DNA of 41,959 nt from a virus (IMGVR_UViG_3300032300_000481:1-41959); one strand, 5' to 3'; counted from the first letter of the stretch, positions 1-41,959 are shown. Translations and numbers: made by a program. The notes: generated by a model from the letters alone, not told the origin.

Positions 1-444
1 AAATTATCCCAATACGATGTGAATGCGACAACTACGATTACCGCACAAGTAAGAGAGAGACAACTAGGCTGTCTCGCTAAGAATATATACTACGAAGCAG
101 GTGGTGAGCCCTTTGAAGGCAAAGTCGCTGTAGCACAGGTAACTATAAACCGCGTGAATAGCGGAAAGTTCCCCGACGATGTCTGCGGAGTGATATATCA
201 GAAGAACATATTCTATCAAAAGGTAGTTTGCCAATTCTCATGGGTTTGCGACCGTGTGTCGGCATTTGATCCCAAGAATAAAGCCAACTATGCAGAAAGT
301 ATGATTGCCGCACAAAAGGTGTTATTAGAGGAATATCGACTTCCCGGAATCAAGGACGCACTATATTATCATGCGGACTATGTAAATCCGGGATGGAAGA
401 AAGAGCAAGTAGCTAAAATTGGACGTCACATCTTTTACAAATAA
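1..444 (+). CDS. Cell wall hydrolase, SleB/Hydrolase_2 family (5'-truncated by window edge)
   Basis: Motifs CLAKNIYYEAGGEP..GKVAVAQVTINRV, CQFSW, ALYYHADYVNPGW and IGRHIFY. The frame is open from base 1, so the true start probably lies upstream of the window. Confidence 0.9.
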   Translation, partial: KLSQYDVNATTTITAQVRERQLGCLAKNIYYEAGGEPFEGKVAVAQVTINRVNSGKFPDDVCGVIYQKNIFYQKVVCQFSWVCDRVSAFDPKNKANYAESMIAAQKVLLEEYRLPGIKDALYYHADYVNPGWKKEQVAKIGRHIFYK

Positions 445-453
445 GGAAATATT

Positions 454-780
454 ATGAAAGCGTATTTTTTGAATAAAGCCAGCGATCTTCCTAAGCTCGT
501 TATTAAATTTTTCCAAGAACATCTTGGACAGGTCAGCTCACATACATTGGGGTGGATCACTATCATCTTGCTACATTTTGCCAGCATTCCCACATTGCTT
601 GCTGTACTAATGGCGCATAGTGACAGGTTGCCTCCTGTGGATATCATGGTTTTTGTATGGAGTGCGCTGTTGACCTTGTTCTTCAAGAGCTTGATCGAGA
701 AGAATTTCCTATATGTAGCTACGATTTGCTTGGGATTTGCCGCACAAACACTATTGATGGGTTTGATACTGTTCAAATAA
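454..780 (+). CDS. Small membrane protein (about 3-4 hydrophobic segments), function unknown
   Basis: AAGGA RBS before the ATG, several hydrophobic stretches, and tight packing between neighbouring genes. Confidence 0.7.
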   Translation: MKAYFLNKASDLPKLVIKFFQEHLGQVSSHTLGWITIILLHFASIPTLLAVLMAHSDRLPPVDIMVFVWSALLTLFFKSLIEKNFLYVATICLGFAAQTLLMGLILFK

Positions 781-783
781 ATA
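778..783 (+). promoter_or_regulatory. TAAATA late-promoter-like motif 5 nt before ATG 789
   Basis: TAAATA-attag-ATG. The motif overlaps the upstream stop codon and has the same spacing seen at other unit heads. Confidence 0.55.
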
Positions 784-788
784 ATTAG

Positions 789-1580
789 ATGCGAATACAA
801 GATCTATTAGAAAACGAAAATATCCCTCATCTATATCTCGATATGGATGGGGTTCAAGCCGACTTTTTCACACAGTGGGCACGTTGGTACTCTAAAAAAA
901 CTGGTAACCCGGACGTACAACGATACAAAGATATCGGAGATAAACAGGCCCGCGAACAAAGCATAGAGATGTTGAACAAAGAAGGTCCGGAGTTTATCGA
1001 ACAGTTCTTTGCTAATTTACCAGAACTTCCTGGGTTTAGTACATTGTTGGATTGGTTAAAGACTAACAATATACCGTTCACTATCTTAAGTGCTCCTCTA
1101 CGTGGTAACCACGAAGCTAGTATAGCAGGCAAGAGGGCATGGCTCGATGAGCATAATCCAGGTACTAGTGCCAACGCTATCTTCACTGGTATGAAGGAAA
1201 AGTATGCTACCAAAGGTGGTCAAAATGTTCTAGTTGATGATCACAAGAAATACATCGCCAGCTGGGAAGCCAAAGGTGGTATTGGTGTGCTACATAGAGA
1301 CAATAATGTCCAAGCTACTATCAATGCTCTTGAAAAGATTTATTTCGGAGATGAAGAACCCAAAGGCGACCTAGATCTAAATGAAAAGACCAGTCCTGAT
1401 GTTTGCCGTAGTCCAAAGCGTCTAGGTCGTAGTGACCACAGCAGTTGCGTATCACAAGGATTACGTGCACATCAAAGTAAAGGCAAAGGCCATACAGACG
1501 GTCACGGTAATTATCTCAAAGGCAAGAAAGCCAAGAGCGTTAAGTACGGCGGTAGTGTCAAAGACTACGACGGCAAGTAA
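789..1580 (+). CDS. HAD-family 5'(3')-deoxyribonucleotidase-like protein with a basic C-terminal extension
   Basis: HAD motif I LYLDMDGV, plus ILSAP, GKRAWL and VLVDDH..YIASWEAKGGIGVLH. An extra ~65-aa Lys/His/Gly-rich tail follows. Confidence 0.85.
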   Translation: MRIQDLLENENIPHLYLDMDGVQADFFTQWARWYSKKTGNPDVQRYKDIGDKQAREQSIEMLNKEGPEFIEQFFANLPELPGFSTLLDWLKTNNIPFTILSAPLRGNHEASIAGKRAWLDEHNPGTSANAIFTGMKEKYATKGGQNVLVDDHKKYIASWEAKGGIGVLHRDNNVQATINALEKIYFGDEEPKGDLDLNEKTSPDVCRSPKRLGRSDHSSCVSQGLRAHQSKGKGHTDGHGNYLKGKKAKSVKYGGSVKDYDGK

Positions 1581-2546
1581 TTAAATCTTTCTTTTAGAAA
1601 TAATTATATCTGTAGAACAATGACATTCTTTTTGCTCACAAATTTCAGGTTCAGTGGGCCATTGTATTAATTCGGATTGATTGACATTTCCTATAAATCT
1701 AGGATTTCCTTGCCTACAATTGGCTCTCTGTATCCTACCGTCGTAATGTATAAACAGACTTTCTAGTCCTATATCACATTCCCATCCTCGAAAATCGTTA
1801 AGTCCTGAATTGATAATATCAATAGTATCTGGACGGTCTGTCGTGGTTCCGTCATCCCAATGATAGTTACATCCCATCAATACCGGAGCCTTTCTTCTTT
1901 TTACGAATTTTAGTACAGCCCCAAAACTTAACTTTACAGACCTATGTGGATTTTCTAATATCCACTTATCCTGTTCGAGTGTATAATCTCTTCCTAGTGT
2001 ATTTCCTACACTCCAGTCTTGTAACCTTACAGCTTCAACACTGACGTCAGCTTGATTAACATAGTATTGATAAATTTCTACGCATCTGTCCCAGTAGCGA
2101 GTATCCATCATAACACGTACCGTTGTACTTGAATATTTGTTTGCCGCTTCAACTTTTTCTTTAAAATTAGGATCTTCAAAACTAGGATGAAAGCTAAAAC
2201 TAATTCCATTTATGTACGGACTGATCTCTTCATAGTACCGAGGGCTTCTAGCACCATTAGTGGTTACTGTGACTGTATTTCCTTTGTCGTGAAACATCTT
2301 AACTAATTCAGGTAAGTGAGGACTTAATGTAGGTTCTCCACCTGCGATACTGATGTTTATTTTTTTATGTCTTAACATTAGTTCATTGACAAACTTTTTG
2401 GCATTATCCCATTCATAATGATGATTTTTTCCATCATGTAGTCCTTTAGGACAATAACTACAGGCATTGGTACAGATATTGTTGATAACCCACGTTAACT
2501 GCATTACGTTGGGAACCTGGCTAATTCCTATTAGTTTCTTTGTCAT
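1581..2546 (-). CDS. Radical SAM protein with C-terminal Cys-rich auxiliary domain (type A)
   Basis: CTNACSYC, GGEPT and TTNG motifs; C-terminus WECDIG..C..CEQKECHCSTD. Confidence 0.9.
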   Translation of the reverse strand: MTKKLIGISQVPNVMQLTWVINNICTNACSYCPKGLHDGKNHHYEWDNAKKFVNELMLRHKKINISIAGGEPTLSPHLPELVKMFHDKGNTVTVTTNGARSPRYYEEISPYINGISFSFHPSFEDPNFKEKVEAANKYSSTTVRVMMDTRYWDRCVEIYQYYVNQADVSVEAVRLQDWSVGNTLGRDYTLEQDKWILENPHRSVKLSFGAVLKFVKRRKAPVLMGCNYHWDDGTTTDRPDTIDIINSGLNDFRGWECDIGLESLFIHYDGRIQRANCRQGNPRFIGNVNQSELIQWPTEPEICEQKECHCSTDIIISKRKI

Positions 2547-3898
2547 AATATGTCTTTAATAACACCACAGCGTGTTCTATTCCATACATCGTAGAAAGTT
2601 ACTTCAATCTCTGGATTTACTATATAAAGCTGTGATAGTATTTTGTATTGTTGTGCGTGACATTGATCATGTCCAAATATCATTTGTCCAGCATCGGTAC
2701 TGAATATGTTAGTTAAGTTCATCCATACTTTGTTGTAGTCTTGTATTATATCTAATAATCTAGTAGCATCCCTATACAAATCCACTTCTAAAAATTCAAC
2801 ATTTCTTTGTTTAAAATCTTGCCAATAAGTTATAAATGCTTCTTCATTCTCAAAGTGATTCCATAACTCATCTAAACCGTTTTGGAAACCTTGGTCTTCT
2901 GTAAAGGTTGAACTATGATGTCCAATCCATGTAAAATGATCACGATCTGGAAATTCTCTAATACAAGATAATAGATCATTATCCTTCCATTTGTGTAGAT
3001 GGTTGTACCATTTAAGAGCAACAGGATTAAAATCGTATATCAATATTTTTGTGTCAGCTGATACTCGTTGTGGCGTCTTAAATAAATCAAATAACTTAAA
3101 CCCACTAGCGGTGTTTACAACTAGATCGTATATTCCGTTGTTTCGAATATTCATATCTTCGGAGTTGAATAGCCATATTTGATCTTTAACAGATAGGCTA
3201 TCTCTAATCCATTTATCTTGATTCCAATTTTGTTCCGGAAAAGGTGTTAGTGTCTCTATACTGTTTAGGAATTGATCTGTATTATCTTCTGGGTAGATAT
3301 AAAATTTACTGAGTCTTAAACTTTCCGATAGTGTGATTATCGGCCATCTACCGTTCATCAGAGCAGACGCCAGTTTCCACCCTTGGCCTGCTCCTACTTG
3401 TTCTTTCAGTTCCCCGGTGGGTCTTATCCATAGCGGAGTATAGTCATGATGGAAGTTTTCTTCACTTCTCTCTATTACAGGCAGTAATTTAGGATTTTTG
3501 TCCCAATGACCAAACTCTGGCATACCTACTTCAGCCCATGCCTTTATATTAACGATAAAAAACTGATGATGTAATTCTAACCACCGATCGGGTTTACAAA
3601 GAGGATGTCCGGCAAACCCAAAATTGTTTTCGTTGATAAACTGATTGAGTTCGTTGACAAAATTATAATTACGGATCTGGCATCCAGCGGCGATGACTAC
3701 ACAATAATCAGATTGTTTATCTAATGCTTCTTTTAATATTTCATGTATTTGGTCTTTACATATGATCGTAAAAGGAGTTTGTCTACGTCTCTCGAGCCGC
3801 TCTAAATAAAAGAGACTAGCTCCTTTGGCTCTGATATACATTTTAGTATTCCTAATACGGTCACGTTGATTATATATTCCGTAAGAAATTTTAAGCAT
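2543..3898 (-). CDS. Unknown two-domain enzyme, paralog of 13849..15333 (possible GT-like N-domain plus SAM-binding-like C-domain)
   Basis: 451-aa ORF sharing the motifs LHHQFFIVN..W..G.PEF, DYTPLWI, ASGFK and YDFN with 13849..15333. Fold assignment is tentative. Confidence 0.6.
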   Translation of the reverse strand: MLKISYGIYNQRDRIRNTKMYIRAKGASLFYLERLERRRQTPFTIICKDQIHEILKEALDKQSDYCVVIAAGCQIRNYNFVNELNQFINENNFGFAGHPLCKPDRWLELHHQFFIVNIKAWAEVGMPEFGHWDKNPKLLPVIERSEENFHHDYTPLWIRPTGELKEQVGAGQGWKLASALMNGRWPIITLSESLRLSKFYIYPEDNTDQFLNSIETLTPFPEQNWNQDKWIRDSLSVKDQIWLFNSEDMNIRNNGIYDLVVNTASGFKLFDLFKTPQRVSADTKILIYDFNPVALKWYNHLHKWKDNDLLSCIREFPDRDHFTWIGHHSSTFTEDQGFQNGLDELWNHFENEEAFITYWQDFKQRNVEFLEVDLYRDATRLLDIIQDYNKVWMNLTNIFSTDAGQMIFGHDQCHAQQYKILSQLYIVNPEIEVTFYDVWNRTRCGVIKDIL

Positions 3899-4571
3899 TA
3901 TTTGTAAATCTTTCTATAGCTTGTTGTTTTAATTTTTGATTACCTGATCCGTGAACAATAAAATGATATCTATGTTCGTTAGATTGATTCCAAACAATAT
4001 GTTCATTACCAACATCTAACACAAACCCTTTACCTTGTTCGAAAGGCAACCGTCCCCATTTACGAAAATAAAAATCGCAGCCTTTAGGATTATTAATGGC
4101 GATATTCACTGGACCAAATTGTCTTCCTGAACCGTCTACGTGCGGCATTATGTATCCGCCCGCTGACAATTTCATAATACGAACACGATCATATCTTTCA
4201 TATCCTAATGATTTAATAAACTCTGAACAGGTAGGAAACATATCACACGCTTCTGTCCAGCGGTAGTTTGCTTCTTCTGCAGTTTTGTAACCATATTGAT
4301 CAAAGTGTTCTGTAAAGGTAGGACCAATTCCGTGTAATGTTAACGCAGCCCAACCTTCGTGATTGTAGCTAAAATGTCGATCTTTTTGCCTATGCCCTAC
4401 AAACATATGATCATTTGCTTGACATTCTTGATGCATTTTTTCAAAGTCTGCTGAAAATACCAAAGGAAACCAAGGCCAATCGGATTGATGTAAATTAGTA
4501 GGTATTGGAAGTTTAGGATACCATTGGTTAGTTAAACTTTCTTCTATAAATGATTCTAATATATCTTTCAT
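3891..4571 (-). CDS. 2OG-Fe(II) oxygenase, aspartyl/asparaginyl beta-hydroxylase-like
   Basis: RVRIMKLSAGGYIMPHVD (HxD) and distal HIVWNQSNEHRYH (His plus 2OG-binding Arg). Confidence 0.85.
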   Translation of the reverse strand: MKDILESFIEESLTNQWYPKLPIPTNLHQSDWPWFPLVFSADFEKMHQECQANDHMFVGHRQKDRHFSYNHEGWAALTLHGIGPTFTEHFDQYGYKTAEEANYRWTEACDMFPTCSEFIKSLGYERYDRVRIMKLSAGGYIMPHVDGSGRQFGPVNIAINNPKGCDFYFRKWGRLPFEQGKGFVLDVGNEHIVWNQSNEHRYHFIVHGSGNQKLKQQAIERFTNNA

Positions 4572-5548
4572 ACTATCTCAATGTCAATTGCCTGTTCTAT
4601 TTTTGAAAATACTTCTATGTTCCATTTTCTTCTTACTTCGCTATAAGGCACGACCCAATCTTCTGTATTGTTGTGGAATTTTAAAAAAGTGTCATCAAAT
4701 ACTACTGATCCTAAATAATATCTCCCCAAGGATAACGCTGATAAATCTCCTATCGGAACCTTAGATTTTAGATCAGGGGATAGTTCAGTATACCATTTCC
4801 AGAATCGAGACTCGGTAATTTTGTGTTGCGATCTATGATCGCAAAAATTTAACCAGGCTTCAGAACAAAATGTTTCTTGTAACTTAATTTGATTATTGGC
4901 GATTAATCTTATATCGTTGTCTAACATCGCATCTTTCCAATCTTTCCCTAAGGTGTTATATCCGAGATATAATTGTCCCCAACTGAAGTCAGTATCTAAG
5001 AATAATCTATCTTCTGGATTTATGGGATCACCTCTTTCAAAAGGATCATATTGAACTAGGCAACTAAAATGCGGAAAAAAACTAGGAGATAGGGCTGACT
5101 CTATAATATGTATATACTCATTGAGTTTTAACCATGCTCGATGAAAGTCTTCTTTAAAATATAATCCTGGCCATATATTTGGATCTCGGATCTCTCCCTG
5201 TTTAATTGGAAATGCGTTTTGGTGTCGTTCACCGTATAGCTCAAATTCTTCGTGTAAATGATTCAGTGCCTCGTCGGTAATTTCGGATACATTTCTAAAT
5301 AACGGTAACTGCTTGTCGTAGTATCGGTTTATCTTTTCGATGACCTCATTAATAGTGCTCATTAACTCGCCGAGATCTTTTGAAGTCTTGTTGCTAATTT
5401 TTAGTTCTAAGATATCCTTAGATTTTCGTCTGCGATTTACAATAGCTATCCATCGATCTAAAAGACTGGTAAATGCCAGCTTGTATCGTATTTTTAAAAT
5501 CTCTCCATTTTTTAATCTAAAGTGAAATATAGCATATCGTTGATTCAT
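4568..5548 (-). CDS. Hypothetical protein (326 aa)
   Basis: Long ORF heading a minus-strand unit, with TAAATA 5 nt upstream and an ATGA overlap with the next gene. His/Glu motifs LNHLHEEFE and LNEYIHIIES; no family recognised. Confidence 0.75.
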   Translation of the reverse strand: MNQRYAIFHFRLKNGEILKIRYKLAFTSLLDRWIAIVNRRRKSKDILELKISNKTSKDLGELMSTINEVIEKINRYYDKQLPLFRNVSEITDEALNHLHEEFELYGERHQNAFPIKQGEIRDPNIWPGLYFKEDFHRAWLKLNEYIHIIESALSPSFFPHFSCLVQYDPFERGDPINPEDRLFLDTDFSWGQLYLGYNTLGKDWKDAMLDNDIRLIANNQIKLQETFCSEAWLNFCDHRSQHKITESRFWKWYTELSPDLKSKVPIGDLSALSLGRYYLGSVVFDDTFLKFHNNTEDWVVPYSEVRRKWNIEVFSKIEQAIDIEIV

Positions 5549-5553
5549 GATGA

Positions 5554-5615
5554 TATTTAATCTATAGTATACGTATATCAGTATTTCTTGATTTAAAAAT
5601 TCAAAGCCTTAAATA
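5554..5615. promoter_or_regulatory. Divergent pair of TAAATA motifs
   Basis: TATTTA at 5554-5559 (5 nt from minus ATG 5548) and TAAATA at 5610-5615 (5 nt from plus ATG 5621). Confidence 0.65.
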
Positions 5616-5620
5616 TTGTC

Positions 5621-6928
5621 ATGCTTAAACTTAAATTAATACAGAAACTTAAAAAAATCTATACAAGATATCGACTAGGATATGATCCTATCAAACCACA
5701 AATTAGCCCAACTGTGTGTGCTGTTCCTTGGATGCATTTAAATTTTGAACCAAATGGTAAAGTTGTTCCATGCTGCTTAACCTCCACTTATAACTACTTT
5801 GCAGGAGACCTTAATAAGGAACCTATTGGAGAAATATGGAATAGTAAAAATATGAAAATCCTCCGTAAGGAAATGATGTGCGGAAAAGAACCTGAAATAT
5901 GCCATAAATGTTTTGACAAAGAGAAAGTAACAGGAGAGAGCGGAAGAGTACACCACAACAGAGAATTCCCCCATGTAATTAAGTCTATCCCTAACCTAAC
6001 ATTAGATGATGGATCTGTCACAGAAATGAATTTAAGATATTGGGATTTCCGTTTTAGTAATCTTTGTAATTTTAAATGTCGCAGTTGCGGCCCTAGATAT
6101 AGTTCAGCGTGGGTCCCGGACGCTAAGAAGCTAGGATGGAGAATAGAAGATGAAAAGGTTACTGCTATAAACGGAATTGAAAATAACACCAATTATGATT
6201 TCTTAGAGGATCAGATAGGAGTCGTTGAAAAAATTTACTTTGCTGGAGGAGAGCCGTTGCTCATGCCCGAGCATTGGCAAATACTAGAACTATTAGTTAA
6301 ACACAAAAGATTTGATGTAAGGTTAAGTTATAATACCAACGTATCCACATTAAATTATGGCGGAAAGAATGTAATTGATTATTGGAAACAATGGAATTTT
6401 GGCAAACTAGAAGTTTGGCCAAGTATTGATGAAATAGGTCCTAGAGCAGAATTGATTAGATCCGGAACCGTTTGGTCAAAAGTAGAAAACAATCTAATAG
6501 AACTATCTAAACTAGATAACATTATCCTCAGACCGGGAATTACTGTCGGTGCTATGAATATTTTTAGGCTTCCTGAGATAATTGAATATCTAAAAGACAT
6601 AGGAGTGTTAAAACAAAAACACAACTATAATAATTTTTACCTTAATTTACTAGAGCAACCGAGTCATTATCATGTTCATATTTTAGACGATAAATTTAGA
6701 GAACAGACAATACTTAAATTAGAAACATGGATCGCTAAATTTAATTTAGAAAATAATACTGATATATCATCAAAATTTACACAAATGCTACATGAACTCA
6801 GGAAACCTAGAGATTTGCATTCTTTGAAAAGATTTTTTCAGGTAACTGAACAGATAGACGGGATAAGAAATGAAAACACTTATGAAATCATTCCCGAACT
6901 AAAAAAATTATTAGATAATGAAAAATAG
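5621..6928 (+). CDS. Radical SAM protein with N-terminal twitch/SPASM-like domain (type B)
   Basis: N-terminal CAVPW-..-VVPCC..CHKC, followed by CNFKCRSC, FAGGEP, YNTN and SID motifs. Confidence 0.9.
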   Translation: MLKLKLIQKLKKIYTRYRLGYDPIKPQISPTVCAVPWMHLNFEPNGKVVPCCLTSTYNYFAGDLNKEPIGEIWNSKNMKILRKEMMCGKEPEICHKCFDKEKVTGESGRVHHNREFPHVIKSIPNLTLDDGSVTEMNLRYWDFRFSNLCNFKCRSCGPRYSSAWVPDAKKLGWRIEDEKVTAINGIENNTNYDFLEDQIGVVEKIYFAGGEPLLMPEHWQILELLVKHKRFDVRLSYNTNVSTLNYGGKNVIDYWKQWNFGKLEVWPSIDEIGPRAELIRSGTVWSKVENNLIELSKLDNIILRPGITVGAMNIFRLPEIIEYLKDIGVLKQKHNYNNFYLNLLEQPSHYHVHILDDKFREQTILKLETWIAKFNLENNTDISSKFTQMLHELRKPRDLHSLKRFFQVTEQIDGIRNENTYEIIPELKKLLDNEK

Positions 6929-7751
6929 CTTAAATGTTGTTGTTAGTGCTCCTATAGATGTTTGGCCTTATAGTTACCCAGATAATCCTAAATCATCTAT
7001 ATTACAGTTTGTTGGCCCTGACAATGAAGAACTATATCAGCGTAATTTAAAGAATCTTTCCCAAGATTGGATTTATAGAACTAAACCTGTAAACTATTCC
7101 TTTAACAGTAACAAGTTAAGAATGAAAAAAGATATTAAAGACGTGGGCGATTCTTACATTTTGTTTAGCGGGACTAGTTATACAATGGGTGTAGGGATAG
7201 ATGAAGAGTCGAGATTCTCAGAGAAGGTTAGCGAACAAGCAGGTTTAGATTTTATAAACTTTTCTGGCCCAACATACAGTATCAAAGTTCAAGCAATTTC
7301 TTTTTTTAATTTATTAAAAACAAACTATAAACTACCTAAAGTATTAGTGATGGAATATGCTCCAGAGATAGGGTATACATTTTATAATAACGGAAACTTT
7401 GTTTGTACAAACACACCGTTCTTGAAGCACTTAGAAGGTCACGACAAAATTACTAATGTTTACAAGTCATTGCTTGATACAGATTTTTTTATCCAAGAAG
7501 CAACATTGTATAGGAATATGTTAATTGGCACGTGTAAACGATTAGGAATTAAATTTGTTGAGCTTTCATTTAACACAACTGATCAGTTTGTTATTGACAA
7601 TAACATTATGGCTATAGATAGTGAATATAAAGGACACAACATCAGTATGGAATTAGCAAGAGATGTTAGATTACACGACGGCAACTATTCAGCACATCCT
7701 GGAACTAGTATACATCAAGGTATATCATCTCAAATATTGAAATTACTATGA
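6918..7751 (+). CDS. SGNH-fold hydrolase/acyltransferase-like protein
   Basis: Block I-like ILFSGTSYTMGVG, FINFSG, and C-terminal ARD...AHPG. Confidence 0.55.
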   Translation: MKNSLNVVVSAPIDVWPYSYPDNPKSSILQFVGPDNEELYQRNLKNLSQDWIYRTKPVNYSFNSNKLRMKKDIKDVGDSYILFSGTSYTMGVGIDEESRFSEKVSEQAGLDFINFSGPTYSIKVQAISFFNLLKTNYKLPKVLVMEYAPEIGYTFYNNGNFVCTNTPFLKHLEGHDKITNVYKSLLDTDFFIQEATLYRNMLIGTCKRLGIKFVELSFNTTDQFVIDNNIMAIDSEYKGHNISMELARDVRLHDGNYSAHPGTSIHQGISSQILKLL

Positions 7752-8398
7752 GCTCACTCACACTCTTCACTTCGGGTAGTACTAAAGAACCTAAGGAAAT
7801 ATCACATCCATGGACCAGTATTGAATCTTGTATACTACGTTCAATACAAGAAATTGGATTATCAAATCACGATACAGTCTTAGATATATTTCCAGGCAAT
7901 GTAATCGCACATTATACAGTGACAGCGTTCCCCGCAAAATACAGTGGAGCAAAACTAATTTCTGCGAATTTTGATCCTTACACGTACATGAATTTGTTTA
8001 ACAAATATCGACCTACTTACATTGCTCTTATTCCAAGACATTACGAAATACTATCAAAGACAAAAGGATGGGATGAGTTAGATATGAGTTGTGTTCGCTA
8101 CATGGTTACTGGCAGTAGTAGTATCACCCAAGAAATGATAAATTCATTTAAAAGCAAAGGAGTACAAACAGTTGCTAACTGGTACGGTATGACAGAAATG
8201 CCACCTCCTGTTTTTCTAGGCTACGATTCTGAATCATTTGATTTCACTCCTAAAAAAGGATTTACTGTTGAGTTTACTGAACAAGGAGAGTGTATTATTA
8301 ATGGTATGAAGACCGGCGATGTTTTTAATTTAAAAACTAAAAAATTTATGTATAGACAAGGATCCGTAAATGGACAGACCTGGAAAACTCAAATATAA
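7748..8398 (+). CDS. Truncated AMP-binding (ANL adenylation) enzyme
   Basis: FTSGSTKEPK (A3), NWYGMTE (A5) and KTGD (A7). Only 216 aa; it lacks the N-terminal subdomain and the C-terminal lid. Confidence 0.75.
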   Translation: MSSLTLFTSGSTKEPKEISHPWTSIESCILRSIQEIGLSNHDTVLDIFPGNVIAHYTVTAFPAKYSGAKLISANFDPYTYMNLFNKYRPTYIALIPRHYEILSKTKGWDELDMSCVRYMVTGSSSITQEMINSFKSKGVQTVANWYGMTEMPPPVFLGYDSESFDFTPKKGFTVEFTEQGECIINGMKTGDVFNLKTKKFMYRQGSVNGQTWKTQI

Positions 8399-8942
8399 AC
8401 AGTTAACAGACATAGATATTCCAGCCATAGAAGATTTTTGTGAGCAGTGTAGAAAATTAGGTTGGCAAAATAATTCGTCTCTAGCTGCTATGAAGTTCGA
8501 TAAAGCCACATTCTTTGCAGGATTTGACGAAGACAAAATTGTATCTTTAGCGGGATGTCATCGATTACCCGAAGTTAACGAAAATGCTTGGAGATGTTTA
8601 TTTCGAGGGGCACAGCTCCCTGGATATACCCCAGAATGGAGCAGAAACATACTCAAAAGTGCAATAGGTGTTAGTCAACTGTTGTATATGCAAATAAAAT
8701 ATATACAGGAAATAGAAAATAATTACGAAATATTCATAAGCACAAATATAAATTCAGATACCGGTGGAAAAAGTTCTAGGATGAACAATGTAATAATGCC
8801 AATGGTAGCTAAACAGGGTTATTGGGACCTTTACCTAGAGAACTTTATGTTAAATAATGTTCTACAAAATATTTGGAAAGTTAATGTTCCTTGTTACATG
8901 TCAGCAAGAGAAGAGTGGCTATCTAGTATTTTGTTGAAATAG
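8370..8942 (+). CDS. Putative GNAT-like acyltransferase
   Basis: GNAT-like pattern YKQLTDIDIPAIEDF..FFAGFDEDKIVSLAG..RCLFRGAQLPGY. Assignment is tentative. Confidence 0.45.
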   Translation: MDRPGKLKYKQLTDIDIPAIEDFCEQCRKLGWQNNSSLAAMKFDKATFFAGFDEDKIVSLAGCHRLPEVNENAWRCLFRGAQLPGYTPEWSRNILKSAIGVSQLLYMQIKYIQEIENNYEIFISTNINSDTGGKSSRMNNVIMPMVAKQGYWDLYLENFMLNNVLQNIWKVNVPCYMSAREEWLSSILLK

Positions 8943-10141
8943 TTATTCTTAGACCACCAACTGTAGGGATAGTAAATTCCTGGATGCTTTCCAAATTCTA
9001 CATCTTCTAGCTTGCTTTTTTCGATTAATCCTTGTTTAGTATTAATACTCTTTTCTAAATTATTGTAATATTCCCAATATGGTGTATGATTATGTCCAGA
9101 TAGTGTGTAATGGCTTAGAATAAAATTATATAGTTCTAAACTAGTCTTTCTAAACGCCCTATTAAATGTTTCAAAACTTCTTCCTTCTGTTAAACATCTG
9201 TGTAGACCTAATACATTATAGGTTATCATCCATATACTACTAGCTTCGAGAGGTTCTATGAATCCACAACTCATACCGACAGTCGCTACATTTTTGTAAA
9301 ATGGGTCTTTGGCATATTCAGGCTTGAATTTAATTACTCTAAGTTTTTCTTTATTTGATTCTGGAAAATATGTTAAGTATTCTTGTATTGCTTCTTCGTC
9401 TGTACAATGTTTACTACTAAACACATAGCCGGCTCCTCTGCGAGATTTCAAAGCAATCTCCCACATCCATCCGTGATTCATAGTTCGAGTAATTGTATAT
9501 CTATTTTGTATAGGAGCGAGCTCTTGAGGACATGCCACTGCACTGTCATTAATTAAATGATCATACGGCAGATAGTTGATACCTACTTTTTTTGCCAAAA
9601 TTTTTGAAAATCCTGTAGCATCCACATATAAATCATAAGATTTTATTCCAGTGTTTCTTAATACCAAATAGTCGATAGATCCGTCGGGTGCTAGTATAAC
9701 ATCATCGACTGTGTCTATTATGTGTGTAGCATTATTTTTTAAAGCCACAGGTTTCATCACTATATTACCAAATTTTGAAGCATCAACATGATAAGCATAG
9801 TTACCAACTGATGGCATAGTGCCTTCCTCCATATGCCTAATTGCGTCGGCATCTTTAGTTCTATCATATGAAAACCAATGCCACCACGAATCTTTCCTAT
9901 CCTTGTGCCAACCATCGTGTCTGACACCTAGCTTATATTCTGCCTGACATAACGGCATCCACTCTTTTTCATCAAGACCTAAGTCATCACAAAATTTTTT
10001 AATTATAGGAAGTGTGCTTTCTCCAACACCTATAATCGGGATATCAGCGCTTTCAATTATAGTAACATTAAAATTTTGGCTAAGATATGCTGCTGCCATC
10101 CATCCTGCAGTTCCTCCTCCGACTATCAGTATATTTTTCAT
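8894..10141 (-). CDS. Tryptophan halogenase family flavin-dependent enzyme
   Basis: IVGGGTAGWMAA (FAD binding), IGVGESTLP, YKLG (Lys at the catalytic-lysine position), YAYHVDA, DATGF, GWMWEIAL (WxWxI) and GFIEPLEAS. Confidence 0.88.
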   Translation of the reverse strand: MKNILIVGGGTAGWMAAAYLSQNFNVTIIESADIPIIGVGESTLPIIKKFCDDLGLDEKEWMPLCQAEYKLGVRHDGWHKDRKDSWWHWFSYDRTKDADAIRHMEEGTMPSVGNYAYHVDASKFGNIVMKPVALKNNATHIIDTVDDVILAPDGSIDYLVLRNTGIKSYDLYVDATGFSKILAKKVGINYLPYDHLINDSAVACPQELAPIQNRYTITRTMNHGWMWEIALKSRRGAGYVFSSKHCTDEEAIQEYLTYFPESNKEKLRVIKFKPEYAKDPFYKNVATVGMSCGFIEPLEASSIWMITYNVLGLHRCLTEGRSFETFNRAFRKTSLELYNFILSHYTLSGHNHTPYWEYYNNLEKSINTKQGLIEKSKLEDVEFGKHPGIYYPYSWWSKNNYFNKILDSHSSLADM

Positions 10142-11316
10142 AATTTGTACTCCGAACTAATAATTTTATCTACATTACACAATGGTATTTTAAATAATAA
10201 ATGTGTCCTAGTTATCGTACCTTGGTTGTGTGTAGCATGTACACGCTTGGTATTTACTAGATATGCTTTACCTGGTTGTAAATTATATCTTTGATCACCG
10301 AATAAAAAATAAGATTTTTCATCTACTTCTATCGGAAAGTGTATCCTTAAGTGAACATCTTTATCAATATGAGGAGGCAACATCGATCCAGCGGTGTGAG
10401 ATGTGATGCTTAATTCTTCGACATCTTCGAATACATTAAGAATTTTTTCAGCAAATCCGAATACTAGAGGTGTCTTATTTGTAAAGGCAGGCAGTTTTTC
10501 ACTTTCGGGTATGTTCGACTTCTTGCTTGGAGGACTAATTGGTTTGTTTGGATCTTTCAAGTTACTTAATATACCGTATCCGGTTATAGGATTAGGCATG
10601 TCGAGCGTCCATTCAAAATGTTTAAAACTCTGGGTTACCTCTGAGTAATAGGAAATTAATTCATTATAATCAAATTTGACATTGGACAACTCTAATATAT
10701 CAAAGTCAAACTGGCTATCATCTAACAAATGCTCTTTATTGAGGACTATATCAACATCGTCTTTATGTAATTTAAAAATAAAATGTATACGATCTGTGTC
10801 ACCAGTATTTTCTACACCATGAGGTAATGATGTATTGATTAGATACGCATTTCCTTCTTCTAATACAAAATTTTCATCTTCAAAATTAAAATAACTTTTA
10901 TCGTTTGTTTTAATAGGTATATGTATCTTTACAAACTCATCATTATCTATATGTAGATCAATGCGTGTGTTCGGAGGATGTCCTGTGATTACTGTTTGTC
11001 GTACTCTTGGAAATGCTTTAATTATCTTTCGAGCAAATCCAAATATTAACTCGGTAGGAACACTAAAATCGTTATCGGGATGTATTTCATTGCCCTTTTT
11101 AATATGGTAAGGCGGACATGGTTTAGAAGGATCTTTTAAATTACTTTGAATCGCCCAACTATACATCTGCGATACTGAATGAGTTTTTACATCAACATCT
11201 TCAGTTACGGTCCATTTTAAGTGCTGAAAATGTTTGACCACATGCTCGTAATAATCTTCTAACTCCTTCTTAGAAAATTTTATATTGTCTAATTTTATAA
11301 TTTTGTAATCGTTCAT
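10138..11316 (-). CDS. Tandem two-domain 2OG-Fe(II) oxygenase (Asp/Asn beta-hydroxylase-like)
   Basis: Two repeats: LHIDND..HIPI..PHGVENTGDTDRIH and PHIDKD..HFPI..VHATHNQGTITRTH. Start placed at the ATGA overlap at 11316 (alternative 11325). Confidence 0.85.
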   Translation of the reverse strand: MNDYKIIKLDNIKFSKKELEDYYEHVVKHFQHLKWTVTEDVDVKTHSVSQMYSWAIQSNLKDPSKPCPPYHIKKGNEIHPDNDFSVPTELIFGFARKIIKAFPRVRQTVITGHPPNTRIDLHIDNDEFVKIHIPIKTNDKSYFNFEDENFVLEEGNAYLINTSLPHGVENTGDTDRIHFIFKLHKDDVDIVLNKEHLLDDSQFDFDILELSNVKFDYNELISYYSEVTQSFKHFEWTLDMPNPITGYGILSNLKDPNKPISPPSKKSNIPESEKLPAFTNKTPLVFGFAEKILNVFEDVEELSITSHTAGSMLPPHIDKDVHLRIHFPIEVDEKSYFLFGDQRYNLQPGKAYLVNTKRVHATHNQGTITRTHLLFKIPLCNVDKIISSEYKL

Positions 11317-11762
11317 ATATCGCATTCCTTAAGAATTTTATATACGTGATTATTGTAATTTTTAATATCATTTTCTAATTCATTGTTTTTATACTCTCTG
11401 GCAAATTTTTCTATTGCTGGGCTTCGAGATCGACCTTTGGTACAATAGATATGTAAATTTGAATTATCTGGTATTTTTCTTATAAACTCTTTGATTAATC
11501 TTGCCTGTTCATCGGAACATGCTGTGGCATAAATTAAATTTTGTGTGTTATTAAACCACGGCACTAGTTTTAGTCCTGTCTTTTCAATATCATCAAAATA
11601 TAAATTCAAAACATTTGTGTAGAATTTTTTAAAGACAGGATTAGAGTGTATCCATCCTGTAGCATTTATACAGATAAAATAATCATTGAGATAATTAAGA
11701 ATAGTTTCATCATTAAACAATAACGAAAATTCTTTTCTAGAGTAAGATTTTATTTGTAACAT
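11313..11762 (-). CDS. Cys-dependent (CX5R) protein tyrosine/dual-specificity phosphatase-like protein
   Basis: P-loop HIYCTKGRSRS and LNLYFDDI. Start chosen at ATG 11762; the ORF is open to 11822. Confidence 0.7.
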   Translation of the reverse strand: MLQIKSYSRKEFSLLFNDETILNYLNDYFICINATGWIHSNPVFKKFYTNVLNLYFDDIEKTGLKLVPWFNNTQNLIYATACSDEQARLIKEFIRKIPDNSNLHIYCTKGRSRSPAIEKFAREYKNNELENDIKNYNNHVYKILKECDI

Positions 11763-12387
11763 CTGCTGTCCATACTTTTCCATATAAATGTATCCTATCC
11801 GTAGTTCCTTTATTTTCAACACTATGCGGTAATGTTGTATTAACTAGGTAGGCCCAACCAGGCTCCATGTGATATTCTCGATTATTAATAATCCAATTGC
11901 TTTCGAGATTTGTAAAAATAGGAATGTGTATTCTTAACTTGTCCGGAGAATCTTGATGTGTAATAAGCTTAGTTCCCGGAACGTGTACAGTAACTAACCA
12001 TTTTTTACTTTTAAATGGTATTTTTTTCACAAGTTCTAGACCATACCCTTTAAAACATTCTCTAGGATTTAGTTCGTCGTTGTCGTCGTCTCTATATTCT
12101 GGTTTAGCACATCCTTGTTCAAATGGTTTAGGGCCAGGCTCATTACCGTTCCAGCATAATGTATAATATCCAGTTCTATCTGGTAATATATGTCCAGTCT
12201 TTCCAGATAGGTCGCTTATAGGAATCTGCCATACATGATGATTGTCGCCTATTATAAATTTCCAATCTTTATAATTATTTTCTAGGTCTATAAACCATTT
12301 CTGAATCTTATCGATGTCTACAGGAAATAATTTAGCAATATCAAACCCTAAATCTAAAGGTTCGTGCCTTTCTATATAACGTTTCAT
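11737..12387 (-). CDS. 2OG-Fe(II) oxygenase, Asp/Asn beta-hydroxylase-like
   Basis: THQDSPDKLRIHIPI..PHSVENKGTTDRIH. Confidence 0.85.
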   Translation of the reverse strand: MKRYIERHEPLDLGFDIAKLFPVDIDKIQKWFIDLENNYKDWKFIIGDNHHVWQIPISDLSGKTGHILPDRTGYYTLCWNGNEPGPKPFEQGCAKPEYRDDDNDELNPRECFKGYGLELVKKIPFKSKKWLVTVHVPGTKLITHQDSPDKLRIHIPIFTNLESNWIINNREYHMEPGWAYLVNTTLPHSVENKGTTDRIHLYGKVWTADVTNKILL

Positions 12388-12388
12388 T

Positions 12389-13132
12389 TTATAAATCGAT
12401 TAATCCCATTATTTTATCTACATGAAGATCGGCAATTATGTTGGCTCTTTTAGTTGGGCCGAGATTTGATGTACCATGTGGAATCCTAGAATTAATTATG
12501 TAAATATTACCGGGTTCTAGTTTATATTCACGGTCCCAAGCGTCTCCATAATAAAATTTACTGTTATCTTTCGTCATAGGAATGTGAAGTCTTCCTATAT
12601 ATCCGTCAGTATGTATATCTAAAATATGTCCTGGCATGTGTTCTGTGATCCTAGGATTAAAAATATAGTAATTTAATAATTCTGCTATATCTTTCCAGGC
12701 ACCATAAAGAAATTGCGGCAGAAGTTTGTATGTTGTATAATCAAAATCTTTTATAAAGTTTCCTTGAGAATCAAAATATTCTTCTAATTCTGTAAAATAA
12801 TCTAAATTTGCTGCCCATGGAGGCGGTAACGGGACATCTCTAAAAGTTGGCCACGATAGTGTCCAAGAATTTTGTAATAACTCGTAATGTTTTTTACGTT
12901 GTAATTGATAATCATTTGTATTCGTAATAAACATATCGTTAATAGATTGTTTTATATATTGGGGTGATTCTTGAAAATTAAATTTTAGATAGGATAGTCT
13001 AGAAGACACGTCGTCGTACCAGCTATTTAACTCTTTAATATTGATTTTTTGATCAAGAGTAATTAAATCCCAATCGAGGCTAATTAATAGTTCTTCGCTG
13101 ACTTGTTTAGAATTTAAATGTCTGCTATTCAT
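12389..13132 (-). CDS. 2OG-Fe(II) oxygenase, Asp/Asn beta-hydroxylase-like
   Basis: IHTDGYIGRLHIP..PHGTSNLGPTKR. Confidence 0.82.
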   Translation of the reverse strand: MNSRHLNSKQVSEELLISLDWDLITLDQKINIKELNSWYDDVSSRLSYLKFNFQESPQYIKQSINDMFITNTNDYQLQRKKHYELLQNSWTLSWPTFRDVPLPPPWAANLDYFTELEEYFDSQGNFIKDFDYTTYKLLPQFLYGAWKDIAELLNYYIFNPRITEHMPGHILDIHTDGYIGRLHIPMTKDNSKFYYGDAWDREYKLEPGNIYIINSRIPHGTSNLGPTKRANIIADLHVDKIMGLIDL

Positions 13133-13847
13133 TAGACATCTCTATTAACTTTAAAATATGAAAATCAGCTACTCGAGATATAAGGTGAGATCTTGTATTT
13201 TTAGATTCATTGGTAGTTCCGTGCCAATCTCCAGTATTCAATATATACATCTTTCCCGGAACTAATTGATACTCTCCGTGTTCTTTATCTTTACCAAATA
13301 CAAATTTTGAGTTGTCGCCCTCTATGGGTATATGTAATTTTAAGACCTTACTGTCGATGTGTTGTCTTATAAACATACCCGGATAGTGCCTAGTTACTAT
13401 TGCCTGTCTAAAAGTATCTGCTCCTAAAAGATCTACTAAATCTTTAAAATATCCAAATAAAAATTTAGGCATTATCTTGGCGTCGTAAAAGAACGTGTTT
13501 CTGTTAACTTCGGGAAACATTTCTAAGTTTGCTTGAACAGGGGGAGGTAGCGGCTCGTCTCTCTCAGTCGGCCATGCAAGTGTTATGCCATCGATCGGAC
13601 CGCAATAATATCCGCAGTAACCTTCCTCTACCATCTGTTTGCTTTTTTCTAATTCTAATCTTTTAGACTCTTTATTAAAATCAAATATCATATGTGGAAA
13701 TTTTTCTAATACAGCTTCCCACCATTGTTTCAATTTTGCTGAATTGATATTATAATTAAGTTCTATAAGATCCCAGTTGTTGGTATTATACAAGAAGTCT
13801 TTGGTTATTAGCTTTGAGTCATAATTCTTTATGATTCTATCATTCAT
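13125..13847 (-). CDS. 2OG-Fe(II) oxygenase, Asp/Asn beta-hydroxylase-like
   Basis: QHIDSKVLKLHIPI..WHGTTNESKNTRSH, with an AGGAG RBS. Confidence 0.85.
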   Translation of the reverse strand: MNDRIIKNYDSKLITKDFLYNTNNWDLIELNYNINSAKLKQWWEAVLEKFPHMIFDFNKESKRLELEKSKQMVEEGYCGYYCGPIDGITLAWPTERDEPLPPPVQANLEMFPEVNRNTFFYDAKIMPKFLFGYFKDLVDLLGADTFRQAIVTRHYPGMFIRQHIDSKVLKLHIPIEGDNSKFVFGKDKEHGEYQLVPGKMYILNTGDWHGTTNESKNTRSHLISRVADFHILKLIEMSNE

Positions 13848-13848
13848 A

Positions 13849-15333
13849 TCAGGACTCCTTTAACACATATTTATTGGTAGATTTGTACCTAGGATGTGTC
13901 TCTACATATCCGTGCCTAATTCTTTTTTCTAAATCGTTTGCCAAATAATCGTGACCATAAAGAACCAGATCCGGCGGAATCATTCTTTCAAACTTTAGAT
14001 ACTTTTGTTCTATAGTGTCTATGTCTATATTCCAGTGTAGCATCATAGTAGGCCAAATGTTAGTAGTCCATAAAACTCGTATGCCTGGTTGCTTTTCAAT
14101 CTCAGCAAACAGTTTTTCGGGTTCATTGACTATGTCGATTACATAGAAGTTGTGTTTTAATTTACGATATCTATCCCACAACTCTTTAAAGGCATCGGCA
14201 CCTCCGAATTCTTTATCAAGTTCTCTGTGCCAAAACTCTTTATAATTGCCCCTATATGTACTAGAGAAATTATATTCTAAATCGTGTTTCATTAACCACT
14301 TATCAAAATCTACACCATCCCAGGTTTCTAATAGGTGCTTTTTAAAATTAATGCTAGCACTACACCAATCAAAGTAATTTACTACTGTATCTTTATGGAA
14401 TCTATTATTACGCAATAGAGCAATAGTTTTGAATCCTGCTGCCGCACTAAAAATGCTATCGACCGGATTCGATGCTCGTATACCTTCGCCGCTCAATCGT
14501 TCTGTGTTATAAGCATATACGCGATTCTTTTCAATAAACTCTTGATAGGCTAATTTTCTAACCCAAGCTCGTTGTGTATAATTGTTAATTCCATCAATTA
14601 GGGCTTCGTCATATAAGTTGGTCCAGGCTTTTTCTAATGTATCTGGATCGTCATATGGATATAAGAAACATTTACATTCTCGTGTTTCAAAATCAAAGTT
14701 ATCTATGCGTATACCGTTTTCAAAGGAAAGTGCTAGCCAATTGGACCCGTCCTCAACAATATCAAATACGCTGTGCCCTTCTGTTCCCTCAATCCACGCA
14801 GGTGTGTAATCGGCACTCATCGTTTTTTCACTAACTATGAAGTTAGGATATGTTTGTTTACGGTCCCAGAAGATACCCTTTTCTAAAAATTCTGGTTTAC
14901 CTAACTTGTCCCAAGTTTCTAGGTTGACTATTAACATCTGTCTATGTAGTCCGGGATAGCGCCCTTTGTGTGCCATAATATGTCCCGACACAAAGAACTC
15001 GGGATATTGTTCAAAGTAATTTACAGCGTTACGAATAATTTTATAAAGACGAGGAGCCATTAATCCTTGTGCTAGAATGATACATATCTTATCGCCAGCT
15101 GCTAGACTAGTTTCTAGTAAGTTAGCTACCGAATGATTGAAACCCCTGTAGTTGCCAAGACCTAACTTAATACTTTGATTAATCATCCAATAGGTTAAAT
15201 CAAAGCATCGACGCCTAACAAAGTGGTTAGGTATATCTCTGCTGATATCTAGCATCGCTAGGCCAACAGGCACAGTTATTGCTGACGACTCAAAATATCT
15301 TTCACCGGATGATATGCTGTTATGATCTCGCAT
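13849..15333 (-). CDS. Unknown two-domain enzyme, paralog of 2543..3898
   Basis: 494-aa ORF whose motifs LHRQMLIVNLETWDKLGKPEF, DYTPAWI, AAAGFK and YFDW match 2543..3898. Confidence 0.6.
   Translation of the reverse strand: MRDHNSISSGERYFESSAITVPVGLAMLDISRDIPNHFVRRRCFDLTYWMINQSIKLGLGNYRGFNHSVANLLETSLAAGDKICIILAQGLMAPRLYKIIRNAVNYFEQYPEFFVSGHIMAHKGRYPGLHRQMLIVNLETWDKLGKPEFLEKGIFWDRKQTYPNFIVSEKTMSADYTPAWIEGTEGHSVFDIVEDGSNWLALSFENGIRIDNFDFETRECKCFLYPYDDPDTLEKAWTNLYDEALIDGINNYTQRAWVRKLAYQEFIEKNRVYAYNTERLSGEGIRASNPVDSIFSAAAGFKTIALLRNNRFHKDTVVNYFDWCSASINFKKHLLETWDGVDFDKWLMKHDLEYNFSSTYRGNYKEFWHRELDKEFGGADAFKELWDRYRKLKHNFYVIDIVNEPEKLFAEIEKQPGIRVLWTTNIWPTMMLHWNIDIDTIEQKYLKFERMIPPDLVLYGHDYLANDLEKRIRHGYVETHPRYKSTNKYVLKES
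13864..13878 (-). promoter_or_regulatory. Internal promoter-like element ACCAATAAATATGTG
   Basis: Contains TAAATA 20 nt before ATG 13847 with an intervening AGGAG. An identical 15-mer lies at 16052-16066. Confidence 0.5.
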
Positions 15334-16048
15334 CGTTGTCCCTGTTTGTGTAATAACTAGATCTTAGTTCATAAAAGAAGTCTCTAAGTCTGCGACCAAT
15401 CTCGTAATGAATAATCATGTGTATTCTAGGCTTGTCGCTGCGATTCCACACAGAATGAAAGTTTGAGATATCCATCAAGAACGCACTACCATTATTATCG
15501 AATGGCACTTTTCCAAAACCGTCCATAACAAACTCGCAACCTTCTGGATTATTTAAACTAATGTTACATACGCTTAACCTTTTCTGGTCTTCTGGTCTAT
15601 CACGATGCGGCAGTATGTAGCCACCTGGTTCAACTAGCATAAAGCGAACTCGATTTAAAAATTCAGCTGGCCAAACTTCCTCGAGGAACTGTTTCGTCAC
15701 TGGACACTTATCAGCTACCCATGTCCAGTCTAATTGTGATAACACTTCATTACGATCTTCACCATATTGATTCAAACTTTGCGTATCGTCATTTAATCCG
15801 TGTAGAGTTAAACTTCGCCACCCTTGTCCATAATCTTCTCTATGTAGTTTAAAATCATCAATTAGTGATTCTGCTTCTGCTAGCATGTCCTTAAAAGGTT
15901 GGTTATCTAAGGAGCTCATTCTAAACCAAGGCCACTGTGATTCCATAATTGTCCATTTTGGATCAAACATATCCGGATACTGATGTTGGTATGAGTGGTT
16001 ATTCTTTTTCCAGAGATTTTCTAAAATTTCTTTATGCTTATTATTCAT
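15320..16048 (-). CDS. 2OG-Fe(II) oxygenase, Asp/Asn beta-hydroxylase-like, close paralog of 3891..4571
   Basis: RVRFMLVEPGGYILPHRD..HSVWNRSDKPRIH. Start at ATG 16048 (alternative GTG 16054). Confidence 0.85.
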   Translation of the reverse strand: MNNKHKEILENLWKKNNHSYQHQYPDMFDPKWTIMESQWPWFRMSSLDNQPFKDMLAEAESLIDDFKLHREDYGQGWRSLTLHGLNDDTQSLNQYGEDRNEVLSQLDWTWVADKCPVTKQFLEEVWPAEFLNRVRFMLVEPGGYILPHRDRPEDQKRLSVCNISLNNPEGCEFVMDGFGKVPFDNNGSAFLMDISNFHSVWNRSDKPRIHMIIHYEIGRRLRDFFYELRSSYYTNRDNDARS

Positions 16049-16055
16049 GGCCACA

Positions 16056-16087
16056 TATTTATTGGTGCTAACTGTACCCTATAAATA
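16056..16087. promoter_or_regulatory. Divergent pair of TAAATA motifs (plus side is a full TATAAATA)
   Basis: TATTTA at 16056-16061 (7 nt from ATG 16048) and TATAAATA at 16080-16087 (7 nt from ATG 16095). Confidence 0.65.
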
Positions 16088-16094
16088 TTAGGAA

Positions 16095-17093
16095 ATGAAA
16101 TGTAAACGCCTAGAAAATCAATTATGTATTAGGACTACGGGTCAGTATCGATTATGTTGTGTAAGTTGTGAACCCGATAATATCGAAAATGTTAAAACAC
16201 ATACAATAGATGATTGGATCAATAGTAAAATTAAAAAAGATACCACCGAGGCACTTGACAAAAATAAATGGCCAGATGCTTGTATTAGATGTAAAACAGA
16301 TGAAGAAAACGGAGTAATTAGTACCAGACAAAAGAGCGAACATTATGGTCCAGGTATAACACATTTAGATTTAAGATTTGGTAATTCCTGTAATCTAAGT
16401 TGTAGAATGTGTTGGCCGGAATCATCCTCGTCGTTAGTAAAAGAACAAAAGGAGCTCGTAGCGAACAACCAGGAATCTCCTTGGGGTACACTGTCCTTTG
16501 TTGTACATAATTGGTATGACACCGATATAGCTATTAAATTAGCTAGCATTCCTACTCTAAAAGAAGTTTACCTAACAGGCGGAGAGCCCATGATGGTCAA
16601 CGGACTTCTTAAGTTTATACAGTTGTTAGATAAAAAAGTTACCTTAAGATTTAATACAAACGGTACATTATTAAATTTTACATTACTAGAAGAAATTAAA
16701 AAGTTTGAAAAAGTTAATATGTGTTTTTCTATAGATGGTGTAGGCAAAATTAATGATTATATCCGTTGGGGTAGCAGGTGGGAAGATGTTTATCGCAATT
16801 TTAAAAGTTGTAAAGATGCTGGATTTGATGTAAGCATTGGTCCAACTATTCAAGTGTTAAATGAATTTTATATGCCCGAATTGCGACAATGGGCTAGCAA
16901 TGAAGGTGTTGATTTATTTGAAAATATATTGGCAAATCCGTATTATTACAGTATCGAAACTGCGCCGTGGCGTAGTGAAAATAATAAAGCACACATAGAC
17001 TTTATAAAATATACTAAGATACTAGATAGTAAACGTGGATGTTCTATCGTTGATTACTTGCCGGAGGTTGCTCAAGCATATGGAATTAATTAA
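16095..17093 (+). CDS. Radical SAM protein with N-terminal twitch/SPASM-like domain (type B)
   Basis: CKRL-..-YRLCC..CIRC, then CNLSCRMC, LTGGEP, FNTNG, SIDG and YIRWGS. Confidence 0.9.
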   Translation: MKCKRLENQLCIRTTGQYRLCCVSCEPDNIENVKTHTIDDWINSKIKKDTTEALDKNKWPDACIRCKTDEENGVISTRQKSEHYGPGITHLDLRFGNSCNLSCRMCWPESSSSLVKEQKELVANNQESPWGTLSFVVHNWYDTDIAIKLASIPTLKEVYLTGGEPMMVNGLLKFIQLLDKKVTLRFNTNGTLLNFTLLEEIKKFEKVNMCFSIDGVGKINDYIRWGSRWEDVYRNFKSCKDAGFDVSIGPTIQVLNEFYMPELRQWASNEGVDLFENILANPYYYSIETAPWRSENNKAHIDFIKYTKILDSKRGCSIVDYLPEVAQAYGIN

Positions 17094-17541
17094 AGAGAAT
17101 ATAGAGAAGAACCGCAGAGTTTATTTCTGCGGAGATAGATATCGCAAAGTTTGGAAAGACAAAACAGAATGGATTTACACACACGTAAAAATATTAGAAC
17201 ATCTATTTCCTGGATATGTATTATCTCATGGTAATGACTACATTGAGTACGCTATTATTGAAGGAACCCTTGCTAGTGATATAAAACACACGGATCAATT
17301 TATTAGACAGGTGTACATATTTTGTTTAGAAAATATTAAGGCAACCAAACCTTGGATACACGGCGATTGGGTGTTAAGTAACATTATTATTCAACCCAAT
17401 GGTCAAATGGTGATGATAGACTGGGACAATTTAAACATATCTCATGAAACTGATTACACAAAAAAATTACACAATGATTTAATTAGTGCGTTTGGCGAAG
17501 AGAAATTTAAAAGGGCAATACATGACACCGCAAGCATTTAG
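17080..17541 (+). CDS. APH/choline-kinase-like phosphotransferase (small)
   Basis: Catalytic and metal-binding motifs IHGDWVLSNIII..MIDWD. GGAGG lies upstream of ATG 17080. Confidence 0.72.
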   Translation: MELIKENIEKNRRVYFCGDRYRKVWKDKTEWIYTHVKILEHLFPGYVLSHGNDYIEYAIIEGTLASDIKHTDQFIRQVYIFCLENIKATKPWIHGDWVLSNIIIQPNGQMVMIDWDNLNISHETDYTKKLHNDLISAFGEEKFKRAIHDTASI

Positions 17542-18745
17542 TTACGCAACAGTAGGTTACAATAATATGATTTATGTACCTCCGTACGGCTTAACTGCTA
17601 GTATTGACTACATGCTAAAGATAAACCCTGTAGACTATTCAATTACTAAGATACCACTCGCAGTAGATGCTAGCACAGAAAAATGGCAGTACGGTACTAC
17701 AGTAGGAAACAAGATTGTGTTTTTTCCTTATAACGAAAGCAAGATACTAATTGTCAACTGCGATACCGATACTGTAGACTACGTTGAGTTTCCAATGCCA
17801 GGGCGTGGCAAGTATGTAAAAGCACACGCACATAACAATCAAGTAATAGCATTGCCGTACGGTGAGAATGAGGTATTCAATTATGCTTGTTGCTTTAATG
17901 TTGATGATTACTCTTTACTATTGAAAAAGATAGAGTGTCCTATCAATGACGAAAAGAAATGGCACACTAGTCAATACTTAAATGGCACAATACACGCCGT
18001 GCCGCGAGGTGAACGCTGGACTGAGAATTACTTCTCTTATAGAATAGAGTTAAATTGCGACACACTAGATTATGACTTAGTTGATATGAGTGACTTGTGG
18101 AAGGACTACGATCAAGAACCCTATTCAAATAAAAAGTATACTACATTAGCCAAAGTAGGTAATAAGTTATACGCACCACCGTATAGTGAAAATCCTAATT
18201 TTGACATTATGTTAAAATTTAACAAGACGTGGACACACGAGCGTATGGGTTTAAAAGCTACTAGTAGAAAGTACTATAGTAATACAGTAGCCGCAAATGG
18301 TAAAATTTATTTTCCTCCAGCAGGACATGAAGAAGATTGGAGTGAGATGCTAATCATCGACAGTACAACCGATGCATGGCGTACTGTTAATTTGGGTATT
18401 GGTAAAGAAAGTAAAAAGTACTTTACTGGATGCGAAAATAGTCAGGGTAAGATATATTACATTCCACGTGGCGGCTGTGTATGCGAGCCAGAAGAGTCTT
18501 GGAAAAGGTCCGGAGATTTAGCCGAGATACTTGTAGTAGATACTAGCACTGATACATTCTATACTGTGGACATCAGTGAGTACTTTGTAGACAACACAAC
18601 TATAGAAAAATATAATTGTTCTGTAATGGTTGATGATAAGATATTTGCGTTGCCCTACGGTGAAAGCGATAGCTTCCAAACGTTGCTAGTATTTGACACT
18701 ATTGAAGAAAAAGTAATTAAGGCAATAGACTTAAATGGCGTATAA
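17522..18745 (+). CDS. Beta-propeller repeat protein
   Basis: Repeated blade motif: NMIYVPPYG, NKIVFFPYN, NQVIALPYG, NKLYAPPYS, GKIYFPPAG, GKIYYIPRG, DKIFALPYG. Start at ATG 17522. Confidence 0.65.
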   Translation: MTPQAFSYATVGYNNMIYVPPYGLTASIDYMLKINPVDYSITKIPLAVDASTEKWQYGTTVGNKIVFFPYNESKILIVNCDTDTVDYVEFPMPGRGKYVKAHAHNNQVIALPYGENEVFNYACCFNVDDYSLLLKKIECPINDEKKWHTSQYLNGTIHAVPRGERWTENYFSYRIELNCDTLDYDLVDMSDLWKDYDQEPYSNKKYTTLAKVGNKLYAPPYSENPNFDIMLKFNKTWTHERMGLKATSRKYYSNTVAANGKIYFPPAGHEEDWSEMLIIDSTTDAWRTVNLGIGKESKKYFTGCENSQGKIYYIPRGGCVCEPEESWKRSGDLAEILVVDTSTDTFYTVDISEYFVDNTTIEKYNCSVMVDDKIFALPYGESDSFQTLLVFDTIEEKVIKAIDLNGV

Positions 18746-19865
18746 AGCATTCCAAGACTTTTATCACGAACAGTCTATTAAACATTTAGTGTTGCACGAG
18801 CATAACGGAATCCTTGTGAGTCCTCCTTTTGCTACAGAGTCTTGTAAAATGTACAGCAAGGTGTTATGCATCGACGGCAACAAGCAATGGACTATTGATT
18901 TAGACTTACCTCCTGTTACTAGCAAGTTCAACGTTGCTATAACAATTGGAGATAGTATTTGGTTTATCCCTTATGGTATTTGGGACGACTTCAACATAGT
19001 TGTACAGCTAAAAAACTTTCAACCTATCTATCATAAGATAGACATGCCGGGTAGGGGACAGTTTTATAGCACAGCCACTGACGGTACTACAGCATTTAGT
19101 TTTCCATTAGGCTATGAAGATACCAGTTACGGATTGTACATCAGCAACGACACAGTAAAAGTTGTTCCGTTTGATAAACAGTCGCATACAAAGTTACACA
19201 TGGGTACTGTATATTGTAATGGACGTTATTGGTCAGCACCCCGTAGCGACAATCCTGGATACATTAACATGATGAGTTTTGATGGTGGACAACTAACTGC
19301 TTATCCTATTACAGTAAAGAATCCCCATGTGACTAGAAAGTACACAGACATTATAGTTAAAGGAACAATTATGTATGTGTTGCCGTTTGGTGAACAACCT
19401 GGCATGACTGAACTAATTGAATTCGATACAGTAACTAATACATACCAGTTACATGAATTAGATATGCCCGACTTTGCTAAAAAGTTTAATTGTGGTATAC
19501 TAGTGGACGACACTATCATAGCATTGCCTTACGGAGATGATAACACCGAAGATAGTAACTATGGATTAGTGTACGATACTGTTACTGGCAAGCATACTAC
19601 CTTTGACATAAGTATTGCCCATGGCGGCAAGTATCGTTTTAGATCCGGTGTTGCCTATAATGGTAATGCTGTGTTCTTGCCTTCAGGAACTCCTGCATGT
19701 CCTATACTAGTAATAAACAAGCAAGGACAAATAATACATCAAAAGTACATGCCTGAATATTTGTTGGGGCGCCCTGTTATACATAACGGGTCATTAATGA
19801 CAATGGCACACAACATGGCTACGCAAGAAAGTCAGCTGTTGATTTTAGATTCTTTTCTTAAATAA
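18735..19865 (+). CDS. Beta-propeller repeat protein, paralog of the upstream gene
   Basis: Repeats SIWFIPYG, AFSFPLG, RYWSAPRS, IMYVLPFG, TIIALPYG, NAVFLPSG. Confidence 0.65.
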   Translation: MAYKAFQDFYHEQSIKHLVLHEHNGILVSPPFATESCKMYSKVLCIDGNKQWTIDLDLPPVTSKFNVAITIGDSIWFIPYGIWDDFNIVVQLKNFQPIYHKIDMPGRGQFYSTATDGTTAFSFPLGYEDTSYGLYISNDTVKVVPFDKQSHTKLHMGTVYCNGRYWSAPRSDNPGYINMMSFDGGQLTAYPITVKNPHVTRKYTDIIVKGTIMYVLPFGEQPGMTELIEFDTVTNTYQLHELDMPDFAKKFNCGILVDDTIIALPYGDDNTEDSNYGLVYDTVTGKHTTFDISIAHGGKYRFRSGVAYNGNAVFLPSGTPACPILVINKQGQIIHQKYMPEYLLGRPVIHNGSLMTMAHNMATQESQLLILDSFLK

Positions 19866-20743
19866 ACGTCACTTAGACAACTACACTTATCTTTACCGCA
19901 GATAATTGTATTTGTAGGCATTGTGTAACTTTTTAAACTTCCAATAGTGCCGCCTTGCTGGCATTCGGATCTGTAAATGTCGCCCCACATGTCTACACTT
20001 ATCATATGTAGTCCTGCCCAACAATCCCAACCTTTATGGTGATTTAAATTTTGAATAATCAAGTCGTTGCCTGTAACAGGCTTTCCGTATAACAACAACT
20101 CGCCTCTGTGTACTTTAGAATCGTCTACTTTTCTAAAGTAGGGCCATGCTTTAATCAATGCTTTCTGTTCAGCAGTATAGTCGCTAACGTTGTTGGTAAT
20201 AAAGTCGCCGGATGTTTTGTCTAATACTAGTTTAGGCCATATTGCTAGTTTATCAGTGCCTTCATTCATCTGTTTAGCAATATCAACTATCTCATCGAAC
20301 TTAGACTGTACCATCATTAGGTTAACAACAATAGGACACTCGACGGCATTGGCTATATCAATAAAGTGTTGTACATCCGAATACTCTTCATGATAGCTCA
20401 TTATTATAGCATCGGAGTATTGGCTAATCTCTTTATAGTATTCGACAGACTGACTGCCATTAGTTAAAAATGAAAAGTATTCGCCCTGTGATTTTACCAA
20501 ACGAGCAAGGTCGGTAAAGTATTTCCAGTATGTAGGTTCACCGCCACTAATTCTATAGCATATAGACTTGCCTGGTACATTGAACGTCTTTACAAAATTC
20601 TCTACAACTTCCCACTGAGGTTGCCCAGTCGTGCCGTTATGCAAGTTACTTGGACAGTAACTACACTTATAATTACACTTGTTAGATAAAGTCCAACTGA
20701 CTAGGAACCAATCTTCTTTGGCAGGATTTTGATAGGTTATCAT
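19832..20743 (-). CDS. Radical SAM protein, type A
   Basis: CNYKCSYC, SGGEPT and LTNGS; C-terminal WDCWAG..C..CGKDKCSCLSD. Confidence 0.9.
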   Translation of the reverse strand: MITYQNPAKEDWFLVSWTLSNKCNYKCSYCPSNLHNGTTGQPQWEVVENFVKTFNVPGKSICYRISGGEPTYWKYFTDLARLVKSQGEYFSFLTNGSQSVEYYKEISQYSDAIIMSYHEEYSDVQHFIDIANAVECPIVVNLMMVQSKFDEIVDIAKQMNEGTDKLAIWPKLVLDKTSGDFITNNVSDYTAEQKALIKAWPYFRKVDDSKVHRGELLLYGKPVTGNDLIIQNLNHHKGWDCWAGLHMISVDMWGDIYRSECQQGGTIGSLKSYTMPTNTIICGKDKCSCLSDVYLRKESKINS

Positions 20744-21387
20744 TCTGATACTGCTTGCCCAACAATTAAGTCGTGTGTGCGTTGATTTACTTTAACGGTT
20801 AAGATTAAGGCGTGTAGTCCATCACTAAAACTAAACACACTATGATCCAGTTGAAAGTTTACAAAGTACAGGAAACCTGGCTCTGGATAGAATGTCTTAC
20901 CATCTAACAAGTGTACATAGTTTTCTGGCTTACACTTTCCAAAGACAGCTAACAATCTAACATATTCTGGATCCGGGCCGACAAAATCCCTATGGGGTGG
21001 AAAGAACCCGCCTTGGTCAACACGCAACAAGTGTACACGGCCAATATCAGGTCTAAACATTTCAACAATGTCTACTATCTCTGGCATCTCACTATACACT
21101 TTAGTTGGTGTGTTAAAGTTTTCTTCTTTCATCTCAACATTGTGATATTTTTGCATGTAGCCAAAGCTGTTAAGGTGATAGTTGTCATCAACATCGCCTG
21201 TATGGCTAGTTAACGGCAACCCCCAACGATTGTTAATTTTATCTTTTTTAACATTGTAAGGACACCAGTTGTCTTTGAATTGTTCTAGATTCTGTAATAC
21301 AGCATCGCCATTGAAGTGTAGTTTCAACTTTACAATGTCGCCCATATTACATAAACTATTCCAGAGAAGTGCTCTTTCAATATTCAT
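20740..21387 (-). CDS. 2OG-Fe(II) oxygenase-like (beta-hydroxylase-related)
   Basis: GRVHLLRVDQGGFFPPHRD..DHSVFS. The distal Arg seen in the other copies is not evident. Confidence 0.75.
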   Translation of the reverse strand: MNIERALLWNSLCNMGDIVKLKLHFNGDAVLQNLEQFKDNWCPYNVKKDKINNRWGLPLTSHTGDVDDNYHLNSFGYMQKYHNVEMKEENFNTPTKVYSEMPEIVDIVEMFRPDIGRVHLLRVDQGGFFPPHRDFVGPDPEYVRLLAVFGKCKPENYVHLLDGKTFYPEPGFLYFVNFQLDHSVFSFSDGLHALILTVKVNQRTHDLIVGQAVSE

Positions 21388-22805
21388 TACATATTCCTTA
21401 ACTCTGGAAAGATTGTTTTGTAATCTGTTCCACGCATTTCATCGAGGTTAGTAGCATACTCTCTAAAGTCAGGCAACAGGTGCGAATGGTCCTCTGCTTC
21501 AACAAAGTTTAAAATACTTTCCCAACGTTTCCATCCGTTTGGATTGTGTTGCCAAAATTCATCGCCTTGTGTATAATTATCCCACAACCATTGTTTAAAA
21601 TCCAATAGTTGGTTTCGTAATTCTTCCTTATCCTGCTTAGGTAAGATTCTAGGACTTAAAAATGTAGGAATATACAACATGTGCATATTTATTATGCCAC
21701 CACCTGCTGTGTATTTTTCAATTTTAAATTTATTAATTTTATTAAATTTTTGTTGTATAATCCATTTAGCAAAATCAATAATATGTTTAACATTGAATAC
21801 TTGTACAGCACACGCAATGCCCACTTTAATATTGTCTGGAGTTGTGTCTAATTTATGTAATGCTGCAACTGTTTCGTCCCAGCTTACTGGATAACGAATG
21901 TAATGGTTACGATCTGCCACTGCGTCAATACTAAAGGCAAATCGTACTTCTTTAAAGTTACTCCAAAGATCAATCATCTTATCATCAACGAGTACACCGT
22001 TTGAGTTATATCTTACTGTGATATTCTTACTTTGACCACGACGAACTATTTCTTCCAAGAAACGTCTATGCTCTTTGATCATCAAAGGTTCGCCGCCGGC
22101 AAAGTATAACTGTTTAATATTTGGAATTTGATCAAATATCTCTTCCCATAGCTCAGGACGCTCGTACCATGTATTATTAAATTTTTTGCTATCCCAACTA
22201 ACTTGTTGTAAGATAATTGGACTACGAGTTTTAGCAACAAGTTTGTCATAGTCTTGTGTCCACTTACTGCTGTCATGCGGAGTACACATTACACATTTTA
22301 AATTACAAGTATGACCTAATCTTAAATCAAGGTATCGTATAACTGGAGGTACTTCGCCGTCTACTGTAGTTTCTTCAATGAGTTGTTTTAAGTCAATACC
22401 TTGATTATCCCAGTAGTAAGACTCCCAGATGCGTTTACTTGTGATTCCATTAGACTCTTCTTCGAAGCATTTACTACAACTTAATGGAATCTTTTCATCT
22501 ATCATTGTGCGTCTAACATCTTTCATGTATTCGTTGTTAAACGCACTTAATAATGTATCAGTGCCAAAATTAGCCGGCTCCCCGTTTTCTTTTTTAACAA
22601 GCCCGGCGTCCATGATACCATTAGTGGCTTGACTAGCATTGCTTCCGCAACAGAGTCTAGCATCACCGTTAGGGCGGGTAGCTACATGTATCCAAGGCAG
22701 GGCACAAAATGTTGTCGATCCTGATACCTCGGTTATTCTATCCTGCCAAGATCTTAGTGTTTGGTTATTATGATCTAACCAGAATATTTTATTCAAATTG
22801 TTCAT
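21387..22805 (-). CDS. Radical SAM protein with N-terminal twitch/SPASM-like domain (type B)
   Basis: CALPW-..-ARLCC..CSKC, CNLKCVMC, FAGGEP, YNSNG, SID and YIRYP. Start uncertain (22817, 22805 or 22796). Confidence 0.9.
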   Translation of the reverse strand: MNNLNKIFWLDHNNQTLRSWQDRITEVSGSTTFCALPWIHVATRPNGDARLCCGSNASQATNGIMDAGLVKKENGEPANFGTDTLLSAFNNEYMKDVRRTMIDEKIPLSCSKCFEEESNGITSKRIWESYYWDNQGIDLKQLIEETTVDGEVPPVIRYLDLRLGHTCNLKCVMCTPHDSSKWTQDYDKLVAKTRSPIILQQVSWDSKKFNNTWYERPELWEEIFDQIPNIKQLYFAGGEPLMIKEHRRFLEEIVRRGQSKNITVRYNSNGVLVDDKMIDLWSNFKEVRFAFSIDAVADRNHYIRYPVSWDETVAALHKLDTTPDNIKVGIACAVQVFNVKHIIDFAKWIIQQKFNKINKFKIEKYTAGGGIINMHMLYIPTFLSPRILPKQDKEELRNQLLDFKQWLWDNYTQGDEFWQHNPNGWKRWESILNFVEAEDHSHLLPDFREYATNLDEMRGTDYKTIFPELRNM

Positions 22806-23781
22806 TAAACTTGTCAACCTCTCCGCATTGTTTTGAACACTCTTTAAGAGGAACAGAAGACCACATCTGTTCTATTTCTTTAAATATACCGCTATCAAAG
22901 ATTTCTTTTAAAGAATACTCTGTTAATTTTAAATGTCTGCCAATAGTATCCATGTAGTCAATTCTACTAAAACTAGGAGGAATCATCCATTCCATATCTA
23001 ACCAACAACATGGCACTACATTACCCGTGGCACTGATATATAAACTTTTTTCTTCTTTAACCTTACAACGTATCACTTTCTTTTCTATAGCAGGTATGCT
23101 TGCGTAGTCAGCTACTTTTATGGCAATAGTTTTACTTTTATCTGTAGCATACAATGTATGTATAGTCTTTCCTGTTTTATCTAATACCTTTAAACTATTT
23201 CCGTAAAACCTAGATGTGTTTTTAGAATAAAATTCTTTAAAACCTAAATTGTTGGCTAGATTTTTACATTCAAGTACTTCATATTTGTTGTGATCGAATA
23301 CTAACATGTCCCATACCGCATACCCTCCCGCATTAATGAAAGCAACCGCATTGTCAATAATCTTTTGCCAATCAGTGCCTATTCTATACATTACGTGGCT
23401 TTTAGCTAATCCATCGATACCAAAACGTACTTTAACTCCGAGTTTGGCTAACTCAATCCACCAGTTTGTATTTCTCGCACTACCGTTAGTATTCATACCA
23501 AGTGATATATCAGGGTTAACTGATCTAATATATTCGAAGATTTGTAAAGAATCTTTGGCAACTATAGGATCTCCTAAATTGCCACACATATATATTCTAT
23601 CCAACTGCTTGATAAACTCGACAGGGAACCATCCCTTAAACTGCCCTAGTGAAATTTCAGTAACAGTCATAAATGGATTATCAACGCCACCTTGTATATT
23701 ACGGGCACACATTGGACAACTAGCTTGGCACCGGCTAGTTATTTCCAAATGTATAACTTTGATATCTTTTAAATTATACAT
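22789..23781 (-). CDS. Radical SAM protein with C-terminal SPASM/twitch domain (type C)
   Basis: HLEITSRCQASCPMC, CGNLGDP, TNGS and FGIDG; C-terminal C..LYISATGNVVPCC..CSKQC. Start at ATG 23781. Confidence 0.9.
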   Translation of the reverse strand: MYNLKDIKVIHLEITSRCQASCPMCARNIQGGVDNPFMTVTEISLGQFKGWFPVEFIKQLDRIYMCGNLGDPIVAKDSLQIFEYIRSVNPDISLGMNTNGSARNTNWWIELAKLGVKVRFGIDGLAKSHVMYRIGTDWQKIIDNAVAFINAGGYAVWDMLVFDHNKYEVLECKNLANNLGFKEFYSKNTSRFYGNSLKVLDKTGKTIHTLYATDKSKTIAIKVADYASIPAIEKKVIRCKVKEEKSLYISATGNVVPCCWLDMEWMIPPSFSRIDYMDTIGRHLKLTEYSLKEIFDSGIFKEIEQMWSSVPLKECSKQCGEVDKFNEQFE

Positions 23782-24781
23782 TTTTCTTTTTGGTAATCCT
23801 GATATCCGATGTGCAGTCACAGTAGATTTTTTTACATTTAACTGGGGCTATCATATCTGGTTTGAATTTTGTAGTAAATTCAGCATCGTATATATTTAAA
23901 GCAGTATCAAAAATCTTTTCGCCGCAAGTGCCTTCGATGATACCCGAGTAACTAATACCAAGTCGGTCTAGACCTATGTTACAATCCCAACCGTAGAATT
24001 TGTTCCAGTCATTCTCCATCAGTCTAAATGTATTATAAGGTTCTTCAATACCGTTTGAAAATATAACTGTTGCTTCTTTTTTATCAGTTTCGTCTATTTT
24101 GCCGTTGGATTTCATATACTCTATGTAATCTGTAGGCGGCCGCTTCTTAACAGCATCTCTCATAAAATTTAAATGTTCTTCTCGATAATTTGGCATTACT
24201 GCTCCGCTTGACGGATCTGTAATTAACACAGTCTTTACAAGCCACGGAGTGGTATGATCTATCAATTGATTCAATATATTCATACTGTCATCCCATGCCA
24301 GCGGATCCATTAATACTTGCGCACCACAAAACGCATCCGTTTTATTATAAATTAAATCTAACAATTCTTTTACATGATTAACGTCGACTTGTTCTCTATG
24401 TACACTAATTTGAATGTCATCAAAGTAACTAGCATACTCCTCCCACCATCGAATAGTGCGAGATCCATTTGTATTGAGGGTAATCCTGCAACCAGTGGAT
24501 AAGTGAATACGTTTAACAAATTCGCCTAGCTCTGGCCATAGCGTTGGCTCGCCACCGTTGATAGTTAATCGAACATTTGTTTTATTGTAATTAATTTTGT
24601 ATACAGATATCAAATGTTCTAAATTTTTGCACAACACATCCAAGTCCATAGGGAAACGATATTGTCCGTCGTGGGATGCCGGCCAACAATAATTGCAATT
24701 GTAATTGCACGTGGACGTAACAGAATATGTTATATACAAATAATTTTCATGATTAAAATTAACAATAGAAATTGGTTTCAT
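23774..24781 (-). CDS. Radical SAM protein, type A
   Basis: CNYNCNYC, NGGEPT and NTNGSR; C-terminal WDCNIG..C..CKKIYCDCTSD. Confidence 0.9.
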   Translation of the reverse strand: MKPISIVNFNHENYLYITYSVTSTCNYNCNYCWPASHDGQYRFPMDLDVLCKNLEHLISVYKINYNKTNVRLTINGGEPTLWPELGEFVKRIHLSTGCRITLNTNGSRTIRWWEEYASYFDDIQISVHREQVDVNHVKELLDLIYNKTDAFCGAQVLMDPLAWDDSMNILNQLIDHTTPWLVKTVLITDPSSGAVMPNYREEHLNFMRDAVKKRPPTDYIEYMKSNGKIDETDKKEATVIFSNGIEEPYNTFRLMENDWNKFYGWDCNIGLDRLGISYSGIIEGTCGEKIFDTALNIYDAEFTTKFKPDMIAPVKCKKIYCDCTSDIRITKKKNV

Positions 24782-25371
24782 AATAATTTACCAATTATCA
24801 TATAACGTGTGTACAAGGGTAATTCTAGTTCGCCTGACCATAAAACATTTATGCCACACTGTGATTTAAATTCTTCAAGATTACTAGCAATACGAACGTG
24901 TTCTGGAATATTATAATTATTGCTCTGTAACACGAATAATGTATTATTCGGCATTCCGCTTAACCATAAGTCGTACTGGTCTTGTGTAATATGTTCACAG
25001 CTAGTATTAATCACAACATCGGCATCACTGCGGATAGTACACATATCAGAGGTTACTGCGCGAAACTTACCTGCTATTTCTTCACCCTTATTCATCATAG
25101 TAGCAACTGATTCGCAAGTGGGGTCCATGTCTATACTACGTATATTAGCAATTGGGATATGGCTTTGGAACAGCATACTGGCTAATACTCCTACCCAGCC
25201 ACCGTGTATATCTATTGACACAAACTTTTTTACATGCGGACTTAACTTCTCTATCAACCATTCCTTACTTTTAATTTGTCCGCTCCAGAAGGCATCCATA
25301 GTCCTTATAGGATCTGGGCTTTGACGTATGGCCTGCATCCAATAGTGTAAATGTTCTGTATCTATTTGCAT
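24778..25371 (-). CDS. Class I SAM-dependent methyltransferase-like protein
   Basis: IDIHGGWVGVL (motif I), RSIDMDP (acidic motif II), DM, and DVVINTSCEH. Confidence 0.75.
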   Translation of the reverse strand: MQIDTEHLHYWMQAIRQSPDPIRTMDAFWSGQIKSKEWLIEKLSPHVKKFVSIDIHGGWVGVLASMLFQSHIPIANIRSIDMDPTCESVATMMNKGEEIAGKFRAVTSDMCTIRSDADVVINTSCEHITQDQYDLWLSGMPNNTLFVLQSNNYNIPEHVRIASNLEEFKSQCGINVLWSGELELPLYTRYMIIGKLL

Positions 25372-26324
25372 TTTGGTATTTTACTATCCGCCGAGCTAAC
25401 ACACGAGGGTGTTATACAATTTTTAGGAGATAAGAATAAATTAAATTTTTGTAGATCTCCAAGCGGCTCTTCATGACAACTATATGCCCTCTTAATTTCT
25501 TTACCTGTTATTATAACACTTTGATAGCCTGAGTTGCAAGTCCATCCTTGAAACTTATTAAATCCAAATGCGTTAAATCTCTCTGCCTGATCAAAATAAT
25601 AATCTTTCTCACCGTCACTAAGCCTAATTTGGTATAAGTCTTCCTTATTATTTTTTTGTGGAAATCCTGTTTTCATCAATAACATCATATCATTGGTATA
25701 GCTATCAACTACTTTACTAGCAGTAGGATCGCTTTGCGGTTTAAGTGTTACATTAATACCACGTTTATAAAATCGTTCCATTCGAGCATACAGTTCATAA
25801 AACTTTTCAGGAACCATTACTTGGTTGATTGTAACGTGTACACGCTCATACATTAGCTGTAAGCACTTTTCACCGAACTCTTGTTCCTTGGCAAACTCAT
25901 CATGGAAGCTGGCTGTAACACTTCTACGTTGTAGCAGGGCAGTATTTGAGCACCAAGTGTTCCACCATTTTGAACCCGGTGATAAATTGGTAGTCATGTG
26001 TATGCTTTGATAACTACTTTCTTTTTCATCAAGGTGTTTGATTAACTCTAACAAATGTTTATAAGCTGTAGGCTCACCACCGCTGAACGACCAATGAAAC
26101 TGGTTAAACCCATTAGCTCGTGCTTGACGCTTTATCTCGTTCACCGTGGATTTATATACTTCAAGCGGTTGATGATCGATCTGATCACTGCGAGCATAGG
26201 GCCAACAATAGCTACATTTATAATTACAAAATCGACCCAGTATCCAACTTATGTTGAATAATGGGCGATCTAACATGGTCTGTTGTCCAAAATACTTTAT
26301 ATTATCCCACGGAATTTCGTTCAT
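25362..26324 (-). CDS. Radical SAM protein, type A
   Basis: CNYKCSYC, SGGEPT and TTNLS; C-terminal WTCNSG..C..CITPSCVSSAD. Start at ATG 26324, 4 nt after TAAATA. Confidence 0.9.
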   Translation of the reverse strand: MNEIPWDNIKYFGQQTMLDRPLFNISWILGRFCNYKCSYCWPYARSDQIDHQPLEVYKSTVNEIKRQARANGFNQFHWSFSGGEPTAYKHLLELIKHLDEKESSYQSIHMTTNLSPGSKWWNTWCSNTALLQRRSVTASFHDEFAKEQEFGEKCLQLMYERVHVTINQVMVPEKFYELYARMERFYKRGINVTLKPQSDPTASKVVDSYTNDMMLLMKTGFPQKNNKEDLYQIRLSDGEKDYYFDQAERFNAFGFNKFQGWTCNSGYQSVIITGKEIKRAYSCHEEPLGDLQKFNLFLSPKNCITPSCVSSADSKIPKCK

Positions 26325-26328
26325 ATCG

Positions 26329-26373
26329 TATTTAAGTAAGCACACTTCTCTGTTTAAAAATTTAGACTAAATA
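26329..26373. promoter_or_regulatory. Divergent pair of TAAATA motifs
   Basis: TATTTA at 26329-26334 (4 nt from ATG 26324) and TAAATA at 26368-26373 (8 nt from ATG 26382). Confidence 0.6.
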
Positions 26374-26381
26374 TTGTTATC

Positions 26382-27062
26382 ATGAAACAAATTCTTATAG
26401 AAAAATTTTGCAATTTTAATCAAGAAACCTTTGTAGATTTTAATGCAGAGATTTCTAAAAATTTACCTTTTATAGGTAATCTCACCGCTTCCTTCGATTC
26501 AAACGGAATTATATGGGGATACTTAGACTCTGATTTTTGGTTTGTTAAGAAAACAGAAGGAAAATTATTTGAAAACGACGGTGTGACCCATTGTGTGGAT
26601 TTTTGGAAAAATGAAGATCAATATAAGATAATAACTGACCTATACGAACTAAACAAAGCTGAAAATTTTTGTATAATGCCCGAACCGGTGGATTTCGAAA
26701 AACACATTTTAGAAATCGATAACCATCCGTCCGGCAATCCTAGAGGAACTGAATTCTATTACACAAAATTTAAAATCCCACTCAATGGTTATATATTTCC
26801 GATGCATTTTGTTAAGAAAGAAAGTCAGATGTCATTTATGACATATTCAGACAAGTTATTTAAAATACTGTTGGCTCTAAAACAATTAGGGCATTCTTAT
26901 TGCTCACCACCAACTCAACATATGTATAAAGATAATGTACTGTTTATGTTTGACTCTCCGTTTAATATGACATCCGAGAATCTAAAGAATCATATTGAAG
27001 ATATTAGAAACCCTAACTTTAGAGAATATACAAGGAATTTATGTATACAATATCAGATTTAA
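26382..27062 (+). CDS. Hypothetical protein (226 aa)
   Basis: ORF fills the gap between two minus-strand units and is preceded by TAAATA. No family recognised. Confidence 0.7.
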   Translation: MKQILIEKFCNFNQETFVDFNAEISKNLPFIGNLTASFDSNGIIWGYLDSDFWFVKKTEGKLFENDGVTHCVDFWKNEDQYKIITDLYELNKAENFCIMPEPVDFEKHILEIDNHPSGNPRGTEFYYTKFKIPLNGYIFPMHFVKKESQMSFMTYSDKLFKILLALKQLGHSYCSPPTQHMYKDNVLFMFDSPFNMTSENLKNHIEDIRNPNFREYTRNLCIQYQI

Positions 27063-27283
27063 ATTTTGTTTTGATCGTATATCAAAATAATGCTAGAGTT
27101 GCAAGGATACCTTGCAACTTCTTAATGGAGCCACATATAGAGAGCGGAATCCTAAGTCATTTTATTTGTGCAAATGAAGATAGTTCAAATTTTTATACCT
27201 CTTTTGAAATAGAATATCAAGGGAGCATAATTGATAGAAAAGATTTTAATACCTATCTCAAAAATATGCAATCAATTTATTGA
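27041..27283 (+). CDS. Hypothetical protein (80 aa)
   Basis: AAGGA RBS before the ATG; the ORF fills the remaining gap. Confidence 0.55.
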   Translation: MYTISDLNFVLIVYQNNARVARIPCNFLMEPHIESGILSHFICANEDSSNFYTSFEIEYQGSIIDRKDFNTYLKNMQSIY

Positions 27284-27952
27284 GTTGAAATAGTCATTTA
27301 ACCAATTAAAATCATTTATTTTTTTAATAGCTTCAATGTTTCCTGCGTTTGATTTCCCGTATTCTTTGCCTGCCGTGGCTCCCTTGATACACCATCGCCC
27401 ATGCGGCTGGTCTTGTCCTAGCGTACACCAAGCGTTTAATCTTTCCTCTGTTTCAATATTGACCTGATTGTCGATAATCTTAGAACTTAACTTTACACAC
27501 TCTCTAAAAGCAGATTTCCAAGTATTAAACGGATCTGTGTTAAAACAGGTAACACTAGCAATTTCTTCTATTATAAAGAAATTCTCGCTTATACTGGTGC
27601 TCATGTCAGTATTGTTAACATCCATCATTGATGTTTTTATTCTTGGTAATAGTTTTATTCCGCCGTACCCGTACATTAAATTATTAACAGGATTACGAGC
27701 ACGGTATACATAAACAGCATCCTCCCATAGGTCGTGAGGCGGAGTAAATGTGAAAGATTCTTCTATCTGTGTATCACCATCTACTACCCAAAATTTTTCA
27801 GTGAGACCGAATAAATTAGCTGCTGTTTTATGTGCCTGATGTATTCCTACAACTCCGTGTATCCGCCTTGCGTAGGGGAATCGAGATACCAGTGCTTTCC
27901 AATTATCATCAGCATTGGGTTCATTATAAGATATGAATACTATATCAAACAC
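27272..27952 (-). CDS. GT-A fold glycosyltransferase-like protein
   Basis: FISYNEPNA..HGVVGIHQAH..FWVVDGD (DxD)..YGYGGIKL..WKSAFRECVKL. Paralog of 27945..28850. Confidence 0.7.
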   Translation of the reverse strand: MFDIVFISYNEPNADDNWKALVSRFPYARRIHGVVGIHQAHKTAANLFGLTEKFWVVDGDTQIEESFTFTPPHDLWEDAVYVYRARNPVNNLMYGYGGIKLLPRIKTSMMDVNNTDMSTSISENFFIIEEIASVTCFNTDPFNTWKSAFRECVKLSSKIIDNQVNIETEERLNAWCTLGQDQPHGRWCIKGATAGKEYGKSNAGNIEAIKKINDFNWLNDYFNSIN

Positions 27953-28850
27953 TGTTGCGCCTCATAGTCCACTCTATTTGTTGGGTAGCTTGATTATATT
28001 GATCTTGGAATAATTCTACTACATACTTGCTAACCTGTTCGTCTAACAATGGTACTGAGAATGAAAAATCTTTTTCTAATCTGTGCCCGTAATCTAGAAT
28101 TGCTTCCTGTACATTGAGATTCTTAACTTCTTTCCATATGTTATCGAGATAAGCAAAATCTCGGACGTCTATGTAATTCCACTCAGTGCAGTTGGCCTTC
28201 CAACATCCGTGCCTAGCACCTAAAATAGCCCAATGACCATTTTCTACATGTCCACCAATACTACACCATGCCTTTAATCGGTGTAGATTATGCCAGAATA
28301 GTTTTGAAGGCATAGGGTCAACAGGCAATACACCATCCACTAAACTCATTTTTACGCCTTCGCGAAATCCTGCCCTCCATGCTTGGTACGGACTAGCATT
28401 GGGATATGTGACTGAGTAGCTGTGAACCATAGGCCTATAACCGTCCTCCCAACAAAAATCTACCTGTCCTTTTGGATCAGAAGATTCTTCGTGTGTTTTC
28501 ATACCAAGAACAAAGTCTTTTTTCCATACTTTCAAACTACCATTGCCGTATCGCAAACCGTTGATTATATTGACCCCGGGCCAACTAAATGCTTTTGACC
28601 CCACAGGAACATCGATGATTTGATCAAAGAATTTGATGTCAACAATGTTGTCGGCATCTACAGTAATAAACCAATCTGTTTCACTTAACGCCGCTGCTGC
28701 CTGATGGCATTCATTTGATCCTTTAACTCCGTGGACACGTTTGGTCCACATACATTTGTCTAATAGGTCAACCCAGTGTTTTTCAGCATTGGGTTCGTCA
28801 TAGCTGATAAAAATACAATCTAGTTCTGATATAGTTAATTGTTCAGTCAT
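27945..28850 (-). CDS. GT-A fold glycosyltransferase-like protein
   Basis: FISYDEPNA..HGVKG..FITVDAD (DxD)..YGNGSLKVW..WRAGFREGVKM. Confidence 0.7.
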   Translation of the reverse strand: MTEQLTISELDCIFISYDEPNAEKHWVDLLDKCMWTKRVHGVKGSNECHQAAAALSETDWFITVDADNIVDIKFFDQIIDVPVGSKAFSWPGVNIINGLRYGNGSLKVWKKDFVLGMKTHEESSDPKGQVDFCWEDGYRPMVHSYSVTYPNASPYQAWRAGFREGVKMSLVDGVLPVDPMPSKLFWHNLHRLKAWCSIGGHVENGHWAILGARHGCWKANCTEWNYIDVRDFAYLDNIWKEVKNLNVQEAILDYGHRLEKDFSFSVPLLDEQVSKYVVELFQDQYNQATQQIEWTMRRNSV

Positions 28851-29400
28851 ATTTTCTATTTCCCCATACGCTGATTTTTTTGTTGACAGCGCAGTCTAAT
28901 TTATAAGTTTTATCTATCGCTAATTGATATAGGTCAATCGTGTGTTTTGAAATTAATTCATTAGGGTTATTATAGCATGTTATATACAAATTGAACAACT
29001 TATTCTTTTCGTTTACCATAGAATCAAATTTAAATTTATATTTGTCATCTAGATCTTCTGGATCGAACTCAAATACCACTCCTTCATTATCAATTTCATA
29101 TCTTATATCTAGATAATCGAAAAATACTACCCTATGGTGTAAATCTCTAATACTTTGATCAGATAGAATATTACGAGGAAATTCTAAATTAGAACTTCTA
29201 AACTTAAATTCAGCATATCCGTTAACTACTATTACGATATAATCTCTTAATATCTTTTTATGTGTTAGAAAATCGTATCCATCTTTTTCTCTGGCCAAGC
29301 AGTTTCCCATCCCTTCCGGAATTATATCAAATGGGCTACCACCGATGGCTGTAGCGAAACTGGTTTCTAGATCATATAGGACATGAAAATCATGACTCAT
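28843..29400 (-). CDS. Hypothetical protein (185 aa)
   Basis: ORF overlaps both neighbours within the minus-strand operon. Confidence 0.7.
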   Translation of the reverse strand: MSHDFHVLYDLETSFATAIGGSPFDIIPEGMGNCLAREKDGYDFLTHKKILRDYIVIVVNGYAEFKFRSSNLEFPRNILSDQSIRDLHHRVVFFDYLDIRYEIDNEGVVFEFDPEDLDDKYKFKFDSMVNEKNKLFNLYITCYNNPNELISKHTIDLYQLAIDKTYKLDCAVNKKISVWGNRKYD

Positions 29401-30220
29401 AAGCAGACTCTAGTGTTTTTATAATATCGCTTGTGATAATATTTTTATCAACATAATGTAATAGTTCTGTCTGTTGCCACACTCCGAGTTTTATCTGTCC
29501 TTGCTGATCTAAAGAAAATCTTATTTTTTCAGTCCAGTCAACTAGGTATTCTTTCCATCCCTGAACCAATGGTTTCATGTGAGTAATTCTCGGAAAGTCC
29601 CATTCAGAATAAACTGCTTGATCTTCTAATCCCAATATACATAGAGATAACGCAAATGCTTCGTCTGTTGGAATATTATTAAGACCTAGACTCGGCAGGA
29701 ACTTTTTTATAAATGGATCCGGGTTATCAGTCATCAATTTAACTAATTCAAAAAATTCTTCAGACTGCTTTGACTTTCGAAAATATGTCCAGGCATTATA
29801 AACATCTGGTAGATCGTAATCAACAAACACCTTTCTATAGTGTCCGTAACTGAAAGATTTTCCTTTATAATTTTGAGGACTAGAAGTTATGAATAGATCA
29901 AGGTGTTCGACTTGATTCCAATAGTGATCCATTGGCTTTAAAAATAACATATCTGAATCTAGCAACACAGTTCTTTGATAGGGACTGAGTTCATAGGCTC
30001 TCGACCTACAATCCATTCCTATAGGTCCTGTATATTCTATGATATTGTCAAATATTTGAATCTTATCATCAAACTTATGTTTGACGTTTGTAACAACTGT
30101 GACATTGTTATATCCGTCCGGCTGTGTTAGTTTGATCGTAAGAGCACAGGCATAGGCCAAAATAGAATAATCTACTTCACTATTATCAATGGCAAATAAT
30201 AGATATCCTTTATCTTTCAT
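29390..30220 (-). CDS. GT-A fold glycosyltransferase-like protein (GT8/nucleotide-diphospho-sugar transferase-like)
   Basis: GYLLFA..AYELSPYQRTVLLDSDMLF (DxD)..TDEAF..HMKP. Confidence 0.7.
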   Translation of the reverse strand: MKDKGYLLFAIDNSEVDYSILAYACALTIKLTQPDGYNNVTVVTNVKHKFDDKIQIFDNIIEYTGPIGMDCRSRAYELSPYQRTVLLDSDMLFLKPMDHYWNQVEHLDLFITSSPQNYKGKSFSYGHYRKVFVDYDLPDVYNAWTYFRKSKQSEEFFELVKLMTDNPDPFIKKFLPSLGLNNIPTDEAFALSLCILGLEDQAVYSEWDFPRITHMKPLVQGWKEYLVDWTEKIRFSLDQQGQIKLGVWQQTELLHYVDKNIITSDIIKTLESAYES

Positions 30221-31067
30221 AGTCGGCTAGTTTTAAAAGTTGATCAAGATTCTTTAATAGGCTGGATTTATTCATTATGTGGACGTCCTGCTGAGAAGAT
30301 CGAGCCAATATATGCTTGTCTTGTTTTTCTGCTAAAAAGATTATATCTCCGTTGTCTTTGATTTTTAGTATTTCGCATCGGTCATCAAAAAACAAAGGGA
30401 CAGGTAGTTCTTTATGCCATGGATCTACCCCATGTCCGCTCATTATATGACATGCTATACTGAATACAAAATCATTACGAAATTGTCCAGGATGAAACTC
30501 ATATAGATTTGAATAGTAATAATATTCTTGTTTGATAAACTCTACGAGATTAAAGAATAATTTCGTTTCATTGTTTTTACTAAAGATGATATTTGTGGCC
30601 CAGACCATATCTATACTGTATGGTCCTACCTTATGTTCTTTAGGATTGGTAGTATCATCTTGTAACAACAACATTCCCGGGGTGATAAAAAAATCGTCAC
30701 TATTCCAATACTTTGAAAGGTTATCAGTAAACACTAAAAAATCTGTGTCAATGACTAGTGTCCTGTCATACGGTGTTAACTCATAAGCGGAATGTCTATT
30801 GCCATTTAAAAAGTTGAATACTTTATAATCTTTGCTTTCTTGGTCATAAAGTCGTCTTTGATTGGTGTTATTTGGTTTTTCAATTTCTATTACTTTATCA
30901 AACGGAAGATATGTAAACTTCGAATTGATGTCGTTTATTGTTTCTTTGTCGGAAACTAAACTAACAGGAATATGGAGATATTTTCTTACCAGCGCAGCAG
31001 CAAGTACCGCTTGGGACCCATAATCTATATTTCCATTGTGTGCGAATAACAAACATCCGTTTTTCAT
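30210..31067 (-). CDS. GT-A fold glycosyltransferase-like protein, paralog of 29390..30220
   Basis: GCLLFA..AYELTPYDRTLVIDTDFLV (DxD)..RNDFVFS..HIMNK. Confidence 0.7.
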   Translation of the reverse strand: MKNGCLLFAHNGNIDYGSQAVLAAALVRKYLHIPVSLVSDKETINDINSKFTYLPFDKVIEIEKPNNTNQRRLYDQESKDYKVFNFLNGNRHSAYELTPYDRTLVIDTDFLVFTDNLSKYWNSDDFFITPGMLLLQDDTTNPKEHKVGPYSIDMVWATNIIFSKNNETKLFFNLVEFIKQEYYYYSNLYEFHPGQFRNDFVFSIACHIMSGHGVDPWHKELPVPLFFDDRCEILKIKDNGDIIFLAEKQDKHILARSSQQDVHIMNKSSLLKNLDQLLKLADYER

Positions 31068-31414
31068 AGATCGATTAGGCTCTTTACAGATCGTTTTTTC
31101 TTCAGAGACTCGAAATCAACGTAATATTGTTTGGTTATAGAAAAATATCTATCGATGGCTTCTTTTTGGAATTTAACGATATCTTCTATGAGTACAGGAG
31201 TTAACTTATCGTCTAGTATTGTAATAGCACCGGTACCTTCCTCTGGTACTATTAGATTTAAGAAAAGAAGAAAATTTCTATCTAGAAGGAATCGACCACC
31301 GTTGTGGTAGAACAATAGATCAGATTTGAGTTTTTCTTGAAGCCTCTTTTTTTCGAGGTAAGCGGTATATTTAAAATTTGAAAACTCTAAAGCTTTCTCT
31401 AATCTCTCATCCAT
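31064..31414 (-). CDS. Hypothetical protein (116 aa)
   Basis: GAGGA RBS and an ATGA overlap with the first glycosyltransferase gene. Confidence 0.75.
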   Translation of the reverse strand: MDERLEKALEFSNFKYTAYLEKKRLQEKLKSDLLFYHNGGRFLLDRNFLLFLNLIVPEEGTGAITILDDKLTPVLIEDIVKFQKEAIDRYFSITKQYYVDFESLKKKRSVKSLIDL

Positions 31415-31435
31415 GATAAATCCTCTATATTGCAG

Positions 31436-31443
31436 TAATTATA
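31436..31443 (-). promoter_or_regulatory. TATAATTA late-promoter-like variant
   Basis: One mismatch to TATAAATA, 21 nt before ATG 31414. Confidence 0.4.
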
Positions 31444-31473
31444 TTAATATAGATTGATGAGGAAAATTTTAGG

Positions 31474-32589
31474 TTAAACTGCAGAAAATGTAGTAAATGC
31501 GGTTAGCGTCACACTTGAAGGTTGCACTCCTATAACAGCGCCTGTTGATCTTTTTTGAAACACCGCATATCCAGCACCGTCGGTCACGGTATCTTCTGTA
31601 CTAGCACCAATCGGAACATGCCCGTCTCGGAAAGTGACTTTAAATAATATATAATTGTTAAATTTTTGTGCTGAGATAGTGATAGTATTAAGATTATACG
31701 GTGCGTTCCCATCTTCTACCTGATACCATTGGAACGGTATAGGTCCTATTCTAGAAAATTCTGTCCTAGTAAATCTAACAGAAGTATTAACAAAGACTGT
31801 GGTTAAAAGTTGAATCCATGCGGCATCTTGAGCGGTTATGTATCTTGGCCCAATTCCCCCAAAAGATATTTCTCCCCCTGAGTTGAAGAAAAATTGCATT
31901 TCATTAGCAGAATTGAATGTGACATATGCGATATTTTGTATACCTTTATTTCCAATTCCACCCCAAGAATACGGAACAGTTCTACTTGCTACAGCTGGAT
32001 CCAGGGTCAATTGGGCAGCGTTTACTAAATTCCTTGTCAATGTTAGATTATCAATCACAGTGTTTAATTCTGAGAGATTGCTTACCGAGACTTTTCCACT
32101 TATAGTGCTATATCCGACAAAATTGGCATTAGTTTGATGCTTGTTGATAGCATTGACATCATCTTCTAAATTTTGCCATTGCTGCTGTGTTATAAGTATG
32201 TTGCTATTATAATATAAAGCTACCTGAGATCCGGAAGAGACAATACTGGTAGTAGAGTTGCTGATAGATATAGTCCGGGTGGCTGTATTAATGGCAGTTA
32301 CTGTGGTATTACTTACCACACCAGTGACGTTGACTATTTTTCCTATCTTGGCACCGGTTATACGAGATAATGTAAGACTATAGGAACCTGTTGAAACATC
32401 TCCGTTTACCCTAGAAGTAGAATAATCTCTCGTGTTGTCAACAGGGCTAGATAACAGAGTAGCACCATATCCATAATCTGGATTACTAGTTCCTGCGCCA
32501 TAGGGATATCCATCTCCTAATACCGTTCGTACCTTAATCTGAACAGCATTGTAATCTGATGAATAAATTTGTGTGCCAACTGATGCCAT
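31474..32589 (-). CDS. Putative virion structural protein, paralog of the N-terminal half of 33006..34943
   Basis: S/T/G/N-rich. Shares MASVG..Y.SDYNAVQIKVR.VLGDGYPYG, QQW.NL, HQTNA, EMQ.FFN.G and F.DGHV with 33006..34943. Confidence 0.7.
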   Translation of the reverse strand: MASVGTQIYSSDYNAVQIKVRTVLGDGYPYGAGTSNPDYGYGATLLSSPVDNTRDYSTSRVNGDVSTGSYSLTLSRITGAKIGKIVNVTGVVSNTTVTAINTATRTISISNSTTSIVSSGSQVALYYNSNILITQQQWQNLEDDVNAINKHQTNANFVGYSTISGKVSVSNLSELNTVIDNLTLTRNLVNAAQLTLDPAVASRTVPYSWGGIGNKGIQNIAYVTFNSANEMQFFFNSGGEISFGGIGPRYITAQDAAWIQLLTTVFVNTSVRFTRTEFSRIGPIPFQWYQVEDGNAPYNLNTITISAQKFNNYILFKVTFRDGHVPIGASTEDTVTDGAGYAVFQKRSTGAVIGVQPSSVTLTAFTTFSAV

Positions 32590-32598
32590 AACGTATCC

Positions 32599-33009
32599 TT
32601 AGAAAGAAACTTTAGGATTATCTAGATCTACAAGTGTCCAAGTAGCATCGCCGTTTTCGTTGGTAATTTCTTGATTAACTGACACCCTATATGTGTCTAC
32701 TATCTGTTGACTGATATCTAACACTAATTTTTTCATATCATCTTCTGTGTCACATGCGGTGTGCATGCCAGTTAACGGATTAAACACTTGATATTTTTCG
32801 TTCATTGTAATTATACTCCCATTTGCTCTAACATATATTTCCGATTCTTTTTGTTTATTAAGCCACCATGCCCAAAGAGATTGATTATTTCTTTTTAAAA
32901 AATCAACAGCTTGATCATATTCAATATTGACAATATTGTGTTCAAATATATAGCGATACATATCTAATGGTGTGTTGATCGCTTGTAAAAATTCTCTAGT
33001 TAAAATCAT
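32599..33009 (-). CDS. Hypothetical protein (136 aa)
   Basis: ATGA overlap with the upstream structural gene and a GGAG RBS. Confidence 0.7.
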   Translation of the reverse strand: MILTREFLQAINTPLDMYRYIFEHNIVNIEYDQAVDFLKRNNQSLWAWWLNKQKESEIYVRANGSIITMNEKYQVFNPLTGMHTACDTEDDMKKLVLDISQQIVDTYRVSVNQEITNENGDATWTLVDLDNPKVSF

Positions 33010-34943
33010 GATACATCTCCTGCCACCCGACCACCTCCGGGAGCTCCCCCTACCCAGGTTACAGTCCCACCCCGTGTGTTCACAGCTTTTCCTCCAACAC
33101 CACCTGCAGATCCGCCCACTCCGTTATAGGACCCTGCCCCACCAGCTGCTCCCCAAGAGCCGCCACCGCCTGTAGCTATCGAGCCCGGAGTACCTGCGGT
33201 AGAGGAGCCATTGCCACCGGCATTAGAAACACCTGTTGGCACGAGACTTCCCCCAGATCCGCCGGTAGCTGAAAGATTGCTTAATGGACCACCCCATATT
33301 CCGCCGGAACCTCCGGCGCTACCACCAAATCCTGACGTCAAAGTTGTTCCACTAGGTCCAGATAGATTATTAGCTGCTAACGCTACCCTTCCGCCACCGC
33401 CTCCGGACGGTGCTGATGCCCCACTACCGCCGTTCTGTCCTGATGCTCCTGGCAACACAAGAGCAAATGTAGCATTAGTAGAAGTTCCTGCCGGAGATAT
33501 TGCTATAGCGTTAGCTAGATACTCTGCACTGCTGTAGCCAGCCCCACCTCGTCCACCGCCAGCACCTCCACCTCCCCCGCCAATATGGTAATCACTAGAA
33601 TTTACTGTTCCATATCCTGCTGCTCCACCGCCACCACCACCACCCAAAACATATCCGTTAGTGTTATTGATAGTGATCCCACCAGTCGATCCGTTTGTAT
33701 CGATTGCTAGTCCCCCGGCCTGTCCTGTATTCGTATTTCCGCTTTCATCTGGAAGTACAGCACCGCCATTGCCTCCCTTGCCCATTATGTATCCACTATT
33801 GGTTACACTTATCGAGCCACCACGGCCACCCATACTGAGAAAACTTAACCCAGCAACAGTGCGATCATTAGACCAAAGGTATACATTACCGCCTACAGTT
33901 ATTGCGGCATTTACGTTCGCCGGATTTCCTCCGTGTGCAACTACCATATAATATAAATTATAATTCTGTATATTTTTTGTGATAGAATGTGTGAAAGCGA
34001 GGCCGGTGGTATCGTATTGCGGAATTGGACCCGGATTAGCCCCTGTAAATCCGCCTTGTTTGGTTTGACTACTTAATGTAAATTGGCCAGCATATGCATC
34101 GGGCTGTATACCGGTAAATGCTCCGCTCGATCTAGTCCAACTGATCTCATACCCTGCTCCGAAGGCCACAAAATCTGCGGGACTTCCTCCCTTTGCCACG
34201 TGACCGTCTGTGAATCTTAGCCTAAAAGCTAAAAAATTCTCAAAGCGTATCGCAGATACCTGCACGGTATTATCTGCGTATGTGGCATTAGCAGAAGTGT
34301 AACTAGCGATCTGAGTCATAGCAGTGGTACTCATGCTGGAAAATACATTTAAATCTATATTCAGTGTTACATCGGCCAGTAGTGTGTTCCAGGAAGTATC
34401 TTGCGAAGTAGCAGTTCCAGGTCCTATCCCTTGTATGCTAATGAGGCTGCCTTGATTGAAAAAATATTGCATTTCTGCATTAGATTTAAAGTAAACATGA
34501 GCGAAACTGGTTACATATGAATTGCCTTGCCCCCATACTGCGCCCACAGTAACTCGGCCGGTGGAAGGGACAGGATCCTGTGTTCGCTGAGCGGCATTTA
34601 CTGCGTTCTTGTTGGCCAAAATGTTATCAGCGTATCCATCTAATGTGTTAAGATCAATGTAACTAATATTACTCTGTAAACTAACAGATATTCCAGCATT
34701 AGTTTGATGTCTATAGGCTTTGTCCACATCTGTAACTAAGTTAAGCCACTGTTGGTCGTCGACCAGGTCACTGGGATTCACCAGGCTGGATGCCATCGTC
34801 TGTCCCCATCCATATCTTGCGTTGGTAGTTCCAATGGCATTCGTCATAGGACCATAGGGATAGCCGTCTCCTAGTACCTGCCTTACTTTGATCTGTACTG
34901 CGTTATAATCTGATCCGTAAACGATCGAACCTACACTGGCCAT
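33006..34943 (-). CDS. Putative tail adhesin with C-terminal glycine-rich gp38-like domain
   Basis: GYIMGKGGNGG..GGLAI..ITINNTNGYVLGGGGGGG..GGKAV..VTW resembles the T-even gp38 polyglycine adhesin pattern. GGAG RBS. Confidence 0.7.
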   Translation of the reverse strand: MASVGSIVYGSDYNAVQIKVRQVLGDGYPYGPMTNAIGTTNARYGWGQTMASSLVNPSDLVDDQQWLNLVTDVDKAYRHQTNAGISVSLQSNISYIDLNTLDGYADNILANKNAVNAAQRTQDPVPSTGRVTVGAVWGQGNSYVTSFAHVYFKSNAEMQYFFNQGSLISIQGIGPGTATSQDTSWNTLLADVTLNIDLNVFSSMSTTAMTQIASYTSANATYADNTVQVSAIRFENFLAFRLRFTDGHVAKGGSPADFVAFGAGYEISWTRSSGAFTGIQPDAYAGQFTLSSQTKQGGFTGANPGPIPQYDTTGLAFTHSITKNIQNYNLYYMVVAHGGNPANVNAAITVGGNVYLWSNDRTVAGLSFLSMGGRGGSISVTNSGYIMGKGGNGGAVLPDESGNTNTGQAGGLAIDTNGSTGGITINNTNGYVLGGGGGGGAAGYGTVNSSDYHIGGGGGGAGGGRGGAGYSSAEYLANAIAISPAGTSTNATFALVLPGASGQNGGSGASAPSGGGGGRVALAANNLSGPSGTTLTSGFGGSAGGSGGIWGGPLSNLSATGGSGGSLVPTGVSNAGGNGSSTAGTPGSIATGGGGSWGAAGGAGSYNGVGGSAGGVGGKAVNTRGGTVTWVGGAPGGGRVAGDVS

Positions 34944-34965
34944 TTAATATACTCCATTAACACGA

Positions 34966-34971
34966 TATTTA
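34966..34971 (-). promoter_or_regulatory. TAAATA late-promoter-like motif
   Basis: 22 nt before ATG 34943 with an intervening GGAG. Confidence 0.55.
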
Positions 34972-35298
34972 TTAGATTCTAAAGCTCTCACCGCAGCCAC
35001 AACGATCTCGTTCATTAGGATTGACAAAATCAAAACCTTCGTTGAGTCCATTTCTTCTATAATCTACTGTCATTCCGTTGAGGTAAACTTCGTGTTTAGC
35101 ATCAACGATAACTAAAAATTTATTTTGAGCGTAGTTTATAGTTCCGGGTTCGTCCCGGTATTCGTCCACATATTCTAAAACATAGGCCAGTCCACTACAT
35201 CCTGTGGTTTTTACACCAATCCTGATACCCACTCCGCGCCCTCGTTTTTCAATGCTTTGTAGAATTTTACGAGCCGCTTGCTCTGTTATCGTGATCAT
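34972..35298 (-). CDS. iscA: Iron-sulfur cluster A-type carrier IscA
   Basis: MITITEQAA..GIRIGVKTTGCSGLAYVLEYVD..GLNEGFDFVNPN..CGCGESF. True start is ATG 35298, not 35430. Confidence 0.92.
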   Translation of the reverse strand: MITITEQAARKILQSIEKRGRGVGIRIGVKTTGCSGLAYVLEYVDEYRDEPGTINYAQNKFLVIVDAKHEVYLNGMTVDYRRNGLNEGFDFVNPNERDRCGCGESFRI

Positions 35299-35303
35299 GT
35301 TAG

Positions 35304-35320
35304 TATTTAAGCTATAAATA
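35304..35320. promoter_or_regulatory. Compact bidirectional element TATTTA-AGCTA-TAAATA
   Basis: Minus-strand TAAATA 5 nt from the iscA ATG; plus-strand TATAAATA 7 nt from the iscU ATG. Confidence 0.7.
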
Positions 35321-35327
35321 GTAGACA

Positions 35328-35711
35328 ATGGCATATTCAGATAAAGTAATCGATCACTACGAAAATCCACGCAATGTTGGGTCGTTCCCAAAAGACGAGG
35401 AAGGTATCGGCACAGGTATGGTGGGAGCACCAGCCTGCGGTGATGTAATGAAACTACAAATAAAGGTAGACAAAGATGGTATTATTAGAGATGCTCGTTT
35501 CAAGACATATGGATGCGGATCTGCAATCGCTTCCTCCTCGCTGGTCACAGAGTGGGTCAAGGGCATGCACATCGATCAAGCGGCAGTTCTTAAAAACAGT
35601 GACATCGCCGAGGAGTTGGTTCTTCCGCCTGTTAAAATACACTGTTCAATACTGGCAGAAGACGCCATCAAAGCCGCAATAGCAGACTATAAGACAAAAA
35701 ATGAATATTGA
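35328..35711 (+). CDS. iscU: Fe-S cluster scaffold IscU
   Basis: [35 protein letters not shown] and LPPVKIHCS. Confidence 0.97.
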
Positions 35712-36027
35712 AATAACTGAAAACTGTACCGCCAAAGTACAGGACCTCATCGCAGAAGAAAACAATCCGGATTTAAAACTCCGAGTATTTGTACAAGGCG
35801 GCGGCTGTTCCGGAATGAGTTATGGATTTACTTTTGACGAAGTTGTTAACGAAGATGATTTCGAAATCGAACGTGGCGGAGTACGATTCCTGATAGATTC
35901 GATAAGCAGTCAATACCTAACTGATTCCAAAATTGATTATGTAGATGATCTCCACGGATCCCAATTTGTTATCCAAAATCCAAACGCACAAACTACTTGC
36001 GGGTGTGGCAGTAGCTTTTCAATCTGA
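35701..36027 (+). CDS. erpA: Iron-sulfur cluster insertion protein ErpA
   Basis: [47 protein letters not shown]. Confidence 0.92.
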
Positions 36028-36056
36028 TTGACAACAGTGGTAAAATCTGTTATACT
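36028..36056 (+). promoter_or_regulatory. Near-consensus sigma70 promoter
   Basis: TTGACA (36028-36033), 17-bp spacer ending in TGn, TATACT (36051-36056), upstream of the ligase RBS GGAG. Confidence 0.8.
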
Positions 36057-36085
36057 ATTGGCATAGTTAAACAATTGGAGAGAAT

Positions 36086-37393
36086 ATGAGTAACTGTGCC
36101 GCTATCATTCGTATTTTAGAAGACCACCCTAGTCGCCTAAACAAAGAAGACATAATCAAATCTGAAGCCCAAATGGCTAATACAGAATTGTTCGAAGGTT
36201 TCCGAATGGCCCTTGACGGTCTATACACATTTGGTGTTAAGAAAGTACCAACGCACGGAGGCCCCGATGGACAGGGACTGCCCTGGGAAGCATTTAAAGA
36301 GTTGGCTCATTTGTTGTATACTAGACAACTTACTGGACATGATGCTCGTGATGCTATTGAACTGGCCCTCAGCGCCAGCACACAGAGCCAATGGAACGAT
36401 TGGTATCGTCGCATACTGATCAAAGACCTACGTTGTGGTGTTAGCGAAAAAACGGTTAACAAAGTACTGAAAGAATTCCCTACTATCACTCCTGTTCCTG
36501 TATTTGACTGTATGTTGGCACACGACGGCGCCAATCATGAAAAGAAAATCGCAGGCAAGAAACTGCTGGAACCTAAACTGGACGGTGTCCGTGTATTGAC
36601 CATCATCAATCGCGACAATCGCACTGTCACGCAGTATAGTCGCAATGGCAAAGAACTCGAAAACTTTACACACATCACAGATGGACTGAAACAGTTCATT
36701 GACAGCTTTGATCGTAATATGGTGCTTGACGGGGAGATCATCAGCACCAGCTTCCAAGCATTGATGAAACAGGTACATCGTAAAGATGATGTCAAAGCTA
36801 GCGATGCTGTGCTCATGCTGTTTGACATTATCCCATTGAGCGAATTCCAAAAAGGCGCAAGTGCTTTGGGACAACGCCGCCGTAGCAACCTGCTGAAAAC
36901 TTTCAAACCCGTGTTTGATCAAGTTGGCAATATCGGTATCGTTCCGCAAACAGAAGTAGACCTTGCTGGATATGTAGGAGAGCTACAGTTCATCCAATTC
37001 AATAAAGAAGCTATCGAAAACGGATACGAAGGCATTATGATCAAAGATATCGATGCCAAATACGAATGTAAACGATCAGTTAGCTGGCTCAAGCAAAAGC
37101 CATTTATTGAAGTTAGCCTTACTGTGCTGGAAACAGAAGAAGGCACGGGACGCAATGAGGGCAAGATGGGCGCTTTGGTCTGCGAAGGCACAGAAGATGG
37201 TAAATTGATCAAAGTTAATGTTGGTTCTGGATTTAGTGATCAAGATCGCGATGACTTTTGGTCATGTCGAGTAGATGGACAAGTCGTAGAAGTACGTGCC
37301 GATGCTATCACACAAAATCAAGACGGTACATATAGTTTGCGGTTTCCTCGATTTTTGAGATTCCGTGGATTTGCCGCAGGTGAAAAGATTTAA
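36086..37393 (+). CDS. ATP-dependent DNA ligase
   Basis: EPKLDGVR (KxDG), SRNGK, LDGEI, FDII, EGIMIK, WLKQK, VGSGFSD and SLRFPRF. Confidence 0.95.
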   Translation: MSNCAAIIRILEDHPSRLNKEDIIKSEAQMANTELFEGFRMALDGLYTFGVKKVPTHGGPDGQGLPWEAFKELAHLLYTRQLTGHDARDAIELALSASTQSQWNDWYRRILIKDLRCGVSEKTVNKVLKEFPTITPVPVFDCMLAHDGANHEKKIAGKKLLEPKLDGVRVLTIINRDNRTVTQYSRNGKELENFTHITDGLKQFIDSFDRNMVLDGEIISTSFQALMKQVHRKDDVKASDAVLMLFDIIPLSEFQKGASALGQRRRSNLLKTFKPVFDQVGNIGIVPQTEVDLAGYVGELQFIQFNKEAIENGYEGIMIKDIDAKYECKRSVSWLKQKPFIEVSLTVLETEEGTGRNEGKMGALVCEGTEDGKLIKVNVGSGFSDQDRDDFWSCRVDGQVVEVRADAITQNQDGTYSLRFPRFLRFRGFAAGEKI

Positions 37394-37411
37394 TAAGGAG
37401 AAACTTTGTAA

Positions 37412-37630
37412 GTGTCTAAAGAAGATTTAATAACATCGGAAGGTGTTGTAGAAGAAGTGTTACCCAACGCAATGTTCAGGGTAAAGATCGCCCAGGGTCC
37501 TATATTGCTAGGGCACATATCAGGTAGAATGCGTCAAAATCGAATACAGATCCTAGCAGGGGATAAGGTAAGGATTGAGATGTCGCCGTATGATCTTACA
37601 AAATGCCGAATTACCTATAGAGAACGGTAA
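37412..37630 (+). CDS. infA: Translation initiation factor IF-1
   Basis: [58 protein letters not shown] start with a TAAGGAG RBS. Confidence 0.95.
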
Positions 37631-37642
37631 AATTCAGAAGAC

Positions 37643-37674
37643 AAAAAAATAGCACCTTTCGGTGCTATTCTTTA
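37643..37674. terminator. Intrinsic terminator, probably bidirectional and stronger on the minus strand
   Basis: Stem AATAGCACC (37648-37656) / GGTGCTATT (37661-37669), 4-nt loop (GAAA on minus), A7 run on the left and CTTT on the right, between convergent infA and HNH genes. Confidence 0.85.
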
Positions 37675-38190
37675 TTGATCAATACCTAAGTATGCCGCCC
37701 AACTAGGATGTCCTAATTCAAACGACATCTTTTTACGTTGTTCTACCAACTGGTAGTAGTTCGGTCGCACAGGCATCTTCTTTGGCTTGATCTTATGATT
37801 GTTACCTTTGCGGGCGTTACAATCAGCACAAGCACAAACAGAGTTTTCAAAAGTGGTCTTACCTCCCAGGCTAGTAGGCAGTATGTGATCCAATGTGGCC
37901 GTTTTACGGTTAACATTGATTTCACAGTAAGCACACTTATAGCCGTCACGTAGAAATACATTCTGTTTGCTGAAGCGAATGGACGATTTCTTCTTCATGA
38001 ATTCTTTAACCATGATAACGGCCGGTACTGGTGTTTCCCAACGTGCTGATCTCACGATCCAATCTTCGTGCCACTCTAATACATGAGCCTTGTCCAGGAC
38101 CATGTATTTGATAGCCTCTTGCCAAGAGATAACACTCAATGGCAACATTGAAACTGGGTTTCCGTCTGTGTTTAATACTAGTGTTGTCAT
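37672..38190 (-). CDS. HNH endonuclease (McrA-like, Zn-binding)
   Basis: NVFLRDGYKCAYC..TLDHILP..GGKTTFEN..ACADCNARKG. Confidence 0.9.
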   Translation of the reverse strand: MTTLVLNTDGNPVSMLPLSVISWQEAIKYMVLDKAHVLEWHEDWIVRSARWETPVPAVIMVKEFMKKKSSIRFSKQNVFLRDGYKCAYCEINVNRKTATLDHILPTSLGGKTTFENSVCACADCNARKGNNHKIKPKKMPVRPNYYQLVEQRKKMSFELGHPSWAAYLGIDQ

Positions 38191-38195
38191 ACGAA

Positions 38196-38226
38196 TATTT
38201 ATCGAGTAGTTACATATCGATAATTA
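38196..38226. promoter_or_regulatory. Divergent TAAATA / TAATTA pair within an inverted repeat
   Basis: TATTTATCGA (38196-38205) and TCGATAATTA (38217-38226) form an inverted repeat with one mismatch. They lie 5 nt from the HNH ATG and 17 nt from the epimerase ATG. Confidence 0.55.
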
Positions 38227-38243
38227 TAACATAAGGAACGCAA

Positions 38244-39053
38244 ATGAGCAAGAAGATTTTGATCACAGGACATCAAGGATGGATTGGCAGTAATTTGATT
38301 AAATTGCTCGATCAAAATGGTATAGCATGGATTGGTATCGATAAAAAGAGCGGCAGTGATCTTAGTCTAGATATGAGTTCAATTTGGTCTAGAATAGATG
38401 ATTTTGAAACGATAGTGCATCTCGCCGCCACTCCTAGGATTCCCGCCAGTTGGCTACTGGCAGACCATTACAGGATCAATAATGTCGGTGTTACAGACAA
38501 GCTGGCCAACTTATGTGCTGCCAAAAACAAATATCTAATCTTTGCCAGTTCAAGTTCAGTCTGCGGAAATGGTGACGGACCCTTAAATCCCTACAGCTGG
38601 ACCAAACTGGCTGGAGAACAGAGCATTGAGATGTATGGAAGATCTAAGAGATTAAATTATACTATCCTAAGATTGTTTACCAATTACGGAGAGGATGATC
38701 CTAGCGGATTAGTCATAGGCAAGTGGATTGACCATGAACGCCGGGGAGAATTTATCACCTTACGTGGTACCGGCGAGCAAAGCAGAGACTTCATACATGT
38801 ATCAGACACAGCACAGGCTATATTGGATACTATTTTAACGAGACCGTATGGTAAAAAATTAGACATAGGCACGGGCAAAAGCTACAAATTGATAGATTTA
38901 ACCCAACATTTTACTGTTCCCGTCATAGTCGAACCTGAATTAGAAGGATATGCTACTGCTACACAAGCCGATATCGCAGAAACACAGAAACATATTCCGT
39001 GGAAGGCCAAAATAGAATTAGTCGCATGGTTAAAGAGTCAGCTAATGAAATAA
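38244..39053 (+). CDS. NAD-dependent nucleotide-sugar epimerase/dehydratase (extended SDR)
   Basis: ILITGHQGWIG, VHLAA, FASSSSV, PYSWTK (YxxxK) and QSRDFIHVSD. Confidence 0.9.
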   Translation: MSKKILITGHQGWIGSNLIKLLDQNGIAWIGIDKKSGSDLSLDMSSIWSRIDDFETIVHLAATPRIPASWLLADHYRINNVGVTDKLANLCAAKNKYLIFASSSSVCGNGDGPLNPYSWTKLAGEQSIEMYGRSKRLNYTILRLFTNYGEDDPSGLVIGKWIDHERRGEFITLRGTGEQSRDFIHVSDTAQAILDTILTRPYGKKLDIGTGKSYKLIDLTQHFTVPVIVEPELEGYATATQADIAETQKHIPWKAKIELVAWLKSQLMK

Positions 39054-39056
39054 ATA
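39051..39056 (+). promoter_or_regulatory. TAAATA motif 4 nt before ATG 39061
   Basis: Overlaps the epimerase stop codon. Confidence 0.55.
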
Positions 39057-39060
39057 CCAT

Positions 39061-40755
39061 ATGCCCATATTACTCATCAACACAGGTACCTCTGCAAATG
39101 CCGGAAACGGAGATAGCCTACGTGGTGCTTTTCAAAAAATCAACGTAAATTTTGCTTATCTTAGCACATTAACCAACACTGGAGGTAGTGGAACGAATGT
39201 TAGTATAGGCAATTTTAGTTTTGTCAATAACACTATCAGCACCACAATTACTAACCAAGATATCATATTAGACCCCAATGGTACTGGTAAAGTAAGATTT
39301 TTAAACACTCCTATACAATTTGATAATGGTAGTACTGGAAACATCGGTCAAGAAAGCCAAATATTGTACACAAAGGGAGGCGGAGCAAAGGTTGGCCTGG
39401 GACTAGATGCCACTAACAGTAGTCTAAGGATAGTGGGTGATGCTGTTTCTCTAGGTACGCTAGTTGATATGGGATTGTATAACGGCGTAGCTAACGCATG
39501 GGCTAGCAAGGTACTGGTAGATTATCAAGGTAACGTTACGACCATTGGTAAAGTAGTAGCACTCGGCGGCTTACAATTTAGTGACGGGTCTATACAGAAT
39601 TCATCTAACCCTAGATTAACAGTTAGTTATATCACTTCATCAACAGTTACTGGTGTTATTAACAATATCACTACCATGCGGTTTGATACCGAGTCTGGAT
39701 TTAGTTTAACTGACCTAGGTAGCGGCGCAGTCAAAGTTGGTATGAATAGTACTTTCAAATTTTGGGAAGTAAATGGTCAGAGCACATTGATAGCAGAAGG
39801 GTTAGATCGTATACAGTTCATAGCCGGCACGGGCATGACCATCGCTACCAACACAGGTACTAATCCAAAAAGCATAACATTTAGTTCATCAGGCGGCAGC
39901 GGAGCGAGTCTGGCCAATATCACCGCAACAGATACTACTCTTTATCCTAATACCACTACCAACGGTATCAGTATTTCTAATGTCTATTCAAATGCTAACG
40001 CCAGCTATTTAGGCATTCCTGCCCTAACTGACACAATTACCCCGTTAGTAATATCTAGCCCTAACGAAATACGTATCACTACCAAAGCGGGCAGCACAAA
40101 TCCAATCACTATATCACCAAACGTAGATGGAACAGGACCGGGATATGTTTCAATAGGTAATACTAATTCTACTTCCACTGCTGGTCTATTTGCTTTTTCA
40201 GCGGCAGCCGGTGTTAATTTTTGGCCTAATATTACCATAGCGAAACTAACCGGCGGTGCCAATGCCGGTACGTTAGATATGTACACCTCTGGAAATAATA
40301 ATATTTCTATGAGACCCGGTGGCACCGGTACAGTGGTAGTGGTCAGCACACTGACCGTACAAGGTAGCGTGGTTACTACAGTAGATGTTAGTGCCCAACA
40401 GAGAATACTATTCAGTGTAAATGCTGCTGGTACAGGAGCTTCGGCAACCAGCGCAACGTATGTTACCAGTGCTACTACACTAACAGTAACTAAACAGGTA
40501 CATAAATTATCCAGTAGCGACTATTATCTACCTCCAGGTACAGAAGGACAGATAGTTTATTTCGTTCCTACTACAGGAGCAGTCACCAGCATAAGAATAT
40601 GGTTCCAACGATGGAGATCTATGACCACTGGAACAGCCACAGAGATAGTAGGCATAGCTTGGTATCCATTCTCTGCTACCACCGGAGGATTCATTCCGGT
40701 CTACGCAATATATACAGACGGTGCTTGGACTACCAGCCACGGATACACAAGTTGA
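39061..40755 (+). CDS. Baseplate/tail-fibre-like structural protein
   Basis: N-terminus INTGTSANAGNGDSLRGAFQKINVNF resembles the T4 gp9/gp10 N-terminal motif. Also DIILDPNGTGKV and a T/S/G-rich composition. Confidence 0.75.
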   Translation: MPILLINTGTSANAGNGDSLRGAFQKINVNFAYLSTLTNTGGSGTNVSIGNFSFVNNTISTTITNQDIILDPNGTGKVRFLNTPIQFDNGSTGNIGQESQILYTKGGGAKVGLGLDATNSSLRIVGDAVSLGTLVDMGLYNGVANAWASKVLVDYQGNVTTIGKVVALGGLQFSDGSIQNSSNPRLTVSYITSSTVTGVINNITTMRFDTESGFSLTDLGSGAVKVGMNSTFKFWEVNGQSTLIAEGLDRIQFIAGTGMTIATNTGTNPKSITFSSSGGSGASLANITATDTTLYPNTTTNGISISNVYSNANASYLGIPALTDTITPLVISSPNEIRITTKAGSTNPITISPNVDGTGPGYVSIGNTNSTSTAGLFAFSAAAGVNFWPNITIAKLTGGANAGTLDMYTSGNNNISMRPGGTGTVVVVSTLTVQGSVVTTVDVSAQQRILFSVNAAGTGASATSATYVTSATTLTVTKQVHKLSSSDYYLPPGTEGQIVYFVPTTGAVTSIRIWFQRWRSMTTGTATEIVGIAWYPFSATTGGFIPVYAIYTDGAWTTSHGYTS

Positions 40756-40766
40756 GATTATAAAAA

Positions 40767-41959
40767 ATGACACATGTAAGAAAAATTAAAGCTGGTGGTG
40801 TTAATACAACCTGGCAAAATTTTGTCGGAGAAGTAGGCACACTATTCTATGATCATACATTGGGAAATCTAAGACTCAGTGATGGTCATACCCCCGGTGG
40901 TGTCGCTCCTACTATAGATAGATTAACTAGCGGATTGAATTCTATCAGTATTAATGCCGGCGGACACTTATTACCAAGTGGTGATTCAATAAACGATTTA
41001 GGAAGCACCTCGAGTCAATGGCGTAGTCTATATGTCAGCACAAATACGATCTTTATCGGAGGAATTAGTGTTGGAGTTTCTACATCAGGAGCATTAGTAG
41101 TTGGAGGAGGAGTTGTTGTAAGTGGGTTTACCGGAACTGCGGTAACTAGTTCGATTAATACTTCTACCGGTTTAGTCACGTTGACATTTAACACGGCAAC
41201 TATGGTGGCCAGCGCAGTAACCGCTACAGGATTGGGACCAAACGTCATAACGATCAGCAATACCAGTTCAGCAACTTCTAGTACATCGGGTGCCTTACGA
41301 GTGTCGGGAGGAGTTGGTGTAGTTGGCAGCGTGTATGCCGGTGCTGTATACTCAAATGGTTATGCTGTATCAACATCTACTACTATACAACTCAATGGTG
41401 CCACGCTAGGTTCTCCTACTATTATTAATTTTGCCACTGGTACAACTGCTAGTATAGTAGGTAGTACAGTTACAGTACAGGCCACCGTATTCAATACAGC
41501 TACACTAGTTGCCAATGCAGTTAGTGCCGATACAGCCACTATCGCACAAAGCGTCGTTGGTGGTATTGGAGTTGCTTCACTAACGGCAGGTACTGGTACT
41601 TTCATTAGTACATCAACCGGTGCTGTGACTATATGGGTTAATACTGCTAGTGGAGGTACTATATTCAATACCGGCACCCTAGTAGCACTAGCAGTTACTA
41701 GTACATTTGCTCAATCATTTAATACAAGTACATTAGTAGCATTGGCAGTTACAAGTACATTTGCTCAAAGTTTCAACACGGCCACATTGGTTAACACAGC
41801 GATTAATGCCACAACATCAAGTTATGCCACAACGGCTACATTTGCTCAGAGTTTCAACACGGCCACATTGGTATCACTGGCAGTTACAAGTACATTTGCT
41901 CAGAGTTTCAACACGGCCACATTGGTATCACTGGCAGTTACAAGTACATTTGCTCAGAG
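40767..41959 (+). CDS. Tail-fibre-like protein with Mtd-N-like N-terminus and 18-aa repeats (3'-truncated; missing from the ORF track)
   Basis: Hand translation from ATG 40767: MTHVRKIKAGG..FVGEVGTLFYDHTLGNLRLSDGHTPGG..DLGSTSSQWRSLY..GALRVSGGVGV... The frame stays open to the window end. Confidence 0.85.
   Translation, partial: MTHVRKIKAGGVNTTWQNFVGEVGTLFYDHTLGNLRLSDGHTPGGVAPTIDRLTSGLNSISINAGGHLLPSGDSINDLGSTSSQWRSLYVSTNTIFIGGISVGVSTSGALVVGGGVVVSGFTGTAVTSSINTSTGLVTLTFNTATMVASAVTATGLGPNVITISNTSSATSSTSGALRVSGGVGVVGSVYAGAVYSNGYAVSTSTTIQLNGATLGSPTIINFATGTTASIVGSTVTVQATVFNTATLVANAVSADTATIAQSVVGGIGVASLTAGTGTFISTSTGAVTIWVNTASGGTIFNTGTLVALAVTSTFAQSFNTSTLVALAVTSTFAQSFNTATLVNTAINATTSSYATTATFAQSFNTATLVSLAVTSTFAQSFNTATLVSLAVTSTFAQ
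41664..41959 (+). repeat. In-frame 54-bp tandem repeat encoding FNT(A/S/G)TLV(A/S)LAVTSTFAQS
   Basis: Units start at 41664, 41718, 41772 (81-bp variant), 41853 and 41907. The last two are nucleotide-identical up to the window end. Confidence 0.92.

Follow-up and report, generated by a model that had tools for sequence, protein, structure and literature searches.

A two-module phage island of glycosyltransferase, radical SAM and hydroxylase genes as a candidate virion-decoration pathway

What might a phage build with eight radical SAM genes, a halogenase and a set of glycosyltransferases lying beside its virion-type genes? We analyzed a virus DNA of 41,959 nt (IMGVR_UViG_3300032300_000481:1-41959; the window), in which the feature under study spans 1581..36027 and island genes are numbered within g1-g51. 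The sequence-only reading of this DNA had proposed a contiguous ~30-kb island with its own Fe-S supply, acting as a late assembly line that decorates virion proteins. In our analysis the island consists of two modules, A with the virion-type genes and a glycosyltransferase core, and B with the radical-SAM block (Table 1). The late-type motif, the soluble enzymes, the position of the core behind virion genes and the sugar-gene neighbours of that proposal stood, and its single unit, its isc linkage and its kinship with BtrN and NeoN found no support in the form proposed.

Table 1. Features of the island and its flank
Gene	Assignment	Coordinates	Strand	Evidence
g4	radical SAM	1581..2546	-	PF04055 E 2e-13; CxxxCxxC; paralogue set g4/g24/g28/g30
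g5	predicted GT-A-like + methyltransferase-like, g18 paralogue	2543..3898	-	24% identity to g18, E 6e-24
g6	AspH-type 2OG/Fe hydroxylase	3891..4571	-	PF05118 E 3e-10
g7	conserved protein, function not assigned, head of unit g7-g4	4568..5548	-	TAAATA 5554-5559; homologues in phage and bacterial blocks
g8	N-terminal-twitch radical SAM	5621..6928	+	NF033640 364 bits; TAAATA 5610-5615
g9	SGNH-like	6918..7751	+	GTSYT and HP motifs alone
g10	short adenylation-domain protein	7748..8398	+	PF00501 (AMP-binding) E 1.5e-16; 216 aa
g11	GNAT-like by eye	8370..8942	+	present in 28/29 related blocks
g12	flavin-dependent halogenase family	8894..10141	-	PF04820 E 1e-87; GxGxxG and WxWxI
g13	double AspH-type hydroxylase	10138..11325	-	PF05118 in two stretches
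g14	PTP/DSP-like phosphatase	11313..11822	-	CxxGxxRS motif; one homologue DSPc E 5e-5
g15, g16, g17	AspH-type hydroxylases	11737..13847	-	
g18	predicted GT-A-like N-domain (no DxD) + methyltransferase-like C-domain	13849..15333	-	model pLDDT 92; VIA Z 8-9.8
g19	AspH-type hydroxylase, unit head	15320..16054	-	TAAATA 16056-16061
g20	N-terminal-twitch radical SAM, unit head	16095..17093	+	NF033640 235 bits; TAAATA 16082-16087
g21	short APH-type kinase	17035..17541	+	APH E 2e-4; HGDxxxxN
g22, g23	paralogous pair	17486..19865	+	weak Kelch/propeller signal
g24	radical SAM	19832..20743	-	PF04055
g25	AspH-type	20740..21387	-	HxD motif
g26	N-terminal-twitch radical SAM	21387..22817	-	NF033640 389 bits; 42-46% identical Bdellovibrionota orthologues
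g27, g28	radical SAM	22789..24781	-	PF04055
g29	probable methyltransferase	24778..25371	-	motif only; orthologue adjoins core in RsoM2USA
g30	radical SAM, head of module B	25362..26345 (likely start 26324)	-	TAAATA 26329-26334; ~50% identical Bdellovibrionota orthologues
g31, g32	lineage-specific spacer unit, function not assigned	26382..27283	+	TAAATA 26368-26373
g33	DxD GT-A-fold family	27272..27952	-	accompanies module A or module B; also in bacterial glycan clusters
g34	DxD GT-A-fold enzyme + helical C-domain, g33 paralogue	27945..28850	-	model pLDDT 90
g35	function not assigned	28843..29400	-	position conserved
g36, g37	GT8 (glycogenin-like) pair	29390..31067	-	invariant DxD and H; profile match to glycogenin
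g38	conserved 116-aa protein, without family	31064..31414	-	
g39, g40, g41	S/T/G-rich virion-type genes	31474..34943	-	g41 unit head, TAAATA 34966-34971
iscA-like, iscU, erpA-like	Fe-S genes	34972..36027	iscA-like - (likely start 35298); iscU +; erpA-like +	divergent TAAATA pair 35304-35320
	sigma70-type DNA ligase promoter, outer boundary of late region	36028..36056	+	TG-extended TTGACA-17-TATACT; 11/12 match
g49	NDP-sugar epimerase/dehydratase	38244..39053	+	PF01370 E 1e-36; no TAAATA head

The glycosyltransferase core and its virion-type neighbours

In module A, a single operon carries the S/T/G-rich virion-type genes and, behind them, g38-g33. ORF355 of the cultured Ralstonia phage RsoM2USA shares a domain with g39 and with the N-terminal half of g41, and g41 gave a weak tail-fibre PHROG match (E 2e-4). 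Considering that the g39-family profile had no PDB or PHROG match, its virion role is assigned by neighbourhood and family; tblastn of one family member against cultured phages returned nothing, and the first Atlas match of the family (0.80) is a lead only. We also considered g38 as a DUF4376-type fibre chaperone, which it seemed to resemble, and found no Pfam or PDB support for this, while complex prediction of g39 with g38 scored 0.00 and gave no answer.

The count of four GT-A genes read from the sequence held up. For g36 and g37, the profile matched glycogenin (GT8) with E 3e-4 to 2e-3 over ~100 residues, with no Pfam GT8 match, and D107, D109 and the C-terminal H263 are invariant. For g33 and g34, D65 and D67 of the DxD are invariant in 23 sequences, and residues 4-150 of the g34 model adopt a GT-A-type fold (Z ~10, rmsd ~3 Å over ~135 residues). 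The fold matches of g34 tie between glycosyltransferases and nucleotidyltransferases such as MobA and IspD (Z ~10), with PBCV-1 A64R and STIV A197 among the tied matches; we regard g33 and g34 as putative sugar transferases, the transfer activity being suggested by the neighbourhood. An estimated ~4,600 IMG/VR stretches carry the g33/g34 motif, so the core appears common in aquatic jumbo phages, yet searches of Pfam, PHROG and NCBIfam found no entry for the family. The sugar epimerase called near 38244 was likewise recovered by its family match.

When gene order was counted over 53 non-redundant phage loci whose flanks were long enough, g38-g37-g36 lay ahead of g34 in 52, each with a g39/ORF355-family gene upstream; a g33-family gene came next in 50/50 loci, and in 45/50 a radical SAM gene was no more than four genes away. 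This neighbourhood comparison, which had been suggested as the check on the whole island, bound the core to virion genes and left the radical-SAM block and the isc genes unbound, as described below. In RsoM2USA the same core (ORF355-347) comes with a g29 homologue and one N-twitch radical SAM gene; it lies two genes from the tail tube and beside an epimerase and the tail sheath, sheath and tube being virion proteins of this phage (PMC8504454). In the relative G001, genes upstream of the core matched baseplate wedge, gp25, tail collar/fibre and virion PHROGs. Downstream of the core, other phages carry UDP-sugar dehydrogenases, epimerases, B12 radical SAM enzymes and methyltransferases. The commonest downstream family, A5, looks GT10/GT47-like by a motif, and it had no Pfam or PDB match.

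The radical-SAM block as a conserved but mobile module

Module B is a ~25-kb block (g30-g4) of eight radical SAM genes, eight AspH-type domains, the halogenase and helper genes. All eight radical SAM genes (g4, g8, g20, g24, g26, g27, g28 and g30) have CxxxCxxC and a PF04055 match, in agreement with the count made from the sequence. The twitch enzymes had been likened to BtrN and NeoN. Instead, g8, g20 and g26 belong to the N-terminal-twitch family NF033640 (N_Twi_rSAM; cut-off 170 bits), which is defined by sequence alone with no reaction given; g27, g28 and g30 fall below this cut-off, and the five radical SAM genes outside the twitch family reach no family cut-off. BtrN and NeoN, radical SAM enzymes of aminoglycoside pathways whose substrates are sugars or cyclitols, offer a chemical precedent as twitch-bearing enzymes; their twitch is C-terminal whereas that of g8, g20 and g26 is N-terminal.

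The eight AspH-type domains fall in seven genes (g6, g13 twice, g15, g16, g17, g19 and g25), five of which match PF05118, with g16 placed as a BLAST paralogue of g13/g17 and g25 by its HxD only. The halogenase was confirmed by its Pfam match, and the other helpers fared unevenly. Within the adenylation/SGNH/GNAT trio, g10 has its adenylation match, though in a protein of 216 aa, and g9 and g11 are recognized by motif; the methyltransferase g29 also keeps its motif, and none of g29, g9 and g11 had a family or PDB match above threshold. The phosphatase g14 has its motif and a DSPc match in a single homologue, and the kinase g21 has its motif and an APH match that is weak. The profiles of g29 and g18 found no match in PDB, nor did Foldseek with g18 at E 0.001; g18 has 173 homologues, and its Atlas clusters are 70-100% viral. 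Since g5 and g18 are modelled as GT-A-like plus methyltransferase-like, the block would hold two GT-fold domains beyond those listed earlier.

The 30-kb island is not one conserved unit. Among nine large-genome lineages, module B is adjacent to module A in four and 95-130 kb away in five, contrary to the contiguity first claimed. In the 16 closest non-redundant g30 loci, a GT8 gene is within reach in none (0/16) and g33 in 2/16. The internal order of the block is tight, with g19, g20 and g21 kept in 29/29 g18 loci. At G212, G214, G215, G217 and two other loci, module B begins with a g33 gene, and G210 and G211 have the block without a g33 of its own. Modules A and B co-occur in 12/13 records, which says little because module A may be a core feature of the clade. 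Module B is a conserved but mobile block.

The module B core g33-g30-g29-g27-g26 is also found on Bdellovibrionota chromosomes, and its chemistry therefore does not need a virion. In 5/9 genomes examined it lies beside GT2, GT-C (PMT_2) and O-antigen-type genes, and in 4/9 no further recognized transferase was found near it. Cellular g33 homologues have GT2/GT4 genes around them; one of these neighbourhoods also holds Wzm/Wzt-type ABC genes and a DegT aminotransferase. GTDB matches L188, L189, L191-L193, L201 and L227 carry virion-type genes and were counted as phage contigs in MAGs, not as bacterial evidence. In the g30 tree (21/105 homologues after 82% de-duplication), phage and bacterial sets stand apart; the outgroups are too long, and the tree fixes neither root nor donor.

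Promoter motif, Fe-S genes and the proposed pathway

The shared TAAATA motif was borne out: it lies 7-28 nt upstream of 9/9 unit heads in 1581-36027 (g7, g8, g19, g20, g30, g31, g41, g42 and g43) against 0.011 expected per head, with a later start codon needed for g30 and g42 to fit this spacing. The DNA ligase has the sigma70 promoter ascribed to it. In G001, a manual tally placed TAAATA upstream of 13/27 structural and 1/15 replication genes (Fisher p 0.007), and from this enrichment we take the motif to be a putative late-type promoter. The transferase core shares an operon with structural genes under TAAATA, as virion glycosylation would have it, provided that the motif marks the late class. 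The iscA, iscU and erpA genes are present by family matches and adjoin the island here; in other genomes their linkage to it does not extend beyond this small lineage, with iscU in 9/13 records at 13-49 kb from the nearest module and no isc genes in RsoM2USA, so an Fe-S supply belonging to the island stands for this lineage only.

Our preferred reading, to which we give about an even chance, is that modules A and B act together late in infection, in the cytoplasm, to put sugars on tail-region proteins of the virion and then to edit those sugars. From the genes, model folds, conserved order, promoter motif and lack of membrane segments, which were observed, we infer its timing, each reaction, the acceptor and a common product of the two modules. 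Host or phage NDP-sugars (from g49, or in relatives from UDP-sugar dehydrogenases and epimerases) would be the donors; the GT8 pair g37/g36 would transfer a sugar and may prime a hydroxyl residue in a glycogenin-like manner, and g34/g33 would extend the chain. Module B would be an exchangeable tailoring cassette entering through the g33 transferase, in which radical SAM enzymes could oxidize, epimerize or rearrange sugar carbons, g29 and the C-domains of g5/g18 could methylate, g10/g11/g9 could activate, add and trim an acyl group, and the AspH-type enzymes and halogenase could hydroxylate and halogenate this acyl substituent or the carrier protein. IscA/IscU/ErpA may assist in furnishing each enzyme with its Fe-S clusters, up to three in number. 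More tentatively, and at somewhat less than even chance, a large clade of jumbo phages from aquatic settings may coat its tail appendages with a hypermodified glycan by means of a glycogenin-like priming pair, a new family of elongating transferases in which the number of repeats may determine how long the chain grows, and swappable N-twitch radical SAM/hydroxylase/halogenase cassettes exchanged with Bdellovibrionota surface-glycan loci, giving a host-recognition or shielding layer diversified by its chemistry.

It is unlikely, in our judgment, that the modules are separate pathways that adjoin here, with A glycosylating virion proteins and B making or editing another product such as a metabolite resembling a cofactor, or a diffusible glycoside or acylated, halogenated small molecule that escapes at lysis. 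The distance of B from A, the lack of GT8 by the closest g30 loci, the little or no module B that RsoM2USA and G001 carry with their module A, the tight order of B, and its adenylation, halogenase and kinase genes of the sort found in small-molecule clusters would all suit such a split; however, B is still under TAAATA, begins with a g33 transferase in several lineages as well as in bacteria, holds two GT-fold fusions and has no scaffold synthase or exporter. The enzymes might instead alter the host envelope, through cytoplasmic-side O-chain or LPS precursors, and so exclude other phages or predators. This was proposed for GT8-rich islands among tail-fibre genes in PMC7029224, and the bacterial versions beside O-antigen-type genes and the weak likeness of the AspH-type enzymes to LpxO point the same way. 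Against it, a hydropathy scan of g4-g41 found no 19-residue segment at 1.8, so that all island proteins look soluble, and Pfam searches of the window found no flippase, polymerase, initiating or other membrane transferase, or lipid-carrier enzyme of the kind that an O-antigen cassette has. A late promoter also fits particle assembly better than exclusion, and the core is welded to virion genes; we consider envelope alteration quite unlikely.

Peptides are frequent substrates of SPASM/twitch enzymes, AspH acts on proteins, and the late motif and virion neighbours would fit equally well if the radical SAM and AspH-type enzymes cross-linked, hydroxylated or methylated virion proteins directly, with glycosylation secondary or absent. 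However, no gene reached a peptide-maturase family cut-off (for a RiPP precursor, the screen covered ORFs of at least 60 aa, with intergenic gaps of <75 nt); the bacterial orthologues cluster with sugar genes, and six GT-fold domains would be left without explanation, which makes direct modification improbable. Phage GT-A enzymes and 2OG oxygenases also modify DNA in other systems, and G001 has QueE and FolE genes ~13 kb from its core. For hypermodification of phage DNA or RNA we nevertheless see a very slim chance, given the late motif, the tail-operon position, the envelope-glycan contexts of the bacterial orthologues, and the counts in five large relatives (TGT 0/5, one weak QueC match, full-length, canonical-scoring thymidylate synthase 1/5); the window had no family match to a hydroxymethylase, TET/JBP or TGT-like insertion enzyme. 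If glycosylation followed by sugar editing is true, the N-twitch radical SAM family would gain a function, the Fe-S assembly genes of such phages would have a reason, and the phage surface would be varied by chemistry, not protein sequence. With a cultured phage carrying the minimal core and bacterial chromosomes carrying the tailoring block, the question is testable.

Comparison with known systems

To our knowledge, none of the virus-encoded virion-glycosylation systems named below has radical SAM, halogenase or hydroxylase tailoring. In a literature search beyond whose reach most subscription papers lay, we found no paper that characterizes the core seen here, the phage members of the N-twitch family or the link to Bdellovibrionota. 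Virus-encoded glycans on mycobacteriophage capsids and tail tubes are described by Freeman 2023 as relayed in PMC12619734, and Schiff-positive virion proteins of the related jumbo phage XacN1 in PMC5852040. XacN1 has a transferase cluster at the corresponding position, following the baseplate wedge and a giant gene, and its transferases are not homologous to this core. The mycobacteriophage system, PBCV-1 A64R, STIV A197 and XacN1 resemble the island in having soluble virus-encoded GT-A enzymes near structural genes, a likeness of arrangement.

Radical SAM genes number 11-12 per genome, in an exchangeable module, in the Campylobacter phages CP220/CPt10 (PMC2853527) and the marine T4-like TARA_ERS488813_N000010 (PMC5332604), and marine T4-like genomes also carry Fe-S assembly genes (PMC5332604). 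Unlike here, the accessible text on these phages draws no glycosyltransferase or virion-gene link, and g30 is just 23% identical to a CP21 protein. Similar islands are already in print with no function given, so this is uncharacterised chemistry in a kind of island seen before. A close description is the host recognition cluster of pelagimyophages and cyanomyophages, a large variable island in the structural region of these T4-like aquatic phages with tail fibres, GT8, radical SAM cassettes and AspH-type genes, for which the authors propose host O-chain modification (PMC7029224). That cluster lies between vrlC and gp14, markers that the window does not have, and the G001 core occupies an analogous place after baseplate genes. 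Both islands combine GT8, radical SAM and AspH-type genes near virion genes of aquatic phages; compared by description and not by transferase sequence, the host recognition cluster belongs to another phage clade and is described as non-syntenic, whereas in the present island the six-gene transferase core is invariant and the tailoring block conserved.

Probable glycosyltransferase core beside tail genes

The island is real and widespread, and the gene counts of the sequence-only reading hold for it. It is built of two modules: module A, in which g38, the GT8-like pair g37/g36, g35 and the DxD GT-A-fold genes g34/g33 lie behind virion-type genes g39-g41, and module B, the tailoring block g30-g4 with its radical SAM genes, AspH-type domains, halogenase (g12) and helpers. 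The window is a 42-kb virus fragment of about 33-44% G+C encoding a T4-type DNA ligase, IF-1, a cell-wall hydrolase and S/T/G-rich proteins, and since its relatives reach 356-364 kb, it comes from a jumbo phage.

In tblastn searches against 50,697 phage records, the cultured Ralstonia phage RsoM2USA was the only phage matched by g37 and g34. Its ORF355-347 correspond, in order, to the g39 family, g38, g37, g36, g35, g34, an N-terminal-twitch (N-twitch) radical SAM gene, g33 and g29. This core adjoins the tail tube, an epimerase and the tail sheath; tube and sheath are listed virion proteins (PMC8504454), and the consulted passages of that paper do not discuss the core genes. We collected 147 IMG/VR loci with full g34 from the best 80 + 80 matches, a set therefore biased to nearer lineages. 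Removing redundancy at 90% and requiring 4.2 kb or more of upstream sequence left 53 loci, and in 52 of these g38-g37-g36 stood in order behind a g39/ORF355-family gene. When 4.5 kb downstream was available, a g33-family gene came next in 50/50 loci and a radical SAM gene lay within four genes of the core in 45/50; in more distant genomes, the radical SAM gene directly follows g34 and g33 is elsewhere. The variable genes after the core (73 representative proteins scanned) encode UDP-sugar dehydrogenases, epimerases, B12 radical SAM proteins, 2OG oxygenases and methyltransferases. Upstream of the core in the phage relative G001 are matches to baseplate wedge, gp25 and tail collar/fibre proteins.

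The g36 and g37 proteins resemble glycogenin, and g33/g34 form an unnamed family with an invariant DxD, whose fold appears to be of GT-A type, transferases and nucleotidyltransferases tying as matches. Module A probably serves virion glycosylation. Many g33 orthologues have additional N-terminal units, each about 105 aa long; judged by length, these number 0 to 6 in 62 loci, a count that fused domains of other kinds can raise, and a 973-aa orthologue has seven aligned repeats without DxD. Such decayed repeats could be a ruler or a multivalent binder.

Features with coordinates or locus identifiers in the window and related records
Record	Position	Feature
Window	35304-35320	two back-to-back TAAATA, putative divergent promoters of iscA and iscU; same layout at g7/g8, g19/g20, g30/g31
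Window	37412-37630	IF-1, close upstream of g30 in 8/16 related loci
Window	40767-41957	g51, fibre-like protein with tandem TSTFAQSFNTATLV-like repeats at its end, cut by contig end
RsoM2USA, L081	3618-29703	ORF301-336, 342, 344, just downstream of core: some 35 paralogues in tandem, each roughly 200 aa, common MKLxEI start, F(D/E)LQDWLIxNGF-like end, divergent middles, all annotated hypothetical
L044	9934-12855	g33 orthologue; here and in others, variable number of decayed N-half repeats before intact transferase domain
L048		g33-type domain fused to radical SAM domain (642 aa); this and the next two fusions from phage and Bdellovibrionota contigs
L233	8840-10744	g33-type/radical SAM fusion
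L234	10004-13663	g33-type/radical SAM fusion
G001, L166	2528-11757	another sugar cluster with TAAATA heads, next to uvsX/uvsY and distant from core: HldE-like gene, two epimerases, 2OG oxygenase
G001		carbamoyltransferase between primase and helicase
G001, L160	3181-7346	QueE and FolE genes
Photorhabdus, L222	8771-16288	GT4, g33, GT2, GT2, nucleotidyltransferase, ABC/HlyD exporter; radical SAM/SPASM gene upstream; perhaps makes a glycosylated exported product
G156, L260	9756	ErpA/IscA-like gene about 8 kb from radical SAM block

Proposed tailoring block and its linkage to the core

Module B is itself well conserved, mostly in the gene order of the window. Across 29 non-redundant g18 loci, g19, g20 and g21 were found in all, g11 in 28, g24 in 26, g13 and g27 in 25, g10, g15, g22, g23 and g26 in 24, and the halogenase in 19. 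Three of its genes (g8, g20, g26) belong to the N-twitch family NF033640, and g5 and g18 are paralogues. In the g18 model (pLDDT 92), the N-half aligns to GT-A folds (Z 8-9.4), whereas the C-half matches 6ULO (Z 9.8) and also OvoA's C-terminal methyltransferase part (Z 8.3). By its position before g30, IF-1 marks the place where module B is usually inserted.

The proposed linkage of these families across relatives stood only in part. Thirteen large records carry N-twitch genes, and 12 of them module A. With three near-identical pairs taken once and G221, a fragment without the core, dropped, no more than about 8 kb separates the core from the start of module B in four lineages (G215/216, G217, G218, G219/222), but module B lies 95-130 kb away in five (G210, G211, G212, G213, G214/220). 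Upstream sequence of 6 kb was available for 29 of the 80 closest g30 loci, and 16 of these were non-redundant; within that distance, none had a GT8 gene and two had g33. The distant module B of G212 and G214 begins with a double g33/g34 protein of its own, g33 directly precedes g30 in G215 and G217, and no g33/g34 gene opens module B in G210 and G211.

The isc genes (iscA, iscU, erpA-like), previously counted within the island, have to be taken out of it. Because iscU, present in 9/13 large records, is 13-49 kb from the nearest module, adjoins the island only in two near relatives and was not found in RsoM2USA, these genes are not part of a conserved island. They plausibly serve its enzymes, as was suggested for Fe-S assembly genes in marine phages (PMC5332604).

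Bacterial counterparts came from a GTDB scan (73 loci). Bdellovibrionota contigs carry homologues of g30, g27, g26, g33 and g29 (32-55% identity) among housekeeping genes, and as the block is chromosomal there, module B needs no virion. Among 201 Bdellovibrionota genomes, a set that counts the seed genome and contains related, non-independent members, g30 occurred in 9, g33/g34 in 11 and both in 8. On the single 2.9-Mb contig of G156, nine radical SAM genes have four GT2-like genes and one GT-C gene as neighbours, and in G058 the block adjoins an O-antigen-type cluster; overall, sugar genes flank the bacterial block in 5/9 genomes examined and were not seen there in the other four. Genes of GT2/GT4 type also surround g33 in KSB1, Photorhabdus, Pedobacter and Micromonospora. 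These neighbours support sugar chemistry.

Likely timing and target of the proposed pathway

From g4 to g41, neighbouring genes overlap or are separated by gaps of <75 nt. The TAAATA motif, reported at the unit heads, precedes 9/9 first genes of transcription units in the region, and the sigma70-type site assigned to the DNA ligase is present. The relative G001 has a late sigma gene, and TAAATA precedes 13/27 of its structural-PHROG genes vs 1/15 replication/nucleotide genes (p 0.007; a hand tally including operon-internal genes). Considering this enrichment, the island is likely to be expressed late, as judged from promoter motifs.

The target could lie elsewhere than in the virion. A published reading of a similar island is host O-chain modification (PMC7029224); however, no membrane segment was found in any island protein, in contrast to the bacterial loci, which argues against such work. 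The island could also modify DNA, and G001 does encode QueE and FolE at another site, but no QueC or TGT match was found in most large genomes searched. As claimed earlier, no DNA-hypermodification core was found in the window; such partners were also mostly not found in five large relatives, where part of the searches had no positive control. It is about as likely as not that the glycan built by module A is also the one that module B edits. The joint reading, a late cytoplasmic pathway in which module A glycosylates tail-region virion proteins and module B edits that glycan, has at best an even chance.

Comparison with other phages

An island of this kind is already in print (PMC7029224), and we found no chemical characterisation of one in the literature that could be searched. 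To this the window contributes a complete core adjoining a complete tailoring block, an anatomy of two modules that share g33 as their point of entry, the predicted g5/g18 fold, and the minimal core in a cultured phage. The 11-12 radical SAM genes of Campylobacter phages are described as of unknown role (PMC2853527), the 13 transferases and the radical SAM gene of cyanophage S-SCSM2R have been interpreted as modifying the host or DNA (PMC12801897), and four groups of core transferases are reported for moraphages (PMC12619734). XacN1, which PMC8504454 groups in a single clade with RsoM2USA, shows virion bands that are Schiff-positive (PMC5852040); its transferases are not homologous to the core, but occupy a matching position.
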